A stretch of DNA of 64,000 nucleotides, taken from assembly GCA_000092065.1 (NCBI GenBank), contig CP000601.1; one strand, given 5' to 3'. Position 1 is the stretch's first letter. The number at the start of each line of letters is the position of its first letter. The notes under the pieces were generated by a model. It was given only the letters and a program-made list of their open reading frames with translations. It ran no database searches and was not told the DNA's origin. A program made the position numbers and the translations under genes. The stretch comes from Ostreococcus lucimarinus. Taxonomy: Eukaryota. This document shows positions 1 to 64,000 of the stretch, one piece after another.

Positions 1-698
1 CGGGGAGTTACTTGTACGACACGTCGATTCCGCTCAAGCTGCCGTCGTTGTCGGAGAGCGTGCGCGTACCGGCGTACGTGGCACACGATTACATGCAGCG
101 CACGATGCGATTGACGGCATTTTCACGGTCGTGGCCGAGCTTGTTTGTCGCCGCGAAGAACACGCGATCGTCCCTGCACGTCGATCAGTGGCAGGGGCAC
201 TTTTTCATGGCCGTGGTGCGCGGCACGAAGCGATGGACCGTCTTCTCGCGCGAATCGCTCGCGTTTTTACGGCCGAGCTGGTCGCGCGGCACGCTCGATC
301 CCGCGATGCCACCGTTGGAGGAACAAGAAGAGATGGGAATGTTACCGCTCCCGCGTGAATTCGGCGCGCGCCGATGGGACGTCGATCTTGGCCCGGGCGA
401 GGTGCTTTTCGTGCCGGGCGGCTCGCCGCACGCCGTTCGAAACCTCGATTGCACGGTGGCGTTCGCGGGAAACTTCGTCGACGACGTCAATCTGGACCGC
501 GTGTTGGAAGATTTAAAGCTCATGGCCGCCAAAGATCCCGCGTTGATGGAGAGCTACCGAGCGCTCGACGAGGTGGATTTCGACGACGAAGGCGCCGCGC
601 TCGCGGCGGGCGACGACGACGTCCACGCGGGCGCGTTCGACGCGAACGCGCGCGTCGTGCGAGTCGCCGATTATCTCGCGGGGGGGCGACTCGTGTGA
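1..698 (+). CDS. JmjC/cupin-domain protein, 5'-partial (runs off the window start)
   Basis: ORF frame is open back to nt 3. Translation has a JmjC-like core (HVDQWQGHFFMAVVRGTKRWTVF ... GEVLFVPGGSPHAVRNL), the double-stranded beta-helix fold of 2OG/Fe oxygenases. High GC3 codon usage matches neighbouring genes. Confidence 0.55.
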   Translation, partial: GSYLYDTSIPLKLPSLSESVRVPAYVAHDYMQRTMRLTAFSRSWPSLFVAAKNTRSSLHVDQWQGHFFMAVVRGTKRWTVFSRESLAFLRPSWSRGTLDPAMPPLEEQEEMGMLPLPREFGARRWDVDLGPGEVLFVPGGSPHAVRNLDCTVAFAGNFVDDVNLDRVLEDLKLMAAKDPALMESYRALDEVDFDDEGAALAAGDDDVHAGAFDANARVVRVADYLAGGRLV

Positions 699-808
699 TG
701 GGATGGATGTCTCGCGTCGCGTCTCGGAGTTCGGGACGAGGGGTTCGCGGCGTCGTGAAAAAGTGACAAAAAAATCAGGGAAGCCGAGCTCCCCCCATGG
801 GGGTGAAT

Positions 809-1036
809 CTCACAGCGATAAATTTTTTAAAGTACTATCCGTCACCCCGAAACGACGAAAGTCACAGTGTTGTCGTGTCGCTTTTCCATCACGGACAATC
901 GGGTGTGGGAAAAAGTAAGGTGTGATGTCGACACATCTCTTCCTGCGGGTTTCGATCCCGCGGCTTCCAGATCTCTATCGGAGCAGCCGTCATATTCGAC
1001 GGAGACTTTTTCCTAACAGTCTGACACTCTACCAGC
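809..1036. repeat. 228-bp dispersed/direct repeat, copy 1 (about 98.7% identical to 6744-6971)
   Basis: Aligned by eye to copy 2 with 3 mismatches and no indels. Contains a GCGGG-TTTCGAT-CCCGC hairpin and the 14-mer TGTCGACACATCTC. Confidence 0.9.
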
Positions 1037-1066
1037 AAAATTGTTTACAGAGATACCGCGACGAGA

Positions 1067-1443
1067 TTGAAGCAATACAAGGAACTCGATGGGCACCTGA
1101 TGAACGCCTCCGTGTGGGACGAGTATTTGACCCCAGAGATGCTCAGTCTGTATAATCCCGAAACAGACCAATTCGAGGAGCCCAAGCACTGGCTAAATGG
1201 GAAGCGTGTAGGAATTGCAATACTGGCGGATGATGTAAAATCGAGTCCGTTGCTGTCTAACAAAGCCTGGCGCAACCTGTGTATCAAATGCCGCCACCTT
1301 GGATCCTTCCCTGACAGTTCTCCACCAATAGGGTGCTCGATTTTCTGCGCGAGGTCAAGGACGCCGACGCGACGCTCCCAGACAAGTTGAAAGCCGAGGT
1401 ACCGACCATGCTTCAGAAAGGCGTGCGCGCGTATCTGGATTAA
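1067..1443 (+). CDS. hypothetical protein; reading frame changes near 1280-1320, possibly a very short 37-nt intron or a frameshift
   Basis: ORF 1067-1390 (first ATG near 1097) codes WDEYLTPEML...GKRVGIAILADDVKSSPLL. A second frame then continues with a protein-like C-terminus, VLDFLREVKDADATLPDKLKAEVPTMLQKGVRAYLD, to TAA 1441-1443. Removing gtatcaaatg...ccctgacag (GT..AG, 37 nt) joins the frames. No family recognised. Confidence 0.3.
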
Positions 1444-1666
1444 GCTTCACAAGTACCGTGGTGTGGGTAACATCTGGGACATCTTATCGAAATAATTCAT
1501 CGATGTTCGCCAGGAGATCGAGGAACAGGTGCCGTAAATTACGAAGAGCGTTTCGATTTACAATTTATATGATCCTCTAGCTTGAAAAATAGATCTCCGT
1601 CAGTGGCCGTGGGTGTGTTTGCCACAACTTGATTTGATAGTAATTGACATTTTTTTACCGCTCTCA

Positions 1667-3100
1667 TTAGTGCGCGTGTGCGTGTGAGTCTCCGCCACCG
1701 CCACCGCCTGTGCAATGCTTGTGGTTGAGGAGCACGAGACTGATGGCAACAACGCCGACGATGAAGGTGAGAATGCTCGTCGCGCGAAGACGAGGTGAAG
1801 TGGCGCTCACTGATACTCGGGGCATGCACTCTGCGGCGGCGATTTGCAGATAGACTCCAGCACCGAAGGCGAGCAGCAGTCCATGCCAGAAGTCGTTGTT
1901 ATTTCCCGATCCAACACTAATGAGGACGCCAAGAATGACACTCAAGCCGGAAACGAAGTTTAAAGTCAGCGTCGGCAACGGCGCGAGATCGCCCTGGAAG
2001 GGGTCTACGAGCACCAAGTAGTCAGCAAGCTCTTGAGCGATTTCGTGATAGACGGTCGCGGCGGTGATCGACCATCCCATGGTACTGTCGCAGTTCAGAA
2101 AGCCGAAGCCAATGAAAATACCATCCACTAGGTTGTGCATGAAATCTCCAAGAATGATACCACTTCGAACGCGATACTTGTGTGAGTTACAAGTACAAGT
2201 ATCACAGTCATCTTGAGCGCCTTTGACTGCAAGTTCCGCATCGGTTGTCTTCGCTGTATTTCCAAGAGTTGGGAACACGACAGAGATACCAAAGTCGATG
2301 AAGTAGGCCATGAGAAAGCCGAAGATAGAAGCGGAAGCCCACCATGCGGTCTGCTCTGCCTCATCCGAGCCAGCAGGTTTGATTAAATGCGTGGCTTCGT
2401 AGAACATCAGATAAAACGCAGCCGAAAGAAGTGCGCCGGCGGCAAACGAGTTAATTGTGCAACTCACAGTTTCAGGGTACGCTTTCTGCTTCTTAGCGAT
2501 ACTCGGGATGAGAAAGACCACACCAGAAAGTGTGACGATATTGACGATAATTGCCGCCCCAATGGCGTTGGCCCACGGTTTTGATTTCGATTCGCTCACG
2601 GTGGATGCTTCGGGAAGTGAAGCTTTTGGCACCACGTCATCTCCGTGGAGGTCCTTGAGATAGTGCGCGTCGCGCTCGAACTCGGTGGGAACGTGCTCAG
2701 CGAAGATTGAGATCGCGTCGATGCCAGTCGTATTAATCTTAAACGGCGTCGTGTGCCAGGTGTTGTCAAATTCAAGGTTGACACACCCACTATCAGGTGT
2801 CAAAACACTATCTCGTATCTTAGCCGTCGTACAAGCTCCCCCGATTGCGGTATCACCGCTATCCTCGCGGGCTTCGAGCTCGTCGTGTCCGGCGGCGATT
2901 TCGTCGTAGATGACCATTTTCATGGTATCGGCGGCGTACTTATCGGCCACCTTTTGCGCCTGCCACACGTATTCATTCTCTGGCGTCTCAAAGATTCCAG
3001 CCCATTCGAATGCGTGCGCGCCGGACGCGTGCGCGCCGCGCTGCGCGAGCGCGCTCGCGACGATCGCGATGCCACCACCGAGCGCGCTCGCGCAGCGCAT
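1667..3100 (-). CDS. ZIP-family (ZRT/IRT-like) metal transporter with large N-terminal ectodomain and signal peptide
   Basis: Translation carries the ZIP signature HNLVDGIFIGFGF and a second metal-binding helix HEIAQELADY, with multiple TM helices. The putative signal peptide MRCASALGGGIAIVASALA starts at the ATG near 3100; the ORF extends to 3196. Confidence 0.8.
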   Translation of the reverse strand: MRCASALGGGIAIVASALAQRGAHASGAHAFEWAGIFETPENEYVWQAQKVADKYAADTMKMVIYDEIAAGHDELEAREDSGDTAIGGACTTAKIRDSVLTPDSGCVNLEFDNTWHTTPFKINTTGIDAISIFAEHVPTEFERDAHYLKDLHGDDVVPKASLPEASTVSESKSKPWANAIGAAIIVNIVTLSGVVFLIPSIAKKQKAYPETVSCTINSFAAGALLSAAFYLMFYEATHLIKPAGSDEAEQTAWWASASIFGFLMAYFIDFGISVVFPTLGNTAKTTDAELAVKGAQDDCDTCTCNSHKYRVRSGIILGDFMHNLVDGIFIGFGFLNCDSTMGWSITAATVYHEIAQELADYLVLVDPFQGDLAPLPTLTLNFVSGLSVILGVLISVGSGNNNDFWHGLLLAFGAGVYLQIAAAECMPRVSVSATSPRLRATSILTFIVGVVAISLVLLNHKHCTGGGGGGDSHAHAH

Positions 3101-3325
3101 CGTTCGCCCTCGTCGTCGCTCGACCGTCCTCGCACCGCGTGCGCGTTCGCGCGGCGGCATCGTCGTCTTCGTGTTCTTCGTGTTTTCGTTCGTCATCGTT
3201 TCCGTCGTCGTCGTCGTCTTCGCCGGCGTCGGTAAGTGCGGCTGCGCACAAACTAAAGCGGCATACGAACCGAACCGGCGCGATGGAGGGCGGTCGTTTA
3301 TAAGTCACGACTCGCGAACGACAAA

Positions 3326-3590
3326 ATGTCGACATCCGCCGCAGTGTCGACACATCTCGGTGGTACTTGGATATGTCGAAATATGTCGACATGTGCGTCG
3401 AGACGTTTTTCGTATATAGATGCATCACGGGGTTCAATGCGTACACGCGCGTGGGTAAATATGTCGACATGCGTGTCGACATGTTTACGACGCGCGTCGC
3501 GACGCGATCCGTGATGGGCTTCGCGGGGCGTCGCGTACGACGATCCTCGACACGTGCACGACGCGAATCGTCGACACGTGCACGACGCGC
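3326..3590. promoter_or_regulatory. Palindrome-rich divergent intergenic region between the ZIP and COG0523 genes
   Basis: Five TGTCGACA palindromes (3327-3334, 3345-3352, 3384-3391, 3461-3468, 3474-3481) plus a half-site at 3373-3380. TATATA at 3413-3418. A 19-bp tandem duplicate TCGACACGTGCACGACGCG (3547-3565 and 3569-3587), each copy containing CACGTG. Confidence 0.4.
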
Positions 3591-3658
3591 GCGCATCGCC
3601 GCACTTCGCGACGCCTCTTCGGCTCGTTCGCGCGCGGAGACGTCGATCGCCGTACATC

Positions 3659-5299
3659 ATGTCCACACCCGCCGCAATCGCCAATCATAATCGATTGCCG
3701 GTGACAACGCTGTGCGGGTTCCTCGGCGCTGGGAAGACGACAACTCTGAAACGCGTGCTCGAAGCTAAGCGAGACGCGAACGGAAAGTTTCGGTGTGCCG
3801 TCGTCGTGAACGACGTCGCGGAGTTGAACATCGACAAAAAATTAATCGATGATTCCGCTTTGCTGCAGAGCGACGAGGTGGTTGCCATGCAGAACGGATG
3901 CGTGTGCTGTTCGTTGAGCGGAGACTTTGTAAAACAAATCGGGGACATGGCCAAGAGTGGCAATTTTGACTACATGATCGTAGAGGCATCAGGAGTGTCG
4001 GAACCGGCGGAAATTGCGAAACTCTTCGCAAATTGTGAGGACGATCACGATCATGAAGCTGCGCACGTTGATGAGCATGAACATTTGAGCACACTGGCGC
4101 GGCTGGATACGTGCGTGACGGTCATCGCTGCAGGTGACTTTCTCGACATGATTGATTCTTTCAGGGCGTCAGCTGTGAACAGGCAGTCTTACTCTCAATT
4201 GTTGGCTGAACAGATAGAGTACGCGAATGTCGTCGTATTGAACAAGGTCGACACTGTCGATGACGAACAACTCGCCGAGATTAAAGCGCAGATACAACTT
4301 CTCAATTCACGTGCTGATATTCTTGAAGCTGTGAACGGCGCGATCGACGTTACGCGAATCGTCAATACAAAACTTTACAAAGAGAATGACTTTGCTGGTT
4401 TCATAACATGGGAACAAGAGATAGAAGCAACATCTGTGAAGTCATGCTGCGCCGGCGCTAGGGACAAAGGTGAGTCTCCATGCTGTAAGCGAGCTCGCAT
4501 GAGAGAAACAGCCTTAAGCGAGGTCACGCTTGCACCAAGTTCTTCCCAAACACGTCACGATAGTCGGTTCGGTATTACGTCTTTCATTTACCGAGCCAGA
4601 AGACCTTTTCATCCCAAACGGTTTTTAGGCTCATTTGTCGAGCGCTTCTTCAGCTCCCTCGAGGCCGATGACCGTGATGAAGAAAAAGATGAAGAGACAC
4701 CAAGTGTAGACTGGAGTGCAGTGAAAGATATTCGAGCGCGACAAGAAGCGATGAAACTCAAGCGCCGTAAAAGGGAAGGTGAAATTGGTGTGCTGCTACG
4801 TTCGAAGGGTGTAACGTGGCTCAGTGATGCCCACGACTTGATAATTGTTTTCAGTCAGGCTGGTAATATTTACTCTCTCGAAGGATCAAGCCGATGGACC
4901 GCGCTGAATAAAAATGCTTGGGTCGGCTCACAGGGGATAAAGCAAGAACTTCGTAAAGACTGGGAGGGGCCTTATGGTGATCGCCGACAAGAACTGGTGT
5001 TCATTGGCAAGGATCTTAAATACGATGAAATTCAATCAACGTTGGACTCTTGCCTCTTGACCGACGAAGAATTCGAAATGGGTTCTGATGGCTGGAGAGC
5101 AGTCATGGGTGATGTCTTTCTAGACGAAGACGACGAAGACGAAGACGACGAAGTCGATGACGAAGACGACGAAGAAATCGACGAAGATTTGGTCGACGAC
5201 GAGGAGATCGAAGAGGAGATCAGGCCGCAACCCACTTCAAAGTCGAAGGCAAAACCAAAGGCAAAGTCGGCGCCCTCTCAAAACGACGGCTTAGTCTGA
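3659..5299 (+). CDS. COG0523 / CobW-type G3E GTPase metallochaperone (zinc-chaperone-like), with His-rich insert and poly-acidic tail
   Basis: P-loop LCGFLGAGKTT (in VTTLCGFLGAGKTTTLKRVL). CxCC metal motif GCVCCSL. His-rich stretch CEDDHDHEAAHVDEHEH. C-terminal DEDDEDEDDEVDDEDDEE tail. Start taken at MSTPAAIANHN (3659); the ORF itself is open from 3554. Confidence 0.85.
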   Translation: MSTPAAIANHNRLPVTTLCGFLGAGKTTTLKRVLEAKRDANGKFRCAVVVNDVAELNIDKKLIDDSALLQSDEVVAMQNGCVCCSLSGDFVKQIGDMAKSGNFDYMIVEASGVSEPAEIAKLFANCEDDHDHEAAHVDEHEHLSTLARLDTCVTVIAAGDFLDMIDSFRASAVNRQSYSQLLAEQIEYANVVVLNKVDTVDDEQLAEIKAQIQLLNSRADILEAVNGAIDVTRIVNTKLYKENDFAGFITWEQEIEATSVKSCCAGARDKGESPCCKRARMRETALSEVTLAPSSSQTRHDSRFGITSFIYRARRPFHPKRFLGSFVERFFSSLEADDRDEEKDEETPSVDWSAVKDIRARQEAMKLKRRKREGEIGVLLRSKGVTWLSDAHDLIIVFSQAGNIYSLEGSSRWTALNKNAWVGSQGIKQELRKDWEGPYGDRRQELVFIGKDLKYDEIQSTLDSCLLTDEEFEMGSDGWRAVMGDVFLDEDDEDEDDEVDDEDDEEIDEDLVDDEEIEEEIRPQPTSKSKAKPKAKSAPSQNDGLV

Positions 5300-5399
5300 T
5301 GTCTTTCTAGGTGACACTGAAGCGGAACAGGGTGGAGATGTGGACTCGGGCAACTCTTCCGACATGTAAGCTTGTCCTTTATAGTGAGCCCACACCGAT

Positions 5400-5696
5400 G
5401 TGAGCGCAAGTCATTTTTATGCACACAGTGACATCTTCATCGAATACCAGACGTGGTTGCCAGCGGCTGCGCGCGGTCAAGATAGCGCGACGAAGGTCGG
5501 CAATAAGCTCAAGGACTTCTTCAAGAAGGAAAAGGGCCACAGGGTCCCAATGGAAGAGGACCACCTGAGGCAAGGTAGAGACGAGAAGGGCGTCTATTGG
5601 GAAATTCACCGCGACGGGTGCTTCGAGTGGCTGAAGGACAATGGGTACACAGGGGAGACGGAGCTCGCGCCGGCGGTCGTCTGGTGCTCATACTAA
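5400..5696 (+). CDS. small hypothetical protein (98 aa)
   Basis: Open reading frame in the lower-GC island. The protein-like segment GVYWEIHRDGCFEWLKDNGYTGE has no recognisable family, so coding status is uncertain. Confidence 0.25.
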   Translation: MSASHFYAHSDIFIEYQTWLPAAARGQDSATKVGNKLKDFFKKEKGHRVPMEEDHLRQGRDEKGVYWEIHRDGCFEWLKDNGYTGETELAPAVVWCSY

Positions 5697-6130
5697 TTTT
5701 GTAATTCGTACATTTGCAATATGAAGACTCAACGAGACACCAAAAAGACCATGGTTTGGATCCTGACGAAATGACGAATGACGAACTGTTTTCATAAAGG
5801 TCCACACTGTTGCTTGTCATAGATCTAAAATAAAAATAAACATTAAAATATTTTAACATTTCGTCATTTTCATCATTGGTACACACAAAGTGTCACCGAA
5901 CGACGGGTTGACGAATTTGTGGACGACAAAACAAGTTCGTCATTTCGTCAGGTCTCGACGGATCACGAACGTCCAGGTGTGAAATCAGGCGGTTCGGTAT
6001 CTACATTCCGGACCTTGCAGCCCACGCAGCGATACGCGTACCTATGGTCTCTCGGATGTGACTGCAAACCGCAGGAGGAGGCACTTTTGGCAACAATATT
6101 TTCTTAGGGATAGATAGGTAACCAGGACAA

Positions 6131-6628
6131 ATGCCGTCGGGATGCGTGTACGAAATGTTTAGCGATAATGCGAAATGTAACAAAACGTACATCGGATCGA
6201 CGACGGGTTCGCTCAGAGCGCGCCTTGCCTCGCATAAATACGCACGACATCCAATCTTCACGTTTGGCGACGCGGACGTGAGAGTTCTCGAAAAGGACAT
6301 TCCAGCTGGAGAGCTCCATCAACGTAAAGGTGCCTACATGAGAGAGAAGCGTGACGGCTTATTCAACTCCCGAGCTGCTGGACGCAGCCAGAAACACGCG
6401 TGCCGCGAGAACGTGGACGAGAGTCCAGCCTACAGCAGAGCTCAATATACGCCGAAGCGGGACGGCGGCGATGGTAACTACAGACAACTCAATTATTACA
6501 AGCAGCACGCAAAAGGAATACTGCGCAAGACGTGCCTCAAGAATGCCCGAGCGCGCGGCACGCTGCCTTCGAAGCGCAGTCTCGACAAGTATCAATTTAC
6601 GGTAGATGAGTTACGCGGCTTGGCTTGA
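6131..6628 (+). CDS. GIY-YIG nuclease-domain protein (homing-endonuclease-like)
   Basis: N-terminus GCVYEMF-x9-KTYIGSTTGSLRARLASH fits the GIY-x(10-11)-YIG core with the following Arg and His/Glu. Lies in the lower-GC island, immediately upstream of repeat copy 2. Confidence 0.55.
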   Translation: MPSGCVYEMFSDNAKCNKTYIGSTTGSLRARLASHKYARHPIFTFGDADVRVLEKDIPAGELHQRKGAYMREKRDGLFNSRAAGRSQKHACRENVDESPAYSRAQYTPKRDGGDGNYRQLNYYKQHAKGILRKTCLKNARARGTLPSKRSLDKYQFTVDELRGLA

Positions 6629-6743
6629 CCACTTCACTCACACGATTGGTTCTGGAGAAATCTTACATGCGGTACATCAACGTCGATGTGCGGTTTTATC
6701 ATGTTGGGGTGCCCCAACTCAAAAAAAAAGTTTATTTTTATTA

Positions 6744-6971
6744 CTCATAGCGATAAATTTTTTAAAGTACTATCCGTCACCCCGAAACGACGAAAGTCAC
6801 AGTGTTGTCGTGTCGCTTTTCCATCACGGACAATCGGGTATGGGAAAAAGTAAGGTTTGATGTCGACACATCTCTTCCTGCGGGTTTCGATCCCGCGGCT
6901 TCCAGATCTCTATCGGAGCAGCCGTCATATTCGACGGAGACTTTTTCCTAACAGTCTGACACTCTACCAGC
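6744..6971. repeat. 228-bp direct repeat, copy 2
   Basis: Near-identical to 809-1036. Preceded by an A9 run and an AT-rich stretch (6700-6743). Confidence 0.9.
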
Positions 6972-7232
6972 TGAGTTAAGGAAGACTGTTTATGCATACG
7001 CACAACATCGCGGACATTCGACTGCCCATGCTCTTTATTTCGAGGCTTAACTCGGCGAGGTGGACGAATAATTGGTATTATACGTCGCTCGATGGTGGGT
7101 TTGCGACAGATCTTCGCGGCTTGACGCCGTCGATCCGCGATCGCGAATGTTACAGGTTGAGGGCTCGGGCGAGGACGTCGGTGGTTTTCGCGCGTTCGTT
7201 CGTTCGTCGTCACTCCGCGGTCGAATCCATCG

Positions 7233-10200
7233 GTGGATACGATGGATTCGACGCGGTGCGCGACGTGCCGGGCCGTCGTGCGCGGCGGCGCGGCGACGTG
7301 CGCGGAATGCGGGGCGCCGCAGGGCTACGATTCGGATTCGGACGCAACGATTCGCGTCGACGATGACGATGATGACGATGATTCTTCGCACTACGCCCGG
7401 GACGCCCGGGACTCGAGCGCTTCAGACGCCGACTCGAGCACTTCCGCCTCGTCCACGACTCGGCGTCGGCGGGAAGTCGAGTCGCGCGAGCGGGAGATGG
7501 AGGAATCGCCCGAGGCGTTGAAATTGTTGTACATGCTGAGTTTGTACACCGACGCGTCTCAGAAACAGTCGAAGTCGAAGTCTGCGGTTTCCAACAACAA
7601 CAACAACAAACGTTCTCCCTGGATTCGCGAGCTGCCGCTCCTGGTGCTCGTGTACGAGGGCATCGTGCGAAACGCGGTGTTCGATTACGATTACGCGCCA
7701 AAATCAGAAAAGATATTTGGAGCGTGTCCGAGGTATTTGAACGTCTCGGAAGAGGGACGAGACGATTTAGACGATTTGCGTGAGCTTGGTTTCATCACGG
7801 CGCTCAAGGTGACGAGCGAGACGTACGATCACTCGACGTTGTTGAAGATTTCCAAGAAGGGGAGCGAATTCTTGCAGAGGATGACGGCCTCGGGACGGTT
7901 CACGAGCGCGATGCGCCAGTCGGTAGATTCGTTGGTGCACGAAGCTGGTCACCTCCTCGAGGTGCGGTACGACCGCGAGTCCTCGGATTTTTTCCTCACC
8001 GTCCCCTCGATCGGGGTCCGCATCCGCTCCACCATCACGGACGTCGAAGACGTGCCGTACGTCTCGTCTCCGTACATCCCTCCGCACATGCTGAGCTCCG
8101 ATGCGTTCACACCGAACGCGTTGAACGGGCACAAAAAGGCAAAACGCGTGCTCGGCGGCGCCGTTCAAAGTAGTCGCGATATTCGCGACCCGCGCCTGAG
8201 TGAAAGTATCTTGCTCGACTCGGTGAAAATCATCGTCACCGAATACGTGCCGATGGGATCGAACGAAATGGTTTCTTTCTGTAGAAAACTCGGCACGGGA
8301 GACCGCGTCGCGGGCGGTATGTTCACCGCGGAAGCGAGCGCGACGCAGGACGAATTCAACATGGTGGTCGGGATCAACGCCGACAATAAAACCGAGCTAA
8401 AAGTCCTCGACGTCGACGAAACGCGATTCGTAAACGTCGAGGCAGACTTGCTCGCCACCGGGGCGCCCAAGAGTAACTTGGTGCAGCAGCAAATCGAGGT
8501 TTTCGGCATCAACTTTCGGGAAAACGGCGCCATCACTTACGGCATCGTCGTCAACGGCATCGCCGATCGAATTCGAAACGATATCAGCGTCGATTTACTC
8601 GCGCGCTTACTTTCCGACGTCCACGAAGACACGAGCTCGCTGGTGGGAAATTTATTTTCCGAGCGTCAGCGCTCCATGTTGAACATCACATACAAGGGCG
8701 AGCCGGACAATCGCGACAAGTTTACGTGCATCATCGCCGAGCGCGCGACGCCAAAACTGAAAGCCGCGGCGTACATGGATGGTGAAGATAACGAAAACGA
8801 GCTCAAGCAAGTCATCGGCGCGACGTTTTACGCGTACGACCTGAACGAACAAGAAGTCATCGTCTTTGGTTCACGCGGTGTCGTCGTCTTTGGTCCGCGC
8901 ACCGAACGTCATCACAAGCTTCTCGCGACATATTCAGCGTTCCAAGCTCGCTCGTTGTTCATCAAAAGTGTCTTCAGCAGTTGTTTCGCGCTGAACGACG
9001 AGTTGAAGAAGACGCGAGCGTTGATTGAAACCTATCAGATCGATCCGACGAACGTAACGCGCATTCGTTCGCGCCTCGCCGATCACACGACGACGGTGAC
9101 GATCTTGAGCGCCACTCAGCAGTTCGTGCTCGAGTCGCTCGAAAACGTCGACACGTCTCGTGAAAAGTTGAGCGCGGATATGAGCGACGGCGCGTCGCAA
9201 GTGTTGTACGACTTGTTTCAGTTGGAACCGTCGTGGAAACGCTTGCAAAGACGCGCCGTTGACTTGGAAAAAGTCATCGCGGCGTGCGTCAACGATCTCG
9301 AGTCTCTGCGAGAAATGAACGCCGTCATCGGCTCACGAAGAAAGCTCCGCATCAACGAGGCGATAGAAGGGACGACGAAAAACTTAGAGGATGCTTTCCG
9401 AGCGCAGGCGCGCAACAGCACCACGCTCGAGGTGACGCAAGTGATTTTGTCGGGGACGCTCGCGTTTGACATTCTCGATCGATTCACGGGGCAATACCTT
9501 TCGTTCACCGAGATTCGATGGGCCGTCGAAGCGGTGCAGCCGTACATAGTGAATGTTCCCGCGGTTTGGTTCATCTTGAACATGCTCGCGTGGTCGGCGT
9601 TGGGCGGTGGAATTGTTTATTTGATGCGCTACTTGGCCTACATGCATTGCAGCGTGGAGACGAAAAAGCTCACACTCAATAAACCCATTCATTTGTCGCG
9701 ATGGCGGCGATTCATCGCGACGCGCAACGTGGAGTCGACGGCTTTTAAGGAGGAGAACAACCGTCGCGTGGTGAAATACGGCTGGACCGAGCCCATCGAC
9801 GTCAAAAAGTGGAAAGGAACGCCCCCGAAGATTAACGTCACCATCGACGAGCGATACGGTTTCATCTTGCAAGCGATGATCATCATCAATAAGCGCACGT
9901 GTACGCTCTCCGGCGATGCGGTGTGGCGTCAATTTTGGAGCGATGTTTTCGTCGCTCGCAACGTCCACGATCAAAGTCGAGAGCTGTTTGACACCGACAC
10001 CGGCGACCGTTTGCAAACGGCCGAATATTCGTCAGAAGAAGAAGACGAGACTCGCCGCGACGTCACGGCCAAGATCATCGGCATCGACAACCGAAAGTCC
10101 ACGTTAAAGTGGCGCGATGGCAGGCAAATCCTCGCGCAAGACGACACCGACGACGACATCGATTCGGACGAGGAGGCGATCGCGAAGACGGGCGATTTGA

Positions 10201-10292
10201 CGTTTGAAGGCTTCGTCGCGTCCAGGTCGTTGAAACTCGCTCGAGAGGAAGAGAAGGCTAAAAAGAAACGAGCGGCAAGGATGGAAAAGTGA
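7233..10292 (+). CDS. large hypothetical protein (1019 aa): N-terminal zinc-ribbon, acidic tract, C-terminal TM segment
   Basis: Long ORF with host-like GC3 bias. CATCRAVVRGGAATCAECG (C-x2-C-x10-C-x2-C) at the N-terminus. D8 run. Hydrophobic helix AVWFILNMLAWSALGGGIVYLMRYLAY near residue 780. (AAC)6 repeat coding an Asn run. No family recognised. Confidence 0.55.
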   Translation: MDTMDSTRCATCRAVVRGGAATCAECGAPQGYDSDSDATIRVDDDDDDDDSSHYARDARDSSASDADSSTSASSTTRRRREVESREREMEESPEALKLLYMLSLYTDASQKQSKSKSAVSNNNNNKRSPWIRELPLLVLVYEGIVRNAVFDYDYAPKSEKIFGACPRYLNVSEEGRDDLDDLRELGFITALKVTSETYDHSTLLKISKKGSEFLQRMTASGRFTSAMRQSVDSLVHEAGHLLEVRYDRESSDFFLTVPSIGVRIRSTITDVEDVPYVSSPYIPPHMLSSDAFTPNALNGHKKAKRVLGGAVQSSRDIRDPRLSESILLDSVKIIVTEYVPMGSNEMVSFCRKLGTGDRVAGGMFTAEASATQDEFNMVVGINADNKTELKVLDVDETRFVNVEADLLATGAPKSNLVQQQIEVFGINFRENGAITYGIVVNGIADRIRNDISVDLLARLLSDVHEDTSSLVGNLFSERQRSMLNITYKGEPDNRDKFTCIIAERATPKLKAAAYMDGEDNENELKQVIGATFYAYDLNEQEVIVFGSRGVVVFGPRTERHHKLLATYSAFQARSLFIKSVFSSCFALNDELKKTRALIETYQIDPTNVTRIRSRLADHTTTVTILSATQQFVLESLENVDTSREKLSADMSDGASQVLYDLFQLEPSWKRLQRRAVDLEKVIAACVNDLESLREMNAVIGSRRKLRINEAIEGTTKNLEDAFRAQARNSTTLEVTQVILSGTLAFDILDRFTGQYLSFTEIRWAVEAVQPYIVNVPAVWFILNMLAWSALGGGIVYLMRYLAYMHCSVETKKLTLNKPIHLSRWRRFIATRNVESTAFKEENNRRVVKYGWTEPIDVKKWKGTPPKINVTIDERYGFILQAMIIINKRTCTLSGDAVWRQFWSDVFVARNVHDQSRELFDTDTGDRLQTAEYSSEEEDETRRDVTAKIIGIDNRKSTLKWRDGRQILAQDDTDDDIDSDEEAIAKTGDLTFEGFVASRSLKLAREEEKAKKKRAARMEK

Positions 10293-10457
10293 AAGCCGCG
10301 CGATCGCGGCCGCGGTGAAGCGAGGTAGGCCGCCCGCGTCGTCGTCGTCGTCCCTCCCGTCGGGTAGAATAGACAAATTGCTACGTCACACACAGAGAAC
10401 CGACCCAAACTTCACGTCGCGACGCGCGCGAGGCGCCCGACGTCGGCGTCGATCGCC

Positions 10458-11867
10458 ATGCGCGCCGCGTGCGTGCGCGTCGTCGTCCCGGACGTCCCGT
10501 CGTCGTCGTCGTCGTCGTCGGGCGCCGCCGTCCCGACCTGGCTCCCTCCCGGCACGGGATTCGTCTCAAAAAGCCTCAAACTCGACGTCTCTCGACCCTC
10601 CCGCGCGACGCAGTGCGAATTCTACGTCGTCGGTACCTCCCACGCGAGCGCGGCGGCGGCGGCAGACGTTCGACGGGTCATACGACGCGCGAAACCGCAG
10701 GCTGTGGTGCTCGAGCTCGACCAAGAGCGCGCCGACGCCCTCGTCGCGAGCTTCGTCGAACGCGCGCGCGTGATCGACGATTCCGAATACGGGAGCGATT
10801 TGTTGACCGGTATCATCGAATCAGAGCGCGAGGACGCGCTGACGGTGTACGGGGACGTGCGGGCGAGAGGTATAGGCGAGGCGTTGGCGGCTCGCGCGTT
10901 CGGGACGAACCCTTTCGCGATCGAACGGTGGAAAACGGTGTTGGCGTACGTGAAAAACGCGTGGGATGGTGGATCCGTGGGTGTTTCGAGCGATGGCGCG
11001 CTCGCCGCGGCGGACGTGGCGAGAGCTCTCATGGACGAGCCGAGAAATCTGACGCCGCTCGCGGGACCGGCGGCGGCGTTCGTCGCGGCGACGTTGGCGA
11101 GCTTGGCGATGCCGAACGGAGCGGAGAACGGTCTCGTGGACGCAGTCGGCGTGTTCCTTGCGCTTTTATTATTTTGCCCGCTCGTGGAGACGCTGTGGAT
11201 GGAAAGAGACGAGGTGTTGTGCGCCAACGCGTTGAACGCCGTCGACGTGTGCTCGGGCATCGCTCGAGGGCGGGTACGCCGCGTGCGATTTGGGTTTTCC
11301 ACCGATCCGTCGGCGACGAAGAAGAGCATGCAAACATTCACCCCGAGTGATGCTGGCGCGGTGCCGTGCTTCACGCTGAAACGTCCGCTGAAACGGGGCG
11401 AAACGAGAAGGCTGAACTTGTGGGAGCCGCGTTGGCTAGCGCTCATGGACTCGCTCGCGGAAGCGAATGGCGGATCCCTCGTGGGCGCCGAGCTCGGGTG
11501 TTTACTCGGGCGCGCGAGACATTACGTGAGTAGTTCTTGCTTTGAGATTCTAGGCGATGCGGCTCGACGTACTGGAACCGTGGCCGTTGAGGATTCCATG
11601 CGCCGCGCACGAGTGACGCGCGTGGTGGAGGGCGAGCGCCCGACGACAAAGGCTCGGAAATTGGAGGTTTGGATCGAAGGAATGGACGAGTGCGACGTGC
11701 ACGCGTTAGAGACACATCCGGCTGGGTATTTACTCGCGAGCGCGAGCGTCGAGGCGTCGCAAGCGCCGCGGATTGATGAAGACGACGACGAAGTCGTCAC
11801 GTGCGTCATCGTCACCGGCTTGGCGCACGCGAACGGCATCGTTCGCGGCATAGCCGAGGCGCAGTAG
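10458..11867 (+). CDS. TraB/PrgY-family protein fused to a LON-N (substrate-binding)-like C-terminal domain
   Basis: FYVVGTSHASAAAAADVRRVIRRAKPQAVVLELD matches the TraB-family N-terminal motif. C-terminus RRLNLWEPRWLALMDSL resembles the LON N-terminal domain motif (..FEPRY..). Confidence 0.55.
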   Translation: MRAACVRVVVPDVPSSSSSSSGAAVPTWLPPGTGFVSKSLKLDVSRPSRATQCEFYVVGTSHASAAAAADVRRVIRRAKPQAVVLELDQERADALVASFVERARVIDDSEYGSDLLTGIIESEREDALTVYGDVRARGIGEALAARAFGTNPFAIERWKTVLAYVKNAWDGGSVGVSSDGALAAADVARALMDEPRNLTPLAGPAAAFVAATLASLAMPNGAENGLVDAVGVFLALLLFCPLVETLWMERDEVLCANALNAVDVCSGIARGRVRRVRFGFSTDPSATKKSMQTFTPSDAGAVPCFTLKRPLKRGETRRLNLWEPRWLALMDSLAEANGGSLVGAELGCLLGRARHYVSSSCFEILGDAARRTGTVAVEDSMRRARVTRVVEGERPTTKARKLEVWIEGMDECDVHALETHPAGYLLASASVEASQAPRIDEDDDEVVTCVIVTGLAHANGIVRGIAEAQ

Positions 11868-11923
11868 AATATTGTAGTAGTATATCACACTTAGTTTATA
11901 TGTACATTCTCTGGTGTCGTGCC

Positions 11924-13933
11924 CTACGCCGCGGCGTTCTTCATGCCTAACTTCTCAACCTTCGCCGCGACGATTTCGGCGTCGAGCGGAGACGATAAAT
12001 TACGCACGACGCTCTCGCGATCATCCGGACCTTCATCACCGCTCGAGCTCGCGGGGCTGTCTAATTCAGGAGTGTGGCACGTCCCGGGATGACCTTCTTT
12101 GGGTGTCAACGCTGTGACGGAGTGTCGAACCTTGACCAAGCGCGAGTCACACAAAAAGTGCGTCCGACACAGCTTCAACGCCTTACCCACAGAGCTCAGT
12201 TCAGCGAACTCGATGAAGGCGATGGCTTGCTTCTCGCCCTTTTCGAACGCCTTGTACCAGAATAACGCCACCTCACCGCATTCCTCCTCAAACTTGTCGC
12301 GCACGAGCGTCGGTTCGATCTCAGGGTCGATATCCGTCACGTAAACCGTGCGATCCGCCTTTTCTTGCGCTACTGGATCCAATGGCCGTGTCAGGGCGCG
12401 CTTTTTGCTGTGCGAGATCTCAACTTTGAGCTGGCAATCATCCACTTCTTTGCCGTCTAAATCCAACGCGCGCTTTACCGCTTCGTTGTCCTCAAAGTCT
12501 ATGAAAGCGTACGGAAACTTACTCTTTGGGTTGGTGAGCAACTCGACGTGTCTCACTTGTCCACATTCGGAAAACATCGCCCTGAGACTCCCTGGAGATA
12601 AAGTTTTCGGAATGTTCCTCACGTAAACTTTGCACGGCGGCGACTCCGGCGTCGTCGGTTCATCACCGATGGTCCGGGTGGACGTCGAGTACGGGTAAGG
12701 GAACGGTGGCATGGTTGCGCGCTGCGATTCGGCAGACGAGTCGCCCGAAGTCGAAGCCGCGGATCCGTGATTCGTTCGTCGATGCAAACGGAGCGGCGTC
12801 TTTGACGCACTCACGCGAATCATGCGGTTTCCAAGCTGTTCACCCGTCAAATGCAGCGCGGTTCCCACGCTTTCGAGGTCGACGAACTCTACGAAGGCTA
12901 CATTCGCCACGGCGTTGTTCTTCACTTGCAAATGCAAGCGGTTGACGGGGCCGGCGCGGTCCTCGAAAAGTAACTTCAACGCGTGCGAGTCCACGGTCTT
13001 GTCGACGTTTGCGACGTAAATTGTCCTCGCGCACGATTCAACCTCTCGTTCATTCTGCGGTAGCAGTAACGGGTTCACTGGGATCACCGCGGTGTCGCTC
13101 TTCTTCACCATGATGTTTTTCCCGTGGAGCGGCGTCTTGTCCAACAATAACGCCCGATCCACCGCCTCGGCGCACTCAAACGCCACAAAGGCGTAGCTAA
13201 ACTTGTGTGTGTTCGCATCACCGCACATGCGACAGTCTATGATGCGGCCGCACGAGGCGAAAACATCCGCTAATTCGCGTTCGCTCACGCTCGCCGGCAC
13301 ATCCTTGACGAAGACGGTGTACGGCACCGCCTTTTCGTTCGCACGTCCATCGCCGAAATATCGTCCACTGGCGCCGTAGAAGCGGCCACCGACGATACCA
13401 CCGTTCACGTGCACACCATTACGCCACTGCTCGCCGCGACCTCGGCCGCCACGACCTCCCACTCGACCGCCGCGACCTCCCGGCGATCGCCTGCCGTATC
13501 CGCGACCGCCAGGGACAAAGCCCGCGCCCATGTAAGGCGGCATCACGTACCCGTAGTGGTCGTAATGATGCGCGTTATGCATGGCTGCGTAATACTCGTG
13601 CTGCGCCGCCGTCATCGCCGCGTATGCGTACTCACCGTACGCCCCCGGCGGCGCCGGCGCGCCCATCATCATCATCGGCGGCGGCACCCCGTACGCGCCC
13701 GCCGGCGCGTACGAACCGGCCGCCATCGCGTGCGGATCGTACCCCCCGTACCCCATATCCGCCACCCCAGGCGGTGACATACCCTCCCCACCCGGCATTA
13801 AGTTCACCGGCACCACCACCGGCACCGCGAACTCGTGCTGAGACACCACCTGCAACGGCGTCCCCGCCGCCGGCACCACGCCGCCGTTCGCCATCGCCGC
13901 TCGATACCACTCCATGTACGACGGCGTCATCAT
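11924..13933 (-). CDS. RNA-binding protein with four RRM domains and an N-terminal RGG/Gly-rich region
   Basis: Four RNP-type modules, e.g. VFVKDVPASVSERELADVF...YAFVAFECAEAV, TIYVANVDKTV, KVYVRNIPKTL...YAFIDFEDNEAV, TVYVTDIDPEI...AIAFIEFAE. RGG/GRGG repeats. Start set at MMTPSYMEW (13933); the ORF continues as an Arg-rich, probably non-coding extension to 14476. Confidence 0.65.
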   Translation of the reverse strand: MMTPSYMEWYRAAMANGGVVPAAGTPLQVVSQHEFAVPVVVPVNLMPGGEGMSPPGVADMGYGGYDPHAMAAGSYAPAGAYGVPPPMMMMGAPAPPGAYGEYAYAAMTAAQHEYYAAMHNAHHYDHYGYVMPPYMGAGFVPGGRGYGRRSPGGRGGRVGGRGGRGRGEQWRNGVHVNGGIVGGRFYGASGRYFGDGRANEKAVPYTVFVKDVPASVSERELADVFASCGRIIDCRMCGDANTHKFSYAFVAFECAEAVDRALLLDKTPLHGKNIMVKKSDTAVIPVNPLLLPQNEREVESCARTIYVANVDKTVDSHALKLLFEDRAGPVNRLHLQVKNNAVANVAFVEFVDLESVGTALHLTGEQLGNRMIRVSASKTPLRLHRRTNHGSAASTSGDSSAESQRATMPPFPYPYSTSTRTIGDEPTTPESPPCKVYVRNIPKTLSPGSLRAMFSECGQVRHVELLTNPKSKFPYAFIDFEDNEAVKRALDLDGKEVDDCQLKVEISHSKKRALTRPLDPVAQEKADRTVYVTDIDPEIEPTLVRDKFEEECGEVALFWYKAFEKGEKQAIAFIEFAELSSVGKALKLCRTHFLCDSRLVKVRHSVTALTPKEGHPGTCHTPELDSPASSSGDEGPDDRESVVRNLSSPLDAEIVAAKVEKLGMKNAAA

Positions 13934-14499
13934 CGGTCGTTCGCTCGACTCGTACGACGCGCTCTGCGACGTTAAAAATCCACGTTTCGCGCCTTCGTCA
14001 GTCTCTCGCGCGCCTTCACCGCGCCCCGATCGCCCTCGCGTCTTCGCGTCCTCGCGTTTAAAAAATCTTTCAAAATCACCAGCCGTTTGAAAGATCGCCC
14101 ATCTCCCGAATGTTTCCCTCCCGTCGCCATCGCATCGCCCGTTCGCGCGTCGCGCGCACCCTCGTCGGCTCTCGAGCGGTTTTCCCATCGTTCCCGTTCG
14201 CCTCGCGCGCGTCCTCGCGCGTCGTCGACGCGCGCGCCGTTCGATTCGCATTCGCTTCATTTTCATTTTTCGCATTCGCGCGCGTGACGGCGACGCCGTC
14301 GTCTCCCGCGTCGTCGTCGCCTCGCGTCGCGCGTCTCGGCGCGGGCGCGCGCGGGGACGGGCGATCGACGTCGCGCGGCGTCGGCGGCGACATCGCGCGT
14401 CTCCCGCGTCCTCGAGCGTCGCGTCGTGCCGACGCGCGCGCGCCGTCTCCGGGCGCGCGTGGCGCCCAAAGGTCACGTCGCGCGTCGAAAGTTCATGGC

Positions 14500-14611
14500 G
14501 GTTTCGCCCCGGTGAATACGACTTTGCGCGCGTCGTTCGCGTTTATGTATACATTCGGCACGCGTCGCGATCGCGGTTTCGCCCCGGTGAATACGACTTT
14601 GCGCGCGTCGT
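14500..14611. repeat. Two copies of a 37-bp motif GGTTTCGCCCCGGTGAATACGACTTTGCGCGCGTCGT in the divergent intergenic region
   Basis: Identical 37-mers at 14500-14536 and 14575-14611, flanking the palindrome ATGTATACAT (14545-14554). Lies between the 5' ends of the RRM gene (-) and the Cdc20 gene (+). Confidence 0.6.
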
Positions 14612-14840
14612 CTGCGTGTCGTGACTTAGTATCACTGTCGTCGGAAGGCGTCACACACGGATTACGACGACCGCGCGACGCGACCGCGCGACGACCGACG
14701 CACCGCGACGCGCGTCGCGCGCGACGACGACCGCTCGACCGCGCCGATCGCGAGCGGACGCGCGCTTTAACGCCGAGACGCCGAGACGCGAACCGAAAAC
14801 GCGCGCGCCGACGTCCCACGCGCGAGAAAACGGACGGGAA

Positions 14841-16631
14841 TTGCGTCTCGGGAGCGCCGGGACGACGACGCTGATTCGCGGCGACGGCGCGCGCGGGATG
14901 GCGAACGGGGGGCATCGCGGCGTGGACGTGGCGCGGCGATTGATTTTCGAGGACTCGACGCGACGCGGGACGGGCGCGCGCGATGGGAGCGCGCCGGGGA
15001 CGCCGGAGAGGGAGGGGCGGGCGAGCGCGGGACGCGGCGCGAGCGCGGGACGGGCGAACGCGGGATACAGCGATCGGTACGTGCCGTCGAGGAGCGCGAG
15101 CGCGGGATTTCGGGGTGATTTTAGTATGCTGGAGGCGTGCGCGAGCGTCGGGGTCGGGGCGACGGGAGGGGGTAGGGGTGAAGAGATCGGCGGCGCGAGC
15201 GGCGGCGGCGGCGGACGAATCGGTCGGGACGGACGCGGCGACGCCGATCGGGGACGGGAGGGGGACGCGAATCGCGATGCTGATAGCGCGGGCGCGCACA
15301 GGGGTGATGGTGGTTCGGCGCGAGCGCACGAGCGCGAGGATACGAGCGCGGCGTACGGGGCGTTGTTGCGAAGCGAGTTGCTCGGAGACGTGTGTCCGCC
15401 CGAGGCGTACGGCGTGACGCCGCCGGCGACGCCGAGCGCGGCGAGGTACCGACCGCGGACGCCGGCGACGCCGATCGATGGATCGTCGTACTCGTACTCC
15501 ACTCCCGGAAGGAACTTGTTCAAATTTCGCGACGATGGCTCGTTCGGGACGATCGCTCGAGGCGAATCGCCGTACGCGTTGAATCCAGTCGGCGACGGCG
15601 ACGGACCGCTCGGCATGACGCTTTTATCGCCGCGCCGCCGCGCGCCGCGAAAGATCGCGCGTAGTCCGTTCAAAGTACTCGACGCGCCGGCGTTGCAGGA
15701 CGATTTCTACCTCAACCTCGTCGATTGGAGTTCGAGCAACGTGTTAGCCGTCGGTTTGGGAACGTGCGTCTACCTGTGGAGCGCGTGCACTAGCAAGGTG
15801 ACCAAGCTGTGTGAGCTCGCTCCTAACGATTCCGTCGCCTCTGTGGCGTGGACGCAGCGTGGGACGTATTTGGGCGTCGGCACGAACAGCGGCGAGGTGC
15901 AGATATGGGACGTGGCCAAGTGCAAAAAGACGCGAGCGATGCTCGGGCACCGCAGTCGCGCCGGGACGTTGGCGTGGAACTCGCACACGCTCTCGAGCGG
16001 GAGTCGCGATCGCGCCATCTTGAATCGCGACATTCGATCACCGAGCGATTACTCTAGCAAGCTTCTCGGGCATAAGAGCGAGGTGTGCGGATTGAAGTGG
16101 TCTTACGACGACCAACAGCTCGCGAGCGGCGGCAACGACAATCAACTCTTCGTGTGGAATTCGCACTCGACGTCACCAATCTTGCGATGCAGCGAGCACA
16201 CCGCCGCGGTCAAGGCCATCGCGTGGTCTCCACATCAACACGGCTTACTCGCCAGCGGCGGCGGTACCGCCGACCGATGCATTCGGTTTTGGAACACCGT
16301 CACCAACACGCCGTTGCAGTGCGTCGACACCGGTTCGCAGGTGTGCAACTTGGTTTGGAGCAAGAACGTGAACGAGATCGTCAGCACGCACGGCTACAGC
16401 CAAAATCAAATCGTCGTCTGGCGTTATCCGAGTATGTCCAAGCTCACCACGCTCACGGGCCACACCCTCCGCGTGCTCTTTCTCGCCATTTCTCCCGACG
16501 GCCAAACCATCGTCACCGGCGCCGGCGACGAGACGTTGCGCTTTTGGAACGTCTTCCCCGGCATGAAGTCCCCCGTCTCGGGCGCCGGCGACAACACCGT
16601 CAGCACGCTCGCGCGCACGAGCATTCGGTGA
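14841..16631 (+). CDS. CDC20: Cdc20/Fizzy-family APC/C co-activator (WD40)
   Basis: C-box SDRYVPSRS. WD40 propeller with Cdc20-typical FYLNLVDWSSSNVLAVGLGTCVYLW ... GHRSRAGTLAWN ... RFWNVF. The low-complexity N-terminus leaves the exact start uncertain. Confidence 0.8.
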   Translation: MRLGSAGTTTLIRGDGARGMANGGHRGVDVARRLIFEDSTRRGTGARDGSAPGTPEREGRASAGRGASAGRANAGYSDRYVPSRSASAGFRGDFSMLEACASVGVGATGGGRGEEIGGASGGGGGRIGRDGRGDADRGREGDANRDADSAGAHRGDGGSARAHEREDTSAAYGALLRSELLGDVCPPEAYGVTPPATPSAARYRPRTPATPIDGSSYSYSTPGRNLFKFRDDGSFGTIARGESPYALNPVGDGDGPLGMTLLSPRRRAPRKIARSPFKVLDAPALQDDFYLNLVDWSSSNVLAVGLGTCVYLWSACTSKVTKLCELAPNDSVASVAWTQRGTYLGVGTNSGEVQIWDVAKCKKTRAMLGHRSRAGTLAWNSHTLSSGSRDRAILNRDIRSPSDYSSKLLGHKSEVCGLKWSYDDQQLASGGNDNQLFVWNSHSTSPILRCSEHTAAVKAIAWSPHQHGLLASGGGTADRCIRFWNTVTNTPLQCVDTGSQVCNLVWSKNVNEIVSTHGYSQNQIVVWRYPSMSKLTTLTGHTLRVLFLAISPDGQTIVTGAGDETLRFWNVFPGMKSPVSGAGDNTVSTLARTSIR

Positions 16632-16920
16632 TTCACCGCATTCTTTCTTTCGATACGAATCCGTCTGTACCGCAAACTTTTTTCATTCATTCGTCGCCGT
16701 TGTAACTCGTACCACTCGACGCGTTCGTCCCGTCGCCCGCACACCGCGCCGCCCTTCCGCGCCGCGTCGACCGTCCACCAGCGCGCGCGTCGGCGCACCG
16801 TTCGCCGCCCATCCCGCGCGCGTCGCCCTCGCCTCGCCGTCCGCGCGCGCGTCCGCGCGTCCCGAAGCCGCCGCGCGGCGTCCCGAAGCCGCCGCGCGCG
16901 CGCGCCTCGCCTCGCCTCCG

Positions 16921-17778
16921 ATGTCCGCGCCGTCGTCCGGCGACGCCGCGCCCTCGACGAGCGGACGCGCGGTCTACGACGACGTCCTGCCCACGGCCTC
17001 GCCCTGGGGCGTCGTCGGGCGTCAGGCGGTGCTCGCCGCGGTGGCGGCGTTCAGCAAGTGCGTCCTGGACGTCGCCAACGTCACGACGACGACGAATCTC
17101 GCGACGTTCGAGCGCGCCATCGCGAATCGCGATCGAGCGAACGCGCAGGGATTACTCACGGTGTGCAATCACGTGAGCACGTTCGACGACCCGGGAATGC
17201 TGAGCGCGCTGATCCCGTGGTCGGTCTTCGTCGGCGAGCCGCGGCGCGGGGGCGTGCGGTGGACGCTGTGCACGGATGAGATTTGCGCGAAAACCAAGCT
17301 GCGAGAGAGCTTTTTCTTGTGCGGTAAGGCGCTGGCGATCAAGCGAGGCGGTGGGGTGGAGCAGCCGGCGATGCGAACGGCGGCGAATCTGTTACTGAGA
17401 GGGGATTGGGTGCACTTGTTTCCCGAGGGTCGCGTCAGTCGCGACGGAGAGTTGGGAACGATGCGAAGAGGCGTGGCGAAATTGCTGTGCGACGTCGAGA
17501 TCGCGGGCGGAACGCCGCCGATGGTGCTACCGTTTTGGCACTCCGGCATGTCCGACGTAAAACCGTACGGGCGATGGGAGATTGGCGTGGGTAAGCGCGT
17601 GCACGTTACCGTCGGCGAACCGCTCGATTTGACCGACTTGACGGCCAAGTGCGCGCGCTGCGAGAAGAACGCCAAGGCGCGCGACCATCTGCACGCGCAG
17701 ATCATGCGTCGCGTGGAGACCGCGTTGAAAGATTTAGAAGCCCAAAATAGGCGCGAGCGCGGCGACGCGTCCGCTTGA
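16921..17778 (+). CDS. Tafazzin-like phospholipid/lysophospholipid acyltransferase
   Basis: NHVSTFDDP (acyltransferase HX4D). RWTLCTDEICAK, GDWVHLFPEGRVSRDGE and VLPFWHSGMSDVKP all match tafazzin-family conserved blocks. Confidence 0.7.
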   Translation: MSAPSSGDAAPSTSGRAVYDDVLPTASPWGVVGRQAVLAAVAAFSKCVLDVANVTTTTNLATFERAIANRDRANAQGLLTVCNHVSTFDDPGMLSALIPWSVFVGEPRRGGVRWTLCTDEICAKTKLRESFFLCGKALAIKRGGGVEQPAMRTAANLLLRGDWVHLFPEGRVSRDGELGTMRRGVAKLLCDVEIAGGTPPMVLPFWHSGMSDVKPYGRWEIGVGKRVHVTVGEPLDLTDLTAKCARCEKNAKARDHLHAQIMRRVETALKDLEAQNRRERGDASA

Positions 17779-17837
17779 CCTCGTATTGTAACCGTCCGCG
17801 CGCGTCCCGGGTCAGCCGCAGAGCGCGCCTCGCCGCC

Positions 17838-18455
17838 ATGTCCCACTCCCCGTGGCACCGCCTCAACGCCACGCTCACGCTCGCCGTCGCCATTTTCGCC
17901 GTCCTCGTCGCGTGCGCGTCCGTCACCGATGTCTTTCACGCCTGCGCGCCGACGTCTTCGATGCCGTTCATGTCCCGAAGCCCGATCGTTCGAGTCGTCG
18001 ACTACGAACGCTTCGCGCGCGTCGCCGACAGCCGAGACGAGGCAGTGGTGAGGCTGGAAGTAGACTACGATCTGTCGTCGTGCGCGAGCTGGAACACGAA
18101 GATGGTGTTCGCGCACGTGACGGTGTCGTGGGAGACGGAGACGCGCGGCGTCAACGAGGCGACGATTTGGGACGACGCGGTAAAGTTTGATAGATGGGAA
18201 AGCGCGGAGAGTAAGGCGAAGAAATTGAGGAAACAGGGCGTGATACGGGCGAAGTATAAGCTACGGAGCGTGGACGAGCGGTTGTCCGGACGAGGGATGG
18301 AGGTGAAATTACGGTGGGCGGTGACGCCGCGCGCGGGACGGATTTGGCGAGGCGAAACGTCGACGTCGAATGCGACGTTTCCGGTCGAATATTTGAATGT
18401 AGGTGGAGACGGACAACGCGCGAGGGCGGCGCCGCGGACGCCGGGGATGCCTTGA
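17838..18455 (+). CDS. SPCS3: Signal peptidase complex subunit 3 (SPC22/23)
   Basis: N-terminal TM anchor. SWNTKMVFAHVTVSWETE...ATIWDDAV...KAKYKLRSVD...LRWAVTPRAG follows the SPCS3 pattern WN.KQ.F.Y...N..V.WD.I..-KY-L.W.V.P..G. Start taken at MSHSPWHRLNATLTL. Confidence 0.65.
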   Translation: MSHSPWHRLNATLTLAVAIFAVLVACASVTDVFHACAPTSSMPFMSRSPIVRVVDYERFARVADSRDEAVVRLEVDYDLSSCASWNTKMVFAHVTVSWETETRGVNEATIWDDAVKFDRWESAESKAKKLRKQGVIRAKYKLRSVDERLSGRGMEVKLRWAVTPRAGRIWRGETSTSNATFPVEYLNVGGDGQRARAAPRTPGMP

Positions 18456-18558
18456 TTCGATCAAGAGTTTAGAGATTTGATAATCGTACAGTAGTCGTCG
18501 CGTTTCGTCGAGCGTCTAAGCTGAAGCTATTTACAGTGCGCGCGCTATTCCTACGTTT

Positions 18559-20517
18559 CTACATGTCGATTAAGTTTGGGAGCTCGTCAACGTCTGCCAT
18601 CGTCGCGCCCGTGCGCTTAGACGGCGTCACGGGGGCGAGCGTGTCTCCGGCGTCGTCGAAAGACATCAAGTTCGCCATCATGTTTGCCGCGCCCGAGACT
18701 GATTCGACGCGTGGCGGCGGTGCCGACGCGAGCGTCGGAGCCGGCGTCGGTGCCGATGCGAGCGAGTCGACGATGGGCTCGCTCATCGCCACTGGTTCGT
18801 TCACTTCGACGGCTTCGCGCTCGACCACCGGTGATTGCGTCTGCGGCGGCGCGGGAACCGGCGCCTCTGCGGTCGACGCCTCGGCGAAACTCAAATTCTT
18901 CGCCGTTCCCTCGTCCGTCCACTCCGCCCATTTCGCCTGCAAATCCTCCGAACTCTTTTCTCTGAGTTTTCCTATTGAGTGTGCGAGCTGCGAACGTTTC
19001 GATGCGAACGCCTCGCGCATGCCCTGAATCGTCTTTGACGTCGAGTACGCCTTCTTCGCCTTTCGCATCGTCTCGCGAAGCGCGGAGCTTCCCACGGAGA
19101 ACGCGTGCGACGAAGCGGAGGCGAACTGCTCGGACAACGCTTGACCTCGCATCATTAAATCAGAAAGCGTCAACTCGCCCTCTTCGAGATCGAAATCGAC
19201 GATTTCGTCCCCCATGGGCACGAAGCCGGTTTTCCTCGCCACCTGGGCGCACATGCGCAATCGCTGTCGCACGAAGACTTCGTACATTTGCGTCCCTCGC
19301 ATCGCGGCGAGAATGCCGGCGTGCTTCAAGTTTCCGAGCTCGAGTCCTCGTTGGTCGAGCCATAAACTATCGGCGATGATGGCGTCTCGAGGCGGCGGAT
19401 GCGCGACGACGCCCTTGATGTGCTGCTTGTACGGCCCGAGCACGCTCGAGAAAAACGTTCGAAACACGCGCGCCACCGCTTGCGAGTCTTCACCTCGCGT
19501 GCGCTCGATCTCCCTGAGCAACCCGACGCGAAGGAGCGTGAACGGACCGGACGGAATCGCCTCGAAATCTTCCTCAAAGTACGTGAACGATCCGTCGTCG
19601 AGATTCAACGTAAAGACGTCGTCGCACGGAAGTCGCTTCGCGTCCTCCGACAGACTCGAATGCAAACCGACCAAAAACGGCATCGGCGCCGTCAAATAAT
19701 CCAAAAACGCCTCCGGAACGACGGGTAAAAATATGTGCTGCCAACTCAGCGGATACAGCGCCGCGTTCGCCGCGTGCACCGCCGCGCTCACCGCCTCCAA
19801 CCGCCCGCTCGTCAGCACCACCCGTCGCTCCGTCACCAACGCCGCGAACAGCGCCAGCACCGCCTCCACGTGCCCGCAGTCCAACAGCGCCGTAAATTTT
19901 ATCCCCCCGTTAAACTCCTTCCTCAGATCCGGCGCTCGCAGCCGCACGCTCTGCGTCGCGACGCCCGCGAACTCGGTCCACGGCAGCCCGACGTCCGCCG
20001 TCGTCCCCGCCGTCGGCGCCCGCGTCCCGATCGTTCGATCCAGGTACTCCCACAGCGCGTCCCCCCGCGCGAGTTCCCGCGTCGTCCCGCGCGCCGTCGC
20101 GTCCAGCGCCTCCATCGCGCGCGTCATCGCGTGTCGCAGGACGTCGTCGTGGTACTCGAACCGCGCCGTCCGCGTCAGCGCCGCCGCCGCCCGCCTCGCG
20201 CCGACGCGTCGCACCGCCCCGATCGTCCGCGCGCCGTCCGCGCGCGTCAGGCAAAACGTGAATCGCGTCGTCGTCGTCGCGCCGTCCGTCGTCCGCGCGC
20301 GCGCCGCGGCGCGACGCTCGGGAAACGCGAATCTCCCGTCGACGACGTTCGCGCACATCGCGCGCAGCTCCGCGGCGAGCGCGCCGTCGTCGCCCGCGAG
20401 CGTCGCGAACACCACCGTCGGAGTCCCGTCGTCGTCGTCGATCGCGACGAACGCGGCGCCGGTCGCCGCGTCGGTCGCGCGCGACATTCGCGAAGCGCCG
20501 ACGCGATGCCGCGTCAC
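18559..20517 (-). CDS. DENN-domain protein (Rab GEF-like)
   Basis: Core RVVLTSGRLEAVSAAVHAANAALYPLSWQHIFLPVVPEAFLDYLTAPMPFLVGLH is the canonical DENN block, with flanking uDENN/dDENN-like regions. Confidence 0.6.
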   Translation of the reverse strand: MTRHRVGASRMSRATDAATGAAFVAIDDDDGTPTVVFATLAGDDGALAAELRAMCANVVDGRFAFPERRAAARARTTDGATTTTRFTFCLTRADGARTIGAVRRVGARRAAAALTRTARFEYHDDVLRHAMTRAMEALDATARGTTRELARGDALWEYLDRTIGTRAPTAGTTADVGLPWTEFAGVATQSVRLRAPDLRKEFNGGIKFTALLDCGHVEAVLALFAALVTERRVVLTSGRLEAVSAAVHAANAALYPLSWQHIFLPVVPEAFLDYLTAPMPFLVGLHSSLSEDAKRLPCDDVFTLNLDDGSFTYFEEDFEAIPSGPFTLLRVGLLREIERTRGEDSQAVARVFRTFFSSVLGPYKQHIKGVVAHPPPRDAIIADSLWLDQRGLELGNLKHAGILAAMRGTQMYEVFVRQRLRMCAQVARKTGFVPMGDEIVDFDLEEGELTLSDLMMRGQALSEQFASASSHAFSVGSSALRETMRKAKKAYSTSKTIQGMREAFASKRSQLAHSIGKLREKSSEDLQAKWAEWTDEGTAKNLSFAEASTAEAPVPAPPQTQSPVVEREAVEVNEPVAMSEPIVDSLASAPTPAPTLASAPPPRVESVSGAANMMANLMSFDDAGDTLAPVTPSKRTGATMADVDELPNLIDM

Positions 20518-20645
20518 AATCTGACGCCGCGCGTCGTCGCGCGGCCCCGCGAGCGCGCGCGCGCGCGCGGGATGCTCGAGCGCGACGCGCGTCGCGCGCG
20601 ACGCGCGTCGGCGACGGCGTAGGCGCGAGCGACGCGACGCGCGCG

Positions 20646-20773
20646 ATGGAGAGCGATTTCGGCTGGGACGGCGCGGTCGACGACCGAGACGACGCGCGCG
20701 CGATCGACGACGGCGACGACGACGAAGAAGAAGAAGAAGAATCGTCCGCGCTCGCGAGGTCGCGCGACGCGTT

Positions 20774-20804
<31 letters not shown>

Positions 20805-23024
20805 CGGCGACGGCGACGACGCGCGACGGGACGACGGGCGACGACGGCGGCGACGGCGTTCGAGCGAACCGTCGCGGCGTGGACGGCGAAAGACCTGACG
20901 GCGAACGCGCGGGAGGGCGAGGGCGGGCGGATGGTGGCGGCGCGCGCGACGTACGCGAGCGCGGACGCGTGGTACGCGACGTGCGAGGCGTTGGCGTACG
21001 AGGAGGCGCGGGCGACGACGGCGGCGGCGACGTCGCGAGGACGAGGCGAAGCGTTCGACGCGGAGGTGGTGGAGACGCGCGCGAGCGATGGATTCGTGGA
21101 GCTGAGCGCGCGACGCGTCGGTGGCGAGAAGACGGCGAGGCGCGGAGGCGACGACGCGGATTGGCGTCGACCGGCGACGGTGGTGCTGTTGCGTCGCGCC
21201 GACGACGAGACGCGCTCGGCGCTCGCGCTCGTGCGGGGACGCGGCGACGCGCGGGGCGCGGACGTCGTGCCGCTGTTGGCGAAACGTTCGCGCATTTTCG
21301 ACGACGTCGAGGGCGTCGAGTTTAAAGCCGTCGCGCTGGCGTCGCTCGTCTCGTATCAGCGCATGGCGCACGCGTGCTTCGTGCGACCGCGCGTGGCGTT
21401 TGCGCACCAAATCGTCGGCGCCAAACGCGCGACGCACATAAAATTTAGCGATTCCGACGAAGACGACGACGAGCGAGTCGACGGGAAAAGTGGTGTCGAG
21501 GGTGATGATGAATCCTCGTGCGACGAGCGCGAGGGCGAGTACGTTTTACCGCTGAATGCGTCGCAGCGACGGGCGTTGCGTCGATTCTTCGCGCGCGACG
21601 GGCATTTCGATCAGTTACAAATGGTTCAAGGACCGCCGGGATGTGGGAAGACGCACTTCATCGTATCGCTCCTCGCGGTGCTCGCGGCGAAGAAACAGCG
21701 CGTACTCGTGTGCGCGCCGAGCAACAAGGCTGTGTGCGTCGTGATGGAACTTTACCTGCGAACGTGCGGCGAAGACGCCGCGCCGTGCGTGCTCACGGGC
21801 GCCGAGGATACGTTGCGAGAGGCGTCGTCGGTCGACGGCGGGGCGATGGATTATTTCATTTTCGAACGTTGCAACGTCATCGCGTCGTCTTTTCGACGAT
21901 CTTTCGTTTCGGGAGGCGACGGCATTCGCGAGAGCGCGAAAGCCGCGCGGCGAGCTCTGGAATCCATAGCGCCTTCGTTTTGCAAGGGCGTCGTCGCCGA
22001 AGGTCTCTCCGCCGTCGCCGCGATGGACGACGAAGCGTCCATGCGCGCTCGAGGTGAGGAGATCGCGCGAGAAATCGAAAAGGGCTCGGGGCGCGGTGAG
22101 CGTTCGGATGAATTCGCGCGCGAAGCTTTGAATCGCGCGAGCTTGGTGTTCTGCACGCTCGCGAGCGCAGGCCAGTCGATCATGTCTTCGCTCGAGCAGC
22201 CCGACGCCCTCGTCGTGGACGAAGCCGCGCAGGCGCTCGAGCCGGAGATTGCGATTCCATTTTTGCGGTATCCAAGAAAAGCACTGCTCGTGGGCGATCC
22301 TGCGCAGTTGCCAGCCACGTTGATCTCGGAAATCGCTCGACGTCACGGCCACGCGACTTCGCTCATGGAACGATTGATGTCCGCGAACGCCGAGCGCGCG
22401 AGTTTGCTCGACACGCAATACCGAATGCATCCGTCGATCGCGAGTTGGCCTGCAGCGCAATTTTACGGTGGACGCCTCGCGAACGCCGATCACGTGTTGA
22501 CGCGAAATCTCCCGCAAGGTCTTTCATCCAGCGTGCCGTCGTACGCCTTCGTGGACGTGGCGAGCGTCGAGAGTGGCGGAGTGGGAAAATCGAAGTGGAA
22601 CCAGCGCGAGGCCGACGTCGCGTGTGCGCTGATTCGAGCGTTGAAAACCAAGTCTCCGACGCTTTTCGTCGTGTGCATTACGTTTTACAGCGCGCAAGTT
22701 CGTGCCATCGCTCGAGCTTTGCAACGAGCAGGCGTTCGCGATGTGGCGGTGCACAGCGTCGATTCGTTTCAAGGAAGCGAGGCGGACGTCGTCGTGTGTT
22801 CCGCCGTGCGAAGCAACGCAAAGGCGAACGTGGGATTTTTATCCGATAAACGTCGTCTCAACGTCGCGCTGACGCGCGCAAAATATTCCTCAATTGTCCT
22901 CGGGTCGCGCGATACGTTGTCTCGATGCGGCGTCGACGCGTTGCGTTCGCTCGTCGAAGACGCCGCGGCGCGCGACGTCATCGTCTCCGAGCATGACATC
23001 GTGCGTAGAATTATTAGAAATTAG
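20646..23024 (+). CDS. Superfamily-1 (UPF1/Sen1-like) DNA/RNA helicase with acidic N-terminus
   Basis: Walker A VQGPPGCGKTHFIV. Motif II VVDEAAQALE. LVGDPAQLPATLIS, DTQYRMHPSIASWPAAQFYGG and VDSFQGSEADVVVCSAVRS match the AAA_11/AAA_12 helicase architecture. Confidence 0.75.
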
Positions 23025-23088
23025 CTACAGTAGTCGATGTAGTCGATGTAGAAGTACTAGGCTATCGCAGCGCCGACGTGTCGAAATC

Positions 23089-24039
23089 TCACGCCAACCC
23101 TTGGCTCTTCAAACGCTGGATGAACAAATTAATCGGCGACAGGAGCTGCTGCGGATCCTCCATCGTCGCCACGGTGCCGCAGCCCTCGATCTCGATCCAG
23201 CTCGTCTTGCTCGCCTTCATCAACGAATTCATCACGATCGTGTCCTTGTACCAAGGGCTGCTCGTTCCCGCCAAAATCATCGCGTCTATGTCTAACGACG
23301 CGTACACGTGCTCGTTATCCAATCGATGCAACGCCGCGTCGTAATACGCCAACGTCGCCTCCGGGTTCATCTCTCGCATCTCCCTTCGCGCCGTCTGCGC
23401 CAGATCGCTCTCGTACATCCCATTCGACCCACCAAGTCCGCGATAACTAAACATTCGCTTCAGCAAGTGTTTCAACGTCCACGGCGTCCATCCGTGACGC
23501 TTCAAATTAAACTTGCAAACCGCCCCCAACGCGTGCTCCATCGTCCTCGCTCGTCCGCAACTCGGCGACACGAATATTCCCGCCCGACACGCGCTCGAGT
23601 GTCGTCCCGCGTACAGCGCCATCACCGTCGCTCCCGCGCCGACCCCCAAGCACGTCACATCGCGCAATCCAAAGTGTTTCACGACGTCCTCGACGATCTC
23701 CGCGTGCGCGTCCAGCGTCGTCGCCGTCGTCGCCGCGTCCCCGTCCCCGCCTCGATCTCGCCCCCGCGCGCCGTCCTGGCACCCCGGGGCGTCGATGTGA
23801 TACGCGCAGAACCTGCTGACGAGGTCGCTCCGCGGTCCCGCGCACACGAACAGCGGCTGGAAGCACGTGCGGTGGTTTAAACCGACGTCGTGGTAGGTGA
23901 CGAGCGCGGGTCTCGAGCGATCGGCGCCCTGCGCGGTGACGGTGACGGGGCCGTGGCGCGTCGGCACGACGTGCGCGACGCCCGAGACGTCGAAGGACGC
24001 CGCGGGTAACAGATCGAGCCCGTCCTCGGGGAGCGACAT
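23089..24039 (-). CDS. NDRG-family alpha/beta-hydrolase-fold protein
   Basis: PALVTYHDVGLNHRTCFQPLF and YHIDAPGCQDGA match the NDRG N-terminal signature; the full-length hydrolase fold is present. Confidence 0.7.
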   Translation of the reverse strand: MSLPEDGLDLLPAASFDVSGVAHVVPTRHGPVTVTAQGADRSRPALVTYHDVGLNHRTCFQPLFVCAGPRSDLVSRFCAYHIDAPGCQDGARGRDRGGDGDAATTATTLDAHAEIVEDVVKHFGLRDVTCLGVGAGATVMALYAGRHSSACRAGIFVSPSCGRARTMEHALGAVCKFNLKRHGWTPWTLKHLLKRMFSYRGLGGSNGMYESDLAQTARREMREMNPEATLAYYDAALHRLDNEHVYASLDIDAMILAGTSSPWYKDTIVMNSLMKASKTSWIEIEGCGTVATMEDPQQLLSPINLFIQRLKSQGLA

Positions 24040-24142
24040 GACGGGACGGCGCGCGACACGCGCGACGACGAGTGCGGCGCCGGCGGCGCGGCGAACGCGA
24101 AGGCGACGCGCGAAGCGCGCGGAATTCTCACGCGAGTTCTCA

Positions 24143-24771
24143 CGCGAAGCGCGCGTTGGCGTTCAACGCCAACCCGAGCTTAAAATCTAAATCGTCTCCC
24201 GGATCGACGAGCGCGCCGCGGACGAGCGCGGCGTGGCGTTGACGCATCTCGCCCAGGAGCGCTCGACTCTCGAGCGAGAAATCGTCCGCGGAATCGAAGG
24301 GTTCGTCTGCGAACACCATGTCCTTCAAAACCTCCCGCGGCGACTTGGCGCACCCGAGGCGAGCGTCCGCGAACACGCATCCCCACGGATCGCCGTCGCG
24401 GTCGGCGTCCTTCGCGAGGACGATTTCGAGCGCGTCCGACGCGACGCTCCACGCCGTCTCGTCCGCCTTGACTCGCCGCGCGAGCGCGCCGGATAATCCC
24501 TCGACGACGCCGTGCCACGACGTCCACACCGTCAGCGCGCCGTCGTCGACCGTCACGCGCACGTCCCGCCCGCGCGTGTTCGCGGGCAGTTCGACGGTGA
24601 TCTCCACCGTCGACGTCGTTTGATTCCACAACGCAATCTCCGTCCAGCACCTCGAAGAACCGCGACACGCGGACGACCACGCGCGACGCGCGCGCGCCGA
24701 GTCGGCGTCGCCGTCGGCGCGCGCGACGCATCCGTCGCTGTCGTACCCATCGTCGGCGTCGCCGGCGCCCA
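24143..24771 (-). CDS. CS-domain (p23/NudC/Sgt1-type) protein
   Basis: WNQTTSTVEITVELPANTRGRDVRVTVDDGALTV...ETAWSVASDALEIVLAK is a CS/HSP20-like beta-sandwich. Start set at MGAGDADDGYDSD; the ORF is open to about 25057 as an Arg-rich extension. Confidence 0.5.
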
Positions 24772-25149
24772 TCGTCGCGCGCGTCGCCGTGTGACGCGTT
24801 TTCCGTCGACGTGCGTTTCGCGCTCGAGTAAAATAAAAACGGTCCGTCGCGCGCGCCGCCGTCGGCCTTCGACGCGCGTCGCGTCGCGCGCGCGTCGCGT
24901 CGCGCGCGCGGGGGCGTCGAAAACGAAGCGATCCATCGTTTTCGGCGCGTCGCGTCGCCCGTCGTCGCGCGCGTCGCGTCGCGACGCGCGCGTGCCGGCG
25001 CCGAATCGGCAAAAAAAAACGGTTTAGGTCGCGCGACGGACGGCGCGCGGCGCGCACACCGCGTCGCTTCGCGCGGCGTCGCGCGACGCTCGACGCCTCG
25101 GCGCGCGCGCGAGCGAAGGAACCGGACGACGACGCGCGCGGTCGACGCG

Positions 25150-26958
25150 ATGACGGCGTCCGGCGCGTCGGCCGCGGCGCGCGCGACGCGCGCGGACGTC
25201 GAAACGATCGGCGCCGAGGTCTTTCGAGACGCCGTCGACGACGGTTTGCACGACGCGGTGTGCGCGTGGGTCGCGGAAGAGCTCGAGCGAGGACGGCGAG
25301 GGGAGCTTGAGGGTAAGACGCACGCGCCGGTGCCGCCGAAGTGGGCGCGAAGGGATCAGTCGAGGGAGATGCTGCAGTACGGGACGTACACGCACAGTAA
25401 CCGAGTGGACGCGGAGACGCGCGTAGCGGCGATGCCGGCGATGTTTGAAGACGTGCTGGACGCGCTGGTGGCGAGAGGGGTGATCGGGAAGGATGAAAAG
25501 ATGGATTCGTGCACGGTGAACGTGTACGGGAAGGGACAGTGGATACCGCCGCACATCGATAATCCGACGTTCGCGCGGCCGTTTGTGACGGTTTCGTTGG
25601 CGAGCGCGCAGACGATGACGATGGGGCGAGGGATGCTGTGGCCGAGTGGGGACGAAAAACCGGATCCGGGGGTCGTTTATGAGGGGGAGGAGTTCAGGGT
25701 GGTGCTTCCGGCGAAATCGGCGGTGCGCATGGAGGGAAGGGCGGCGGACGAGTACGAGCACGCGATTCCGCCCGTGAGCGAGGATAGGATTTCGCTCACG
25801 TTTAGACGACGAATGGCGGCGAATACCGAAGGCGACGCGATCGCGGCGCAGATGGCGATGACGGAGCAGTTTCGAGCGATGTATAGGGAAAAGCGCGCGG
25901 TCGGTCGAGACGATTCGTTGAAGGAACCCAAGGAAGTTTCCGAGGAGCAGAGACGACGCGAGAGCATCGCCGCCGAGAGGGCGGCGATCAAGGCGGCGCG
26001 AGAGGAGCGTAAGAAGGCGAAACAGTTGCGCAAGGAAGGTAAGCGGTCGGATGCGCTCGAAATGGAAGAGGCGACGAGGAAGAATCCGTCGCCGTCCGTA
26101 AAAACGAGCGTGTCGAACGCAGGGACGACGGCGACAGAGTTGGTGAAGAAGCCGCCCAAGCGAGCGTGCGCCGTGGTGCCAGAAAATTTCATAGACGCCG
26201 CGGAAAAGGTGACAGCGATGCCCGAAGTCGAGCGCGAGCACGTGCAGAAGGTGTACGATATCGTCGCGCAGCAATGGCACGGCACGAGGTATCGCGCGTG
26301 GACCGGGGTGGAGGCTTTCGTTAGGAAACAGCCGCCCGGTTTGCTCGCCGCGGACGTCGGATGCGGCAACGGTAAGAACATTCCCGAAATCGTCAAGGGC
26401 GGTGGTTTCGCGCTCGGAAGCGACTTTAGCAGAGGCTTGATTGAAATCTGTCGCGATAGCGGATACGAGGTAATGGTGGCCGACGCCGTTATTTTGCCGT
26501 ATCGATCCGACGTGTTCGACTACGCGCTCAACATCGCCGTGTTGCATCACATATCGTCTCCCGAACGTCGCGTGGAGCTCGTAAAGGAAACGATGCGCAT
26601 CGTCAAGGTTGGTGGTGTCGCATTATTCTACGCCTGGGCGCTCGAGCAAGAGCAAGGGGGGGTTTCTGGTCACCAATTTGAAGGCCAAGACGTCTTGGTG
26701 CCGTTTCATAACAAGATCAAAGTCAAGGGCGTCGCGCCCGAGGACGAGCGAGAGCGCCAATCGCGCGTGAGCGGCGCGCCCACGCACGGTGAGGCCGATC
26801 GCGAGAAACGATCGGTTGTGTATCAGCGATATTGTCACGTGTACACCGAGGGTGAGCTTCCAAAGCTGTTTGAAAACCTTCCTTGGTGCGAGGTCACGGC
26901 GGCGTATTACGATCACGGCAACTGGTGCGTCGAGGTTTTGAAGACGTCTCGTCCTTAG
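25150..26958 (+). CDS. AlkB-like 2OG/Fe(II) oxygenase fused to a SAM-dependent methyltransferase (ALKBH8/Trm9-like)
   Basis: Oxygenase core GQWIPPHIDNP...EHAIPP (HxD...H). Coiled Lys/Arg/Glu linker. Methyltransferase motif I VGCGNGKN and downstream DVFDYALNIAVLHHI...GGVALFYAW. Confidence 0.7.
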   Translation: MTASGASAAARATRADVETIGAEVFRDAVDDGLHDAVCAWVAEELERGRRGELEGKTHAPVPPKWARRDQSREMLQYGTYTHSNRVDAETRVAAMPAMFEDVLDALVARGVIGKDEKMDSCTVNVYGKGQWIPPHIDNPTFARPFVTVSLASAQTMTMGRGMLWPSGDEKPDPGVVYEGEEFRVVLPAKSAVRMEGRAADEYEHAIPPVSEDRISLTFRRRMAANTEGDAIAAQMAMTEQFRAMYREKRAVGRDDSLKEPKEVSEEQRRRESIAAERAAIKAAREERKKAKQLRKEGKRSDALEMEEATRKNPSPSVKTSVSNAGTTATELVKKPPKRACAVVPENFIDAAEKVTAMPEVEREHVQKVYDIVAQQWHGTRYRAWTGVEAFVRKQPPGLLAADVGCGNGKNIPEIVKGGGFALGSDFSRGLIEICRDSGYEVMVADAVILPYRSDVFDYALNIAVLHHISSPERRVELVKETMRIVKVGGVALFYAWALEQEQGGVSGHQFEGQDVLVPFHNKIKVKGVAPEDERERQSRVSGAPTHGEADREKRSVVYQRYCHVYTEGELPKLFENLPWCEVTAAYYDHGNWCVEVLKTSRP

Positions 26959-27014
26959 ATGTCGTACGCGTCACCTTACAAAACTACTACTCGTACCGCG
27001 GATTGTCATCGTCA

Positions 27015-27992
27015 TCATCTGTACTCTATTCTCACCGCCTTGCGCGTTTTGTGCACCTCGTGCCTGGCCTGCTTAATTCTCCTTCGCGCGTCCTTGTAAA
27101 TTTCGTTCGCCTCCTTCCACGCCTTTTTCGCCTCGTCGAGCTCGGCTTTGGCGTTCGCGTACCGCGCGTTATTCTCCACCTGCGACAGCCTTCTCGGTCG
27201 CACGACGGAATCATCCATCATCGCCTTCATCGCGTTCCAATTCCCATCGTCGCGCACGTACCGCGCGCTCGCGTCGTCCCCGTCCACCTCCGTCACGACG
27301 GCGTCGAACGCCTCGCGCACCCGCGCCCACTCCTCAAACGTCAACGTCGCCCCCGCGTACTCCAAGTATCCGTTCACGTTCCCGCACGCCATGCGCCACT
27401 TCTCCGGTATCCCATTCACGCCGTCACCGTCACCGTCACCGTCACCGTCACCGCGCGCCTCGGACGTCGTCGCGTCGTCCGCCGCCTCGCGCGTCTCGAA
27501 CGCCTCCGTCGCCTCGATCGCCTCGTGCGCGAATCGCCGCGCGAGCGCCGTCGCCTCCGCCTCGCACTTTCCCACCTCCCTCGCCACCGCTCGCGCCGCC
27601 GCCGACCCATCCTCCGCCTCCAGCGACGCTCGCACGCGTCCCAGTCGCCCGCCGACGCGCGCGCTCCACCGTTCACAAATCTTCGCGACGCACGCCGTCT
27701 CGCCGCGCGTCGCGCGCCGACGCCGAATCGCGCCGACGTAGCACATCGCCGTCATCGCCTCCGCGTCGATCGCGCGTCGGCTTTCGCGCAGGAGCTCGAA
27801 CGCGCGCGTCGCGCGCGGCGTCGCGCGCGCGAACGCGTCGAGCGCGTCGCGGTCGTCGGCGCTCGAGCGCGTCGCGGTCGCGTCGGCGCGCGCGGCGCGG
27901 CGGCGGCGAATCGGCGCCGGTCGACGGCGCGCGACGGCGCGCGCGGGCGCGCTCGAGCGCGCGGGCGAGCGCGCGCGGGCGGCGGCGCGCAT
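27015..27992 (-). CDS. hypothetical protein with (GD)n repeat
   Basis: Minus-strand ORF has a protein-like C-terminal half (LTFEEWARVREAFDAVVTEVDGDD...NWNAMKAMMDDSVV...YANAKAELDEAKKAWKEANEIYKD). The overlapping plus-strand ORF 26883-28070 is Arg-rich garbage. No family recognised and the true start is uncertain. Confidence 0.3.
   Translation of the reverse strand: MRAAARARSPARSSAPARAVARRRPAPIRRRRAARADATATRSSADDRDALDAFARATPRATRAFELLRESRRAIDAEAMTAMCYVGAIRRRRATRGETACVAKICERWSARVGGRLGRVRASLEAEDGSAAARAVAREVGKCEAEATALARRFAHEAIEATEAFETREAADDATTSEARGDGDGDGDGDGVNGIPEKWRMACGNVNGYLEYAGATLTFEEWARVREAFDAVVTEVDGDDASARYVRDDGNWNAMKAMMDDSVVRPRRLSQVENNARYANAKAELDEAKKAWKEANEIYKDARRRIKQARHEVHKTRKAVRIEYR
27423..27452. 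repeat. (GTCACC)5 microsatellite
   Basis: Perfect hexamer repeat coding (GD)n in the minus-strand ORF. Confidence 0.9.
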
Positions 27993-28066
27993 GCGTCGAC
28001 GCGCGGGCGCGCCCGACGGCGCGCGCGCGGCAGAGCGCGACGCGGTGTGCGGCGAAAGGATTCGTC

Positions 28067-30365
28067 ATGACGCGCGGTGACGGCGCGCGCGACGGCGCGT
28101 CGACGCCGCGCGCCATCGGGCGCCTGCCGAGCGACGTCGTCAATCGCGTCGCCGCGGGAGAGGTGCGTCGAGGGCCGGCGCGCGACGGCGCGCGCGATGA
28201 GAGATTGAATGTTTGAACGTCAGCTCGACGACGGACGACGCGAACGCGCGACTGACGACGCGAGACGACGCGACGACCGAACGCGCGCGCAGGTGATCCA
28301 TCGACCGTCGAACGCGCTGAAAGAGCTGGTGGAGAACTCGTTGGACGCGGGCGCGAAGTCGATCGCGGTGACGACGAGGGAGGGCGGGAATAAACTGTTG
28401 CGAGTGCAAGACGACGGACACGGAGTGCGAATAGAGGACTTGCCGCTGCTGTGCGAGCGACACGCGACGAGTAAGATTGAAAAGTTTGAGGATTTAGCGC
28501 GATGCGAGAGCTTTGGGTTTCGAGGAGAGGCGCTGGCGAGCATGAGCTACGTGGCGCACGTGTCGGCGACGACGATGGCGGCGGGGGCGACGCACGCGAC
28601 TCGAGCGACGTATACGGATGGGAAGATGGATGCGGAGGGGGCGAAACCGATCGCGGGGGTGTTAGGAACTACGATTAGCGTGGAGAACTTGTTTTATAAC
28701 GTCGTGACTCGAAGGAAGGCGTTGAAGAGCGCGTCAGAGGAGTACTCGAAAGTGCTCGAGGTGTTGCAGAGGTACGCGGCGTTGCGAACGGATGTGGCGT
28801 TCACGTGTCGGAAGCACGGTGAGTCGCGAGCGACGTTGCACACTCCCGTGGCGCAATCGCGCGTCGAGCGGTTGCAGGCGATTTACGGTCCCACGGTGGC
28901 GAGAGATTTGAAGAAGCTCGACTTCGACAGCGAGCTGTCCAAGAAAAAGTTTGATTTCAAGCTGCAAGTGGACGGTTTAGTGAGCGGTGGGAATTATCAT
29001 TCAAAGAAGACGACGTTCATTTTGTTCATCAATTCGCGTTTAGTGGAGTGCGCGCCGCTCAAGCGCGCGTGTGAGTCGGTGTACGCGGCGATACTCCCCA
29101 AGGCTGAGAAGCCGTTTGTATTCATGCACCTCCGCCTGCCGTTTGAAGACGTCGACGTCAACGTGCATCCCACGAAACAGGAGGTGCACTTTCTGCACCA
29201 AGAAGCCATTGTGGAGTTGATTCAGTCCAAACTAGAGAAGATTCTTCTCGCGACGAATTCGTCGCGAACATTCACCGTGCAAACACTGCTTCCTGGCGCG
29301 GAGAAACTGGCAAAGAAGGATGACGAAAACGACGCCGAGCGAAGCGGCGACAAGGAAAATAGCGAAAAAGCGGACGAACCGCCGGCGTCGCAGGCGAAGA
29401 CGATGCGGACACAGCGCGAACGCGCGGGTGGTGATCACAAGCTCGTTCGCACGGATGCGAATTTAGCAGCGGGGAGTTTGGACGCGTACTTGCAGCGAGC
29501 GATGAATTCCGAGGGACGCGAACACGAGAAAATAGAAGAGGTTCGACGCGCGGTGAGAGAGCGTCGAGGACAGCGCACGGAACCCGAAGACACGTACGTG
29601 TGCGAGTTGACGTCTATTCGCCAGCTTAACACCGAAATCGCCAATCGCGCGCACAAGGAGCTCGGCGACGTGATTAAAAATCACACACTCGTCGGCGCCG
29701 TGGACGCGCGCAAAGGCGTGTGGTTACTTCAGCACCAAACCAAGCTCTTCATGGTGGACGCCGTAAAGCTCACCGAGGAAATGTTCCATCAAATGGCTTT
29801 GAAGAACTTCGCCAACTTTGGGTACCAATCGCTGCAAGATCCCGCGTCTTTGGCCGAACTCGCGCTGTGCGCGCTGGAGGATAAATTCGTCGACGACGAA
29901 GAGTGGGACGCGAGCGATGGCTCCAAGGAGGAAGTCGCAGAGAAAATCGCAGAGATGCTCGTCGAAAAGGCGGACATGCTCAAGGAGTATCTCGGCGTCG
30001 TCATCGACAAGGAACGGCGTCAGATCACCGGAGTGCCGTCGATGCTTCCCGGGTACGCGCCGGAAATCGGCAAACTTCCCGAGTTCGTCCTCGCCCTCGC
30101 CGAAGACGTCGATTGGACGAGTGAAAAAGAGTGCTTCGAAACCTGCGCTCGAGTCATCGGCGCATTTTTCGCCATGGACTGCTCTTTCCACGATCCGAAA
30201 GCCGAAGAAGGCGACGCCGAGTCCGACGCTCGTCGCGTCGCTCGCCTCTGCGTCTTTCCCGCGATGAAGCGCCGTCTCGCCCCGCCTCGTCGTTTCGCCG
30301 ACGACGGCACCGTCATTCAGATCGCGTGCCTCGAGCAGTTGTACAAAATTTTCGAGCGCTGTTAG
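28067..30365 (+). CDS. MLH1: DNA mismatch repair protein MLH1; two exons join(28067..28162,28293..30365)
   Basis: Exon 1 MTRGDGARDGASTPRAIGRLPSDVVNRVAAGE joins exon 2 VIHRPSNALKELVENSLDAGAKSIAVT, reconstituting the universal MutL motif AAGEVIxRPxNAxKELxEN. GHKL ATPase blocks DDGHGV and GFRGEAL follow. Full-length C-terminal MLH1 domain ends ...YKIFERC. Confidence 0.85.
28163..28292 (+). other. spliceosomal intron (130 nt) in MLH1
   Basis: GTGCGT donor. ACTGACG branch-like motif at 28251-28257. CGCGCAG acceptor. Removal restores the frame and the conserved MutL motif. Confidence 0.8.
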
Positions 30366-30717
30366 TCGGTCCGCGTCGTCGTCGTCGCCCTCGAACGGCG
30401 TCGGCGTTCCGAATCGTCTCGCGGCGCGTCGCCCGGTCGTAAAGCTTGAAATCGTGAACCAACCAGCCGTTCGATTCAACCGACGCGCGTCGACCGCGCG
30501 CGCCTCGGTCGTCACTCCCGCGCGCGCCACCGGCTCGACGGACGGACCGACGCGACCGACGCGACCGACGCGCGCGTTCGAATCGTGCATGCGCGCCGCG
30601 CGTCTCGTCGCCGCGCGCGTCGCCGCGAGAACGCCGACGTCATCGCGTCGCCTCGCCGCTCGAAAACTCAAAACGACGACCCGCGCGCGCGACGCCGCGA
30701 TCGCCGAGCGAGCGAGC

Positions 30718-32702
30718 ATGACGACGGGCGAACGCTCGAACGCGTCGAAGCTCGCGGCGGTGCGAGAGGCGATGGCGAAGCGAGGGGTGCGAGCGGTCGT
30801 CGTGCCGTCGCAGGATCCGCACTTTAGGCGCGTCGGCGAAGCGAAGGCGAACGAACGAAACGAGGAACGACGACGCGCGCGACGGGAAAGACTGACGAAC
30901 GGGCGAGGGCGTGTTTTTGTGGGGAACGCAGTGAGTACGTGGCGGCGTGCTTCGAGCGACGACGATGGTTGAGCGATTTTACGGGGTCGGCGGGGACGGT
31001 GGTGGTGACGGACGCGGCGGCGTTGTTGTGGACGGATGGACGGTATTTCGTGCAGGCTGAAGACGAGCTGAGCGAGGACTGGACTCTGATGCGAAGTGGG
31101 GTGAAGGATGTGCCGGACGTGAAGAAGTGGTTGTGCGCGGAGGAGGCGGGACTGGCGTTTACCGGAGCCAAGGTGGGCATCGATCCAAACGTGCACTCGG
31201 TGAGCGAGGCGCGAGGTTTGAGAGAAGCGTTGAGCGCGTGCGGGATCGAGTTGATGAGCGTCGAAGAGAACTTGGTAGATTTGGTTTGGAGCGATCGTCC
31301 ACCGTTCCCGAAGACGCCGCTCAGAGTGCACCCGATGGAGTACGCGGGGAAGAGCGTGGCGGAAAAATTGGAAAACCTTCGAGAAAAAATGAAGGAAAAC
31401 GACGCGCAGAAGCTCGTCGTGAGCTCGTTGGATGACGTCATGTGGCTATGCAATGTTCGAGGCGGTGATGCACCGTGTAATCCGGTGACGTTGTCTTACG
31501 TCTTGGTGGGTGAAAACGACGCTTCGTTTTACGTCGACACGGACAAGGCGACGCCTGAAGTCGTGGCGCATCTCGCCGAGGCAAACGTGACGATCAAGCC
31601 GTACGAAGACATGGCCAAAGACGTGTATGCCGCGGCACAGCGCGGTGAGCGACTCTGGATGGACGTCGATAAGGTCTCCATCGCCATGCTCGAACAGGCT
31701 GAAGCCGGAGCCGCCGAAGCGCCCAAGGATGCGAAAAAGGTGAAGACGGAGAGCGCGCCGTCCGCCATCAAGGAGGGCACGTGTCCGGTCCCGATCGCAA
31801 AGGCGGTGAAGAATGAGGCCGAGATGGCCGGTATGGTCGAAGCCCACCTCATGGATGGCGCTGCGATGGCTGAATTCTGGTGCGCGATCGAGCGAGACGT
31901 CGCCGAGGGGCGCGCCATTGACGAGTACGAAGCTGGCGAGAGGGTCTTGGCGTGCCGAGCCAAGCAAAACGGTTTCTTCGAAGAATCGTTCCCGACGATC
32001 GCGGGTGAAGGTCCTCATGGCGCCGTGGTGCACTACCGTGCTTCGAAAAAGAGCGCGAGGGCTATCGGTAAGGACAGCTTATTACTCTGCGACAGCGGCG
32101 GCCAGTACGCGTGTGGCACGACGGATGTCACTCGAACGGTGCACTTCGGAACGCCCACCGCTCATCAAAAGGAGTGCTACACGCGCGTGCTCCAAGGTCA
32201 CATCGCACTCGACCAAATGGTTTTCCCTGTCGGCACGAAAGGTTTCGTTCTCGACGCCTTTGCGCGATCGCACCTGTGGGCCAACGGCTTGGATTACCGT
32301 CACGGCACCGGCCACGGCGTCGGCGCGGCGCTCAACGTGCACGAAGGTCCGCAAGGAATCTCTCCGCGTTTTGGAAACATGACGCCCCTTATGCCAGGAA
32401 TGATCTTGAGCAACGAGCCGGGGTATTACGAAGACGGTGCGTTCGGTATCCGCATCGAGACGCTTCTGCAAGTGAAGGAGGCGAAGACTGCGCACAACTT
32501 CGGAGACACTGGATTTTTATGCTTTGACGTCTTGACGTTGATCCCGATTCAAACGAAACTCATGGACTTGAGCATTATGAGTGAAAAAGAAATCGCGTGG
32601 GTGAACGCGTATCACGAAAAAGTTTGGCAACAAATTTCCCCGCGAGTGTCGGGGGAGACTAAAACGTGGCTCGAACGCGCGTGTGCAAAGATTTCCAAGT
32701 AG
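30718..32702 (+). CDS. Xaa-Pro aminopeptidase P (M24B); two exons join(30718..30827,30932..32702), probable GC-AG intron
   Basis: Exon 1 MTTGERSNASKLAAVREAMAKRGVRAVVVPSQDPHF resembles the APP N-terminus (...YIVPSEDAHQSEY). Exon 2 (S)EYVAACFERRRWLSDFTGSAGT...WTDGRYFVQA continues it. C-terminal M24 motifs HGTGHGVGAALNVHEGPQ and the EPGYY block. Confidence 0.7.
30828..30931 (+). other. candidate GC-AG intron (104 nt) in aminopeptidase P
   Basis: GCGCGT at the 5' end is one T-to-C change from the GTGCGT used by the other introns. ACTGACG at 30891-30897. T-rich tract then AACGCAG acceptor. The splice gives the in-frame join ...DPHF|SEYVAAC. Confidence 0.5.
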
Positions 32703-32883
32703 GCGGCGTAGATTTACGTGTTTTAATTTGATGTTGAATTCGAGGTTGTTTTCGGCGAAAATTTGAATGCGTCTCTCGTTACAACTTTATTTTAGGATCA
32801 CATTCGTTCGTTGAACACAAAAGTATGGTACGACGTATTTTCTCACTGGGACTCTATACCGCTAAGATCAAGAAGCAAAGGCT

Positions 32884-34287
32884 TTAGATGGCCTTGTACT
32901 CAACCTTGGTGATCTTACCCAACATGACGGCGGTGTTACCGTCCAAGAAAGCGATGCGGGAAAGACCTTCGCACTTCTTGAAGGAGTCGACGACGAGCGG
33001 GTGGACCGGCTCGAAGACGCACTCGGCGACTTCGTTGGACTTCAACGACATCGGGGACTCGAGCTTCTTACCGCCGGTTTCCTTGCCAACCTTGAAGTTG
33101 AGCGCGGTCAACTTGCACGCGGAGCGGCCGCATCGGACGAAACCGATGGGGCTGTAGCCCGCCTTGAGTTCACCCGGAATGTCCAAGGTTTGGATTTGCG
33201 CGGTGAACTCCTTGCACGGGGCGAGGGAGGTGTCCTTCTTGTAGATCATCACGTCACCGGTGCGCGGCATGTTGAGCTTGTCGAGACCCTTGATGTTCAT
33301 ACCGACGTTGTCACCCGGCGCGGCGGCTTCGACGCGCTTGTGGTGCATTTCGACGGTGAACACCTTACCACCGCACGGGTTGGAGGAGGTGTGGGTCGGG
33401 AGGAAGACGACGTCTTCACCCGGCTTGACGAGACCTTGCTCGACGCGACCGGCGAGGACATCACCGACACCCTTGATCTTGTAGACACCGGAAATCGGAA
33501 GGCGCATGGCGGCTTCCGTGTTGCGGTCCGGCTTGTCGACCATGTCGTTGAGGACGTTGAGGAGGCAGTCGATGTGGAACTTCTTGCCGCCGCCCATGTA
33601 GTCTTCGACGTCGACGCCGTTCCACCACGGCATCTTCGCGGACTTGGACAACAAGTTGTCGCCGTTCCAGCCAGAGATCGGGAGGACCGGGACGCTCTTC
33701 TCGACGTAATCCTTCTTCCAGCCGACCTTGATCAACATGTTCTTCATTTCGTTGCGAATTTCTTCGTAACGCTCTTGCTTGTAGCCAGCCATGTCGCAAT
33801 CCATCTTGTTGATGCCGCAAATGAGCTGCTTGACGCCGAGCAAGTTGAGAAGACGCGCGTGCTGGCGCGTTTGGCCTTGGACTTCACCAGCCTTGTGGTT
33901 ACCCTTTTGGATGGCGACCGTGAAGTTACCGTCCGCCGGCACCATGAGAAGCGCCACATCGGCTTGCGCCGCGCCGGAAATCATGTTCTTGATGAAATCG
34001 CGGTGACCCGGGGCGTCGATGATGGTGTAGTGCCACTTGTCCGTGAAGAATTCCTTGGTCGTGCAAGAAATCGTCACACCACGCTCACGCTCTTCCTTTT
34101 GGCGATCCATGTAGAACGCGAACGCGAAAGAAGACTTACCGAGCGCATCGGCTTCGGCGCGAAGCTTTTCGAGTTCGCGCTCCGGGATACCCCCGAGCTC
34201 GAATAACAAGCGACCGGTCGTCGTCGACTTACCGGAATCGACGTGACCGCAGATCACGATGGAAAGATGTTCCTTGCCTTCAGACAT
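32884..34287 (-). CDS. EFL: EFL (elongation factor-like GTPase, the EF-1alpha paralogue/replacement)
   Basis: [42 protein letters not shown] and [25 protein letters not shown] are EFL-type rather than EF-1alpha-type (MGKEK..[24 protein letters not shown]). Intact 467-aa ORF. Confidence 0.9.
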   Translation of the reverse strand: [467 protein letters not shown]

Positions 34288-34901
34288 TGTGCGTTTATTT
34301 CAACTGTTTCGAGCCACGCGCGCATCGTCAGTCCCCCTTCCTCTCGTCTCGCCTCGTCCCGCGTCCAAACCTCCCGCCATCGCGCCGCCATCGGATCGCG
34401 ATCGTCAACCTCGCCCCCCCCCCTCGCTCGCGACCCTCGCGCGCGTCCCGCGCCGCCCGATCCATCGCGCGCGTATTCCTCCCGATCGTTTCCATCCGCG
34501 ACCGACGCCTCGCGCGTCGCATCGCGGCGTCACCGCGTCCGATCGTCGTCCGCGCGCCGTCCGCGATCGATCGTCGTCCGCGATCGATCGCGCGGCGCCC
34601 GCATCGCCTCGCCCTCGCGTCGTCGCGCGCCCTCGCGCGCGCGCCGCGACGCGCGCGAATATTTCCCACCGCCGCGTCCGTCGATCGCCGTCGCGCGCGC
34701 GTCGTTCGCCGCGCGCGGGCGCACCTTTGACCGTCGAAGAATGGCGCCGCCGCCGTCCTGGGGTCTTCGCGAGGATGCGTCGACGCGTGCGTTTCGTCGA
34801 CGGTTCATGACTCAAGAGTATGTGTCTTCGTATGGGTAAACAGTGTGAGTATCAGCAGAACGCCGCCCAGCCTCGACGGCCCGCGCGGCGGACGCCGCAG
34901 C

Positions 34902-35894
34902 ATGGCGCGCGCGCGCGCCGACGCGCGCGACGCGCGCGCGAGCGATTGGCGCGCGTTCGTCGCCGGCGTCGCGGGCGGCGCGTCGAGCACGCTCGCGCTG
35001 CACCCGCTCGACGTCGTGAAGACGCGGCTGCAGGTGCAGGACGACCCGGACGCGCGACGCGCGCGGTACGCGGGCGCGTGGCGAGGCGCGCGACGGATCG
35101 TCGCCGAGGAAGGCGCGCGCGGGATCTACGCGGGCGCCGCGCCGGCGATCGTCGGGAGCGCGGTGAGCTGGGGGGCGTATTTCGCGTGGTACGACGGCGC
35201 GCGGGCGCGGTACGCGGACGCGCTCGGACGAGAGCGAAACGGGGCGCTGCCGGCGGGCGCGAACATGATGGCGGCCACGGAGGCGGGGGTGGTGACGACG
35301 GTGCTGACGAACCCGATTTGGGTGGTGAAGACGCGGTTGCAGTTGCAGAGAGGAGGAGGATTAGGGGACGCGGCGAGCGAAGCGGCGAAGAGCGGCGAAA
35401 AGCGATACGCGGGATTCGTCGACGCGTTGGCGACGATCGCGCGAAAGGAAGGGTTGAGAGGGTTATACAAGGGACTCGTGCCGTCGATATGGCTCGTCTC
35501 GCACGGTTCGATACAGTTGACGGCGTACGAGTGGTTGAAGGAAATCGCGGCGAGCGGCAGAGCGAGACGCGCGCGAGGGGGCGCGGCGGACGTCGCCCCG
35601 GTCGAGGCTGGCGCCCTGGGCTTGGCGTCGAAATTCATCGCCGTGACCGCGACTTATCCAATTCAAGTCGTGCGCGCGCGCATTCAACAGCGCTCGGACG
35701 TCGGTAGACCCGCGGACGCCCCGACGTACGCGCGCTTCGGCGAAGCCGTCTCGCGCACCTTCGCTCGCGAGGGCGTTCGCGGCTTCTACAAGGGCTTCGC
35801 CCCCAACGTCGTTCGCGTGTTACCGAGTTCGGCCATCACGTTCGCCGCGTACGAGGGCGTTTTAGGCGTATTAAACGACGATCCCGTCGCGTAG
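34902..35894 (+). CDS. Mitochondrial carrier family protein (folate/FAD/NAD-transporter-like)
   Basis: Three tandem ~100-aa repeats each with P-x-D/E-x-x-K/R-x-R/K-like signatures (HPLDVVKTRLQVQ, NPIWVVKTRLQLQ, YPIQVVRARIQQ) and six TM helices. Confidence 0.75.
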   Translation: MARARADARDARASDWRAFVAGVAGGASSTLALHPLDVVKTRLQVQDDPDARRARYAGAWRGARRIVAEEGARGIYAGAAPAIVGSAVSWGAYFAWYDGARARYADALGRERNGALPAGANMMAATEAGVVTTVLTNPIWVVKTRLQLQRGGGLGDAASEAAKSGEKRYAGFVDALATIARKEGLRGLYKGLVPSIWLVSHGSIQLTAYEWLKEIAASGRARRARGGAADVAPVEAGALGLASKFIAVTATYPIQVVRARIQQRSDVGRPADAPTYARFGEAVSRTFAREGVRGFYKGFAPNVVRVLPSSAITFAAYEGVLGVLNDDPVA

Positions 35895-35920
35895 CGTAGC
35901 GTAGCGTAGCGTAGCGTAGC
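35891..35920. repeat. (GTAGC)6 microsatellite
   Basis: Perfect pentamer repeat overlapping the stop codon and 3' end of the carrier gene. Confidence 0.9.
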
Positions 35921-36003
35921 CGTTTGCAACGCGTCCTCGCGCGAGGGCGCCTCGAAACGACGATTGGCTTCGCCGACCGACGCCTCGCGCACTTCGCGAC
36001 GCG

Positions 36004-37260
36004 ATGTCGCGCGCGCCCGACGTCGCGAGCGAGCGACGCGACGCGTCGCGCGTGTCCATGCCGTTCGCGCCCGGCGCGATCCCGCGAAGCGAGAGCTACG
36101 ACGCGTTCGTCGCGTCGGTGCCCGACTCGCGCGCGTCGCCGGTGAAATCGCTCGCGCGCGCGCGCGATGCCTCCGCGAGCGCGACGACGGGCGACGACGA
36201 GCGACCGCGCGTGATGCTGCTCCACTGCGGCGGCACGCTCGGGATGGGGGTGGAGTCGTTCGAGCTGCGAGAGGCGGACGTCGTCCCGCGCGCGGGTGGC
36301 AAGTACAGACCGCTGGGGGCGTCGAAATATCTGTTGGACGTGCAGGAGGTGATACCCGAGCTGCGAGATTTCGCGCGGCTGGACGTGGAGGTGTTGATGA
36401 ATAAAGACTCGAGCGAGATGGACGGAAAGGATTGGGTGACGCTCGCGCGGGCGCTGCACGAGAGGAGGGAGGAGTACTCGGCGTTCGTCGTGGCGCACGG
36501 AACGGATACGATGGCGTACGCGGCGAGCGCGCTGTCGTTGATGCTGGTTGGGTTCGGAAAGCCGATCGTGTTGACGGGCTCGCAGTTGCCTCTGTCGTTC
36601 GCGCGATCGGACGCGCGCCAAAATTTGATTGACGCCCTGACGTGCTGTTGCGCGAGTCGAAGCTGCGGAGGTACCGTGGATTTCGCGGAGGTGGCGATTT
36701 GTTTCGGCGGTAAGCTTTTACGCGGGAATCGCGCGTCAAAGACGAGCGCGACGGTGTACGCGGCGTTTAGTTCACCTTCGTATCCAGCGCTCGCGAGATT
36801 AGGAGTGGGGGTCGATTGGAACCACGCGCGTTTGTTACGGCCGGCGCCAGAGTACGCGCCGCAATTTGAGTTGAATTCGAACGTCATACGCGTCCCGGTG
36901 ATTCCTGGCTTAGACATCGAAAAGGCGTACGGCGATTTGTACGGTCGAGGCGTGCGAGGCATCATCTTGGAAGCGTTCGGCGTGGGAAACTTCCCGCAGA
37001 GCCTCGTCCCTTGGCTCACCAGCCAAGCGTCGCGCGGATTGCAAATCTACCTATCGACGCAGTGTCAAAGCGGCGAATTACGACCGGAGCTCTACGCCGC
37101 CGGTCTCGGCGCGTTAGCCGTAGGGGCCAAATCTGGCCCGGTCATGACCAGCGAGTGCGCCGTGGTCAAAATGATGCTCCACATCGCGAATCCCGAGCTC
37201 GAGCTCCACGTATCGTACTCTGGCGAAGCCGGCGACGTCGATTTTTGCGACATCAAGTGA
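36004..37260 (+). CDS. L-asparaginase (type I / cytoplasmic-type)
   Basis: VMLLHCGGTLGM (active-site TGGT-like region). FVVAHGTDTMAYAASALSLML and PIVLTGSQLP are asparaginase family blocks. Start could alternatively be MPFAPG (about 36058). Confidence 0.7.
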   Translation: MSRAPDVASERRDASRVSMPFAPGAIPRSESYDAFVASVPDSRASPVKSLARARDASASATTGDDERPRVMLLHCGGTLGMGVESFELREADVVPRAGGKYRPLGASKYLLDVQEVIPELRDFARLDVEVLMNKDSSEMDGKDWVTLARALHERREEYSAFVVAHGTDTMAYAASALSLMLVGFGKPIVLTGSQLPLSFARSDARQNLIDALTCCCASRSCGGTVDFAEVAICFGGKLLRGNRASKTSATVYAAFSSPSYPALARLGVGVDWNHARLLRPAPEYAPQFELNSNVIRVPVIPGLDIEKAYGDLYGRGVRGIILEAFGVGNFPQSLVPWLTSQASRGLQIYLSTQCQSGELRPELYAAGLGALAVGAKSGPVMTSECAVVKMMLHIANPELELHVSYSGEAGDVDFCDIK

Positions 37261-37518
37261 CCGCTCGCGCCTCGTTCCACGCACTATCCAAACCTAAAAG
37301 TAGCCCTTTTAATTTTAGCCACCGCGCGCCGAATCGACCGACCGCGCCGGCGTCGGGGCCACGGTCAAAATCGCGAACCGCCGCTGGACTCGCGAATGGC
37401 GACTTTGGATGGATGACTTTGGTCGGCATCAGATCGCGACGCGTCCACGACGCACGCGCGCATCGATCTCCCTTTGGACGCGCACACGCGCGCGTGAACG
37501 TGATCCCACGCCGTCGCG

Positions 37519-39286
37519 ATGTCGCTCAAGTCCATCAACCCCAACGCCGAGCTCATGAACGCCGATGCCGCGCTGTTCATGAACATCAACGCCGCCAAGG
37601 GTCTCCAAGACGTGATGAAGACGAATTTAGGCCCGAAAGGGACGATCAAGATGCTCGTCGACGGTGCTGGAGGTGCGTGTACGATCGTTTCGTCGATACA
37701 TCGCGGTTTCGCGCGTCACGGCGGCGCGTGAGAGATGCGCGGTGACGGTGATCTGTTGGATTTCGCGCGAACGCGGCGCGGCGTTGACTCTGTTGACCGA
37801 ACGACTGACGGCGATGTTGAAATCGATGTGCGTAGGTTTGAAGCTCACGAAGGATGGGAACGTGCTGCTGAGAGAGATGCAGATTCAAAACCCGACGGCG
37901 ATCATGATCGCGAGGACGGCGGTGGCGCAGGATGATATCACCGGGGACGGGACGACGACGACGGTGCTCGTCATCGGAGAGTTGTTGAAGCAAGCGGAGC
38001 GGTATTTGAATGAGGGTTTGCATCCGAGAGTGATCGTGGAGGGATTCGATGTGGCGAAACGCGAGTCGCTGAAGTTTTTGGAAACGTTCAAGCGCGCGGC
38101 GCCGGGTGTGGAAGCGCCGGATCGAGAAATGTTGTTGTGCGTGGCGCGCACGGCGTTGCGAACAAAGTTGCGGGAAGAGTTGGCTGATAAGTTGACGACG
38201 ATCGTCGTCGACGCTGTGTTGTGCATCGCCAAACCGGAAGAGTCGATCGATTTGCACATGGTGGAGATCATGACCATGAAGCATCAGACGGATGACGAAA
38301 CCAAATTGATTCAGGGTTTGGTCCTCGACCACGGGGCGAGACATCCGGATATGAAGAGATACGTGGAGGACGCGTTCGTGTTGACGTGTAACATCAGCCT
38401 GGAATACGAACGATCGGAGGTGAACTCGACGTTCATGTACACCGATGCGGAACAGCGCGAGAAGATGGTCGCCGCCGAGCGCGCGTACACCGATGAAACC
38501 GTGCGCAAGGTGATCGCGCTCAAGAAGCAGGTGTGCGACGGCAACGACAAGGGTTTCGTCGTCATCACACAAAAGGGGATCGACCCAATCTCTCTGGACA
38601 TGCTCTGTAAGGAAGGCATTATGGGACTTCGTCGCGCCAAGCGCCGAAACATGGAGCGTCTCGTCCTCGCATGTGGTGGTCAATGCATCAACTCTGTTGA
38701 GGAACTCTCGCCGGAAATTTTGGGCCACGCCGGCGAAGTGTACGAGTACGTCTTGGGCGAGGAAAAGTACACTTTTGTGGAAAAAGTCGTCAACCCGACG
38801 TCGTGCACGGTACTTTTAAAAGGCTCGAACGATCACACCATCGCACAGCTCAAGGATGCGGTGCGAGATGGCTTGCGGGCGGTGAAGAATGTGTTGACCG
38901 ACAAGGCCGTGGTTCCGGGCGCGGGTGCGTTTGAGATGGCCTTGAACAAGCACTTGAAGGAGAACGTCACCAAGATGGTCGAAGGTCGCGCGAAACGCGG
39001 CGTCGAGGCGTTTGCGGAAGCCATGCTCGTGGTCCCGAAGACACTCGCGGAGAACAGCGGTTACGATCCGCAAGACGCCATCATCGACATGCAAGAGGAG
39101 CACGACAGAGGCAACGTCGTCGGTTTCGATATCAGCATCGGCGAGCCCTTCGACCCCACCATGAGTGGTATCTACGACAACTTTCTCGTCAAACAGCAAA
39201 TTCTGCACTCTGCGCCCATCATCGCCACGCAGTTACTCTGCACGGATGAGGTTCTCAGAGCGGGCGTGAACATGCGCAAGCGATGA
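37519..39286 (+). CDS. CCT6: T-complex protein 1 subunit zeta (CCT6); join(37519..37672,37836..39286)
   Basis: Exon 1 [51 protein letters not shown]. Exon 2 (G)[50 protein letters not shown]. This is the CCT-zeta N-terminus including the GDGTT ATP-binding motif; a full-length chaperonin follows. Confidence 0.85.
37673..37835 (+). other. spliceosomal intron (163 nt) in CCT6
   Basis: GTGCGT donor. ACTGACG at 37804-37810. TGTGCGTAG acceptor. Phase-1 splice restores the CCT6 N-terminal alignment. Confidence 0.8.
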
Positions 39287-39380
39287 TCGACGCGAGTCAG
39301 AAACTTATAGAATTTAGTGGTGGTGCGTACGCACGTACGTAGTAGCAGCGTGTGTGAATCTACAAGGAAAGAATTGCTAA

Positions 39381-40262
39381 TTAAGCGCGCGTGAAAATGT
39401 ATATTCCGCCCGCGGCGGCGCGTCCGATCAACATGTCCTCGTCGCAAAACGTGAGATGATACGTGCCCACGGCGGCGCCAGCTTCTCCGCCGCCCATGGA
39501 CGTCAGAGCGCCCCGAAGCGGAAACTTCAGCTCGAGCTCTTTGATAAACATCAGCACTTGATGATTCAGCGACGACCGAGGCAAAATCGCCGGCGCCAAC
39601 AACGTCTCGGCGAGCGGCGAAATACTAATCTCGCTCACCTGCGCCTCTTGAAACGTCAACGCGATGCGCCGCCGCCCGACATCCTTAAAACTCGCCTGCA
39701 CGCGCAATCCGACGCCTCCCGGCGCGCCAACCTTCGCCTCGCTCAACAAAAACGGCACGCTCAGGCGTATCTCGTTCGTGATCCCCGTATTCGTCCCGTT
39801 CGCGCACCCGAAGCTCTGAAAAATATCCCCCACCTCGGGCACCCCCAACCTCTGCGACGCCATCAACAGCCCCAGCACGTCCGCCGCGTTCGTGTACGCC
39901 AACCGCCACTTCCCATCCAGCGCATCCCACTCGATCGTCTCGCTCGTCGTCAGCCGCTCGAGCGCGCCCGCCGCCGCCATGATCTCCGCCGCGTCGTCGC
40001 GCGTCGCCAGCGCCCCGCGATACGTCCCCGCGCACGCCTCCCGCAGCCGCGCCCTCGCGCGCGCGCGCGCCTCGTCCGCGCGCGCCTCCGCGTCGACGTC
40101 ACCACCCTTTCCTCGCGCGCGCGCGTCGTCGATCGCGCGCGTCGTCGTCGCGCGCGCCCGCTCGAACCTCGAACCGACCCCCGTCGACGTCGTCCTTCGC
40201 GGCGACGCCGCCGCGCGCGCGCGCGCGCGCGTCGCGTCCGCGCGCGCGACGGCGACGCGCAT
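39381..40262 (-). CDS. Plastid-lipid-associated protein / fibrillin (PAP_fibrillin family)
   Basis: Arg/Ala-rich transit-peptide-like N-terminus. Family blocks LDGKWRLAYTNAADVLGLL ... C-terminal HLTFCDEDMLIGRAAAGGIYIFTRA. Start set at MRVAVARAD. Confidence 0.6.
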   Translation of the reverse strand: MRVAVARADATRARARAAASPRRTTSTGVGSRFERARATTTRAIDDARARGKGGDVDAEARADEARARARARLREACAGTYRGALATRDDAAEIMAAAGALERLTTSETIEWDALDGKWRLAYTNAADVLGLLMASQRLGVPEVGDIFQSFGCANGTNTGITNEIRLSVPFLLSEAKVGAPGGVGLRVQASFKDVGRRRIALTFQEAQVSEISISPLAETLLAPAILPRSSLNHQVLMFIKELELKFPLRGALTSMGGGEAGAAVGTYHLTFCDEDMLIGRAAAGGIYIFTRA

Positions 40263-40366
40263 CGTCGCGATCGCGTCCCGTTCGCCCGAGCGCCGCGAAC
40301 TCGCGTCGCGCGCGCGTCGCGCGATTGTGACGCGCCACATCGCGCGCGATCGTATTCTCGACGCGA

Positions 40367-41302
40367 ATGCCGCCGCGCCCTCGCGCGGACGCGTCGGTGG
40401 ACCTCGCGCGCGCGCGCGCGAGCGCGGACGACGTCTCGCATCGCCTGTCGGACACGCGCGCGCGCACGGTGCAGGCGGTGGAGCTCACGGAGCGCGCGCT
40501 GAGGGAATTCAGAGACGCGGACGCGCGCGACGCATCGAAACCGCGATCGACGCTCGTCTCGCCGTACGACGGCGAGGAGGACGAGGAGGGCGGAGATAAC
40601 GAACTCACGGCGCTGGTGCGGCAGCTGGAGTCGTTCGCGGAGAAACGAACGGGGACGGGACAGGCGCCGCGAGGGGCGAACGGGACGAGCGGGACGACGC
40701 GCGGCGAACGGGAACGAGAACGGGAACGAGGAGGGGATAAATGGAGCGTGAAGAGCGGAGATAGCGGCGATGGACGATCGATGAACGATGAAAATTCGTT
40801 GGTCGGGTACTCGATGATGTACGGGAGCACGGTGGACGACGATGGGAGCGCGGCGGACGCGGATGAGCTCGCGAGCGAGTTTTCGGTTGATTTTTCGCTG
40901 CCGAGCGAACGCGTGGCTGGGGGTGCGACGGCGAGGAACGATAAAAAGAGCGAGCTCGGGAGCGTGAGTGGGCGGATAAACGCGGTGAGCGATAGTTTAA
41001 CGACGAGCAAGTCGCGATTGCACGAGAGCATCGCGAGCTTGGAGCTCGAAGCCGGGTTGACTGAAAACGGCGCCGAGATGGATTTCGAGCAGTACAAGGA
41101 CGACATGCCCGTGGTCGGGAACACGAAGACCGGTCAGGTCGTCATCGATTTAGCCGCGAGAGGCGTGAACTCGCTCAGTCGATCGAGTTCGCAGTTCATG
41201 GGCGAAGGCAAAGGCGGTCGGGGCGGCGACGGCGCCGAGCTCAGTCCGCTTGTGCGAATGTTCAATAGCGTGTGCGGCGGTTGTTGCGCCCTGCGCAAGT
41301 GA
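40367..41302 (+). CDS. hypothetical low-complexity (Ser/Gly/Asp/Glu-rich) protein
   Basis: ORF with host codon bias and C-terminal CGGCCALRK (possible lipidation/CaaX-like cysteine cluster). No family recognised. Confidence 0.3.
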   Translation: MPPRPRADASVDLARARASADDVSHRLSDTRARTVQAVELTERALREFRDADARDASKPRSTLVSPYDGEEDEEGGDNELTALVRQLESFAEKRTGTGQAPRGANGTSGTTRGERERERERGGDKWSVKSGDSGDGRSMNDENSLVGYSMMYGSTVDDDGSAADADELASEFSVDFSLPSERVAGGATARNDKKSELGSVSGRINAVSDSLTTSKSRLHESIASLELEAGLTENGAEMDFEQYKDDMPVVGNTKTGQVVIDLAARGVNSLSRSSSQFMGEGKGGRGGDGAELSPLVRMFNSVCGGCCALRK

Positions 41303-41461
41303 CGCCGCGCGCGAGATGACAACCACCACTAGCTACGGTGGGTGCGTGTAAAACTAAACAGCGCAGCGCGACGCGATTCGACGCGACGCGCGCGCTCGAA
41401 TCGAGACGAGCGTCTCTCGGCGCCGCCGCCGCCCTCGCGCGTCACTTCGAGCCCGCCCGCC

Positions 41462-42610
41462 ATGCCGCGACTCCTCTCTCCACGCGCCCTCGCGTCGTCG
41501 CGACTCTCCCTCGAAGCGACGGTGCTTCCGGGTCGTCGCGCGCGCGCCTCGCCGCGCGCGCGCGTCGCCGTCGCGCGGGCGTCCTCGCTGACCATCGCTC
41601 GACCGGACGACTGGCACCTGCACGTCCGCGACGCCTCAAAGCTCGCCGACGTCGTCCCGTTCACGTCGAAGACGTTCAAGCGCGCGCTGGTGATGCCGAA
41701 CCTGACGCCGCCCGTGCGCACGGCGAGCGAGGCTGAAAAGTACCGGGAACTCATCGCGAAGGCGGCGCCGGCGAGCGACGGATTCGAACCGCACATGACG
41801 CTGTATCTCACGGATAACACCACGGTAGAGCAAGTCGAGGAAGCGCACGCGTGTGGATTCGTGCGAGGGTATAAGCTGTACCCGGCAGGGGCGACGACGA
41901 ACAGTGAATTTGGGGTGACGGATGTGGCGAACGTGGCGAAGGCGACGAAACGCATGGCGGAACTGGGGCTGACGTTGCAAGTGCACGGAGAAGTGACGCA
42001 CGCGAGCGTGGACGTGTTCGATCGAGAGGCGAGATTCATTCAGGACGTTTTGATGCCGCTGTTGGATAGATCTCCGGATTTGAGGGTGGTGATGGAACAC
42101 ATCACGACGCGCGACGCCGCCGAGTTTGTCGCCGCGGCGGGGCCGAACGTCGCAGCGTCAGTGACGCCGCAACACGTGCTGTTCAATCGTAACGCCCTTT
42201 TCAAGGGTGGTTTAAGACCACATTTCTATTGCTTGCCCATCTTAAAGCGTGAGGAGCATCGCGAAGCCGTGCTCGCGGCGGCGACGAGCGGGAGCGGCAA
42301 GTTTTTCCTCGGCACCGACAGCGCGCCGCACCCCAAAGGCGCAAAGGAGGCCGCGTGCGGGTGCGCGGGTATCTTCTCTGCGCATGCCGCGTTGCCACTC
42401 TACGCCATGGCTTTCGAATCCGTCGACGCGCTCGACAAGCTCGAGGCGTTTGCGTCGCACAACGGAGCCGACTTTTACCGCGTCCCGCGTAACACCGAGA
42501 CGGTGACGTTGGAGAAGAAGGCTTGGAAAGTGCCGGATGAGTACAAGTTTGGTGACACTACGGTGGTGCCATTTTACGCGGGTGAGGAAATTCCGTGGAG
42601 CGTGGTGTAA
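41462..42610 (+). CDS. pyrC: Dihydroorotase (homodimeric/type II PyrC) with N-terminal transit peptide
   Basis: IARPDDWHLHVRD (metal-binding HxH). FKRALVMPNL. VHGEV...DVFDRE. HITT. LGTDSAPHP is the carboxylated-Lys and Asp region typical of E. coli/plant-type DHOase. Start set at MPRLLSPRALASSRL. Confidence 0.8.
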   Translation: MPRLLSPRALASSRLSLEATVLPGRRARASPRARVAVARASSLTIARPDDWHLHVRDASKLADVVPFTSKTFKRALVMPNLTPPVRTASEAEKYRELIAKAAPASDGFEPHMTLYLTDNTTVEQVEEAHACGFVRGYKLYPAGATTNSEFGVTDVANVAKATKRMAELGLTLQVHGEVTHASVDVFDREARFIQDVLMPLLDRSPDLRVVMEHITTRDAAEFVAAAGPNVAASVTPQHVLFNRNALFKGGLRPHFYCLPILKREEHREAVLAAATSGSGKFFLGTDSAPHPKGAKEAACGCAGIFSAHAALPLYAMAFESVDALDKLEAFASHNGADFYRVPRNTETVTLEKKAWKVPDEYKFGDTTVVPFYAGEEIPWSVV

Positions 42611-42658
42611 TTAAAATCGACAACAAATTGTAGGAGACGCGGCGAAGATAATCAGCCA

Positions 42659-43651
42659 TTACAAATTGTACGCCTCGCAGCTCTTGACGCCGTTCTCCTT
42701 GCAAAACTCGATGCTCAAATCCCAAAGCTTCGCGTTAGACTCGGCGTTTTTCGCGCGCGGCGCCATGGCATCGGCGCCGAAACCGGCGAACGCTTTGGAT
42801 AAGAGAGGCATGCCGAACATGTACGTCGCGCTCTTGTGCATCTTGAACAGCTTGGACATTTTAATCTTGAACGGCATGTAAAGCGTCGCCTTTGTTATGG
42901 ACGGCAGCGACGCCGCGTTCACGCTCGTCATCGCTCCTTGCGCGGGCGTCAAGGCCAAGATGCTCATGATCTTTCGCAAAACCGGGTTGTAATCTCTCCA
43001 AATGTTGCTCGCCACGAAGCCCGGATCTGCGGCGGCGCAGACGATCTTGTTATCCGGATACGCCGCATCCAATCGTCGCTGCAGCTCCACCGTCATCGCC
43101 AAACACGCCAACTTGCTCGACCCGTAGTTCCCCTTCGTCTTACTCGCACCCTTGTAGTAGTACTGATACTTGTTTGACCCGAACCACGTCGTCACCGAAC
43201 TCAACGCCACCACCCTCGCGCCGTCGCTCTTCATCAACTGCGGCAACAACAACGACGTGAGCATGAAGTGTCCGAGATAATTCACCCCCATGCATATGTC
43301 GTACCCTTGTTTCGTCGTCTTCGGTCCACTGTATCCGCTCGCCCCGTTCAATCCCGCGTTATTCACCAAGACGTCCAATTTTTCATACTCCTTCCCAAAC
43401 TTTTCCGCGAACGCCCTGACGCTCGCGGCGTCGCTCAGATCGAGCGCCATCACCGCCACGTCGTTCGCGCCCCCGTTTGACGCGTACTCGAGCGCCGCCC
43501 TCGCTCTGTCGATCGAGCGACACGCCATGACGACGCGCGCGCCGGCGTCCGCGAGCAACCTGGCCGTCTGCAACCCGATCCCGGTGTTCGCGCCGGTGAC
43601 CACGGCGATCTTACCGCGCATGTCCACCGCGCACGCGGCGCGAATGCCCAT
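42659..43651 (-). CDS. Short-chain dehydrogenase/reductase (retinol-dehydrogenase/WWOX-like SDR)
   Basis: KIAVVTGANTGIGLQTARLLADAGARVVMACR (TGxxxGIG Rossmann motif). LVNNAG. Catalytic YxxxK region (YGSSKLA). ORF open to 43750 and the start is ambiguous. Confidence 0.7.
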   Translation of the reverse strand: MGIRAACAVDMRGKIAVVTGANTGIGLQTARLLADAGARVVMACRSIDRARAALEYASNGGANDVAVMALDLSDAASVRAFAEKFGKEYEKLDVLVNNAGLNGASGYSGPKTTKQGYDICMGVNYLGHFMLTSLLLPQLMKSDGARVVALSSVTTWFGSNKYQYYYKGASKTKGNYGSSKLACLAMTVELQRRLDAAYPDNKIVCAAADPGFVASNIWRDYNPVLRKIMSILALTPAQGAMTSVNAASLPSITKATLYMPFKIKMSKLFKMHKSATYMFGMPLLSKAFAGFGADAMAPRAKNAESNAKLWDLSIEFCKENGVKSCEAYNL

Positions 43652-43860
43652 GGCGCTTCGTTGGACGACGTCGACGACGGTCGGGCGCGATCGCGCGCGC
43701 GACGCGACGTCGCGGCGGAGTGACGACTTTATCCACTTCGCTCGGGACACTTTTCGGCGCGACTCCGAGGCGCGACGCGCACGTCGCGACGCGCCGACGC
43801 GCTTCGACCGGTCGCGCGCGCGCGGACGAGCGACGATAGACGCGGGCGATCGTCGAGACG

Positions 43861-44505
43861 ATGCCGGCGCCGACGCGACCGCCGACGCGACACCACCACT
43901 TCGAGACTGGGACGTACAAACCGAGCGGGCTGTTCCTGCCGGACGACGAGTACGGACGCGCTTTGGACGCGCTGGTGAAGGGCTGCGTCGATTGCTTGCT
44001 GACGAACGAAAAGGGAGAGGTTTTGCTCGGGCTGCGCAAGCACGAACCGGCGAAAGGGACGTGGTGGTACATCGGTGGACGGATGCGCACGGGGGAGACG
44101 GTGGAGGAGACGGCGAGACGGCACGCGAAGCGAGACATCGGGATCGAGATCGACACGGAGCGGTTTCGATTCGTGACCACGAGCACGATGAATTGGGAAT
44201 TTCGAGTGCAGGAGCCGGCGGGGAACGGGACGTGCGATATTAACGTGGTCCTCGCGGCGACGCTGACGGAGGAGGAAATCGCGCGCAAGACGATGTGCGC
44301 CGACGAATATTTAGATCAAAAATTTTGGTCCGTGGAGGACATCTTAGCCGTGACGGACGAAAAAGTGATTTTACCGCCGATTCACATCTCTGCAAAGAAA
44401 ATGGTGTGGTCTGAACGCGAGGATGCGATGTACGCGGCGGTGGCTCGCGGCGCGGACGACGCGGAAATCGCCCGACTCGCGCGCCGCGCGTACGAGTTCG
44501 CGTGA
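43861..44505 (+). CDS. Nudix hydrolase
   Basis: Nudix box GGRMRTGETVEETARRHAKRDIGIEI (GX5EX7REUXEEXGU pattern). Confidence 0.6.
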   Translation: MPAPTRPPTRHHHFETGTYKPSGLFLPDDEYGRALDALVKGCVDCLLTNEKGEVLLGLRKHEPAKGTWWYIGGRMRTGETVEETARRHAKRDIGIEIDTERFRFVTTSTMNWEFRVQEPAGNGTCDINVVLAATLTEEEIARKTMCADEYLDQKFWSVEDILAVTDEKVILPPIHISAKKMVWSEREDAMYAAVARGADDAEIARLARRAYEFA

Positions 44506-44726
44506 AGCGTTCGACGTGGCGGACGCGGGCTTTCGCGAAGCCATAGTTAGACGCAATTGTTTTAATGATTGATGCGCAAATGTTTTCGTGTTGTTACACT
44601 AACTGACTAAGTAAGAAGTCTTCGATCATCGTCGTGAAAATTGGCGCGGCGGAGCGCACATCGTTAGCGCTGCCCATCCTTGCTTGAAAAAATGTTGTTT
44701 GTTTATCTTTGTCCGATATCGTTCGA

Positions 44727-45383
44727 TTAGAACAGCGCGGAGCCGCCCATGATCTTTTCGACGATCGGCAACGCGACGAGACCGATCATCGCACCGCGAC
44801 CGTTCGTCATCTCCGCCTCCGCGCGGAACGGCCCGAACGCCTCGGGCGCCTCGTCCAAGCCGTTCGGCGACGACTTCTTGAGCGCCGGCGCCAAAGAGGA
44901 CGCCAAGGTCAAGATCACGCAGGCCGGCACGAGGAAGAACCCGGCCGCCGGGTACGTGGACGTGCGCGTGATGCCGTCCGCGAGCGTGAACGTGCGTTCG
45001 TTGAACAATTGGTGCATGAAGCTCGTGTTCGACGTCAGCTCCACGTAGAGCGCCGCCGTCCACCCAATCATCGCCGCGCGACCGTTGATCGTCTCCACCG
45101 CGCGCGAGTCCTTGAACGCGAGCATGACGGAGTCGAGCATGGAGTTATCGTTCCCGAGCGGCGCCGCTTCGGCGATGGAGCCGTCGGCCGGGTCGATCGC
45201 GTCGACGCGCATCGTCGGCTGCTTGGACGCCGCGTCGGCATCCTTCCACTCGGAGTTCGCCTCTTCGACCGCCTTGGAGACGTCGTTTTCGGCGCGGACC
45301 GCGACGGAGGCGCGGCGGTGCGCGCGCTGCGTCTTGACGACGGCGCGGGCGGCGAGTTGGGGGCGAGTCGTGACGGCGAACAT
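44727..45383 (-). CDS. ELIP/LHC-like chlorophyll a/b-binding family protein (three helices, helices I and III carry the LHC motif)
   Basis: ETINGRAAMIGWTAAL and EMTNGRGAMIGLVALPI (ExxNGRxAMxG motifs) separated by a hydrophobic helix AAGFFLVPACVILTLASSL. Basic transit-peptide-like N-terminus from MFAVTTRPQL. Confidence 0.7.
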   Translation of the reverse strand: MFAVTTRPQLAARAVVKTQRAHRRASVAVRAENDVSKAVEEANSEWKDADAASKQPTMRVDAIDPADGSIAEAAPLGNDNSMLDSVMLAFKDSRAVETINGRAAMIGWTAALYVELTSNTSFMHQLFNERTFTLADGITRTSTYPAAGFFLVPACVILTLASSLAPALKKSSPNGLDEAPEAFGPFRAEAEMTNGRGAMIGLVALPIVEKIMGGSALF

Positions 45384-45766
45384 GTCGTGCGTGCGTGTGC
45401 GAGAGTGACGCGATGCGGCGCGCCGTCGACGGTGACGTCGAATTTTGTCATTTTCGCGCGTCACTGTTTACGCATACGAGCGGTCGGTCGCGCGACACGA
45501 ATCGTCGACGTCGACGGTTCGCGCGTGACGTCACGCGACCGCGCGACGAAACGCGCGGTCGCCGCGGTCGACGCGGTCGACGCGCGCGCGGTCGGAGGCG
45601 AGGCGTCGGCGTCGGCGTCGCGCGCGACGCGCGAAGCCCGCGGGGCGCGCGGCGAAGGGCGCGGCGAGACGCGACGGTGCGCGCGACGACGCGATGGACG
45701 CTTTATGACTTTATGGGTCCTCGGGACGAGGGGGCGAATGTTACAAGTTTGAGCGATGCGCGCGAT

Positions 45767-47947
45767 TCATCGCCCGTCGCAGACGTCCGCGACGTCGTCC
45801 GGTCGTCCGACGATGACGTCTTCGCGGTCGATGGTGACCATGCCGAGCCTGGCGCCCTTGGGCTTTTTCACGTACTTAGGAGACGTGTACGAAACGTTGA
45901 CTTTGCCGCCCGTTCTCACTTTCGAATGAAAGCTCGCGACGTTGGCGGCGAATTGGATGTCGTCGTCTGAGGCGGTTTCGCCTGGTTGTTGGCGAAGGAT
46001 GACGTGCGCGCCCGGGGCGCCGCGAACGTGAAACCACACGTCTTGGTCTTGTCCGAAGAAAAGCGAAACCGCTTCGTTTCCGCGGCTATTTCTTCCGCAG
46101 TACACCTCCTTTCCACTCGGCGCGGTATAGATGCGAATGGCGTTCATCATCTCTTGCTTACGCGCTTGCTTACCGGTTTTCGGCTTCGCGCCGCCGCCCT
46201 TCTTCGCCGCCGCCATCGCGCGCGTCTTCGCGTCGGCGCCCTTGCCCGTGGGCTTTAAGAATCCACCGTCCACGAGTTCGGCGCCAATTTCCTCGATGAA
46301 CAATAAATCGTCGCGCGATTTGAACTCGCTGACTTCGAGAATACTAAATTCGACGCCCTCTAAATACTCAATCTCGCTCGCATTTTGTTCGATGAGCGGC
46401 TCGACGGCGTCGGCGGTGCGACGCAGCTTTCTCGTCTTTTTGTACAGCGCCTCGGCGGTGCCCACAGGACCTTTCTCGGGATCTACTTTAAACATCACTG
46501 TCTCGCCCGTGGTGAAGTCTTGACCCTCAAGCTCGCTCGAACCAGGCTTATAGTTGTAACTGTACGCCATCAACGCGTCGGCGAGCAGTTGAATTTCTTC
46601 GTGCCCGCTCGCCGCCTCTAATTGCTTGCGGAACCCAACGTCTTTGCTCGCCAACTTTTTCAGACGCGCGCGCACGGCTTGTAAAATGCGCGAGCGTTCG
46701 CGCTCGAACACGTCGGTTTCGCCCGCTTCGCCGTACACAGCGCCGAAAAGAGCGCCGATCGGCCCGCCGGCAACGCTCAAATCGTCGGCGGCGGGCGGCA
46801 AGACGACGCCCGCGGACGACGGGTGCAATAACAACTGCCCGAACTCTTCGCACCACGTGGCGTTTGCGAGCGTACCCGCACTGTCGGCATCACTTGAAAC
46901 GCTCGCAATCCATCGCATGAACTCATCGTACACGGCGACCCAATCGCTCGCACTCGCGGTTTCGACGCGCTCGCCATCGGCGACGCCCGCGCCGCGAATC
47001 AACGCCTTGGCCAAAGCCGGTGACACCCCTCGAAACGCGCGCACCATGCACTCATCCAAACGCGCTTCGCCCATATCACCACTGCGACCGCGTGCGACGT
47101 CGCGCAACACCGCGGTCCATCCGTCCACGCCCCCTTCAACCCCGGTCGTGGGATCGATCCCGGGCGCCGAGGGCGGCGGCTCGTACGCGTACCCGATCGC
47201 CAATCGCCGCACACTCGTCTGTTTCTCCCCAACCTGATACCCACACGCTAAAACTTCATCATTATTTTTACTATCAAGCAAGAACGCGTTGCTGTACCGC
47301 CCCATGACCTCACACAACAGCTCGTACTCTGCCTCACCTCCCGGCCTATCGCCGAATCGCAACCGACACGCGCGTTCCCACGCCGTCCCCACGCGCGCAT
47401 CCAGCAGCACCTTCCCCTTGAGCAGCGCGTTCGCGCTCTCGCCAAAACTAAGATTCATCCCCTTCTCCACCTTGGCCCCGCGCGCGCTCATCGCGACGTG
47501 CGCGGTCACCGGGTGCCAACTCACTCGCACGCTCCGCCGTCCATCCGCCGCGCGCGCGTCCAGCGTCATCGAGTGCGCGTCCACCTGCGCGCACGCGTCG
47601 ATCTTCACCGGCGTCGACAGCGCGTTTATCTCCCGCACGCTCGCGACGAGGGCGGTGTAATCGAACGTCGCGGGCGTCGCGCGCGCGGCGCGAACGACGA
47701 CGAGCGAGCGGCGGTGACGCGGCGACGGCGCGCGCCGCGGCGACGCGAGCGACGCGATGCGCCAACGCGCGCGCGCGGGGATGCGTGACGCGCGGTACAT
47801 GACGCCGAGCGCGGGCGCGGGCGGGCCGCGGGCGCGCCGCGGGCGGACGCGCGCGAGGGAAAGTGAGGACGCGGCGCGAGCGGGACGCGAAGCGTCTCGG
47901 CGAAAGGTTCGGCGCGCGAATGAATATCTGGCGATGAGCGTTGACAC
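45767..47947 (-). CDS. NFACT/FbpA-DUF814 family protein (bacterial-type RqcH/NEMF homologue), with transit-peptide-like N-terminus
   Basis: C-terminal NFACT-R block DVWFHVRGAPGAHVILRQQ...NVASFHSKVRTGGKVNVSYTSPKYVKKPKGARLGMV. N-terminal NFACT-N-like region. Arg/Ser-rich presequence. Confidence 0.65.
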   Translation of the reverse strand: MSTLIARYSFARRTFRRDASRPARAASSLSLARVRPRRARGPPAPALGVMYRASRIPARARWRIASLASPRRAPSPRHRRSLVVVRAARATPATFDYTALVASVREINALSTPVKIDACAQVDAHSMTLDARAADGRRSVRVSWHPVTAHVAMSARGAKVEKGMNLSFGESANALLKGKVLLDARVGTAWERACRLRFGDRPGGEAEYELLCEVMGRYSNAFLLDSKNNDEVLACGYQVGEKQTSVRRLAIGYAYEPPPSAPGIDPTTGVEGGVDGWTAVLRDVARGRSGDMGEARLDECMVRAFRGVSPALAKALIRGAGVADGERVETASASDWVAVYDEFMRWIASVSSDADSAGTLANATWCEEFGQLLLHPSSAGVVLPPAADDLSVAGGPIGALFGAVYGEAGETDVFERERSRILQAVRARLKKLASKDVGFRKQLEAASGHEEIQLLADALMAYSYNYKPGSSELEGQDFTTGETVMFKVDPEKGPVGTAEALYKKTRKLRRTADAVEPLIEQNASEIEYLEGVEFSILEVSEFKSRDDLLFIEEIGAELVDGGFLKPTGKGADAKTRAMAAAKKGGGAKPKTGKQARKQEMMNAIRIYTAPSGKEVYCGRNSRGNEAVSLFFGQDQDVWFHVRGAPGAHVILRQQPGETASDDDIQFAANVASFHSKVRTGGKVNVSYTSPKYVKKPKGARLGMVTIDREDVIVGRPDDVADVCDGR

Positions 47948-47977
47948 GCGCGCGCGTTCGTTCGGTCGGTCGTTTGT

Positions 47978-49108
47978 CTAGGATGTCTTGGCCGATTTCG
48001 GGGTGACTTCCTCGGCGCGCGTCTCGCGAAGGAAGACGCGGTCTTCGGGCTTGTTGTTCTCTCGCTCTTCGTGCGCGTACGAAGACGCGATGGCGAGCAA
48101 GGACCCACAAGGACTGAAAGCGAGCGCTGAGATGGAGGTGGGGTAGCGGGGCGACTGAAAAAGTCGCTTTTTAGCGTCGCCATCCCAAAAATTGACGTAA
48201 CCGTCGCCGCCGCCCGTGGCGAATGTGCCGTGGACGGGATGAAACGCCACCGCGTGGACGGGATAAACAATCTCACCCACGCTCGCGTCATCGGTTTTGC
48301 GATGACACTTGAACGCATATTTTCGCTTGTCGTTCTCTTCATCGCGTATGAACTCCACCGCTACGCGTCCCTCGACGCTCGCGGCCACGAATCCATCGCC
48401 TCGGATATTTGCTGCGATGGCGCGCGTTTGAAACCGCATGCTCGAACGTCTATTTATCAACGGACGCGGCGGCGCTTCCGACGCGCGTCGTCCGTCATCA
48501 CCATCCACACCGCGCACTAAATCTCGCGTCTCGTACGCCAAAACTTGCCCATCGCTCGTCGCCACGAAAATCTTACCGTCTCTCAAATCCGCCGCGTAGC
48601 ACTTCCCAGCCGTCTTCGTCGTCGACACCGCGCGCCCTCGCTCGTCCTTCGTCAAATCCCACGCCCTAATCGTTCGATCCCAGCCAAACGTAAACAATTT
48701 CTTCGTCGCATCATCGTACTCCACCGCCGACACCGCGCCGTCGTCGTGCGCGCCGACGACGCGAAACGCGCCAGTTTTAAAATCGACGAGGCGCACCGAC
48801 CCGTCGAGGCATCCCACGCACGCCGCGTCCTCATCCGTCCCGACGAACGTCCCGCACAGCGCGGGCGCGCCCAAATCGATCGAGTTCAACGATTTCACGT
48901 CCCCGATCTCGCGCGCGCGGCACGCGTACCGCCGCGCGGTCCCGTCCCAGGACGTCACCAGGAGCGTCAACCGTCGCGCCATCCCATCGTCGTCGTCGTC
49001 GCGACCCTCTCCCGCGCTGACCGCGCAGAACCGCACCGCGCTGACGCCGTCGCCGAACGCCGCGCCTCCGGCCCCTCGCACGTCGCGACCGAGGTCTCGA
49101 TGCGCCAT
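47978..49108 (-). CDS. BUB3: BUB3 (or closely related RAE1) WD40 mitotic checkpoint protein
   Basis: YAFKCHRKTDD...EIVYPVHAVAFHPVHGTFATGGGDGYVNFWDGDAKKRLFQSPRYPTSISALAFSPCGSLLAIASSY is the diagnostic BUB3/RAE1 C-terminal block. N-terminal ...LVTSWDGTARRY. Confidence 0.7.
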   Translation of the reverse strand: MAHRDLGRDVRGAGGAAFGDGVSAVRFCAVSAGEGRDDDDDGMARRLTLLVTSWDGTARRYACRAREIGDVKSLNSIDLGAPALCGTFVGTDEDAACVGCLDGSVRLVDFKTGAFRVVGAHDDGAVSAVEYDDATKKLFTFGWDRTIRAWDLTKDERGRAVSTTKTAGKCYAADLRDGKIFVATSDGQVLAYETRDLVRGVDGDDGRRASEAPPRPLINRRSSMRFQTRAIAANIRGDGFVAASVEGRVAVEFIRDEENDKRKYAFKCHRKTDDASVGEIVYPVHAVAFHPVHGTFATGGGDGYVNFWDGDAKKRLFQSPRYPTSISALAFSPCGSLLAIASSYAHEERENNKPEDRVFLRETRAEEVTPKSAKTS

Positions 49109-49650
49109 CGCGCGCGCGCGTCTCGCGCGCGCACCGCGCGCGCGTCCCGACCGTCACCGCGACGACGTCGTCGTCGCCCGCGCGCGCATCGGTTTATCGC
49201 CGATCGACGACGGTCAAACGCGCGTTCGGGCGCCGTCTCGATCCATGTGCGATCGCGATGACGCGCGCATAAATAATCATCGCCGCGACCGAACGCGCAT
49301 TGCGACGCGCGCGAACGCCGTGTCGTGCGAGCGCGTCTCGCGCGGGCGTCGCGCGCGCACCGCATTTCGCGACGGCGGTCGATGCGGGCCCCGTCGCGCG
49401 CGCCGTGCGCGTCCGCGCGCCCGGAGGCCGGCGTCGTCGACGCCCTCGATGATCTCGCCGCCGTCGACGCCCGCGCGTGCGGCATCGGCAAGCTCACGAT
49501 CGCGCACGACGACGACGACGACGACGCGCGAGGTCTCCGCCATCGCGACCGCGGCGCGTTCGCCCTCGATTTGCGCGCGTGGTCGTTCACCGCGCGCACG
49601 CAGCCGGTCCGCGCGCTCGGGGCGTGCGCGCGAGACGCGTCCGTCGACAT

Positions 49651-52600
49651 GCGCGTGCCGTTCAGGGACGAATACGAGCGACACAGGGCGTCGCGACCGG
49701 ACGAACGCGCGCCGCGAGGGGCGAGTTGGCGCATCCATCGAGTGCGAGGATGGCGCTTCGACCTGCGCGCGCTGTACGAGGAGGTGAAAAGACGCGGTGG
49801 CGCGGACGCGATCGATGGAAATCAAGGCTGGCGCGAGGTCGCGGAGGCGATCGGGGCGCACGGACGCGGATGCGCGGCGGGACACGCGGCGAGAGCGCTG
49901 CACGGGGCGTGGCTGGAGGCGTTCGCGCGCGACGCCAAGCGAAGAGAAGACGCGGTGAAGAGCGCGCAGTTCGACGCGGTGAAGGGAGAGATCGAACAAG
50001 ATGACGCGCTGGCGATCGATGCGCTGTGTGGGCTCGAATTTGGGGCGTCGGGCGCGCCCGAACGGCGAGTCAAGGTGGAAAATGTGCGTAATTCGTGCCA
50101 TATCTTCTTCGCGCGGGACCGGGATGACGGCGAATCGCACGCGTTCGCGGCGCGTGCGACGCGCGCGCGCGATGATGGGCGTCGCGATGACGTGCGACTG
50201 ACTTTTACGGCGCGTGTTTTCGCGACGCAGGGCCTCGATCTCGTCGCCTCGCAGCTCGCGGACGCGCCCGAGGGCGACGCCGACTGCGACGTGTGCGGCG
50301 CGAGCGGGAACGAAGACGCGATGATCCTGTGCGATGGGTGCGATCGAGGGTGCGTATACGACAATGCCACGCGAGAACGCGCGCGTGAAAATTATCTCGA
50401 TCGTTCGGACGCGCGTTCGGGGAGAGAGAGCGCTCGCGCGGCGCGCGAGGGCGCGGCGAACGCGCGCGTGGGCGACGGTTAGACGTGGGGTTTAGAGGCG
50501 CGCGGGGGAGAAGGAGCCGCGAAGGAGCGACGAGACTGACGAATGATGCGCGCGTAGGTCACATATGTACTGCTTAACGCCGAAGATGACTGAAGTGCCG
50601 AGTGGAGAGTGGTTTTGTGGACGATGCGAAGAGATTGACGCGGAGGTGGAGCGATTGAGCGCGGATGAAGGGACGCAGTTTACGCTCGGCGATTTCAACG
50701 AGGCGTGCATAGAATTTGATACGGCGTTCTTTGGCGAGGACGCCAAGCGAACTGGGATCGATATGCAGGTGATTGAGGAGTGTTTCTGGCGAATGGTTGA
50801 AGATGCGAGCTCGGTGGATGATGTTTGCGAGGTCAAATGCGGCACGGCGATTGACACGACAAAGTACGGAAGCGGGTTCCCGAGACACGGCGAAGCGCTT
50901 CAGGTAAAGATTGACGGCGTGAGCCCGGAATCTATCAAGCGCTGGTCAGAGTCGAAATGGAATCTCAACAACGTCGCGCGCGCGAGTGGGGAAAAGTCGT
51001 CGCTACTGGGCGCGTTGAAGGATGACGTGGCGGGCGTGACGACGCCATTCTTAGAAGTCGGAAGCACGTTTAGTTCCACGACTTGGCGTCGAGAAGAGCA
51101 TAACATGTACAGTATCACTTACAATCACTGGGGTGCCGCGAAACTGTGGTACTGCGTGCCGGCGAGTGCAGCGGACAAGTTGGAAGAATGCTTCCAGAAG
51201 GTGATGCCCGACGTCTACGAGGCGCACGTCAACGATTTGGGAAGCGTCTTTACGATGCTCTCGCCGAGCTTCTTGATGAGCGCGGGAGTGCCCGTGCACA
51301 CGTTGGAGCAATTCCCAGGAGAATACGTGGTGACGTATCCCGGGGCGTACTACGCGTCGTTCAACTGTGGATTGAACTGCACGGAGAGCGTCAACTTTGT
51401 GCCCGCTGACTGGCTCCCAGAGGGCTCGGCGAGCGTGGAGAGAAACCGATCGTACGCCAAGCGTTCATTGTTTAGTCACGACGAGTTGGTTTGCAGAGTA
51501 GCAAACAATCCTAGTTCGAGCATAGCGCCGCACTTGTGGCCCGAGATTGCGCGCTTGTACGCTGAAGAGGCAAACGGTCGCGCCGAGCTTTTCGCGTCTG
51601 GCGTGACGCGCAGCGCGCAAATGACGTCAGCAGACGACGACGACGACGACGATGGCTGCGAAAAGCCTCGTAAAGTACGATCTAGGTTTGACGATGCATC
51701 GAACTCTGGATCCGATGAGTGCGTTGTTTGTCGACACATTTTGTACTCGTCTGGCGTCGGGTGCTCGTGCGACGAGACGCGCAAGGCGTGCTTGCGACAC
51801 GTCAACGACTTGTGCAAATGTGCGATGTCGAAGAAGACGATGTTTTACAGAGAAACAGTGGCTGATTTAGAAAGTCTGGTGAAGAAGACGGAGAAGGCGC
51901 TTTCTCAGAAGGAACTAGCCAGCTTAAAATCCAAGCACAGCGACTTGGACTCAGTCACAGTGAACAAGAATCTCGTCAAGAAGGCTCAGGCTTGGGTGAA
52001 ACGAGTGGGCGAAGAGCTCGTCAAACCACCTTTGCCGCCGCTGGACAAGATGAGAAATTTACTCGCTGCGGGTGAAGAGTTTATTTGGGGTGGTGCTGAT
52101 ATGAAGGCGGCTCGAGAAGCGTACACTCGCGTGACGAACGCCGTCGCGTGGCAGACGAGTCTTGTGGCGCTGAAGCAAAGGCTTGGATCCAGTGCTGGTG
52201 CCGAGGCCGCGCACGATGACGCTGGTGAAGCGCGATTGAGATTGAACAGACTAAAAGAGCTCCTTGACAACCCACCGGTACCGATGCCTAAGGCTGATAC
52301 TCAACCTTTCCGCGATTTGCTCGCGGCGGGCTTGAAATTGGAGGAACGCATCAAGGCGGCTCTCGCCGAGGTACCGAATCCATCTCCTCGCGCTTGTACG
52401 ACGCTTCAAACTGAAGCGAATAAGTTTGGTGTGGAAGTCCCTTCATATAAAAAGCTGAAGGACGTCATCGTTAGAGCAGGCGCGTGGTCCACGAAGGTGC
52501 GCGGCGCGCTTCCAGGACGACGACAACTCCCGCCGCGCGAGGAACTAGCGAATGCTCGAGAGATCGAGGCGTTATACGAAGAGGCGCATGGATTACCCGT

Positions 52601-55600
52601 TCAGCAGAGCGAACTCTTGACTTTGCGCAAATCTTTAGAAGAGTTGAATTTTTGGCGCGCAAAGTCTGAGTCGCTGTTCGTCGCCAAGGTTGACGTGGAA
52701 GAAGCCGAGGCGCTTCTCAAGGAGGGCATGGCGTTGTCAACAAAACTCGACGAGGTCGACAGACTAGCCGATCAAATCAAAGCTGTCAAAGTGTGGGCCG
52801 ATCATGCTCGAGCGAGTGATTATCCGGGAGCAAGAGTGACGGATTTGCACATGCTTCTCGTCGAGGGTGAAAAGTTTAGCGTGCGAGTGGACGAAGTCGA
52901 GTGGTTGCGAAACCGTATCGTCGTCCGGGAGCTGGCAGAGAAATTGAAGGACATGGTTTCATCGAAGAAATATCCGCTCGCCGAAGTCGAAGCGGCCGTG
53001 CGGGCGGGTAACGAGTTCCTCGACTCCGAAGATAAAGAGGTTGCCCCAGATGAAGAAGCGCTGCTGGCGCAGTGCGAGAGCCACATCAACGCGGCGAAGA
53101 AGTGGAACGAGCGCGCGGCGGTGATGCTCAAATCTCTCGATAGTAAGGACCGACCGTCACTCGAAGACGCCGCGTCGCTCATCCGCGAAGGAAGCTCGAT
53201 TCCAATCTTTCTGAATGGATTCGACGTGCTTTCAGAAGCGGTCAATGTAGCCAAGTCTTGGTTGGATCGTGCACAACCTTGTTTGAAGGGAAAGCAGCTC
53301 ACTCGTCGCGGTGTGTCAAATCCGATTCCGCCGCTTTCCGAGGCGCAAGAGCTCATGAAAGAGTCTTCGAACTTGAAATTGTTTGTCAAGGAAGTTGAAG
53401 CTTTGGAAGAACGCGTCGAAGCCGCAGAAGAGTGGGACGTGGACGCGAAGGACGCCATCGAGCGCTGGCGAGAAGACGGCGCCGAGGTGACGTTGACCGA
53501 GCTTGAACTTTCGCACGAAGACTTTGGATTAGAATTACCAGCCATGGAGACAGTTCGCATTCGTTTAAAGTCGCTCAAGTGGGAAGAACGCGTCGCTAAG
53601 ATCATTGCACCCAAGGCGAAGCTCGTCGAGGACACCGTTTTGGACGAGCTCAGGGAAGAAATCGACGTGCTTCAAGACTTGAAAGAGGATCTTGTCGCTG
53701 AAATCATGAAACGGTACACGATTGTGGACGAATGGCGCAAGAAAGCGGATCGTTTGCTCGATCCTCCTCTCCTTGAAGACGGTCGATTGGCTCCGAGTGC
53801 ATCACCGGAGGAAATAGACGCCCTCATCGCCGAAGGCAAGGCACTTCCCGCTGACGTCTCGAAGGTAGAAGACCTCGAGGCGTCGTTGGCGGATCACGCA
53901 CAGTGGGTCGACACCGTTCGTAAGTGCTTGAACAGTGTCGCTGAAGGTCGATCTCGCCCTTCGATTGACGAATTATACGATCTTCTAGCGGAGGTGGAAG
54001 ATTTGACCTTCAAGTGCTCAGAGAGACAAGCGCTCACAAATGCGTGCAACGCCGCCACGGCGTGGACGGAGAGGCTCAACGCGTTGCTCTGGGCAAACGA
54101 TCAGGGTGAAGTCAAACAAGAAAAAACGCTTATCGAAATGTTGAGCAATGTTCTTGATTCCATCAAAGCTGGTGTGGAAGACATCACCGGGACTGGCGAA
54201 CCGCCGGAGACGGAGGAGGGTTAGTTCTGCCTTTGTCGACAAGCTGGAGGAATTCAAATGGTTGGATGTGATGATTGCGGTGACTGGTATCACTTAAAAT
54301 GTATCAATGTGACGCCTACTATGGCAAAGACGATGCACAATTACATCTGTCCGCCATGCATCGCGAAGAGTGGCAAGGCGAGCGCACTCTCGTTGGATAC
54401 GTATCGCTCGGTGCATCGCACCAATCGCCCAAACGTCATGCTTTTGCGAGAACTCCTCGGTGAAGCGCAGCGATTTCCTGGAGAAGTGCCAGAAGAAGCC
54501 GTGTTGAATCAAGTCATCAATACTCACGACGCGTGGCGATTGGAAGTACGAAAGACTTTGCATAGAAAGAGTATGAAGGAAGCACACGACAACGCCATCA
54601 GTCAAGCTTCGAAGATTGCCCAAGAAGCAGCGATGAGAGAATCTGAGGAACGCACACGACGAATCGCCGAAGCGTCGCTCGCGGCGACTGCAGAGAACCC
54701 CAATCCTCCAGCTTCTCTCACGCCATTACAGCAAGTCATGCTGATGGGTCAAGCTGTCACGTTCGCCGCAACGCAGCGCACGCACGCGTTGAACATTTCG
54801 CCGTGTTCGCAGGAGATTTCAGATGTCGTCACAAAGCAGCTCGGGCAACTTCAACAGCTCGCCATGCAACTCGCGATGTGCCAAGCTCAAATTCACATGG
54901 CTCCAGTTCGGTCTAGGCCCCACATCCTCCACGTCTTGATGATGCAGCAACAGCATCTAAAGATGACAAACGAGCACGAGGAAGAGCTGGCAAATGTTGG
55001 CGCTAGCAACTGGCTCATGGAAGCGACTCTGCAACTATCTGGAATGTCTGGCATGATGCCGCCGCCGACGGCGCAAGACACCGGCAAAGAACCTTCAACA
55101 TCCACGGGTCATGGTAGTCCAAGCGATATGTCTGCTCAGTTGAAGACGAACGAACCGATGATGGTTCCGCAGCAGTTCATGTTGCAACCGGCCATGCCAT
55201 CGCTTGTCGGCGACGCGTCTGGAATGCCCAAGCAAGAGATGGATTACACGTATGACATTCCTCGAAAAGATAATGTCGATCCAGCGCTGCAAGTGTACGC
55301 GGGCATGAAGGGTGCTCTGGCGATGGAGCTGGAACCTGTTGAGGAGACGCTCGCGTTGATGCGCGAAGTGTGCGGTCCGGCGTGGAGAGAACAAGCCACG
55401 CGGCTCATGACTGGTGCGCCGTTCCCGAGGTTGATCAAGCTTCACGAGCTCAAGGAATCTGCCATGGCTGCTGGTCTTTGCCCTGGTGCCGGCATTGATC
55501 CTTTGGCCGATCGCGCGCACGCGTTGGAGGTTGCTGGACAAATCTGGCTCGAACGCGCCGCCGCCGTCGTGCAAGACAAAACGATTCCTATCGAGGCGGC

Positions 55601-56087
55601 GCAGTTGCTGCTTCAAGAGGGTCGATCTTTGCCTTTATACTTGAAGGAGGAGCTCGAGGAGTTGGGAGAGCGATGCGAACTGTATTGCGTTTGCCGAAGC
55701 GCGTACGACGCTCTCAGGCCGATGATTTGCTGCGATCGATGCGATGGTTGGTTTCATTACGAGTGCATCGGCATGCAGTCGCCGGCGCCGGGCGAGGAAG
55801 ACGAAAACGCCGAAAACGTCAAGTTTGCCTGCCCAGAGTGCTGCGCGGCGCAAGGTATTCCGTACGTTCCGTTCCGTCCAGCGCCGAAGGACACGGACAA
55901 AGCGCCGGAGCGAGCCGCGCCTCCGCCGGCTGAAGAAGCTCCGGAGCCGCCAAAGACGGAAGAAGAAGCGAAGCCGCCCGCTAAACCAGAACCGGAAGTC
56001 GCGGACAACAAGAAGAAACGAAAAACGGTGGAGCCGACTCCGCCTGCTAATAAAAGTACCTCTAGTCGCAGCAGAAGACGAAAGTAG
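49651..56087 (+). CDS. KDM5/JARID1-like JmjC lysine demethylase (ARID-PHD-JmjC-C5HC2-PLU1-PHD-PHD); segments 49651..50349, 50558..54221 and 54225..56087 with one intron and one unresolved in-frame TAG
   Basis: ARID (FDLRALYEEVKRRGG...AARALHGAWLEAF). PHD1 is split by an intron (CDVCGASGNEDAMILCDGCDRG | SHMYCLTPKMTEVPSGEWFCGRC). JmjC core (HTTWRREEHNMYSITYNHWGAAKLWY...EQFPGEYVVTYPGAYYASFNCGLNCTESVNF). C5HC2 zinc finger (CVVCRHILYSSGVGCSCDE). Two C-terminal PHD fingers. TAG 54222-54224 lies in frame between the PLU1 region and PHD2. Confidence 0.7.
50350..50557 (+). other. spliceosomal intron (208 nt) splitting the first PHD finger of the KDM5-like gene
   Basis: GTGCGT donor right after ...CDGCDRG. 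ACTGACG at 50535-50541. GCGCGTAG acceptor. Splicing reconstitutes a perfect C4HC3 PHD finger. Confidence 0.8.
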
Positions 56088-56135
56088 TTCTCTAGATTTA
56101 CAACATTTGACACAATAAACAACAACTTCAATAAT

Positions 56136-57362
56136 TCAACCGTCCAGGTGCTCGTCCCATCCCAGGTCTCGTTTCGGCTTGCGCCTACCGACCAACTTGG
56201 CCGCGTCCAGTTCGGTCAACAATTCAATTTCGTCGAGTGTTTCCTCGCTCACATCGATGTCGTCCGTCACCGCGAGCTTTTGACCCTTTCTATGACGCTC
56301 GACGAGTTCTTCGAGATATCCTTGCTTTGCGTAGTTCGGTATCAACCTAGACATGTACACGCCGCGCAAAATACGTTTTTCTTCCTCAGTCAAATCGCCG
56401 TGAAACCCTCGGCGGTTGATCCGGTCCGTCACGGCGTGCGACATCACGAGCGCGGCGGCGACGGAAATGTTCAAAGACTCGGTGAAGCCAAACATCGGAA
56501 TGTACACGGCGCCATCCCGCAGCGCTCGCGCCTCGTCCGAAACCCCCTCGCGCTCGTTCCCAAACACCACCGCCGTGGGCACGGTCCAATCGTAATGCGA
56601 CAGCGGCTGCGCGCCGTCAAACTCAGTCGTAAGAACGCGGTATCCTTTCGCCTTCGCGACTCTGAGCGCGCGTTCCGACGTCTCAAACTGCTCCACGTGT
56701 TGCCACTTCAGCGCCCCTCCCGACGTCCTCCCGCTCGCCTTGAACGACAGCCCCTTCGAGCTCACGATCGACGCGCACCCGATCCCCAGCGCCTCCGTCG
56801 TCCGACACACCGCCAAGATATTGCCGACGTCGTAGACGCCCTCTAGAATCGGCAGCAACGAAAAACTTCTATGCTCCAAAACGTTTTCCAGCCGCATGCG
56901 TCGCTCTTCCCCGACCATCGCCGTCGCGAGCGCCACCATCGTCTCCGTCTCGCACGTCGCCCTCGCGAACGCGAATCCATCGCCGTACGGGAATCTTTCC
57001 CTCTCGTCCTCGTTCGCGCGCGTCCCCAAATCTTCCCGCCGCGCCCGCACCAGCCCGTGAAACTCCAGCGCGTCCGGCGCCCACGCGCGCTGCCTTCGGT
57101 GCGCCTTCGCGCTCTTCGTCGCCACCGCGCCCGTGCGCGCCACCGCGCGCGTCGGTCGCGGCGTCGTGCGCTTCACGACGACGTCGTGCGGGCCGGCGTG
57201 CGCGCGCGACCCCGGTTCCGACACCGATTCCGATTCCGCCGCGTCGTCGTCGCGCGCGCGTCGCGTCGCCGGTCGAGCGACGCGCGCGGCGCGCTCGCGA
57301 GCGTCGCGTCGATTCGCGTCGATTCGCGATCCCGCGCCCGCGATCGCGCGCGTCGACGCCAT
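56136..57362 (-). CDS. SpoU/TrmH-family RNA 2'-O-methyltransferase
   Basis: SpoU blocks VLEHRSFSLLPILEGVYDVGNILAVCRTTEALGI, AVVFGNEREGVSDEA and YIPMFGFTESLNISVAAALVMSH. The N-terminal Arg-rich part of the ORF is likely non-coding or a presequence. Confidence 0.65.
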   Translation of the reverse strand: MASTRAIAGAGSRIDANRRDARERAARVARPATRRARDDDAAESESVSEPGSRAHAGPHDVVVKRTTPRPTRAVARTGAVATKSAKAHRRQRAWAPDALEFHGLVRARREDLGTRANEDERERFPYGDGFAFARATCETETMVALATAMVGEERRMRLENVLEHRSFSLLPILEGVYDVGNILAVCRTTEALGIGCASIVSSKGLSFKASGRTSGGALKWQHVEQFETSERALRVAKAKGYRVLTTEFDGAQPLSHYDWTVPTAVVFGNEREGVSDEARALRDGAVYIPMFGFTESLNISVAAALVMSHAVTDRINRRGFHGDLTEEEKRILRGVYMSRLIPNYAKQGYLEELVERHRKGQKLAVTDDIDVSEETLDEIELLTELDAAKLVGRRKPKRDLGWDEHLDG

Positions 57363-57520
57363 TCGAATCGCCGCGCGACGCGAAGTGTCGACATCGCGTC
57401 GCGCGGCGATTCGAATCGCGTCGCGCTCGAACGGCGTCGCGTCCTCGCGACGCGCGCGCGATGACGCGCGAACGTCGCGCGCGCGCCGCGCGGTCGCGGG
57501 GCGCGCGCGCGCGCGAGACG

Positions 57521-59032
57521 ATGGCGGCGGTGACGCTCGGGACGTTTTTGGTGTTGGGACGCGCGGGCGCGTTTCGCGGCGCGAGCGCGCGGCGCGCGCC
57601 GCTACAGGCGATGGACGCGGGCGCGGGAAGCGCGGGAGGGACGGCGTCGCGGCCGGCGCGGCGATGGATGACGCACCTGCTGCGCGATCACCCGGAGATG
57701 CGATGCACGCAGATTCCGAGCAAGCCGGTGATCGTCGGCGGCGACGGCGGCGGCGCGGGAAAGCCGCTGATGGAATTCCTGAGGGATTCGAACGCGGTGA
57801 CGTTCGGACCGACGGATAAGGATGGGAACAGCGACGCGGAGCGGTTGAGCGGGTTGGATGACATGGTGGTGGACGTCATGGCGTTTTCGAAGCGGTTGCT
57901 GTACGAACCGGATGATTTGCCGATGGATTTGCAAGCGGATTTAGCGAAACATTTGTGCGATATGTTTGCGAGACAGGAGAAGTGGTTGCACCCGGGATTG
58001 ACGATGAATGGGATACAACACGATCAAGAGGTCGGGCGGTGGGGATGGAAGGATCCGTTGGCGATGTATTTGGTGCCGATTTGGAGAGACGTGTACGGGC
58101 CGTCGGTGACGTACGTGCACTTGGTGCGGGATCCGCGGACGCTGCCGCTCGGGAATTTGCACGACAAGGAGCGGGATTTACAAAAGGCGTACTTTGGTCA
58201 AGAGCGATGGGAGCAGTTGACGGCAAAATTTGAATCCGAGTGGGCGCATCTCTCCCAGCACCAGTCGATGACGAGCGTGAAGAAGGACGACGTGATTGAT
58301 TTATTGCGCACGACGGCGTACTGGACGTCCATCAACTTTGAGCTCGGGGCGCTCATCAAGGGCCCGCTCAAGAACTACGCCACGGTGCTCCGGGCGGAGG
58401 ATTTGGTGCAACCGGACATGGATCACTTCCGACGCGACGCCACCGGGAAAAAACCGGAAAAGTACCAAGCCGCGCAAAAAGTCATGCAAGAGCTCACGAC
58501 GCTCCTCAAGCTCCCGGCGAAACTTTCCAACACGCTGGGAAGCCACGAACACATGAAGCAAAACCTCCGACGGTTCACGATCCACCGCGAAAAGTTCGTC
58601 TACCGCACCGACTCCCCCATCATCGAAGTCCAAACCCGCATCGCCGAGAAGACGTTGGAACTCTTCGGCTACTCCGCCGACGCCGCGCTCTTCGTCTCGC
58701 GGCACCCGTCGTCGAGCGAGCCCCACGGCCATCGTCTCACCCCCGAGGGCGAGTACATGCACGAGGAGCACAGGTATACTCCCGACGATTTCGAGCCCAC
58801 GATCGAACCCGCGTCGGAGGGCGATCTTCCCGGCATCACCAACCACGTCCTCGGCGCTCAGCTCAAGTACACCGACCGCGTCGAGCTCGAGCGCGCCAAG
58901 ACGCGCGCGCCCGACACGGAGCAATCTCGCGCCGTCGAGGCCCAGCTCATGGAGGCTAAGAAGAAGACCTTTTTGCTCGAAACCACCAAAATCGACGGCA
59001 AGTCTCTCAAGGACGTCATCGACCATCTGTGA
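57521..59032 (+). CDS. hypothetical secreted/membrane protein, sulfotransferase-like fold suspected
   Basis: Signal-peptide-like MAAVTLGTFLVLGRAGA. Long protein-like ORF with WGWKDPLAMYLVPIW and HLVRDPR reminiscent of P-loop sulfotransferase 5'-PSB/3'-PB regions. Assignment is weak. Confidence 0.35.
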   Translation: MAAVTLGTFLVLGRAGAFRGASARRAPLQAMDAGAGSAGGTASRPARRWMTHLLRDHPEMRCTQIPSKPVIVGGDGGGAGKPLMEFLRDSNAVTFGPTDKDGNSDAERLSGLDDMVVDVMAFSKRLLYEPDDLPMDLQADLAKHLCDMFARQEKWLHPGLTMNGIQHDQEVGRWGWKDPLAMYLVPIWRDVYGPSVTYVHLVRDPRTLPLGNLHDKERDLQKAYFGQERWEQLTAKFESEWAHLSQHQSMTSVKKDDVIDLLRTTAYWTSINFELGALIKGPLKNYATVLRAEDLVQPDMDHFRRDATGKKPEKYQAAQKVMQELTTLLKLPAKLSNTLGSHEHMKQNLRRFTIHREKFVYRTDSPIIEVQTRIAEKTLELFGYSADAALFVSRHPSSSEPHGHRLTPEGEYMHEEHRYTPDDFEPTIEPASEGDLPGITNHVLGAQLKYTDRVELERAKTRAPDTEQSRAVEAQLMEAKKKTFLLETTKIDGKSLKDVIDHL

Positions 59033-59135
59033 GGTGTAATTAAAACCAAACGCGCCTCGCGCGTCCCGCCGCGTCGCGAACGACCGTTCAAACCCGCGCG
59101 CTGGATGTGCGTCACATCGCGCCCGGTCGTCCGTC

Positions 59136-61355
59136 ATGGACGCCCCCGAGCTCGCGATCGCGCTGGACGAGCTCGCCATCTTACCTCCCGCGTCGCTCGC
59201 GCACGTTCCCACCCTGCGCGCCGCGCACGCCGCGCTCCGGTCGTCCCAGTGTCCCGGCGTCGCCGCCGCGCCCGCGCGCGACGTCGCCGACGCGCCCGAA
59301 CAGCTCGACGTCGACCGCCTCCACGACGTCTTCGACGCGTGCGCGCGCGCGGGGTGCGCGTCGGTGATCGCGCACTACGTCGACGAAGTGTGCCTGAGCG
59401 ACGATGGAAGGTTCTCGAGCGACGACGGCGCGGAGGCGTACGCGCGGGACGGGGCGTGCGCGAGCGCGTGGGCGCGAAGAGCGACGAGACGAGCGAGCGA
59501 AAGAGTGCACGCGAGCGCGGGAAGACCGCGAGAGGCGAGAGTGGCGGCGGTGGAGGACGCGATGCGAACGCTGGAGGCGGCGCGAAGGACGGTGGAGGCG
59601 CTGGGAGGATGGAGAGAGGACGGGGACGAGGCGAACGCGGAGCGAGAGGCGCTGCGAGCGACGGCGGATGAAGTGGTGACGAGACAGCTGCAGGCGGAGG
59701 CGCTGCTGTGGGCGGCGAGAGAGGGATTGAGTGATGCGGTGGGGGCGCGATACGGTGGACCGGCGGCGTGGGCGGGGGCGGTGCAACGGCGAAGGAGCGC
59801 GGCGGCGAACGGGGACGCGCGATTCGGAGGCGCAAACGCGACGACGTTTTTAGATGATTTACTCGCGGGGGTGGGCGAGCATCAGCCAGCGTATCCGTTC
59901 AAGACGGTGACGGATGCGGCGAAGTGCGTGTTCGTGGACGGGAGCGCGTCGCCGGCGGCGCTCGTGGCGAAGAAGTGTTTGTTTCTGTACTTTTTGCTCG
60001 ATTCCGGCTTGCCGCACGACGGGTCGCCGATGGAGTACGCGCGACAAGCGCGTATTCATCCGAGGTTGTTTCAAGAAACGCGCGCAGCGGTATTGCTCGA
60101 TGACTCAGAGAACGAGGCGTCGCTCGACGAGGCGTGCGCGCTCTTACCTCGCGTCGCGCATCCGTTGTTGCCGGTGAAGTTTATCGCGAGTTTAGCTCGA
60201 CGCGGTCGCGCGACGACGGCGTTAATGGTGGCGCGCGCGCGCGCGCCTTCGTCCTCGGACACCGAGGCCATAGGTTTAGATGTTTCAATCCGTCTCGCGT
60301 GCGGTCTCATCGCCGAGGCGTTTATCGCCGTCAGAGACGCGTTCAAGACGTTTCCCGAATTGCGCGGCGATTCAAAATCAGGCGCATACCTCGTGAGTCT
60401 GTTGTTAGATCACGGCGTCGAGAAGCTTTGCCTGGACAAGGTCCTCGAGCTTCCGTTTTACGGCGAGATGGAGAAGTTACTGCTCGACCTCTTGTGGGCG
60501 CGACGCTCGGAAGTTCCCGTGGAGACTGGAATTTTGTACTTGCTCAACCGAGGACGCGCGCTCGAGGCGTCCGAGTTGTTCTCCAAAGCCAGAAGTGAAG
60601 GGCGTTTAGAAGACGAGCACGCCGCGAAACTCGTGAAGCGAATGCAGGAGAGTTTGTCACGCTTGCCGGTGCCGCAAAAAGTACTCGTGGCGGAAGCCGC
60701 GAGGCAAAGAGGCGACGACGACGCCTTGTTGGCTCGCTCGCTCGTCGTGCGGGACGCATCGGAGGACGCTTTGGCCACCACCGCGAGCGCACTGTTGATC
60801 GATGAAGTCAAGGAATTCGAGGCCGTGTTGAAGAGCGAAGACGCCGCCGTCGGCATCTTGCCGTTTCTCAAACCACCCATCGAACTTGCGCGCGAGCGGC
60901 GAGAGCCGTCGATCGACAGCGCGACGGCGGCGTTGGCCACGACGATGTTGGTAAGCCCGGGCAAACCTTTGACGTTCGTTCGACCGCACGACGCGAAGGC
61001 CGATCGTCGCAGCGCGCTCGAACGCGGTCCGTCGTCCTCACCCGCTGGCATCAAATCTCTGATGACTCCGTCGGGCGCGCGAACTTCGAGCTACACGGTT
61101 CCCGAACCGACCATGTACGCCTCACCGTTCGGTGCGCGTCGTCGACCATCACTGGACGAGCCCACCGTCGCACCGCCGCCGAAGGATCACACCGCGTCTT
61201 TGCTGTTCGGCGCGCGTCCGACGCCGCTTCCCGGCGGAGACTTCCCATCCTTCCTCTCGCCCGCGCCCAAGCGCGCCGCGCGTGCATCGACGCGCGACGA
61301 ACGCGGCGATCCCTCCGACTCTCCTCGGCGTCGAAGCTCACGACTCGCGAAATAA
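59136..61355 (+). CDS. hypothetical protein (739 aa), helical-repeat-like
   Basis: Long ORF with host codon bias. Protein-like segments (KCLFLYFLLDSGLPHDGSPMEYARQARIHPRLFQ ... LVSLLLDHGVEKLCLDKVLELPFYGEMEKLLLDLLW). Ser/Pro-rich C-terminus. No family recognised. Confidence 0.45.
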   Translation: MDAPELAIALDELAILPPASLAHVPTLRAAHAALRSSQCPGVAAAPARDVADAPEQLDVDRLHDVFDACARAGCASVIAHYVDEVCLSDDGRFSSDDGAEAYARDGACASAWARRATRRASERVHASAGRPREARVAAVEDAMRTLEAARRTVEALGGWREDGDEANAEREALRATADEVVTRQLQAEALLWAAREGLSDAVGARYGGPAAWAGAVQRRRSAAANGDARFGGANATTFLDDLLAGVGEHQPAYPFKTVTDAAKCVFVDGSASPAALVAKKCLFLYFLLDSGLPHDGSPMEYARQARIHPRLFQETRAAVLLDDSENEASLDEACALLPRVAHPLLPVKFIASLARRGRATTALMVARARAPSSSDTEAIGLDVSIRLACGLIAEAFIAVRDAFKTFPELRGDSKSGAYLVSLLLDHGVEKLCLDKVLELPFYGEMEKLLLDLLWARRSEVPVETGILYLLNRGRALEASELFSKARSEGRLEDEHAAKLVKRMQESLSRLPVPQKVLVAEAARQRGDDDALLARSLVVRDASEDALATTASALLIDEVKEFEAVLKSEDAAVGILPFLKPPIELARERREPSIDSATAALATTMLVSPGKPLTFVRPHDAKADRRSALERGPSSSPAGIKSLMTPSGARTSSYTVPEPTMYASPFGARRRPSLDEPTVAPPPKDHTASLLFGARPTPLPGGDFPSFLSPAPKRAARASTRDERGDPSDSPRRRSSRLAK

Positions 61356-61569
61356 CGATCGATCGACTGTATTTGAAACGTTTCCATTCGACGCGCGCGT
61401 TCCCGCCCGACCGCGCGAACCGCCCGACCGACGCGCGAACCGTCGCGGTTCCGTCTCGCGCTCTGGGCAACGGTCAGTGCGCGGGACATCGCCAGACGCC
61501 GACGCGCGCGCGGCGCGTCCGCGACGCGGCTCGCGTCGAACGAAAGAAAGCGCATCGTGGCGTCGTCAC

Positions 61570-64000
61570 ATGCCGTCGCGCGCGAGAGACGTCGCGCGAA
61601 CGACGCGCGACGTCGCCGCGAAAGAGATTGGATTGTTGAGCTCTGGAGCCACCACCGCGGAGCGAAGTTTTTGGGACGTCGTCGGCGCCGCCGTCGTTTC
61701 CGCGGACGATGACGACGCTTCGCGAGAGGACTCGAACGCGCCGCTGCGCGCGGGAAGCTGCGTGGCGATGTACGCGCTCGGGGCGAGGGAAGGACGAGGG
61801 ATGTACGCGGCGCGGGACGGCGGCGGTCGGTCGACGCGCGCGAACGACGCGCCGGCGGCGACGGAGGGGAAGCGCGCGCTGGAGTTTTCGTGCGCGACGC
61901 TTCGGCGAGACGGAGTTTCAACGTCGACGTCGGCGAGTGGGGGTGGCGCGGACATCGATTCGTTGATGCTCACGGCGAGAGACGCGTCGACGCAGTTGGT
62001 GGTGCTGAGATTTGGCGAATTCTACGGGTTTCGTTCGCACGCGGCGGGGGGGAAGCTTTTGCAAGCGAGACGCAAGGCTGCGAGCGAGCTGTGCTTTTAC
62101 AACTACAACTTTGGAGTGTGCGAACAATGGGAACTGGTGAGCGTCGATCACGAGCGTGCGACGTACGGACGGGCGATGCTGTTTAGGAATAGACGCTTCG
62201 AGCACGTGACGATCAACGCCGCGGTGGTGGAGGTGCCGAAGGAGTTTTTGCCAAAGTATGCGTTGGATGATATGAGTCTCTACGACGATGATTTGGCGTA
62301 CGTGGAATATGGGACGTCGTACTACGGCAGTGACACGGAATCCGAATCGTCGGTGCTCAATCTAAAACCTTTGGCGGCGCCACCGAGTCCGAGCGCCGCA
62401 GCAAACGCGTCGCCGTCGAAGCCAAAATCGAAACAGAAGCGAGTCGAACAGCAACCCGTGTTGATCGAGCCACCGAAACCGGCCGAGTCTGCACCAAGTT
62501 GGCTTTCCGCCGCCATAGTAGAAAAGTGGACGCGCATATTCAAAGACGAAATTGAAATCCGTCGCGGTGTGGAGCGGGAGCTGGAAGGTTTGCGAGAAGA
62601 GCTGAAAATAGTGGAGAAGAGCTGGATGAACTCGGTACAAACGGTACAGTTAGAGTTTGAGTCTATCAACAATGAAGCTTTGAAGACAATGCGCAAGACG
62701 ATGCAGCAAAAGATGCGAAAGCGCGTTCAAGCGGTTCAGGTGAAAGCGATAGAGCGCATGACGCGGACGTCTGCACGCGCGTTCAGGGATGAAACTTTTA
62801 AAAGGTGGAGAGCGTTTGCGGATAAGGAACGTCGAAAGCGCGTCGGCGTCGTTCGGTTCTTATTACGGGCTGATAGACGAGGTCTCGGCGCGGCGTTTGA
62901 TGCTTGGAAGAATTACGCGAACACTCGAAAGTTGAAGCGCGAGAGGGACGCGCTGTTGAGCGCGAGGCGACGCGAGAGTCTTGCTCGACAATTCTTTGAT
63001 AGATGGAAGTCGTGTGCTTCGGAATCAAATCAAACGCGTCGAATAGCCGCGAGGGCGCATAGACGTGCGTTGACTGATAAATCCAGAGAGCTGAAGCAAA
63101 AAGTGTTCGTATCGTGGTATTTGTACGCGAAACGAGGGAAGCATGTCGCAAAGATTCAGCGTCTCGCGGTGCACAAGATGCGTGAGCGTCTGATGTTTGA
63201 CGCGTTTGAGTGTTGGAAGAACCGAGCGGAAGAGAGAAAAAGTTTCACTCAACGTCTGATGCGGACGTTCGCGCGCTGGGATAACCGCACCGCATGCGCA
63301 GCGTTTTTGAAGTGGAAAGAAGTCGTGGACGATTCACGTCATGCAAAGAAGACGTACAACGGCGTGTTACTGTGCTGGAACAAGGACTCACGCAAGACGC
63401 TGACGAAGCTTCACTTTTTCGCATGGAGAACGACTGCTCGATTCGTACGGGTGCATCGCGAAAAGATGTATGCCGTCACGCGGGAACGCATGAAAAATAA
63501 CACAACGCGAATCGTCTTCCATAATTGGAAAATGCTGAGTGCGCGACGGCAGCGCGAGGAACAACATCAGAGAGGCGTCGTGCACGCGATGGCGTCGTTG
63601 CGGTTCAAATATATTCGAGCGAATTTCGACGCTTGGCGATCACAAACGATCAAGTCTGCGTTCCGTAAACACACTGTCTCAAAGTTTATGAACAAACTAC
63701 GTCGTTACGAACTGTTGAGAGCGTTCCAAGGCTGGAGATACCGCACGCATACGTTGAGAACGCAGAGACGAAGCGTAGCGGCGACGCTAACGAGATGGCG
63801 TCAACGTGTGTTGTTGAGTTCGTGGAACCAATGGAAGTTCGCCACTCAAGAGCACTCTAAGTTGATCGCTGTGAGCGCGTTAGCCATCTTTAACCGCCAA
63901 CGACAGTCTCGACTGCGCCGAAGTTTCGCGATTTGGCGCGGCATGTGGCGGGCGCAAATGGTCGCTCTCGTCAAGATGCGCGCGTCGCACCAGTTCGCCA
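61570..64000 (+). CDS. Sfi1-like centrin-binding repeat protein, 3'-partial (runs off the window end)
   Basis: Frame 1 is open from about 61357 to the window end; the supplied ORF track omits it because there is no stop. From about 62600 onward there are at least 11 tandem ~33-aa repeats with the Sfi1 consensus [FL]xxW[KR]: FFDRWKS, FVSWYLYAKR, FECWKNR, FLKWKEV, FFAWRTT, FHNWKML, FDAWRSQ, FQGWRYR, LTRWRQR, NQWKFAT, FAIWRGM. First in-frame ATG is 61570. Confidence 0.5.
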   Translation, partial: MPSRARDVARTTRDVAAKEIGLLSSGATTAERSFWDVVGAAVVSADDDDASREDSNAPLRAGSCVAMYALGAREGRGMYAARDGGGRSTRANDAPAATEGKRALEFSCATLRRDGVSTSTSASGGGADIDSLMLTARDASTQLVVLRFGEFYGFRSHAAGGKLLQARRKAASELCFYNYNFGVCEQWELVSVDHERATYGRAMLFRNRRFEHVTINAAVVEVPKEFLPKYALDDMSLYDDDLAYVEYGTSYYGSDTESESSVLNLKPLAAPPSPSAAANASPSKPKSKQKRVEQQPVLIEPPKPAESAPSWLSAAIVEKWTRIFKDEIEIRRGVERELEGLREELKIVEKSWMNSVQTVQLEFESINNEALKTMRKTMQQKMRKRVQAVQVKAIERMTRTSARAFRDETFKRWRAFADKERRKRVGVVRFLLRADRRGLGAAFDAWKNYANTRKLKRERDALLSARRRESLARQFFDRWKSCASESNQTRRIAARAHRRALTDKSRELKQKVFVSWYLYAKRGKHVAKIQRLAVHKMRERLMFDAFECWKNRAEERKSFTQRLMRTFARWDNRTACAAFLKWKEVVDDSRHAKKTYNGVLLCWNKDSRKTLTKLHFFAWRTTARFVRVHREKMYAVTRERMKNNTTRIVFHNWKMLSARRQREEQHQRGVVHAMASLRFKYIRANFDAWRSQTIKSAFRKHTVSKFMNKLRRYELLRAFQGWRYRTHTLRTQRRSVAATLTRWRQRVLLSSWNQWKFATQEHSKLIAVSALAIFNRQRQSRLRRSFAIWRGMWRAQMVALVKMRASHQFA

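Follow-up and report, generated by a model that had tools for sequence, protein, structure and literature searches.

Five introns in four genes (MLH1, aminopeptidase P, CCT6 and KDM5) of Ostreococcus lucimarinus CCE9901 are almost certainly ordinary U2-type spliceosomal introns, members of the 'canonical' class typical of most of this genome. They lie in the window, by which we mean the whole 64,000-nt stretch of nuclear DNA analysed here, and their boundaries restore the reading frame and conserved protein sequence in each case, with four introns of the GT-AG type and one of the GC-AG type (Table 1). Four of them had been proposed in a preliminary description made from the sequence alone; these are present exactly as it listed them, within the size range of 104-208 nt that it gave, and the fifth, KDM5 intron A, was absent from its list. 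That the four proposed gaps are spliceosomal introns is borne out by the spliced models, a CCT6 mRNA, ungapped homology, a restored PHD finger and conservation between lineages. The observation is correct but ordinary, because the GTGCGT donor and ACTGAC branch-site signals that make up this grammar were published in 2008; three of the four proposed introns are already in public gene models. Most genes in the window are intronless, as had been claimed, with coding-sequence introns in 4 of the approximately 35 genes recognisable by Pfam and open reading frames (ORFs), and the three introns said to be near the 5′ end of the coding sequence are located 96-154 nt into it.

Table 1. Exons, introns and candidate 5′UTR introns in the window. 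A slash marks the exon-intron junction.
Feature	Position	Strand	Length, phase	Donor; branch; acceptor	Remarks
MLH1 exon 1	28067..28162	+			Translation 32 codons, ends ...AAGE
MLH1 intron	28163..28292	+	130 nt, phase 0	GAG/GTGCGTC; CGACTGACGA 28249-28258; GCGCAG/GTG	
MLH1 exon 2	28293..30365	+			Spliced model = XP_001421130.1
Aminopeptidase P exon 1	30718..30827	+			Ends ...SQDPHF + AG
Aminopeptidase P intron	30828..30931	+	104 nt, phase 2	TAG/GCGCGTC; AGACTGACGA 30889-30898; ACGCAG/TGA	GC-AG type
Aminopeptidase P exon 2	30932..32702	+			Alignment to human XPNPEP1
CCT6 (TCP-1 zeta) exon 1	37519..37672	+			Spliced model = XP_001421126.1
CCT6 intron	37673..37835	+	163 nt, phase 1	GAG/GTGCGTG; CGACTGACGG 37802-37811; GCGTAG/GTT	
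CCT6 exon 2	37836..39286	+			Spliced mRNA contig
KDM5/JARID1 exon 1	49382..50083	+			Start Met, ARID domain (Pfam)
KDM5 intron A	50084..50230	+	147 nt, phase 0	AAT/GTGCGTA; CGACTGACTT 50195-50204; ACGCAG/GGC	In frame, stop-free
KDM5 exon 2	50231..50349	+			First half of PHD1
KDM5 intron B (PHD1)	50350..50557	+	208 nt, phase 2	AGG/GTGCGTA; AGACTGACGA 50533-50542; GCGTAG/GTC	
KDM5 exon 3	50558..54224	+			Ends at strain-specific TAG
EFL (EF-1alpha-like) 5′UTR intron	34304..34724	-	421 nt	AAAG/GTGCGCC at 34724; GGACTGACGA 34334-34325; AACAG ending 34304	Candidate, predicted
RRM-protein gene 5′UTR intron	13964..14159	-		Donor see text; AGACTGACGA 14004-13995; CGCAG ending 13964	Candidate, predicted

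A spliced mRNA, gene models and homology agree on the boundaries

Removal from mRNA was seen directly for CCT6 only. A contig that Logan assembled from run SRR847308 (L005) equals window positions 37308-37672 joined to 37836-39365 over 1895 of 1895 bases, and is a spliced CCT6 mRNA. For MLH1 and KDM5 intron B, public gene models agree: the spliced MLH1 model, like that of CCT6, is identical to its NCBI protein, and the spliced KDM5 model is identical to XP_001421122.1 across the PHD1 junction. Alignment of the MLH1 product with human MLH1 (4p7a) shows no gap at the intron junction. In a lineage 93% identical to the window (L008), introns are 66-91% identical as against 97-98% for exons and carry indels whose lengths are not divisible by three, but the donor, GACTGACG and YAG are retained despite this divergence. 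The two ends of that range are the MLH1 intron (66%, with GACTGACG and CAG retained and GTGCGC as its donor) and the CCT6 intron (91%, vs 97% for exon 2).

For aminopeptidase P, the junction has the backing of homology and conservation. Human XPNPEP1 (3ctz) aligns across it without a gap, three proteins that are 59-61% identical to the window aminopeptidase P (P0046, P0047 and P0049) share its junction peptide PSQDPHFSEYV unchanged, and the GC donor is unchanged in lineages 99.5% and 93% identical to the window. The exon junction found no match in metagenome contigs, a collection that may contain no transcripts, and the 626-aa spliced model found none in the protein collection. Recognition of this GC-AG first intron would restore the true N-terminus of aminopeptidase P and so correct the gene model.

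KDM5 carries two introns

Once KDM5 intron B is spliced out, the PHD finger is complete (PF00628, covering profile positions 1-47 of 47 at 48.4 bits); both unspliced KDM5 ORFs lack it. Both KDM5 introns are found at the same positions in three species-level relatives, where they measure 147-465 nt, have unrelated interiors, and bear GT[GA]CG[TCA] donors and ACT[GA]AC 22-31 nt from YAG. The intron B orthologues (219, 465 and 339 nt) retain GT[GA]CGT, ACTGAC and YAG. The position of intron A is likewise occupied by an intron in three other Ostreococcus lineages, with the flanking exons conserved and the interior not: the counterpart in L025 is 147 nt long (GTGCGC..ACTGAC), that in L028/L029 is 162 nt long and holds an in-frame stop (GTACGT..ACTAAC), and that in L026, at 176 nt, is not a multiple of three and therefore must be removed.

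NCBI XP_001421122.1 reads intron A as 49 coding residues, and one might suppose that O. lucimarinus retains it optionally, as an 'exitron', and makes two protein isoforms. Its retention in the public model would fit, as would its length of 147 nt and its openness in both the window and L025, and its location in a linker that joins the ARID domain to PHD1. We regard this as quite improbable, since L026 and L028 keep neither the frame nor its openness, amino-acid conservation between the window and L025 is almost nil across the 49 codons but present in the exons on either side, and the codon register of ACTGAC differs between the window species and L025; by our own estimate, an open 49-codon frame that is also a multiple of three arises by chance about 10% of the time at 65% GC.

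Two points of the KDM5 annotation call for correction. The reference model translates an intron as 49 residues, and a strain-specific nonsense codon, an in-frame TAG that cuts KDM5 in this strain, has led to its annotation as two genes; in other genotypes the ORF extends to 56087. Intron A is in frame and free of stops in this strain, where its retention would do no visible harm.

Motif placement, not motif abundance, is non-random

The donor is GTGCGT in four of the five introns and GCGCGT in the fifth, so that a GTGCGT donor, which had been ascribed to all four proposed introns, holds for three but not for aminopeptidase P, where position 30828 reads GCGCGT. ACTGAC and GACTGAC are present in all five introns and the full GACTGACG in four. 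On the + strand of the window, ACTGACG occurs at 28251, 30891, 37804 and 50535 and nowhere else; these positions had been given correctly, while the distance from the motif to the exon, described as 24-43 nt, was off by one, with 42, 41, 32 and 23 nt from motif start to first exon base in MLH1, aminopeptidase P, CCT6 and KDM5 intron B, respectively. In the same order, 37, 36, 27 and 18 nt separate the putative branch A from the 3′ splice site, and the acceptors are CAG, CAG, TAG and TAG. The idea that these introns have in common a donor under constraint and a branch site like that of yeast is upheld, as the signals are kept in diverged lineages in which intron interiors evolve fast, and ACTGAC probably serves as the branch point.

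Across the whole window, these motifs show no enrichment. ACTGACG is not over-represented (9 copies on both strands of the window vs 10.9 +/- 3.3 in shuffles), and a strict regular expression, GTGCGT..ACTGAC..YAG, finds 4 sites in the window vs 1.9 +/- 1.5 expected; two GACTGACG or ACTGACG copies, at 17439 and 42162, are antisense to coding sequence. What departs from chance is where the motifs sit: ACTGAC occurs 12 times in 128,000 strand-positions, and 5 of these copies fall inside 752 nt of independently verified intron, where 0.07 would be expected (Poisson P about 1e-8), and a YAG that restores the reading frame lies 18-37 nt from each intronic copy. With approximately two chance matches per 64 kb, a motif scan therefore needs homology, comparative or transcript support.

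The common signals could also be explained if the introns were copies of a mobile introner-like element family such as that of Micromonas, a check that the preliminary description proposed. Introners of class IE-C in Micromonas RCC299 contain the same GACTGACG box (PMC3879977), and in a comparison of seven sequences, all from within the window, a few intron-core pairs exceed a null made by single-base shuffling. When random GC-rich pieces of the window serve as the null instead, the cores are no more alike than such pieces: most core pairs fall between 0.05 and 0.77 as a fraction of this null, and the exceptions are short (CG)n or GACG runs. BLAST of each intron against the window returned only low-complexity matches of at most 30 nt, and the lengths are unequal (104-421 nt). 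Introners are repeated and mutually similar, whereas the window introns, in this comparison within the window, are unique. Orthologous introns occupy the same sites with unrelated interiors in species 25% diverged at the protein level; the introns are old and not recent copies. We see next to no chance that they belong to such a family.

Scarcely any probability attaches, too, to the segments staying in the message as translated inserts, assembly frameshifts or signs of pseudogenes, with the motifs coinciding by chance. The absence of window-wide enrichment of ACTGACG or of the strict grammar, and KDM5 intron A, in frame and translated by NCBI, would suit such a reading, but four of the five segments hold stops or shift the frame, the perfectly spliced mRNA contradicts it for CCT6, independent assemblies and lineages repeat the same boundaries, intron A is frame-shifting in L026 and stop-containing in L028, and the placement of the motifs speaks against chance.

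Recognition of the signals and comparison with known intron systems

By established knowledge of the spliceosome, the rigid donor G[T/C]GCG[T/C] would be read by U1 and then by U6 snRNA, and the near-invariant (G)ACTGAC(G) box would pair with the branch-recognition sequence of U2 snRNA, its second A bulged; both snRNA pairings are presumed here. The acceptor would be the first YAG 18-37 nt downstream of the branch box, with no polypyrimidine tract. In an intron-poor and very compact genome, the few surviving introns have strong, nearly invariant signals and cluster near gene 5′ ends. U12-type (minor) introns have the donor /[AG]TATCCTT and the branch TCCTTAAC within about 10-15 nt of the acceptor; we rejected this class, as the window donors are G[TC]GCGT and the branch boxes ACTGAC.

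Among EST-confirmed O. lucimarinus introns, chromosome 2 excluded, ACTGAC was found in 87.2% and GACTGACG in 66.5%, with a 5′ splice-site consensus of GTGCGTG at 4.8 bits (Irimia & Roy 2008, PLoS Genet 4:e1000148, PMC2483917). The window introns, from the same organism and with the same donor and ACTGAC/GACTGACG box, show no substantive difference from that canonical class, with which they have strong signals and low intron density in common; the window adds one GC-AG example (GCGCGT), and sister lineages add the variants GTGCGC, GTACGT and ACTAAC. In Micromonas, canonical introns combine AG/GTGCGT at the donor with NCTGAC as the branch motif (Verhelst et al. 2013, GBE 5:2393, PMC3879977), and in Micromonas and other Mamiellophyceae there are likewise few or no introns outside low-GC outlier regions, but the Micromonas branch motif is reported to lie 43-52 bp upstream of the acceptor (PMC3879977), as against 18-37 nt for the putative branch A of the window introns. 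The small introns of chromosome 2 ('BOC1') of Mamiellophyceae, at 40-65 nt, are of low GC, with a weak GTRNGT donor and no discernible branch motif (PMC2367439, PMC2483917, PMC3879977); this class was also rejected for the window introns, which have lengths of 104-208 nt, GC of 0.60-0.69 and strong signals.

Hemiascomycete yeast introns (GTATGT ... TACTAAC ... YAG) likewise belong to an intron-poor genome and have near-invariant donor and branch boxes, and the resemblance extends to 5′-proximal introns, short first exons, 5′UTR introns in highly expressed genes and the use of ACTAAC by one Ostreococcus sister lineage. O. lucimarinus differs from yeast in its GTGCGT donor, ACTGAC box and GC-rich context. 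The likeness is one of convergence and not of common ancestry, which is the thesis of Irimia & Roy 2008 (PMC2483917); the 5′ bias of introns in intron-poor unicellular eukaryotes, also textbook knowledge, is described by Rogozin et al. 2012 (PMC3488318).

The grammar points to candidate 5′UTR introns

The preliminary description expected the signature to rescue mis-annotated genes. It did yield the second KDM5 intron (50084-50230) and candidate 5′UTR introns in the RRM and EFL genes, but no missing coding exons. A further KDM5 5′ coding exon finds no support, as the start at 49382 is conserved: MRAPSRAP there aligns with the MRGPARAP that opens an ORF (P0167) in a species whose protein identity is 75%. 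Upstream of its ATG, the CS-domain gene lacks both branch and donor signals; and the Sfi1 gene, supposed to hide a 5′ exon, was not located in the window with Pfam. The 'Arg-rich extensions' taken as hints of exons come from translating untranslated or intergenic DNA that is CG-rich and poor in stops. In practice the analysis gives a few gene-model corrections, including the two likely 5′UTR introns, with little significance beyond annotation. Perhaps an even chance exists that introns of the same grammar lie unannotated in O. lucimarinus 5′UTRs (both paralogues of the highly expressed EFL gene, and RRM); others may sit in in-frame, stop-free 'coding' stretches such as KDM5 intron A. If so, the published intron census and its reported link to high expression are an undercount, which scanning for the grammar together with RNA-seq could put right.

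The RRM candidate would be spliced to an acceptor that ends 30 nt before the ATGATG at 13933, which is the start of the RRM domains and of a widely called product of 669 aa; its donor could be GTGCGCG at 14159, for an intron of 196 nt, or GCGCGTC at 14233, for one of 270 nt. The acceptor of the EFL candidate ends 16 nt before the ATG. The predicted EFL junction found no match in the metagenome contigs, which may contain no transcripts. The 93% lineage conserves the branch site, the acceptor and a block of ~50 nt directly upstream of the EFL donor, while identity is 84% in the interior vs 99.7% in the coding sequence. In a diverged EFL paralogue (L003), GACTGACG and TAG also stand directly before the ATG.

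Placement of the intron signals

The four introns proposed in the preliminary description are present at the coordinates and lengths given for them (Table), and on the plus strand of the whole window ACTGACG occurs at their four positions only (28251, 30891, 37804 and 50535). A GTGCGT donor, claimed for all four, opens the MLH1, CCT6 and KDM5 PHD1 introns; the aminopeptidase P intron begins with GCGCGT. The non-random signal is the placement of the motif, with the motif itself not enriched (9 copies of ACTGACG observed against 10.9 expected). Of the 12 ACTGAC copies counted over the two strands, five lie inside independently verified introns, which total just 752 nt (P ~1e-8); each of the five is 18-37 nt upstream of a frame-restoring YAG. 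The strict GTGCGT..ACTGAC..YAG pattern has 4 matches in the window against 1.9 ± 1.5 in shuffled sequence. Copies elsewhere were set aside as chance matches: those at 17439 and 42162 (both minus strand) are antisense to acyltransferase and amidohydrolase coding sequence, respectively, that at 1604 (minus) lies 63 nt beyond the stop codon of a ZIP gene whose ZIP Pfam domain is complete, that at 44602 (plus) is located between convergent genes, and that at 61478 (minus) has an AG just 11 nt off. Between branch box and acceptor, all five verified introns lack a polypyrimidine tract (pyrimidine fraction 0.34-0.60), and the tail of the MLH1 intron has a T fraction of 0.00.

The original observation is correct and its main interpretation right, and both were already known. 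Irimia & Roy 2008 (PMC2483917), who give ‘The peculiar case of Ostreococcus’ its own section, report ACTGAC in 87.2% and GACTGACG in 66.5% of EST-confirmed O. lucimarinus introns outside chromosome 2, and an ‘atypical consensus GTGCGTG’ of 4.8 bits at the 5′ splice site. For Ostreococcus, Verhelst et al. 2013 (PMC3879977) cite a GACTGACG branch box, and they describe AG|GTGCGT and NCTGAC in canonical Micromonas introns. What is new stands at the level of annotation: the aminopeptidase P GC-AG intron, an unannotated KDM5 intron, two 5′UTR candidates and a split KDM5 gene.

Introns in the window and orthologues of the second KDM5 intron (L025, L026 and L028/L029, loci of three other Ostreococcus lineages)
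Feature	Position or locus	Length	Donor	Branch box	If unspliced
MLH1 intron	28163-28292		GTGCGT	ACTGACG	
Aminopeptidase P intron	30828-30931		GCGCGT	ACTGACG	
CCT6 intron	37673-37835		GTGCGT	ACTGACG	
KDM5 PHD1 intron	50350-50557		GTGCGT	ACTGACG	
Second KDM5 intron	50084-50230 (+)	147 nt	GTGCGT	ACTGAC	in-frame read-through
Orthologue of 50084-50230	L025	147 nt	GTGCGC	ACTGAC	in-frame read-through
Orthologue of 50084-50230	L026	176 nt	GTACGA	ACTGAC	frame shift
Orthologue of 50084-50230	L028/L029	162 nt	GTACGT	ACTAAC	in-frame stop

Introns of MLH1, CCT6 and aminopeptidase P

By exact-sequence look-up, NCBI proteins of O. lucimarinus CCE9901 match the EFL (EF-1alpha-like) ORF and the spliced models of MLH1 and CCT6 letter for letter. 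Joining MLH1 28162 to 28293 gives ...VAAGE|VIHRP... in a 722-aa product (XP_001421130.1) that aligns with human MLH1 ungapped across the junction; a locus look-up for the NCBI MLH1 protein returned no encoding contig on record. The spliced CCT6 product is XP_001421126.1, and here removal of the intron was confirmed in a transcript: contig L005 (Logan assembly, run SRR847308) runs exon to exon, matching window 37308-37672 plus 37836-39365 over 1895/1895 bases, and is an assembled, spliced CCT6 mRNA of the same strain.

For aminopeptidase P, joining 30827 to 30932 yields ...SQDPHF|SEYVAAC..., which aligns with human XPNPEP1 and C. elegans APP-1 without gaps, and the junction peptide PSQDPHFSEYV is identical in relatives ~60% identical to the protein. 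No GT near the donor yields an open frame; the alternative GT at 30832 leads to a stop codon and is also opposed by the alignments. The GC donor is the same in the 99.5% and 93% lineages. Taken together, the ungapped junction, the lack of a usable GT and the conservation of the donor across lineages argue that this is a genuine GC-AG intron. The 626-aa spliced model is absent from the protein collection searched, and a 299-aa N-terminal query, used solely for the junction alignment, retrieved only proteins from outside Ostreococcus, none exceeding 59% identity; metagenome contigs gave 0 matches to the exon junction, which is uninformative if that collection holds no transcripts. Three relatives (P0046, P0047 and P0049, ~60% identical) have an ORF uninterrupted across the intron site, and their lineage would lack the intron if the contigs are genomic, as their ENA source suggests.

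A second intron and a split reading frame in KDM5

Splicing KDM5 50349 to 50558, the junction used by XP_001421122.1, produces a PHD finger that covers the whole PF00628 profile (positions 1-47 of 47, 48.4 bits), and neither flanking ORF holds a complete one. Orthologous PHD1 introns of 219, 465 and 339 nt keep the position and retain GT[GA]CGT, ACTGAC and YAG. A grammar scan detected a fifth intron of the window, the second in KDM5 (GTGCGTA ... CGACTGACTT ... CAG), which motif restoration could not reveal because it is in frame and stop-free; XP_001421122.1 translates it as 49 residues, and the protein collection has no model that leaves it out. Since about two matches to the pattern would be expected by chance, we compared KDM5 orthologues, obtained via protein search and locus look-ups (Table). 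Across lineages, conservation of the flanking exons (RVKVEN | GLD...) does not extend to the interior, and the comparison argues that 50084-50230 is a real intron whose openness in CCE9901 would be coincidental.

The suspected missing 5′ exon of KDM5 is not needed: Met at 49382 and the residues after it align with the ORF start of P0167, from a species with 75% protein identity. Further downstream, an in-frame TAG at 54222-54224 (plus) interrupts the KDM5/JARID1 frame, which continues beyond it (54225-56087) with a complete PHD finger and the PLU-1 region, and NCBI lists two genes (XP_001421122.1 and XP_001421121.1). Six environmental genotypes have CAG (Gln) at this site and a single 1841-aa ORF. 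Because the independent Logan assembly SRR1179203 has the TAG too, it looks like a true strain-specific nonsense change and not a read error.

Intron behaviour across lineages

The region recurs in marine metagenome contigs in near-identical (99.5-99.9%) and diverged (97.8% and 93%) form. For L008, the 93% lineage, intron identity is 66% for MLH1, 83% for aminopeptidase P and 91% for CCT6, against 97-98% for exons. Its introns differ by insertions and deletions that do not come in multiples of three; they keep the donor, GACTGACG and YAG, the MLH1 donor there being GTGCGC.

The question had been raised whether the introns form an introner-like family. With the signal boxes removed, introns of the window resembled one another no more than they resembled GC-rich pieces drawn from it at random, the best intron-intron matches were short low-complexity runs, and the interiors of orthologous introns were unrelated; an introner origin was rejected on these grounds. 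An embedded RNA as the reason why the introns persist was likewise rejected, as Rfam at a permissive threshold gave no credible match in the sequence upstream of EFL or in the KDM5 introns.

Candidate 5′UTR introns

Upstream exons had also been proposed for genes with Arg-rich extensions, which correspond to translated CG-rich, stop-poor non-coding DNA. The CS-domain gene has neither donor nor branch signal upstream of its ATG. A Sfi1 gene was not located: no window ORF has a Sfi1 Pfam match or regular Trp repeat. In the RRM gene the extension lies upstream of ATGATG at 13933, and the proposed coding exon gives way to what looks like a 5′UTR intron: AGACTGACGA is followed 34 nt on by CGCAG, ending 30 nt before the ATG, with GTGCGCG (14159) or GCGCGTC (14233) as possible donors. 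EFL shows the same pattern upstream of its start codon, with AAAG|GTGCGCC at 34724, then GGACTGACGA, then an AACAG that stops 16 nt short of the ATG. The 93% lineage retains the putative first exon as well as the branch and acceptor, and a diverged EFL paralogue has GACTGACG and TAG shortly before its ATG. Both introns stay candidates because the predicted EFL junction is absent from metagenome contigs (0 matches, uninformative if the collection is without transcripts).

A poly-G run at 34420-34435 (minus), inside the candidate EFL intron, is 10-12 G long depending on genotype and also varies in composition, being interrupted in the L004 genotype. The EFL gene itself (32884-34287, minus) has at least two copies on one ~530 kb chromosome (loci L007, L009, L012, L014 and L015), identical in protein sequence with differing neighbours, and at least three NCBI protein accessions.

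Gene content of the window

The window (GC 0.55-0.70) is densely packed with eukaryotic genes, mapped by per-position GC and Pfam in place of a codon log-likelihood model, which was dropped for poor discrimination and a training set partly out of phase. CDS introns occur in 4 of ~35 genes; introns are found in 16-20% of O. lucimarinus transcripts, with highly expressed genes over-represented (Lanier et al. 2008). In intron-poor unicellular eukaryotes introns are in excess near 5′ ends, a review-level statement usually explained by reverse-transcript-mediated loss from the 3′ side (Rogozin et al. 2012, PMC3488318). GC is 0.48-0.56 in the first 10 kb (1-10000) against 0.57-0.70 in the remainder, and a 1043-codon ORF within this low-GC part (7161-10292) has no Pfam match. 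ARAGORN reported zero tRNAs in the window; an Rfam tRNA match of 49 bits at 6872-6985 (minus), spanning 114 nt against a 71-position model, points to an intron-containing tRNA gene.

Follow-up and report, generated by a model that had tools for sequence, protein, structure and literature searches.

KDM5/JARID1 proteins (human KDM5A-D, Drosophila Lid and the Arabidopsis JMJ14 type) are H3K4 demethylases with the domain order ARID, PHD1, JmjC, C5HC2, PLU-1 and C-terminal PHD. An Fe(II) triad is needed for JmjC demethylase activity. The animal protein JARID2 (Jumonji) combines ARID, JmjC and C5HC2 domains, has lost its iron-binding residues and is catalytically inactive; to our knowledge it has neither PHD fingers nor a PLU-1 domain. 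Here we describe a KDM5-like gene in a 64,000-nt stretch of Ostreococcus lucimarinus CCE9901 DNA (the window, at its full length). The domain order that it encodes (ARID, PHD1, JmjC, C5HC2, PLU-1, PHD2, PHD3) is common to the KDM5/JARID1 family. Among solved structures the best matches were JMJ14 (5ykn, E = 1.9e-58) and KDM5A (5ceh, E = 8.6e-58), and matches to KDM5A, 5B, 5C and JMJ14 were obtained at E 1e-54 to 1e-58.

Unlike KDM5 proteins, the Ostreococcus protein has no detected JmjN (no Pfam match at E <= 0.1 in the N-terminal 420 aa), which is present at the locus of a distant orthologue, L002. Two of the three Fe(II) ligands of the HxE...H triad are also replaced. In an alignment to KDM5A and JMJ14, the equivalent of KDM5A His483 is Arg (codon 51087-51089) and the equivalent of His571 is Tyr (codon 51351-51353); the JmjC motif reads WRRE compared to WHIE in KDM5A and WHVE in JMJ14, and AYY compared to AYH in both. 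The same replacements were found in L001, an Ostreococcus relative with 82% identity, while L002 keeps H-F-E and Y-H. Finally, the C-terminal PHD fingers, which KDM5 proteins possess, would be cut off in CCE9901 by an in-frame TAG.

With two Fe(II) ligands replaced, the protein is probably catalytically inactive, and this form of it probably arose within Ostreococcus. Like JARID2, it joins ARID, JmjC and C5HC2 domains with lost iron-binding residues, and JARID2 chains match its JmjC region (E ~1e-31). Unlike JARID2, it is a KDM5-type protein with its own separate ligand loss, as L002 keeps HxE...H. The sequence comparison suggests that in Ostreococcus it is probably an inactive, JARID2-like reader or scaffold, in which case the C-terminal PHD fingers would be a more serious loss rather than a lesser one. 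The ligand sites lie at window positions 51084-51101 and 51342-51359, and the gene is under purifying selection in wild populations. Loss of Fe(II) ligands under continuing purifying selection may hold more biological interest than the TAG.

The TAG itself is comparable to strain-specific premature stops in reference genomes that cause one gene to be annotated as two. The same elements are seen here, namely a single-base nonsense difference from conspecifics, a downstream frame that is still intact and gene prediction resumed from the following ATG. The present case is special only in that a sequence was found that is identical save for one base and a 48-nt intergenic indel, which dates the change as very recent.

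Gene model and domain organisation

Genes are dense and introns few in the window. Removal of two inferred introns from the KDM5-like gene (Table 1) yielded a predicted product of ~2116 aa with an ARID and a complete PHD1. The ARID in this spliced model scored 29 bits in Pfam against a cut-off of 24.1, and a 366-aa ARID ORF is present in the gene calls of relatives. Removal of intron 2 joins CDGCDRG to SHMYCLTP, and the resulting PHD1 matched the full Pfam profile (1-47 of 47, 48.2 bits). Intron 1 is less certain than intron 2 because it is in frame and stop-free. Further downstream and upstream of the TAG, Pfam identified JmjC (PF02373, 108.8 bits, E = 2.8e-31), C5HC2 (PF02928, 52.6 bits), PLU-1 (PF08429, 209 bits) and KDM5_C-hel. 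The two C-terminal PHD fingers (PF00628, 59 bits) are in frame and belong to the same ORF in all relatives; in CCE9901 they lie behind the TAG. They are accompanied by basic tails, KKKRK (56010-56024) and RSRRRK (56067-56084).

Table 1. Features of the KDM5-like gene, in window coordinates
Feature	Position	Strand	Remarks
Inferred exon 1	49382..50083	+	From ATG; holds ARID; spliced model
Inferred intron 1 (147 nt)	50084..50230	+	GTGCGT...CTGAC...CAG; inferred from sequence
Inferred exon 2	50231..50349	+	Encodes first half of PHD1
Inferred intron 2 (208 nt, phase 2)	50350..50557	+	GTGCGT...CTGAC...TAG
Exon 3 to premature stop	50558..54221	+	JmjC 51051-51398; C5HC2 51720-51878; best PLU-1 stretch 53103-54086
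Premature TAG	54222..54224	+	Derived base T at 54222; ancestral CAG (Gln)
Post-stop ancestral coding sequence	54225..56087	+	PHD2 54228-54359; PHD3 55686-55841; natural terminator TAG 56085-56087
609-aa ORF	54258..56087	+	Begins at first ATG after TAG; lacks first two Cys of PHD2

Both GC (0.55-0.58) and GC3 (0.60-0.63) of the KDM5-like gene (window 50001-56000) are clearly below those of neighbouring genes, in which GC3 is 0.71-0.81. Similarly low GC3 values, 0.62 and 0.54, were obtained for the ZIP and CobW genes, respectively, which lie where the window begins (1-10000).

The TAG codon and the split open reading frame

The TAG stands in the context GAG GAG GGT TAG TTC TGC CTT TGT CGA and ends an ORF of 1219 codons (50565-54224) that is followed, in the same frame and after a gap of 33 nt, by the 609-aa ORF. 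Translation of 50565-56087 gave 1841 codons with a single internal stop, located at residue 1220 of the long ORF and at approximately residue 1496 of the inferred spliced protein. The open continuation after the TAG comprises 620 codons with two complete PHD fingers, and the chance of 620 open codons following the TAG is ~8e-12 at the local base composition. The Pfam match to PHD2 is complete (profile 1-47 of 47) and begins at the second residue 3' of the TAG. The first two Cys codons of the finger (54228-54230 and 54234-54236) are therefore situated between the TAG and the ATG at 54258.

A first-pass annotation, made from the DNA alone, had noticed the TAG between two ORFs of common frame, had argued that these ORFs are one gene and had placed the first two Cys of a PHD finger in the gap between them. 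The sequence and its translation bear out the first point, the uninterrupted ORF of 1840 or 1841 aa in relatives the second, and the position of the Pfam match the third. It had also located the TAG exactly inside the PHD finger. The TAG is instead separated from the first Cys by a single residue (Phe) and is thus just upstream of the finger; it is the downstream ORF, begun at its ATG, that is cut. In the reference annotation the 609-aa ORF is a separate 'predicted protein', which an exact-sequence look-up found as XP_001421121.1 and XP_001422833.1 (ABO99414.1 and ABP01192.1). ORFs next to it gave matches to the CCE9901 genome as well.

Comparison with orthologues and related haplotypes

The first-pass annotation had proposed comparing the orthologous residue at the stop. 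All seven orthologous proteins that cover the site, ranging from 82% down to 45% identity, have Gln at this position, within the sequence G(T/S)GEPPE(T/S/H)EEG-Q-FCLCR. The Gln codon is CAA in L001 and CAG in L002. As GEPPExEEG-Q-FCLCR is present in all of these orthologues, conserved coding sequence extends as far as the TAG, which occupies the position of an invariant Gln.

Closer relatives gave the same result. Of the related contigs from other samples that cover the site, 16/16 have CAG, and in each the ORF runs without a break for 1840 or 1841 aa. These were 14 metagenome contigs, L032 and a Logan contig from SRR23274481. The 14 metagenome contigs (Tara, JGI, ENA and Logan) are 99.4-99.8% identical to the window over 8-13 kb, and all have CAG and an 1841-aa ORF. 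Similarly, the 90%-identity protein cluster includes many 1841-aa metagenome members that are >99.6% identical to the read-through translation, with Gln at the stop.

The closest CAG sequence was the SRR23274481 contig_3577 (28.6 kb). Compared to window 41205-64000 (22.8 kb), it differs by one substitution (C instead of T at 54222) and one 48-nt intergenic indel, and it has an uninterrupted 1840-aa ORF. It also has the window's four other private changes in the KDM5-like gene: 49791 G, the lost Asp codon after 51632, 54675 T and 55434 A. Since this contig is near-identical but has CAG, the TAG arose from one C>T substitution on the haplotype of CCE9901 itself, and a very recent one because the otherwise identical haplotype still has CAG. 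The T was also recovered independently of the original reference reads. Logan SRR1179203 contig_456 is 100.000% identical to window 40398-59108 (18,711 aligned positions), TAG included, so the T at 54222 is reproduced by other reads. The CAG>TAG change itself is derived, recent and reproducible.

Collectively, these results make it highly probable that a very recent C>T nonsense mutation (CAG>TAG, Gln to stop) occurred in the sequenced CCE9901 line and that the separate 609-aa protein is an artefact of annotation. The first-pass annotation had listed four mechanisms, and the last of them, a recent pseudogenising mutation, is the one that the evidence picks out.

We also compared variation in the gene between the window and its relatives. 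In the metagenome relatives, the post-stop part has eight synonymous and no non-synonymous variants, which indicates that this part is functional coding sequence in the relatives, under purifying selection in the wild. Metagenome polymorphism over the whole gene amounted to 20 synonymous and 7 non-synonymous variants. The window's private changes in the gene were 0 synonymous and 4 protein-altering substitutions plus one in-frame codon deletion (Fisher p = 0.010 against the metagenome polymorphism). In a control, private changes in the window's other genes numbered 11 synonymous and 11 non-synonymous, from which those in the KDM5-like gene did not differ (p = 0.11). We considered whether constraint had been relaxed over the entire gene in this lineage and dropped the idea in view of the control and of the near-identical CAG haplotype, which carries the same other changes with its ORF open. 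There is thus no good evidence that the gene was decaying before the TAG arose.

Alternative explanations

Two further readings of the nonsense mutation would give it a different meaning; we consider the pair of them improbable, and none of our results speaks for either. The UAG might be read through usefully, with Gln inserted by near-cognate tRNA-Gln, or the truncation might have been selected in laboratory culture as a natural separation-of-function allele that removes the PHD2/PHD3 reader module of a catalytically dead KDM5-like scaffold.

Next in likelihood, and quite improbable too, is that the region is present twice in the strain, on chromosome 21 and on chromosome 13 or 9. One copy would have TAG and the other CAG, and assemblies would differ in which of them they report. 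Chromosome 21 of O. lucimarinus is reported to consist of duplicated regions from chromosomes 9 and 13 that were fused (PMC2367439). Accessions of the ABO99xxx series and also of the ABP01xxx series exist for the 609-aa ORF, for the SpoU gene and for the EF-1-alpha-like gene. The two GenBank accessions for the 609-aa ORF suggest that a second copy of the region is present in the assembly. However, an identical protein of 609 aa, begun at the ATG after the TAG, is annotated for both copies, and a CAG copy would have been predicted as a long gene. The protein records therefore imply that both reference copies carry the stop. As a separate observation, several genes of the window have protein accessions in these two series, which fits the duplication of chromosome 9/13 sequence into chromosome 21 (PMC2367439).

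A sequencing or assembly error, which the first-pass annotation had also put forward, would mean that the true base is C and that the gene is intact in CCE9901. The near-identical SRR23274481 contig does have C at 54222. In addition, the exact Mlh1 protein (718 aa) of the window was found by look-up in no other assembly on record, and its exact AlkB-methyltransferase fusion protein had no record, so the reference may contain errors elsewhere. Against this, the different read set of SRR1179203 has T and agrees with the window at all of the 18,711 aligned positions, and the reference annotation likewise takes the site as a stop. Because a separate assembly has the TAG, an error at this base is very unlikely.

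More doubtful again is programmed or efficient readthrough, or decoding of TAG as Gln, by which full-length protein would still be made. In its favour, the codon lost to the stop is one for Gln, UAG is known to be misread by near-cognate tRNA-Gln in eukaryotes, and the downstream frame is still intact, although the recency of the mutation accounts for this. On the other side, TAG terminates 10 of 22 confident genes in the window, among them Mlh1 at its conserved C-terminus. In both Mlh1 and the M24 peptidase, which end in TAG, the Pfam C-terminal domains extend to the last residues. This genome thus uses TAG as an ordinary stop, and a code variant with TAG as Gln was rejected by the survey of the 22 genes. 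The KDM5-like gene has one TAG, its terminator apart, compared to 66 CAG/CAA codons. The predicted RNA fold of the 100 nt from the TAG onward was no better than that of shuffled sequence (z = +0.42), and UAG-UUC is not among the leaky stop contexts known to us. Relatives have CAG or CAA rather than a conserved stop, which argues that nothing is programmed here, as the first-pass annotation had suggested it might be. The window contains no tRNA gene, and so none for a suppressor tRNA. Terminator use, RNA fold, relatives' codons and tRNA genes thus gave no support for readthrough.

Two proposals are the least likely of all. A short or non-canonical intron is exceedingly improbable, including the unusual intron with its acceptor in the TAG that the first-pass annotation had raised. 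An in-frame GT (54174) and AG (54223-54224) are present and would delimit a 51-nt candidate (54174-54224), which fits the size class of 40-65 bp reported for the short non-canonical introns of O. lucimarinus chromosome 2 (PMC2367439). However, this stretch encodes EDITGTGEPPETEEG, which is kept as protein in orthologues down to 45% identity, and the ORF of relatives is open through it. The gene's own introns follow GTGCGT...CTGAC...AG, and a search of 54000-54400 for GTGCG-type donors and CTGAC-type branch patterns gave only one TTGAC, at 54003. The C>T change makes no new splice site. Protein conservation across the site and the absence of the genome's splice signals rule out an intron, the 51-nt GT..AG candidate included. 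Equally improbable are two independent genes with a terminator and a promoter in the 33-bp gap, a reading in keeping with the separate annotation of the 609-aa ORF in the reference and refuted by the comparative data, as PHD2 requires the two Cys codons in the gap and all relatives have one ORF.

Predicted consequences of the premature stop

On the preferred reading, a nonsense mutation, the C>T transition at 54222 turned an invariant Gln codon, CAG, into TAG. Translation would then end at the TAG to give a product of ~1495 aa without PHD2, PHD3 and the basic, NLS-like C-terminal tail. Approximately 1.9 kb of former coding sequence would become 3' UTR, and the mRNA may undergo nonsense-mediated decay. 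Reinitiation at 54258 would give a finger minus two zinc ligands. With the two fingers and the tail predicted to be missing and the mRNA possibly degraded, a strongly hypomorphic or null allele is the probable result, judging from the sequence. Ostreococcus is haploid.

The downstream protein of 609 aa in the annotation results from gene prediction and does not represent an independent gene. The mechanism is not new, being an ordinary nonsense mutation that led to a split in the annotation. The finding is of value for curation, as the reference strain has a truncated KDM5-like gene whose 3' part is annotated, under two accessions, as a 609-aa protein in its own right. The split gene should be allowed for in chromatin or epigenetic studies of CCE9901 and in orthology tables that draw on this proteome.

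Other observations in the window

The 48-nt stretch that is missing from the otherwise identical SRR23274481 contig is located at 57361-57408, within the 98 nt that separate the SpoU-type methylase gene from a 523-aa gene and form their divergent promoter region. It makes up most of a perfect inverted repeat (TTCGAATCGCCGCGCGACGCGA ... TCGCGTCGCGCGGCGATTCGAA), and the corresponding spacer in L006 is also ~53 nt shorter. The stretch may be either a real polymorphic palindrome or an effect of assembly.

The Mlh1 gene (28209-30365) has two non-synonymous differences from three 99.8%-identical relatives, at 29787 and 30189 (ancestral Tyr to His and ancestral Asp to His). Either this mismatch-repair gene has truly acquired private changes or the reference is in error at these sites. 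In the spacer between Mlh1 and the M24 peptidase gene, three single-base insertions relative to three relatives, at 30500, 30530 and 30553, fall within 54 nt. The M24 ORF is 587 aa in the window compared to 704 aa in two of the three relatives compared.

The EF-1-alpha-like gene (32884-34288) has a second copy ~220 kb away on the same ~530-kb chromosome in the related assemblies L019, L021, L024, L026 and L027. Identity between this copy and the window is 100% across precisely the 1405 nt of coding region, and the flanks are unrelated. The paralogues thus look as if they are kept identical by gene conversion.
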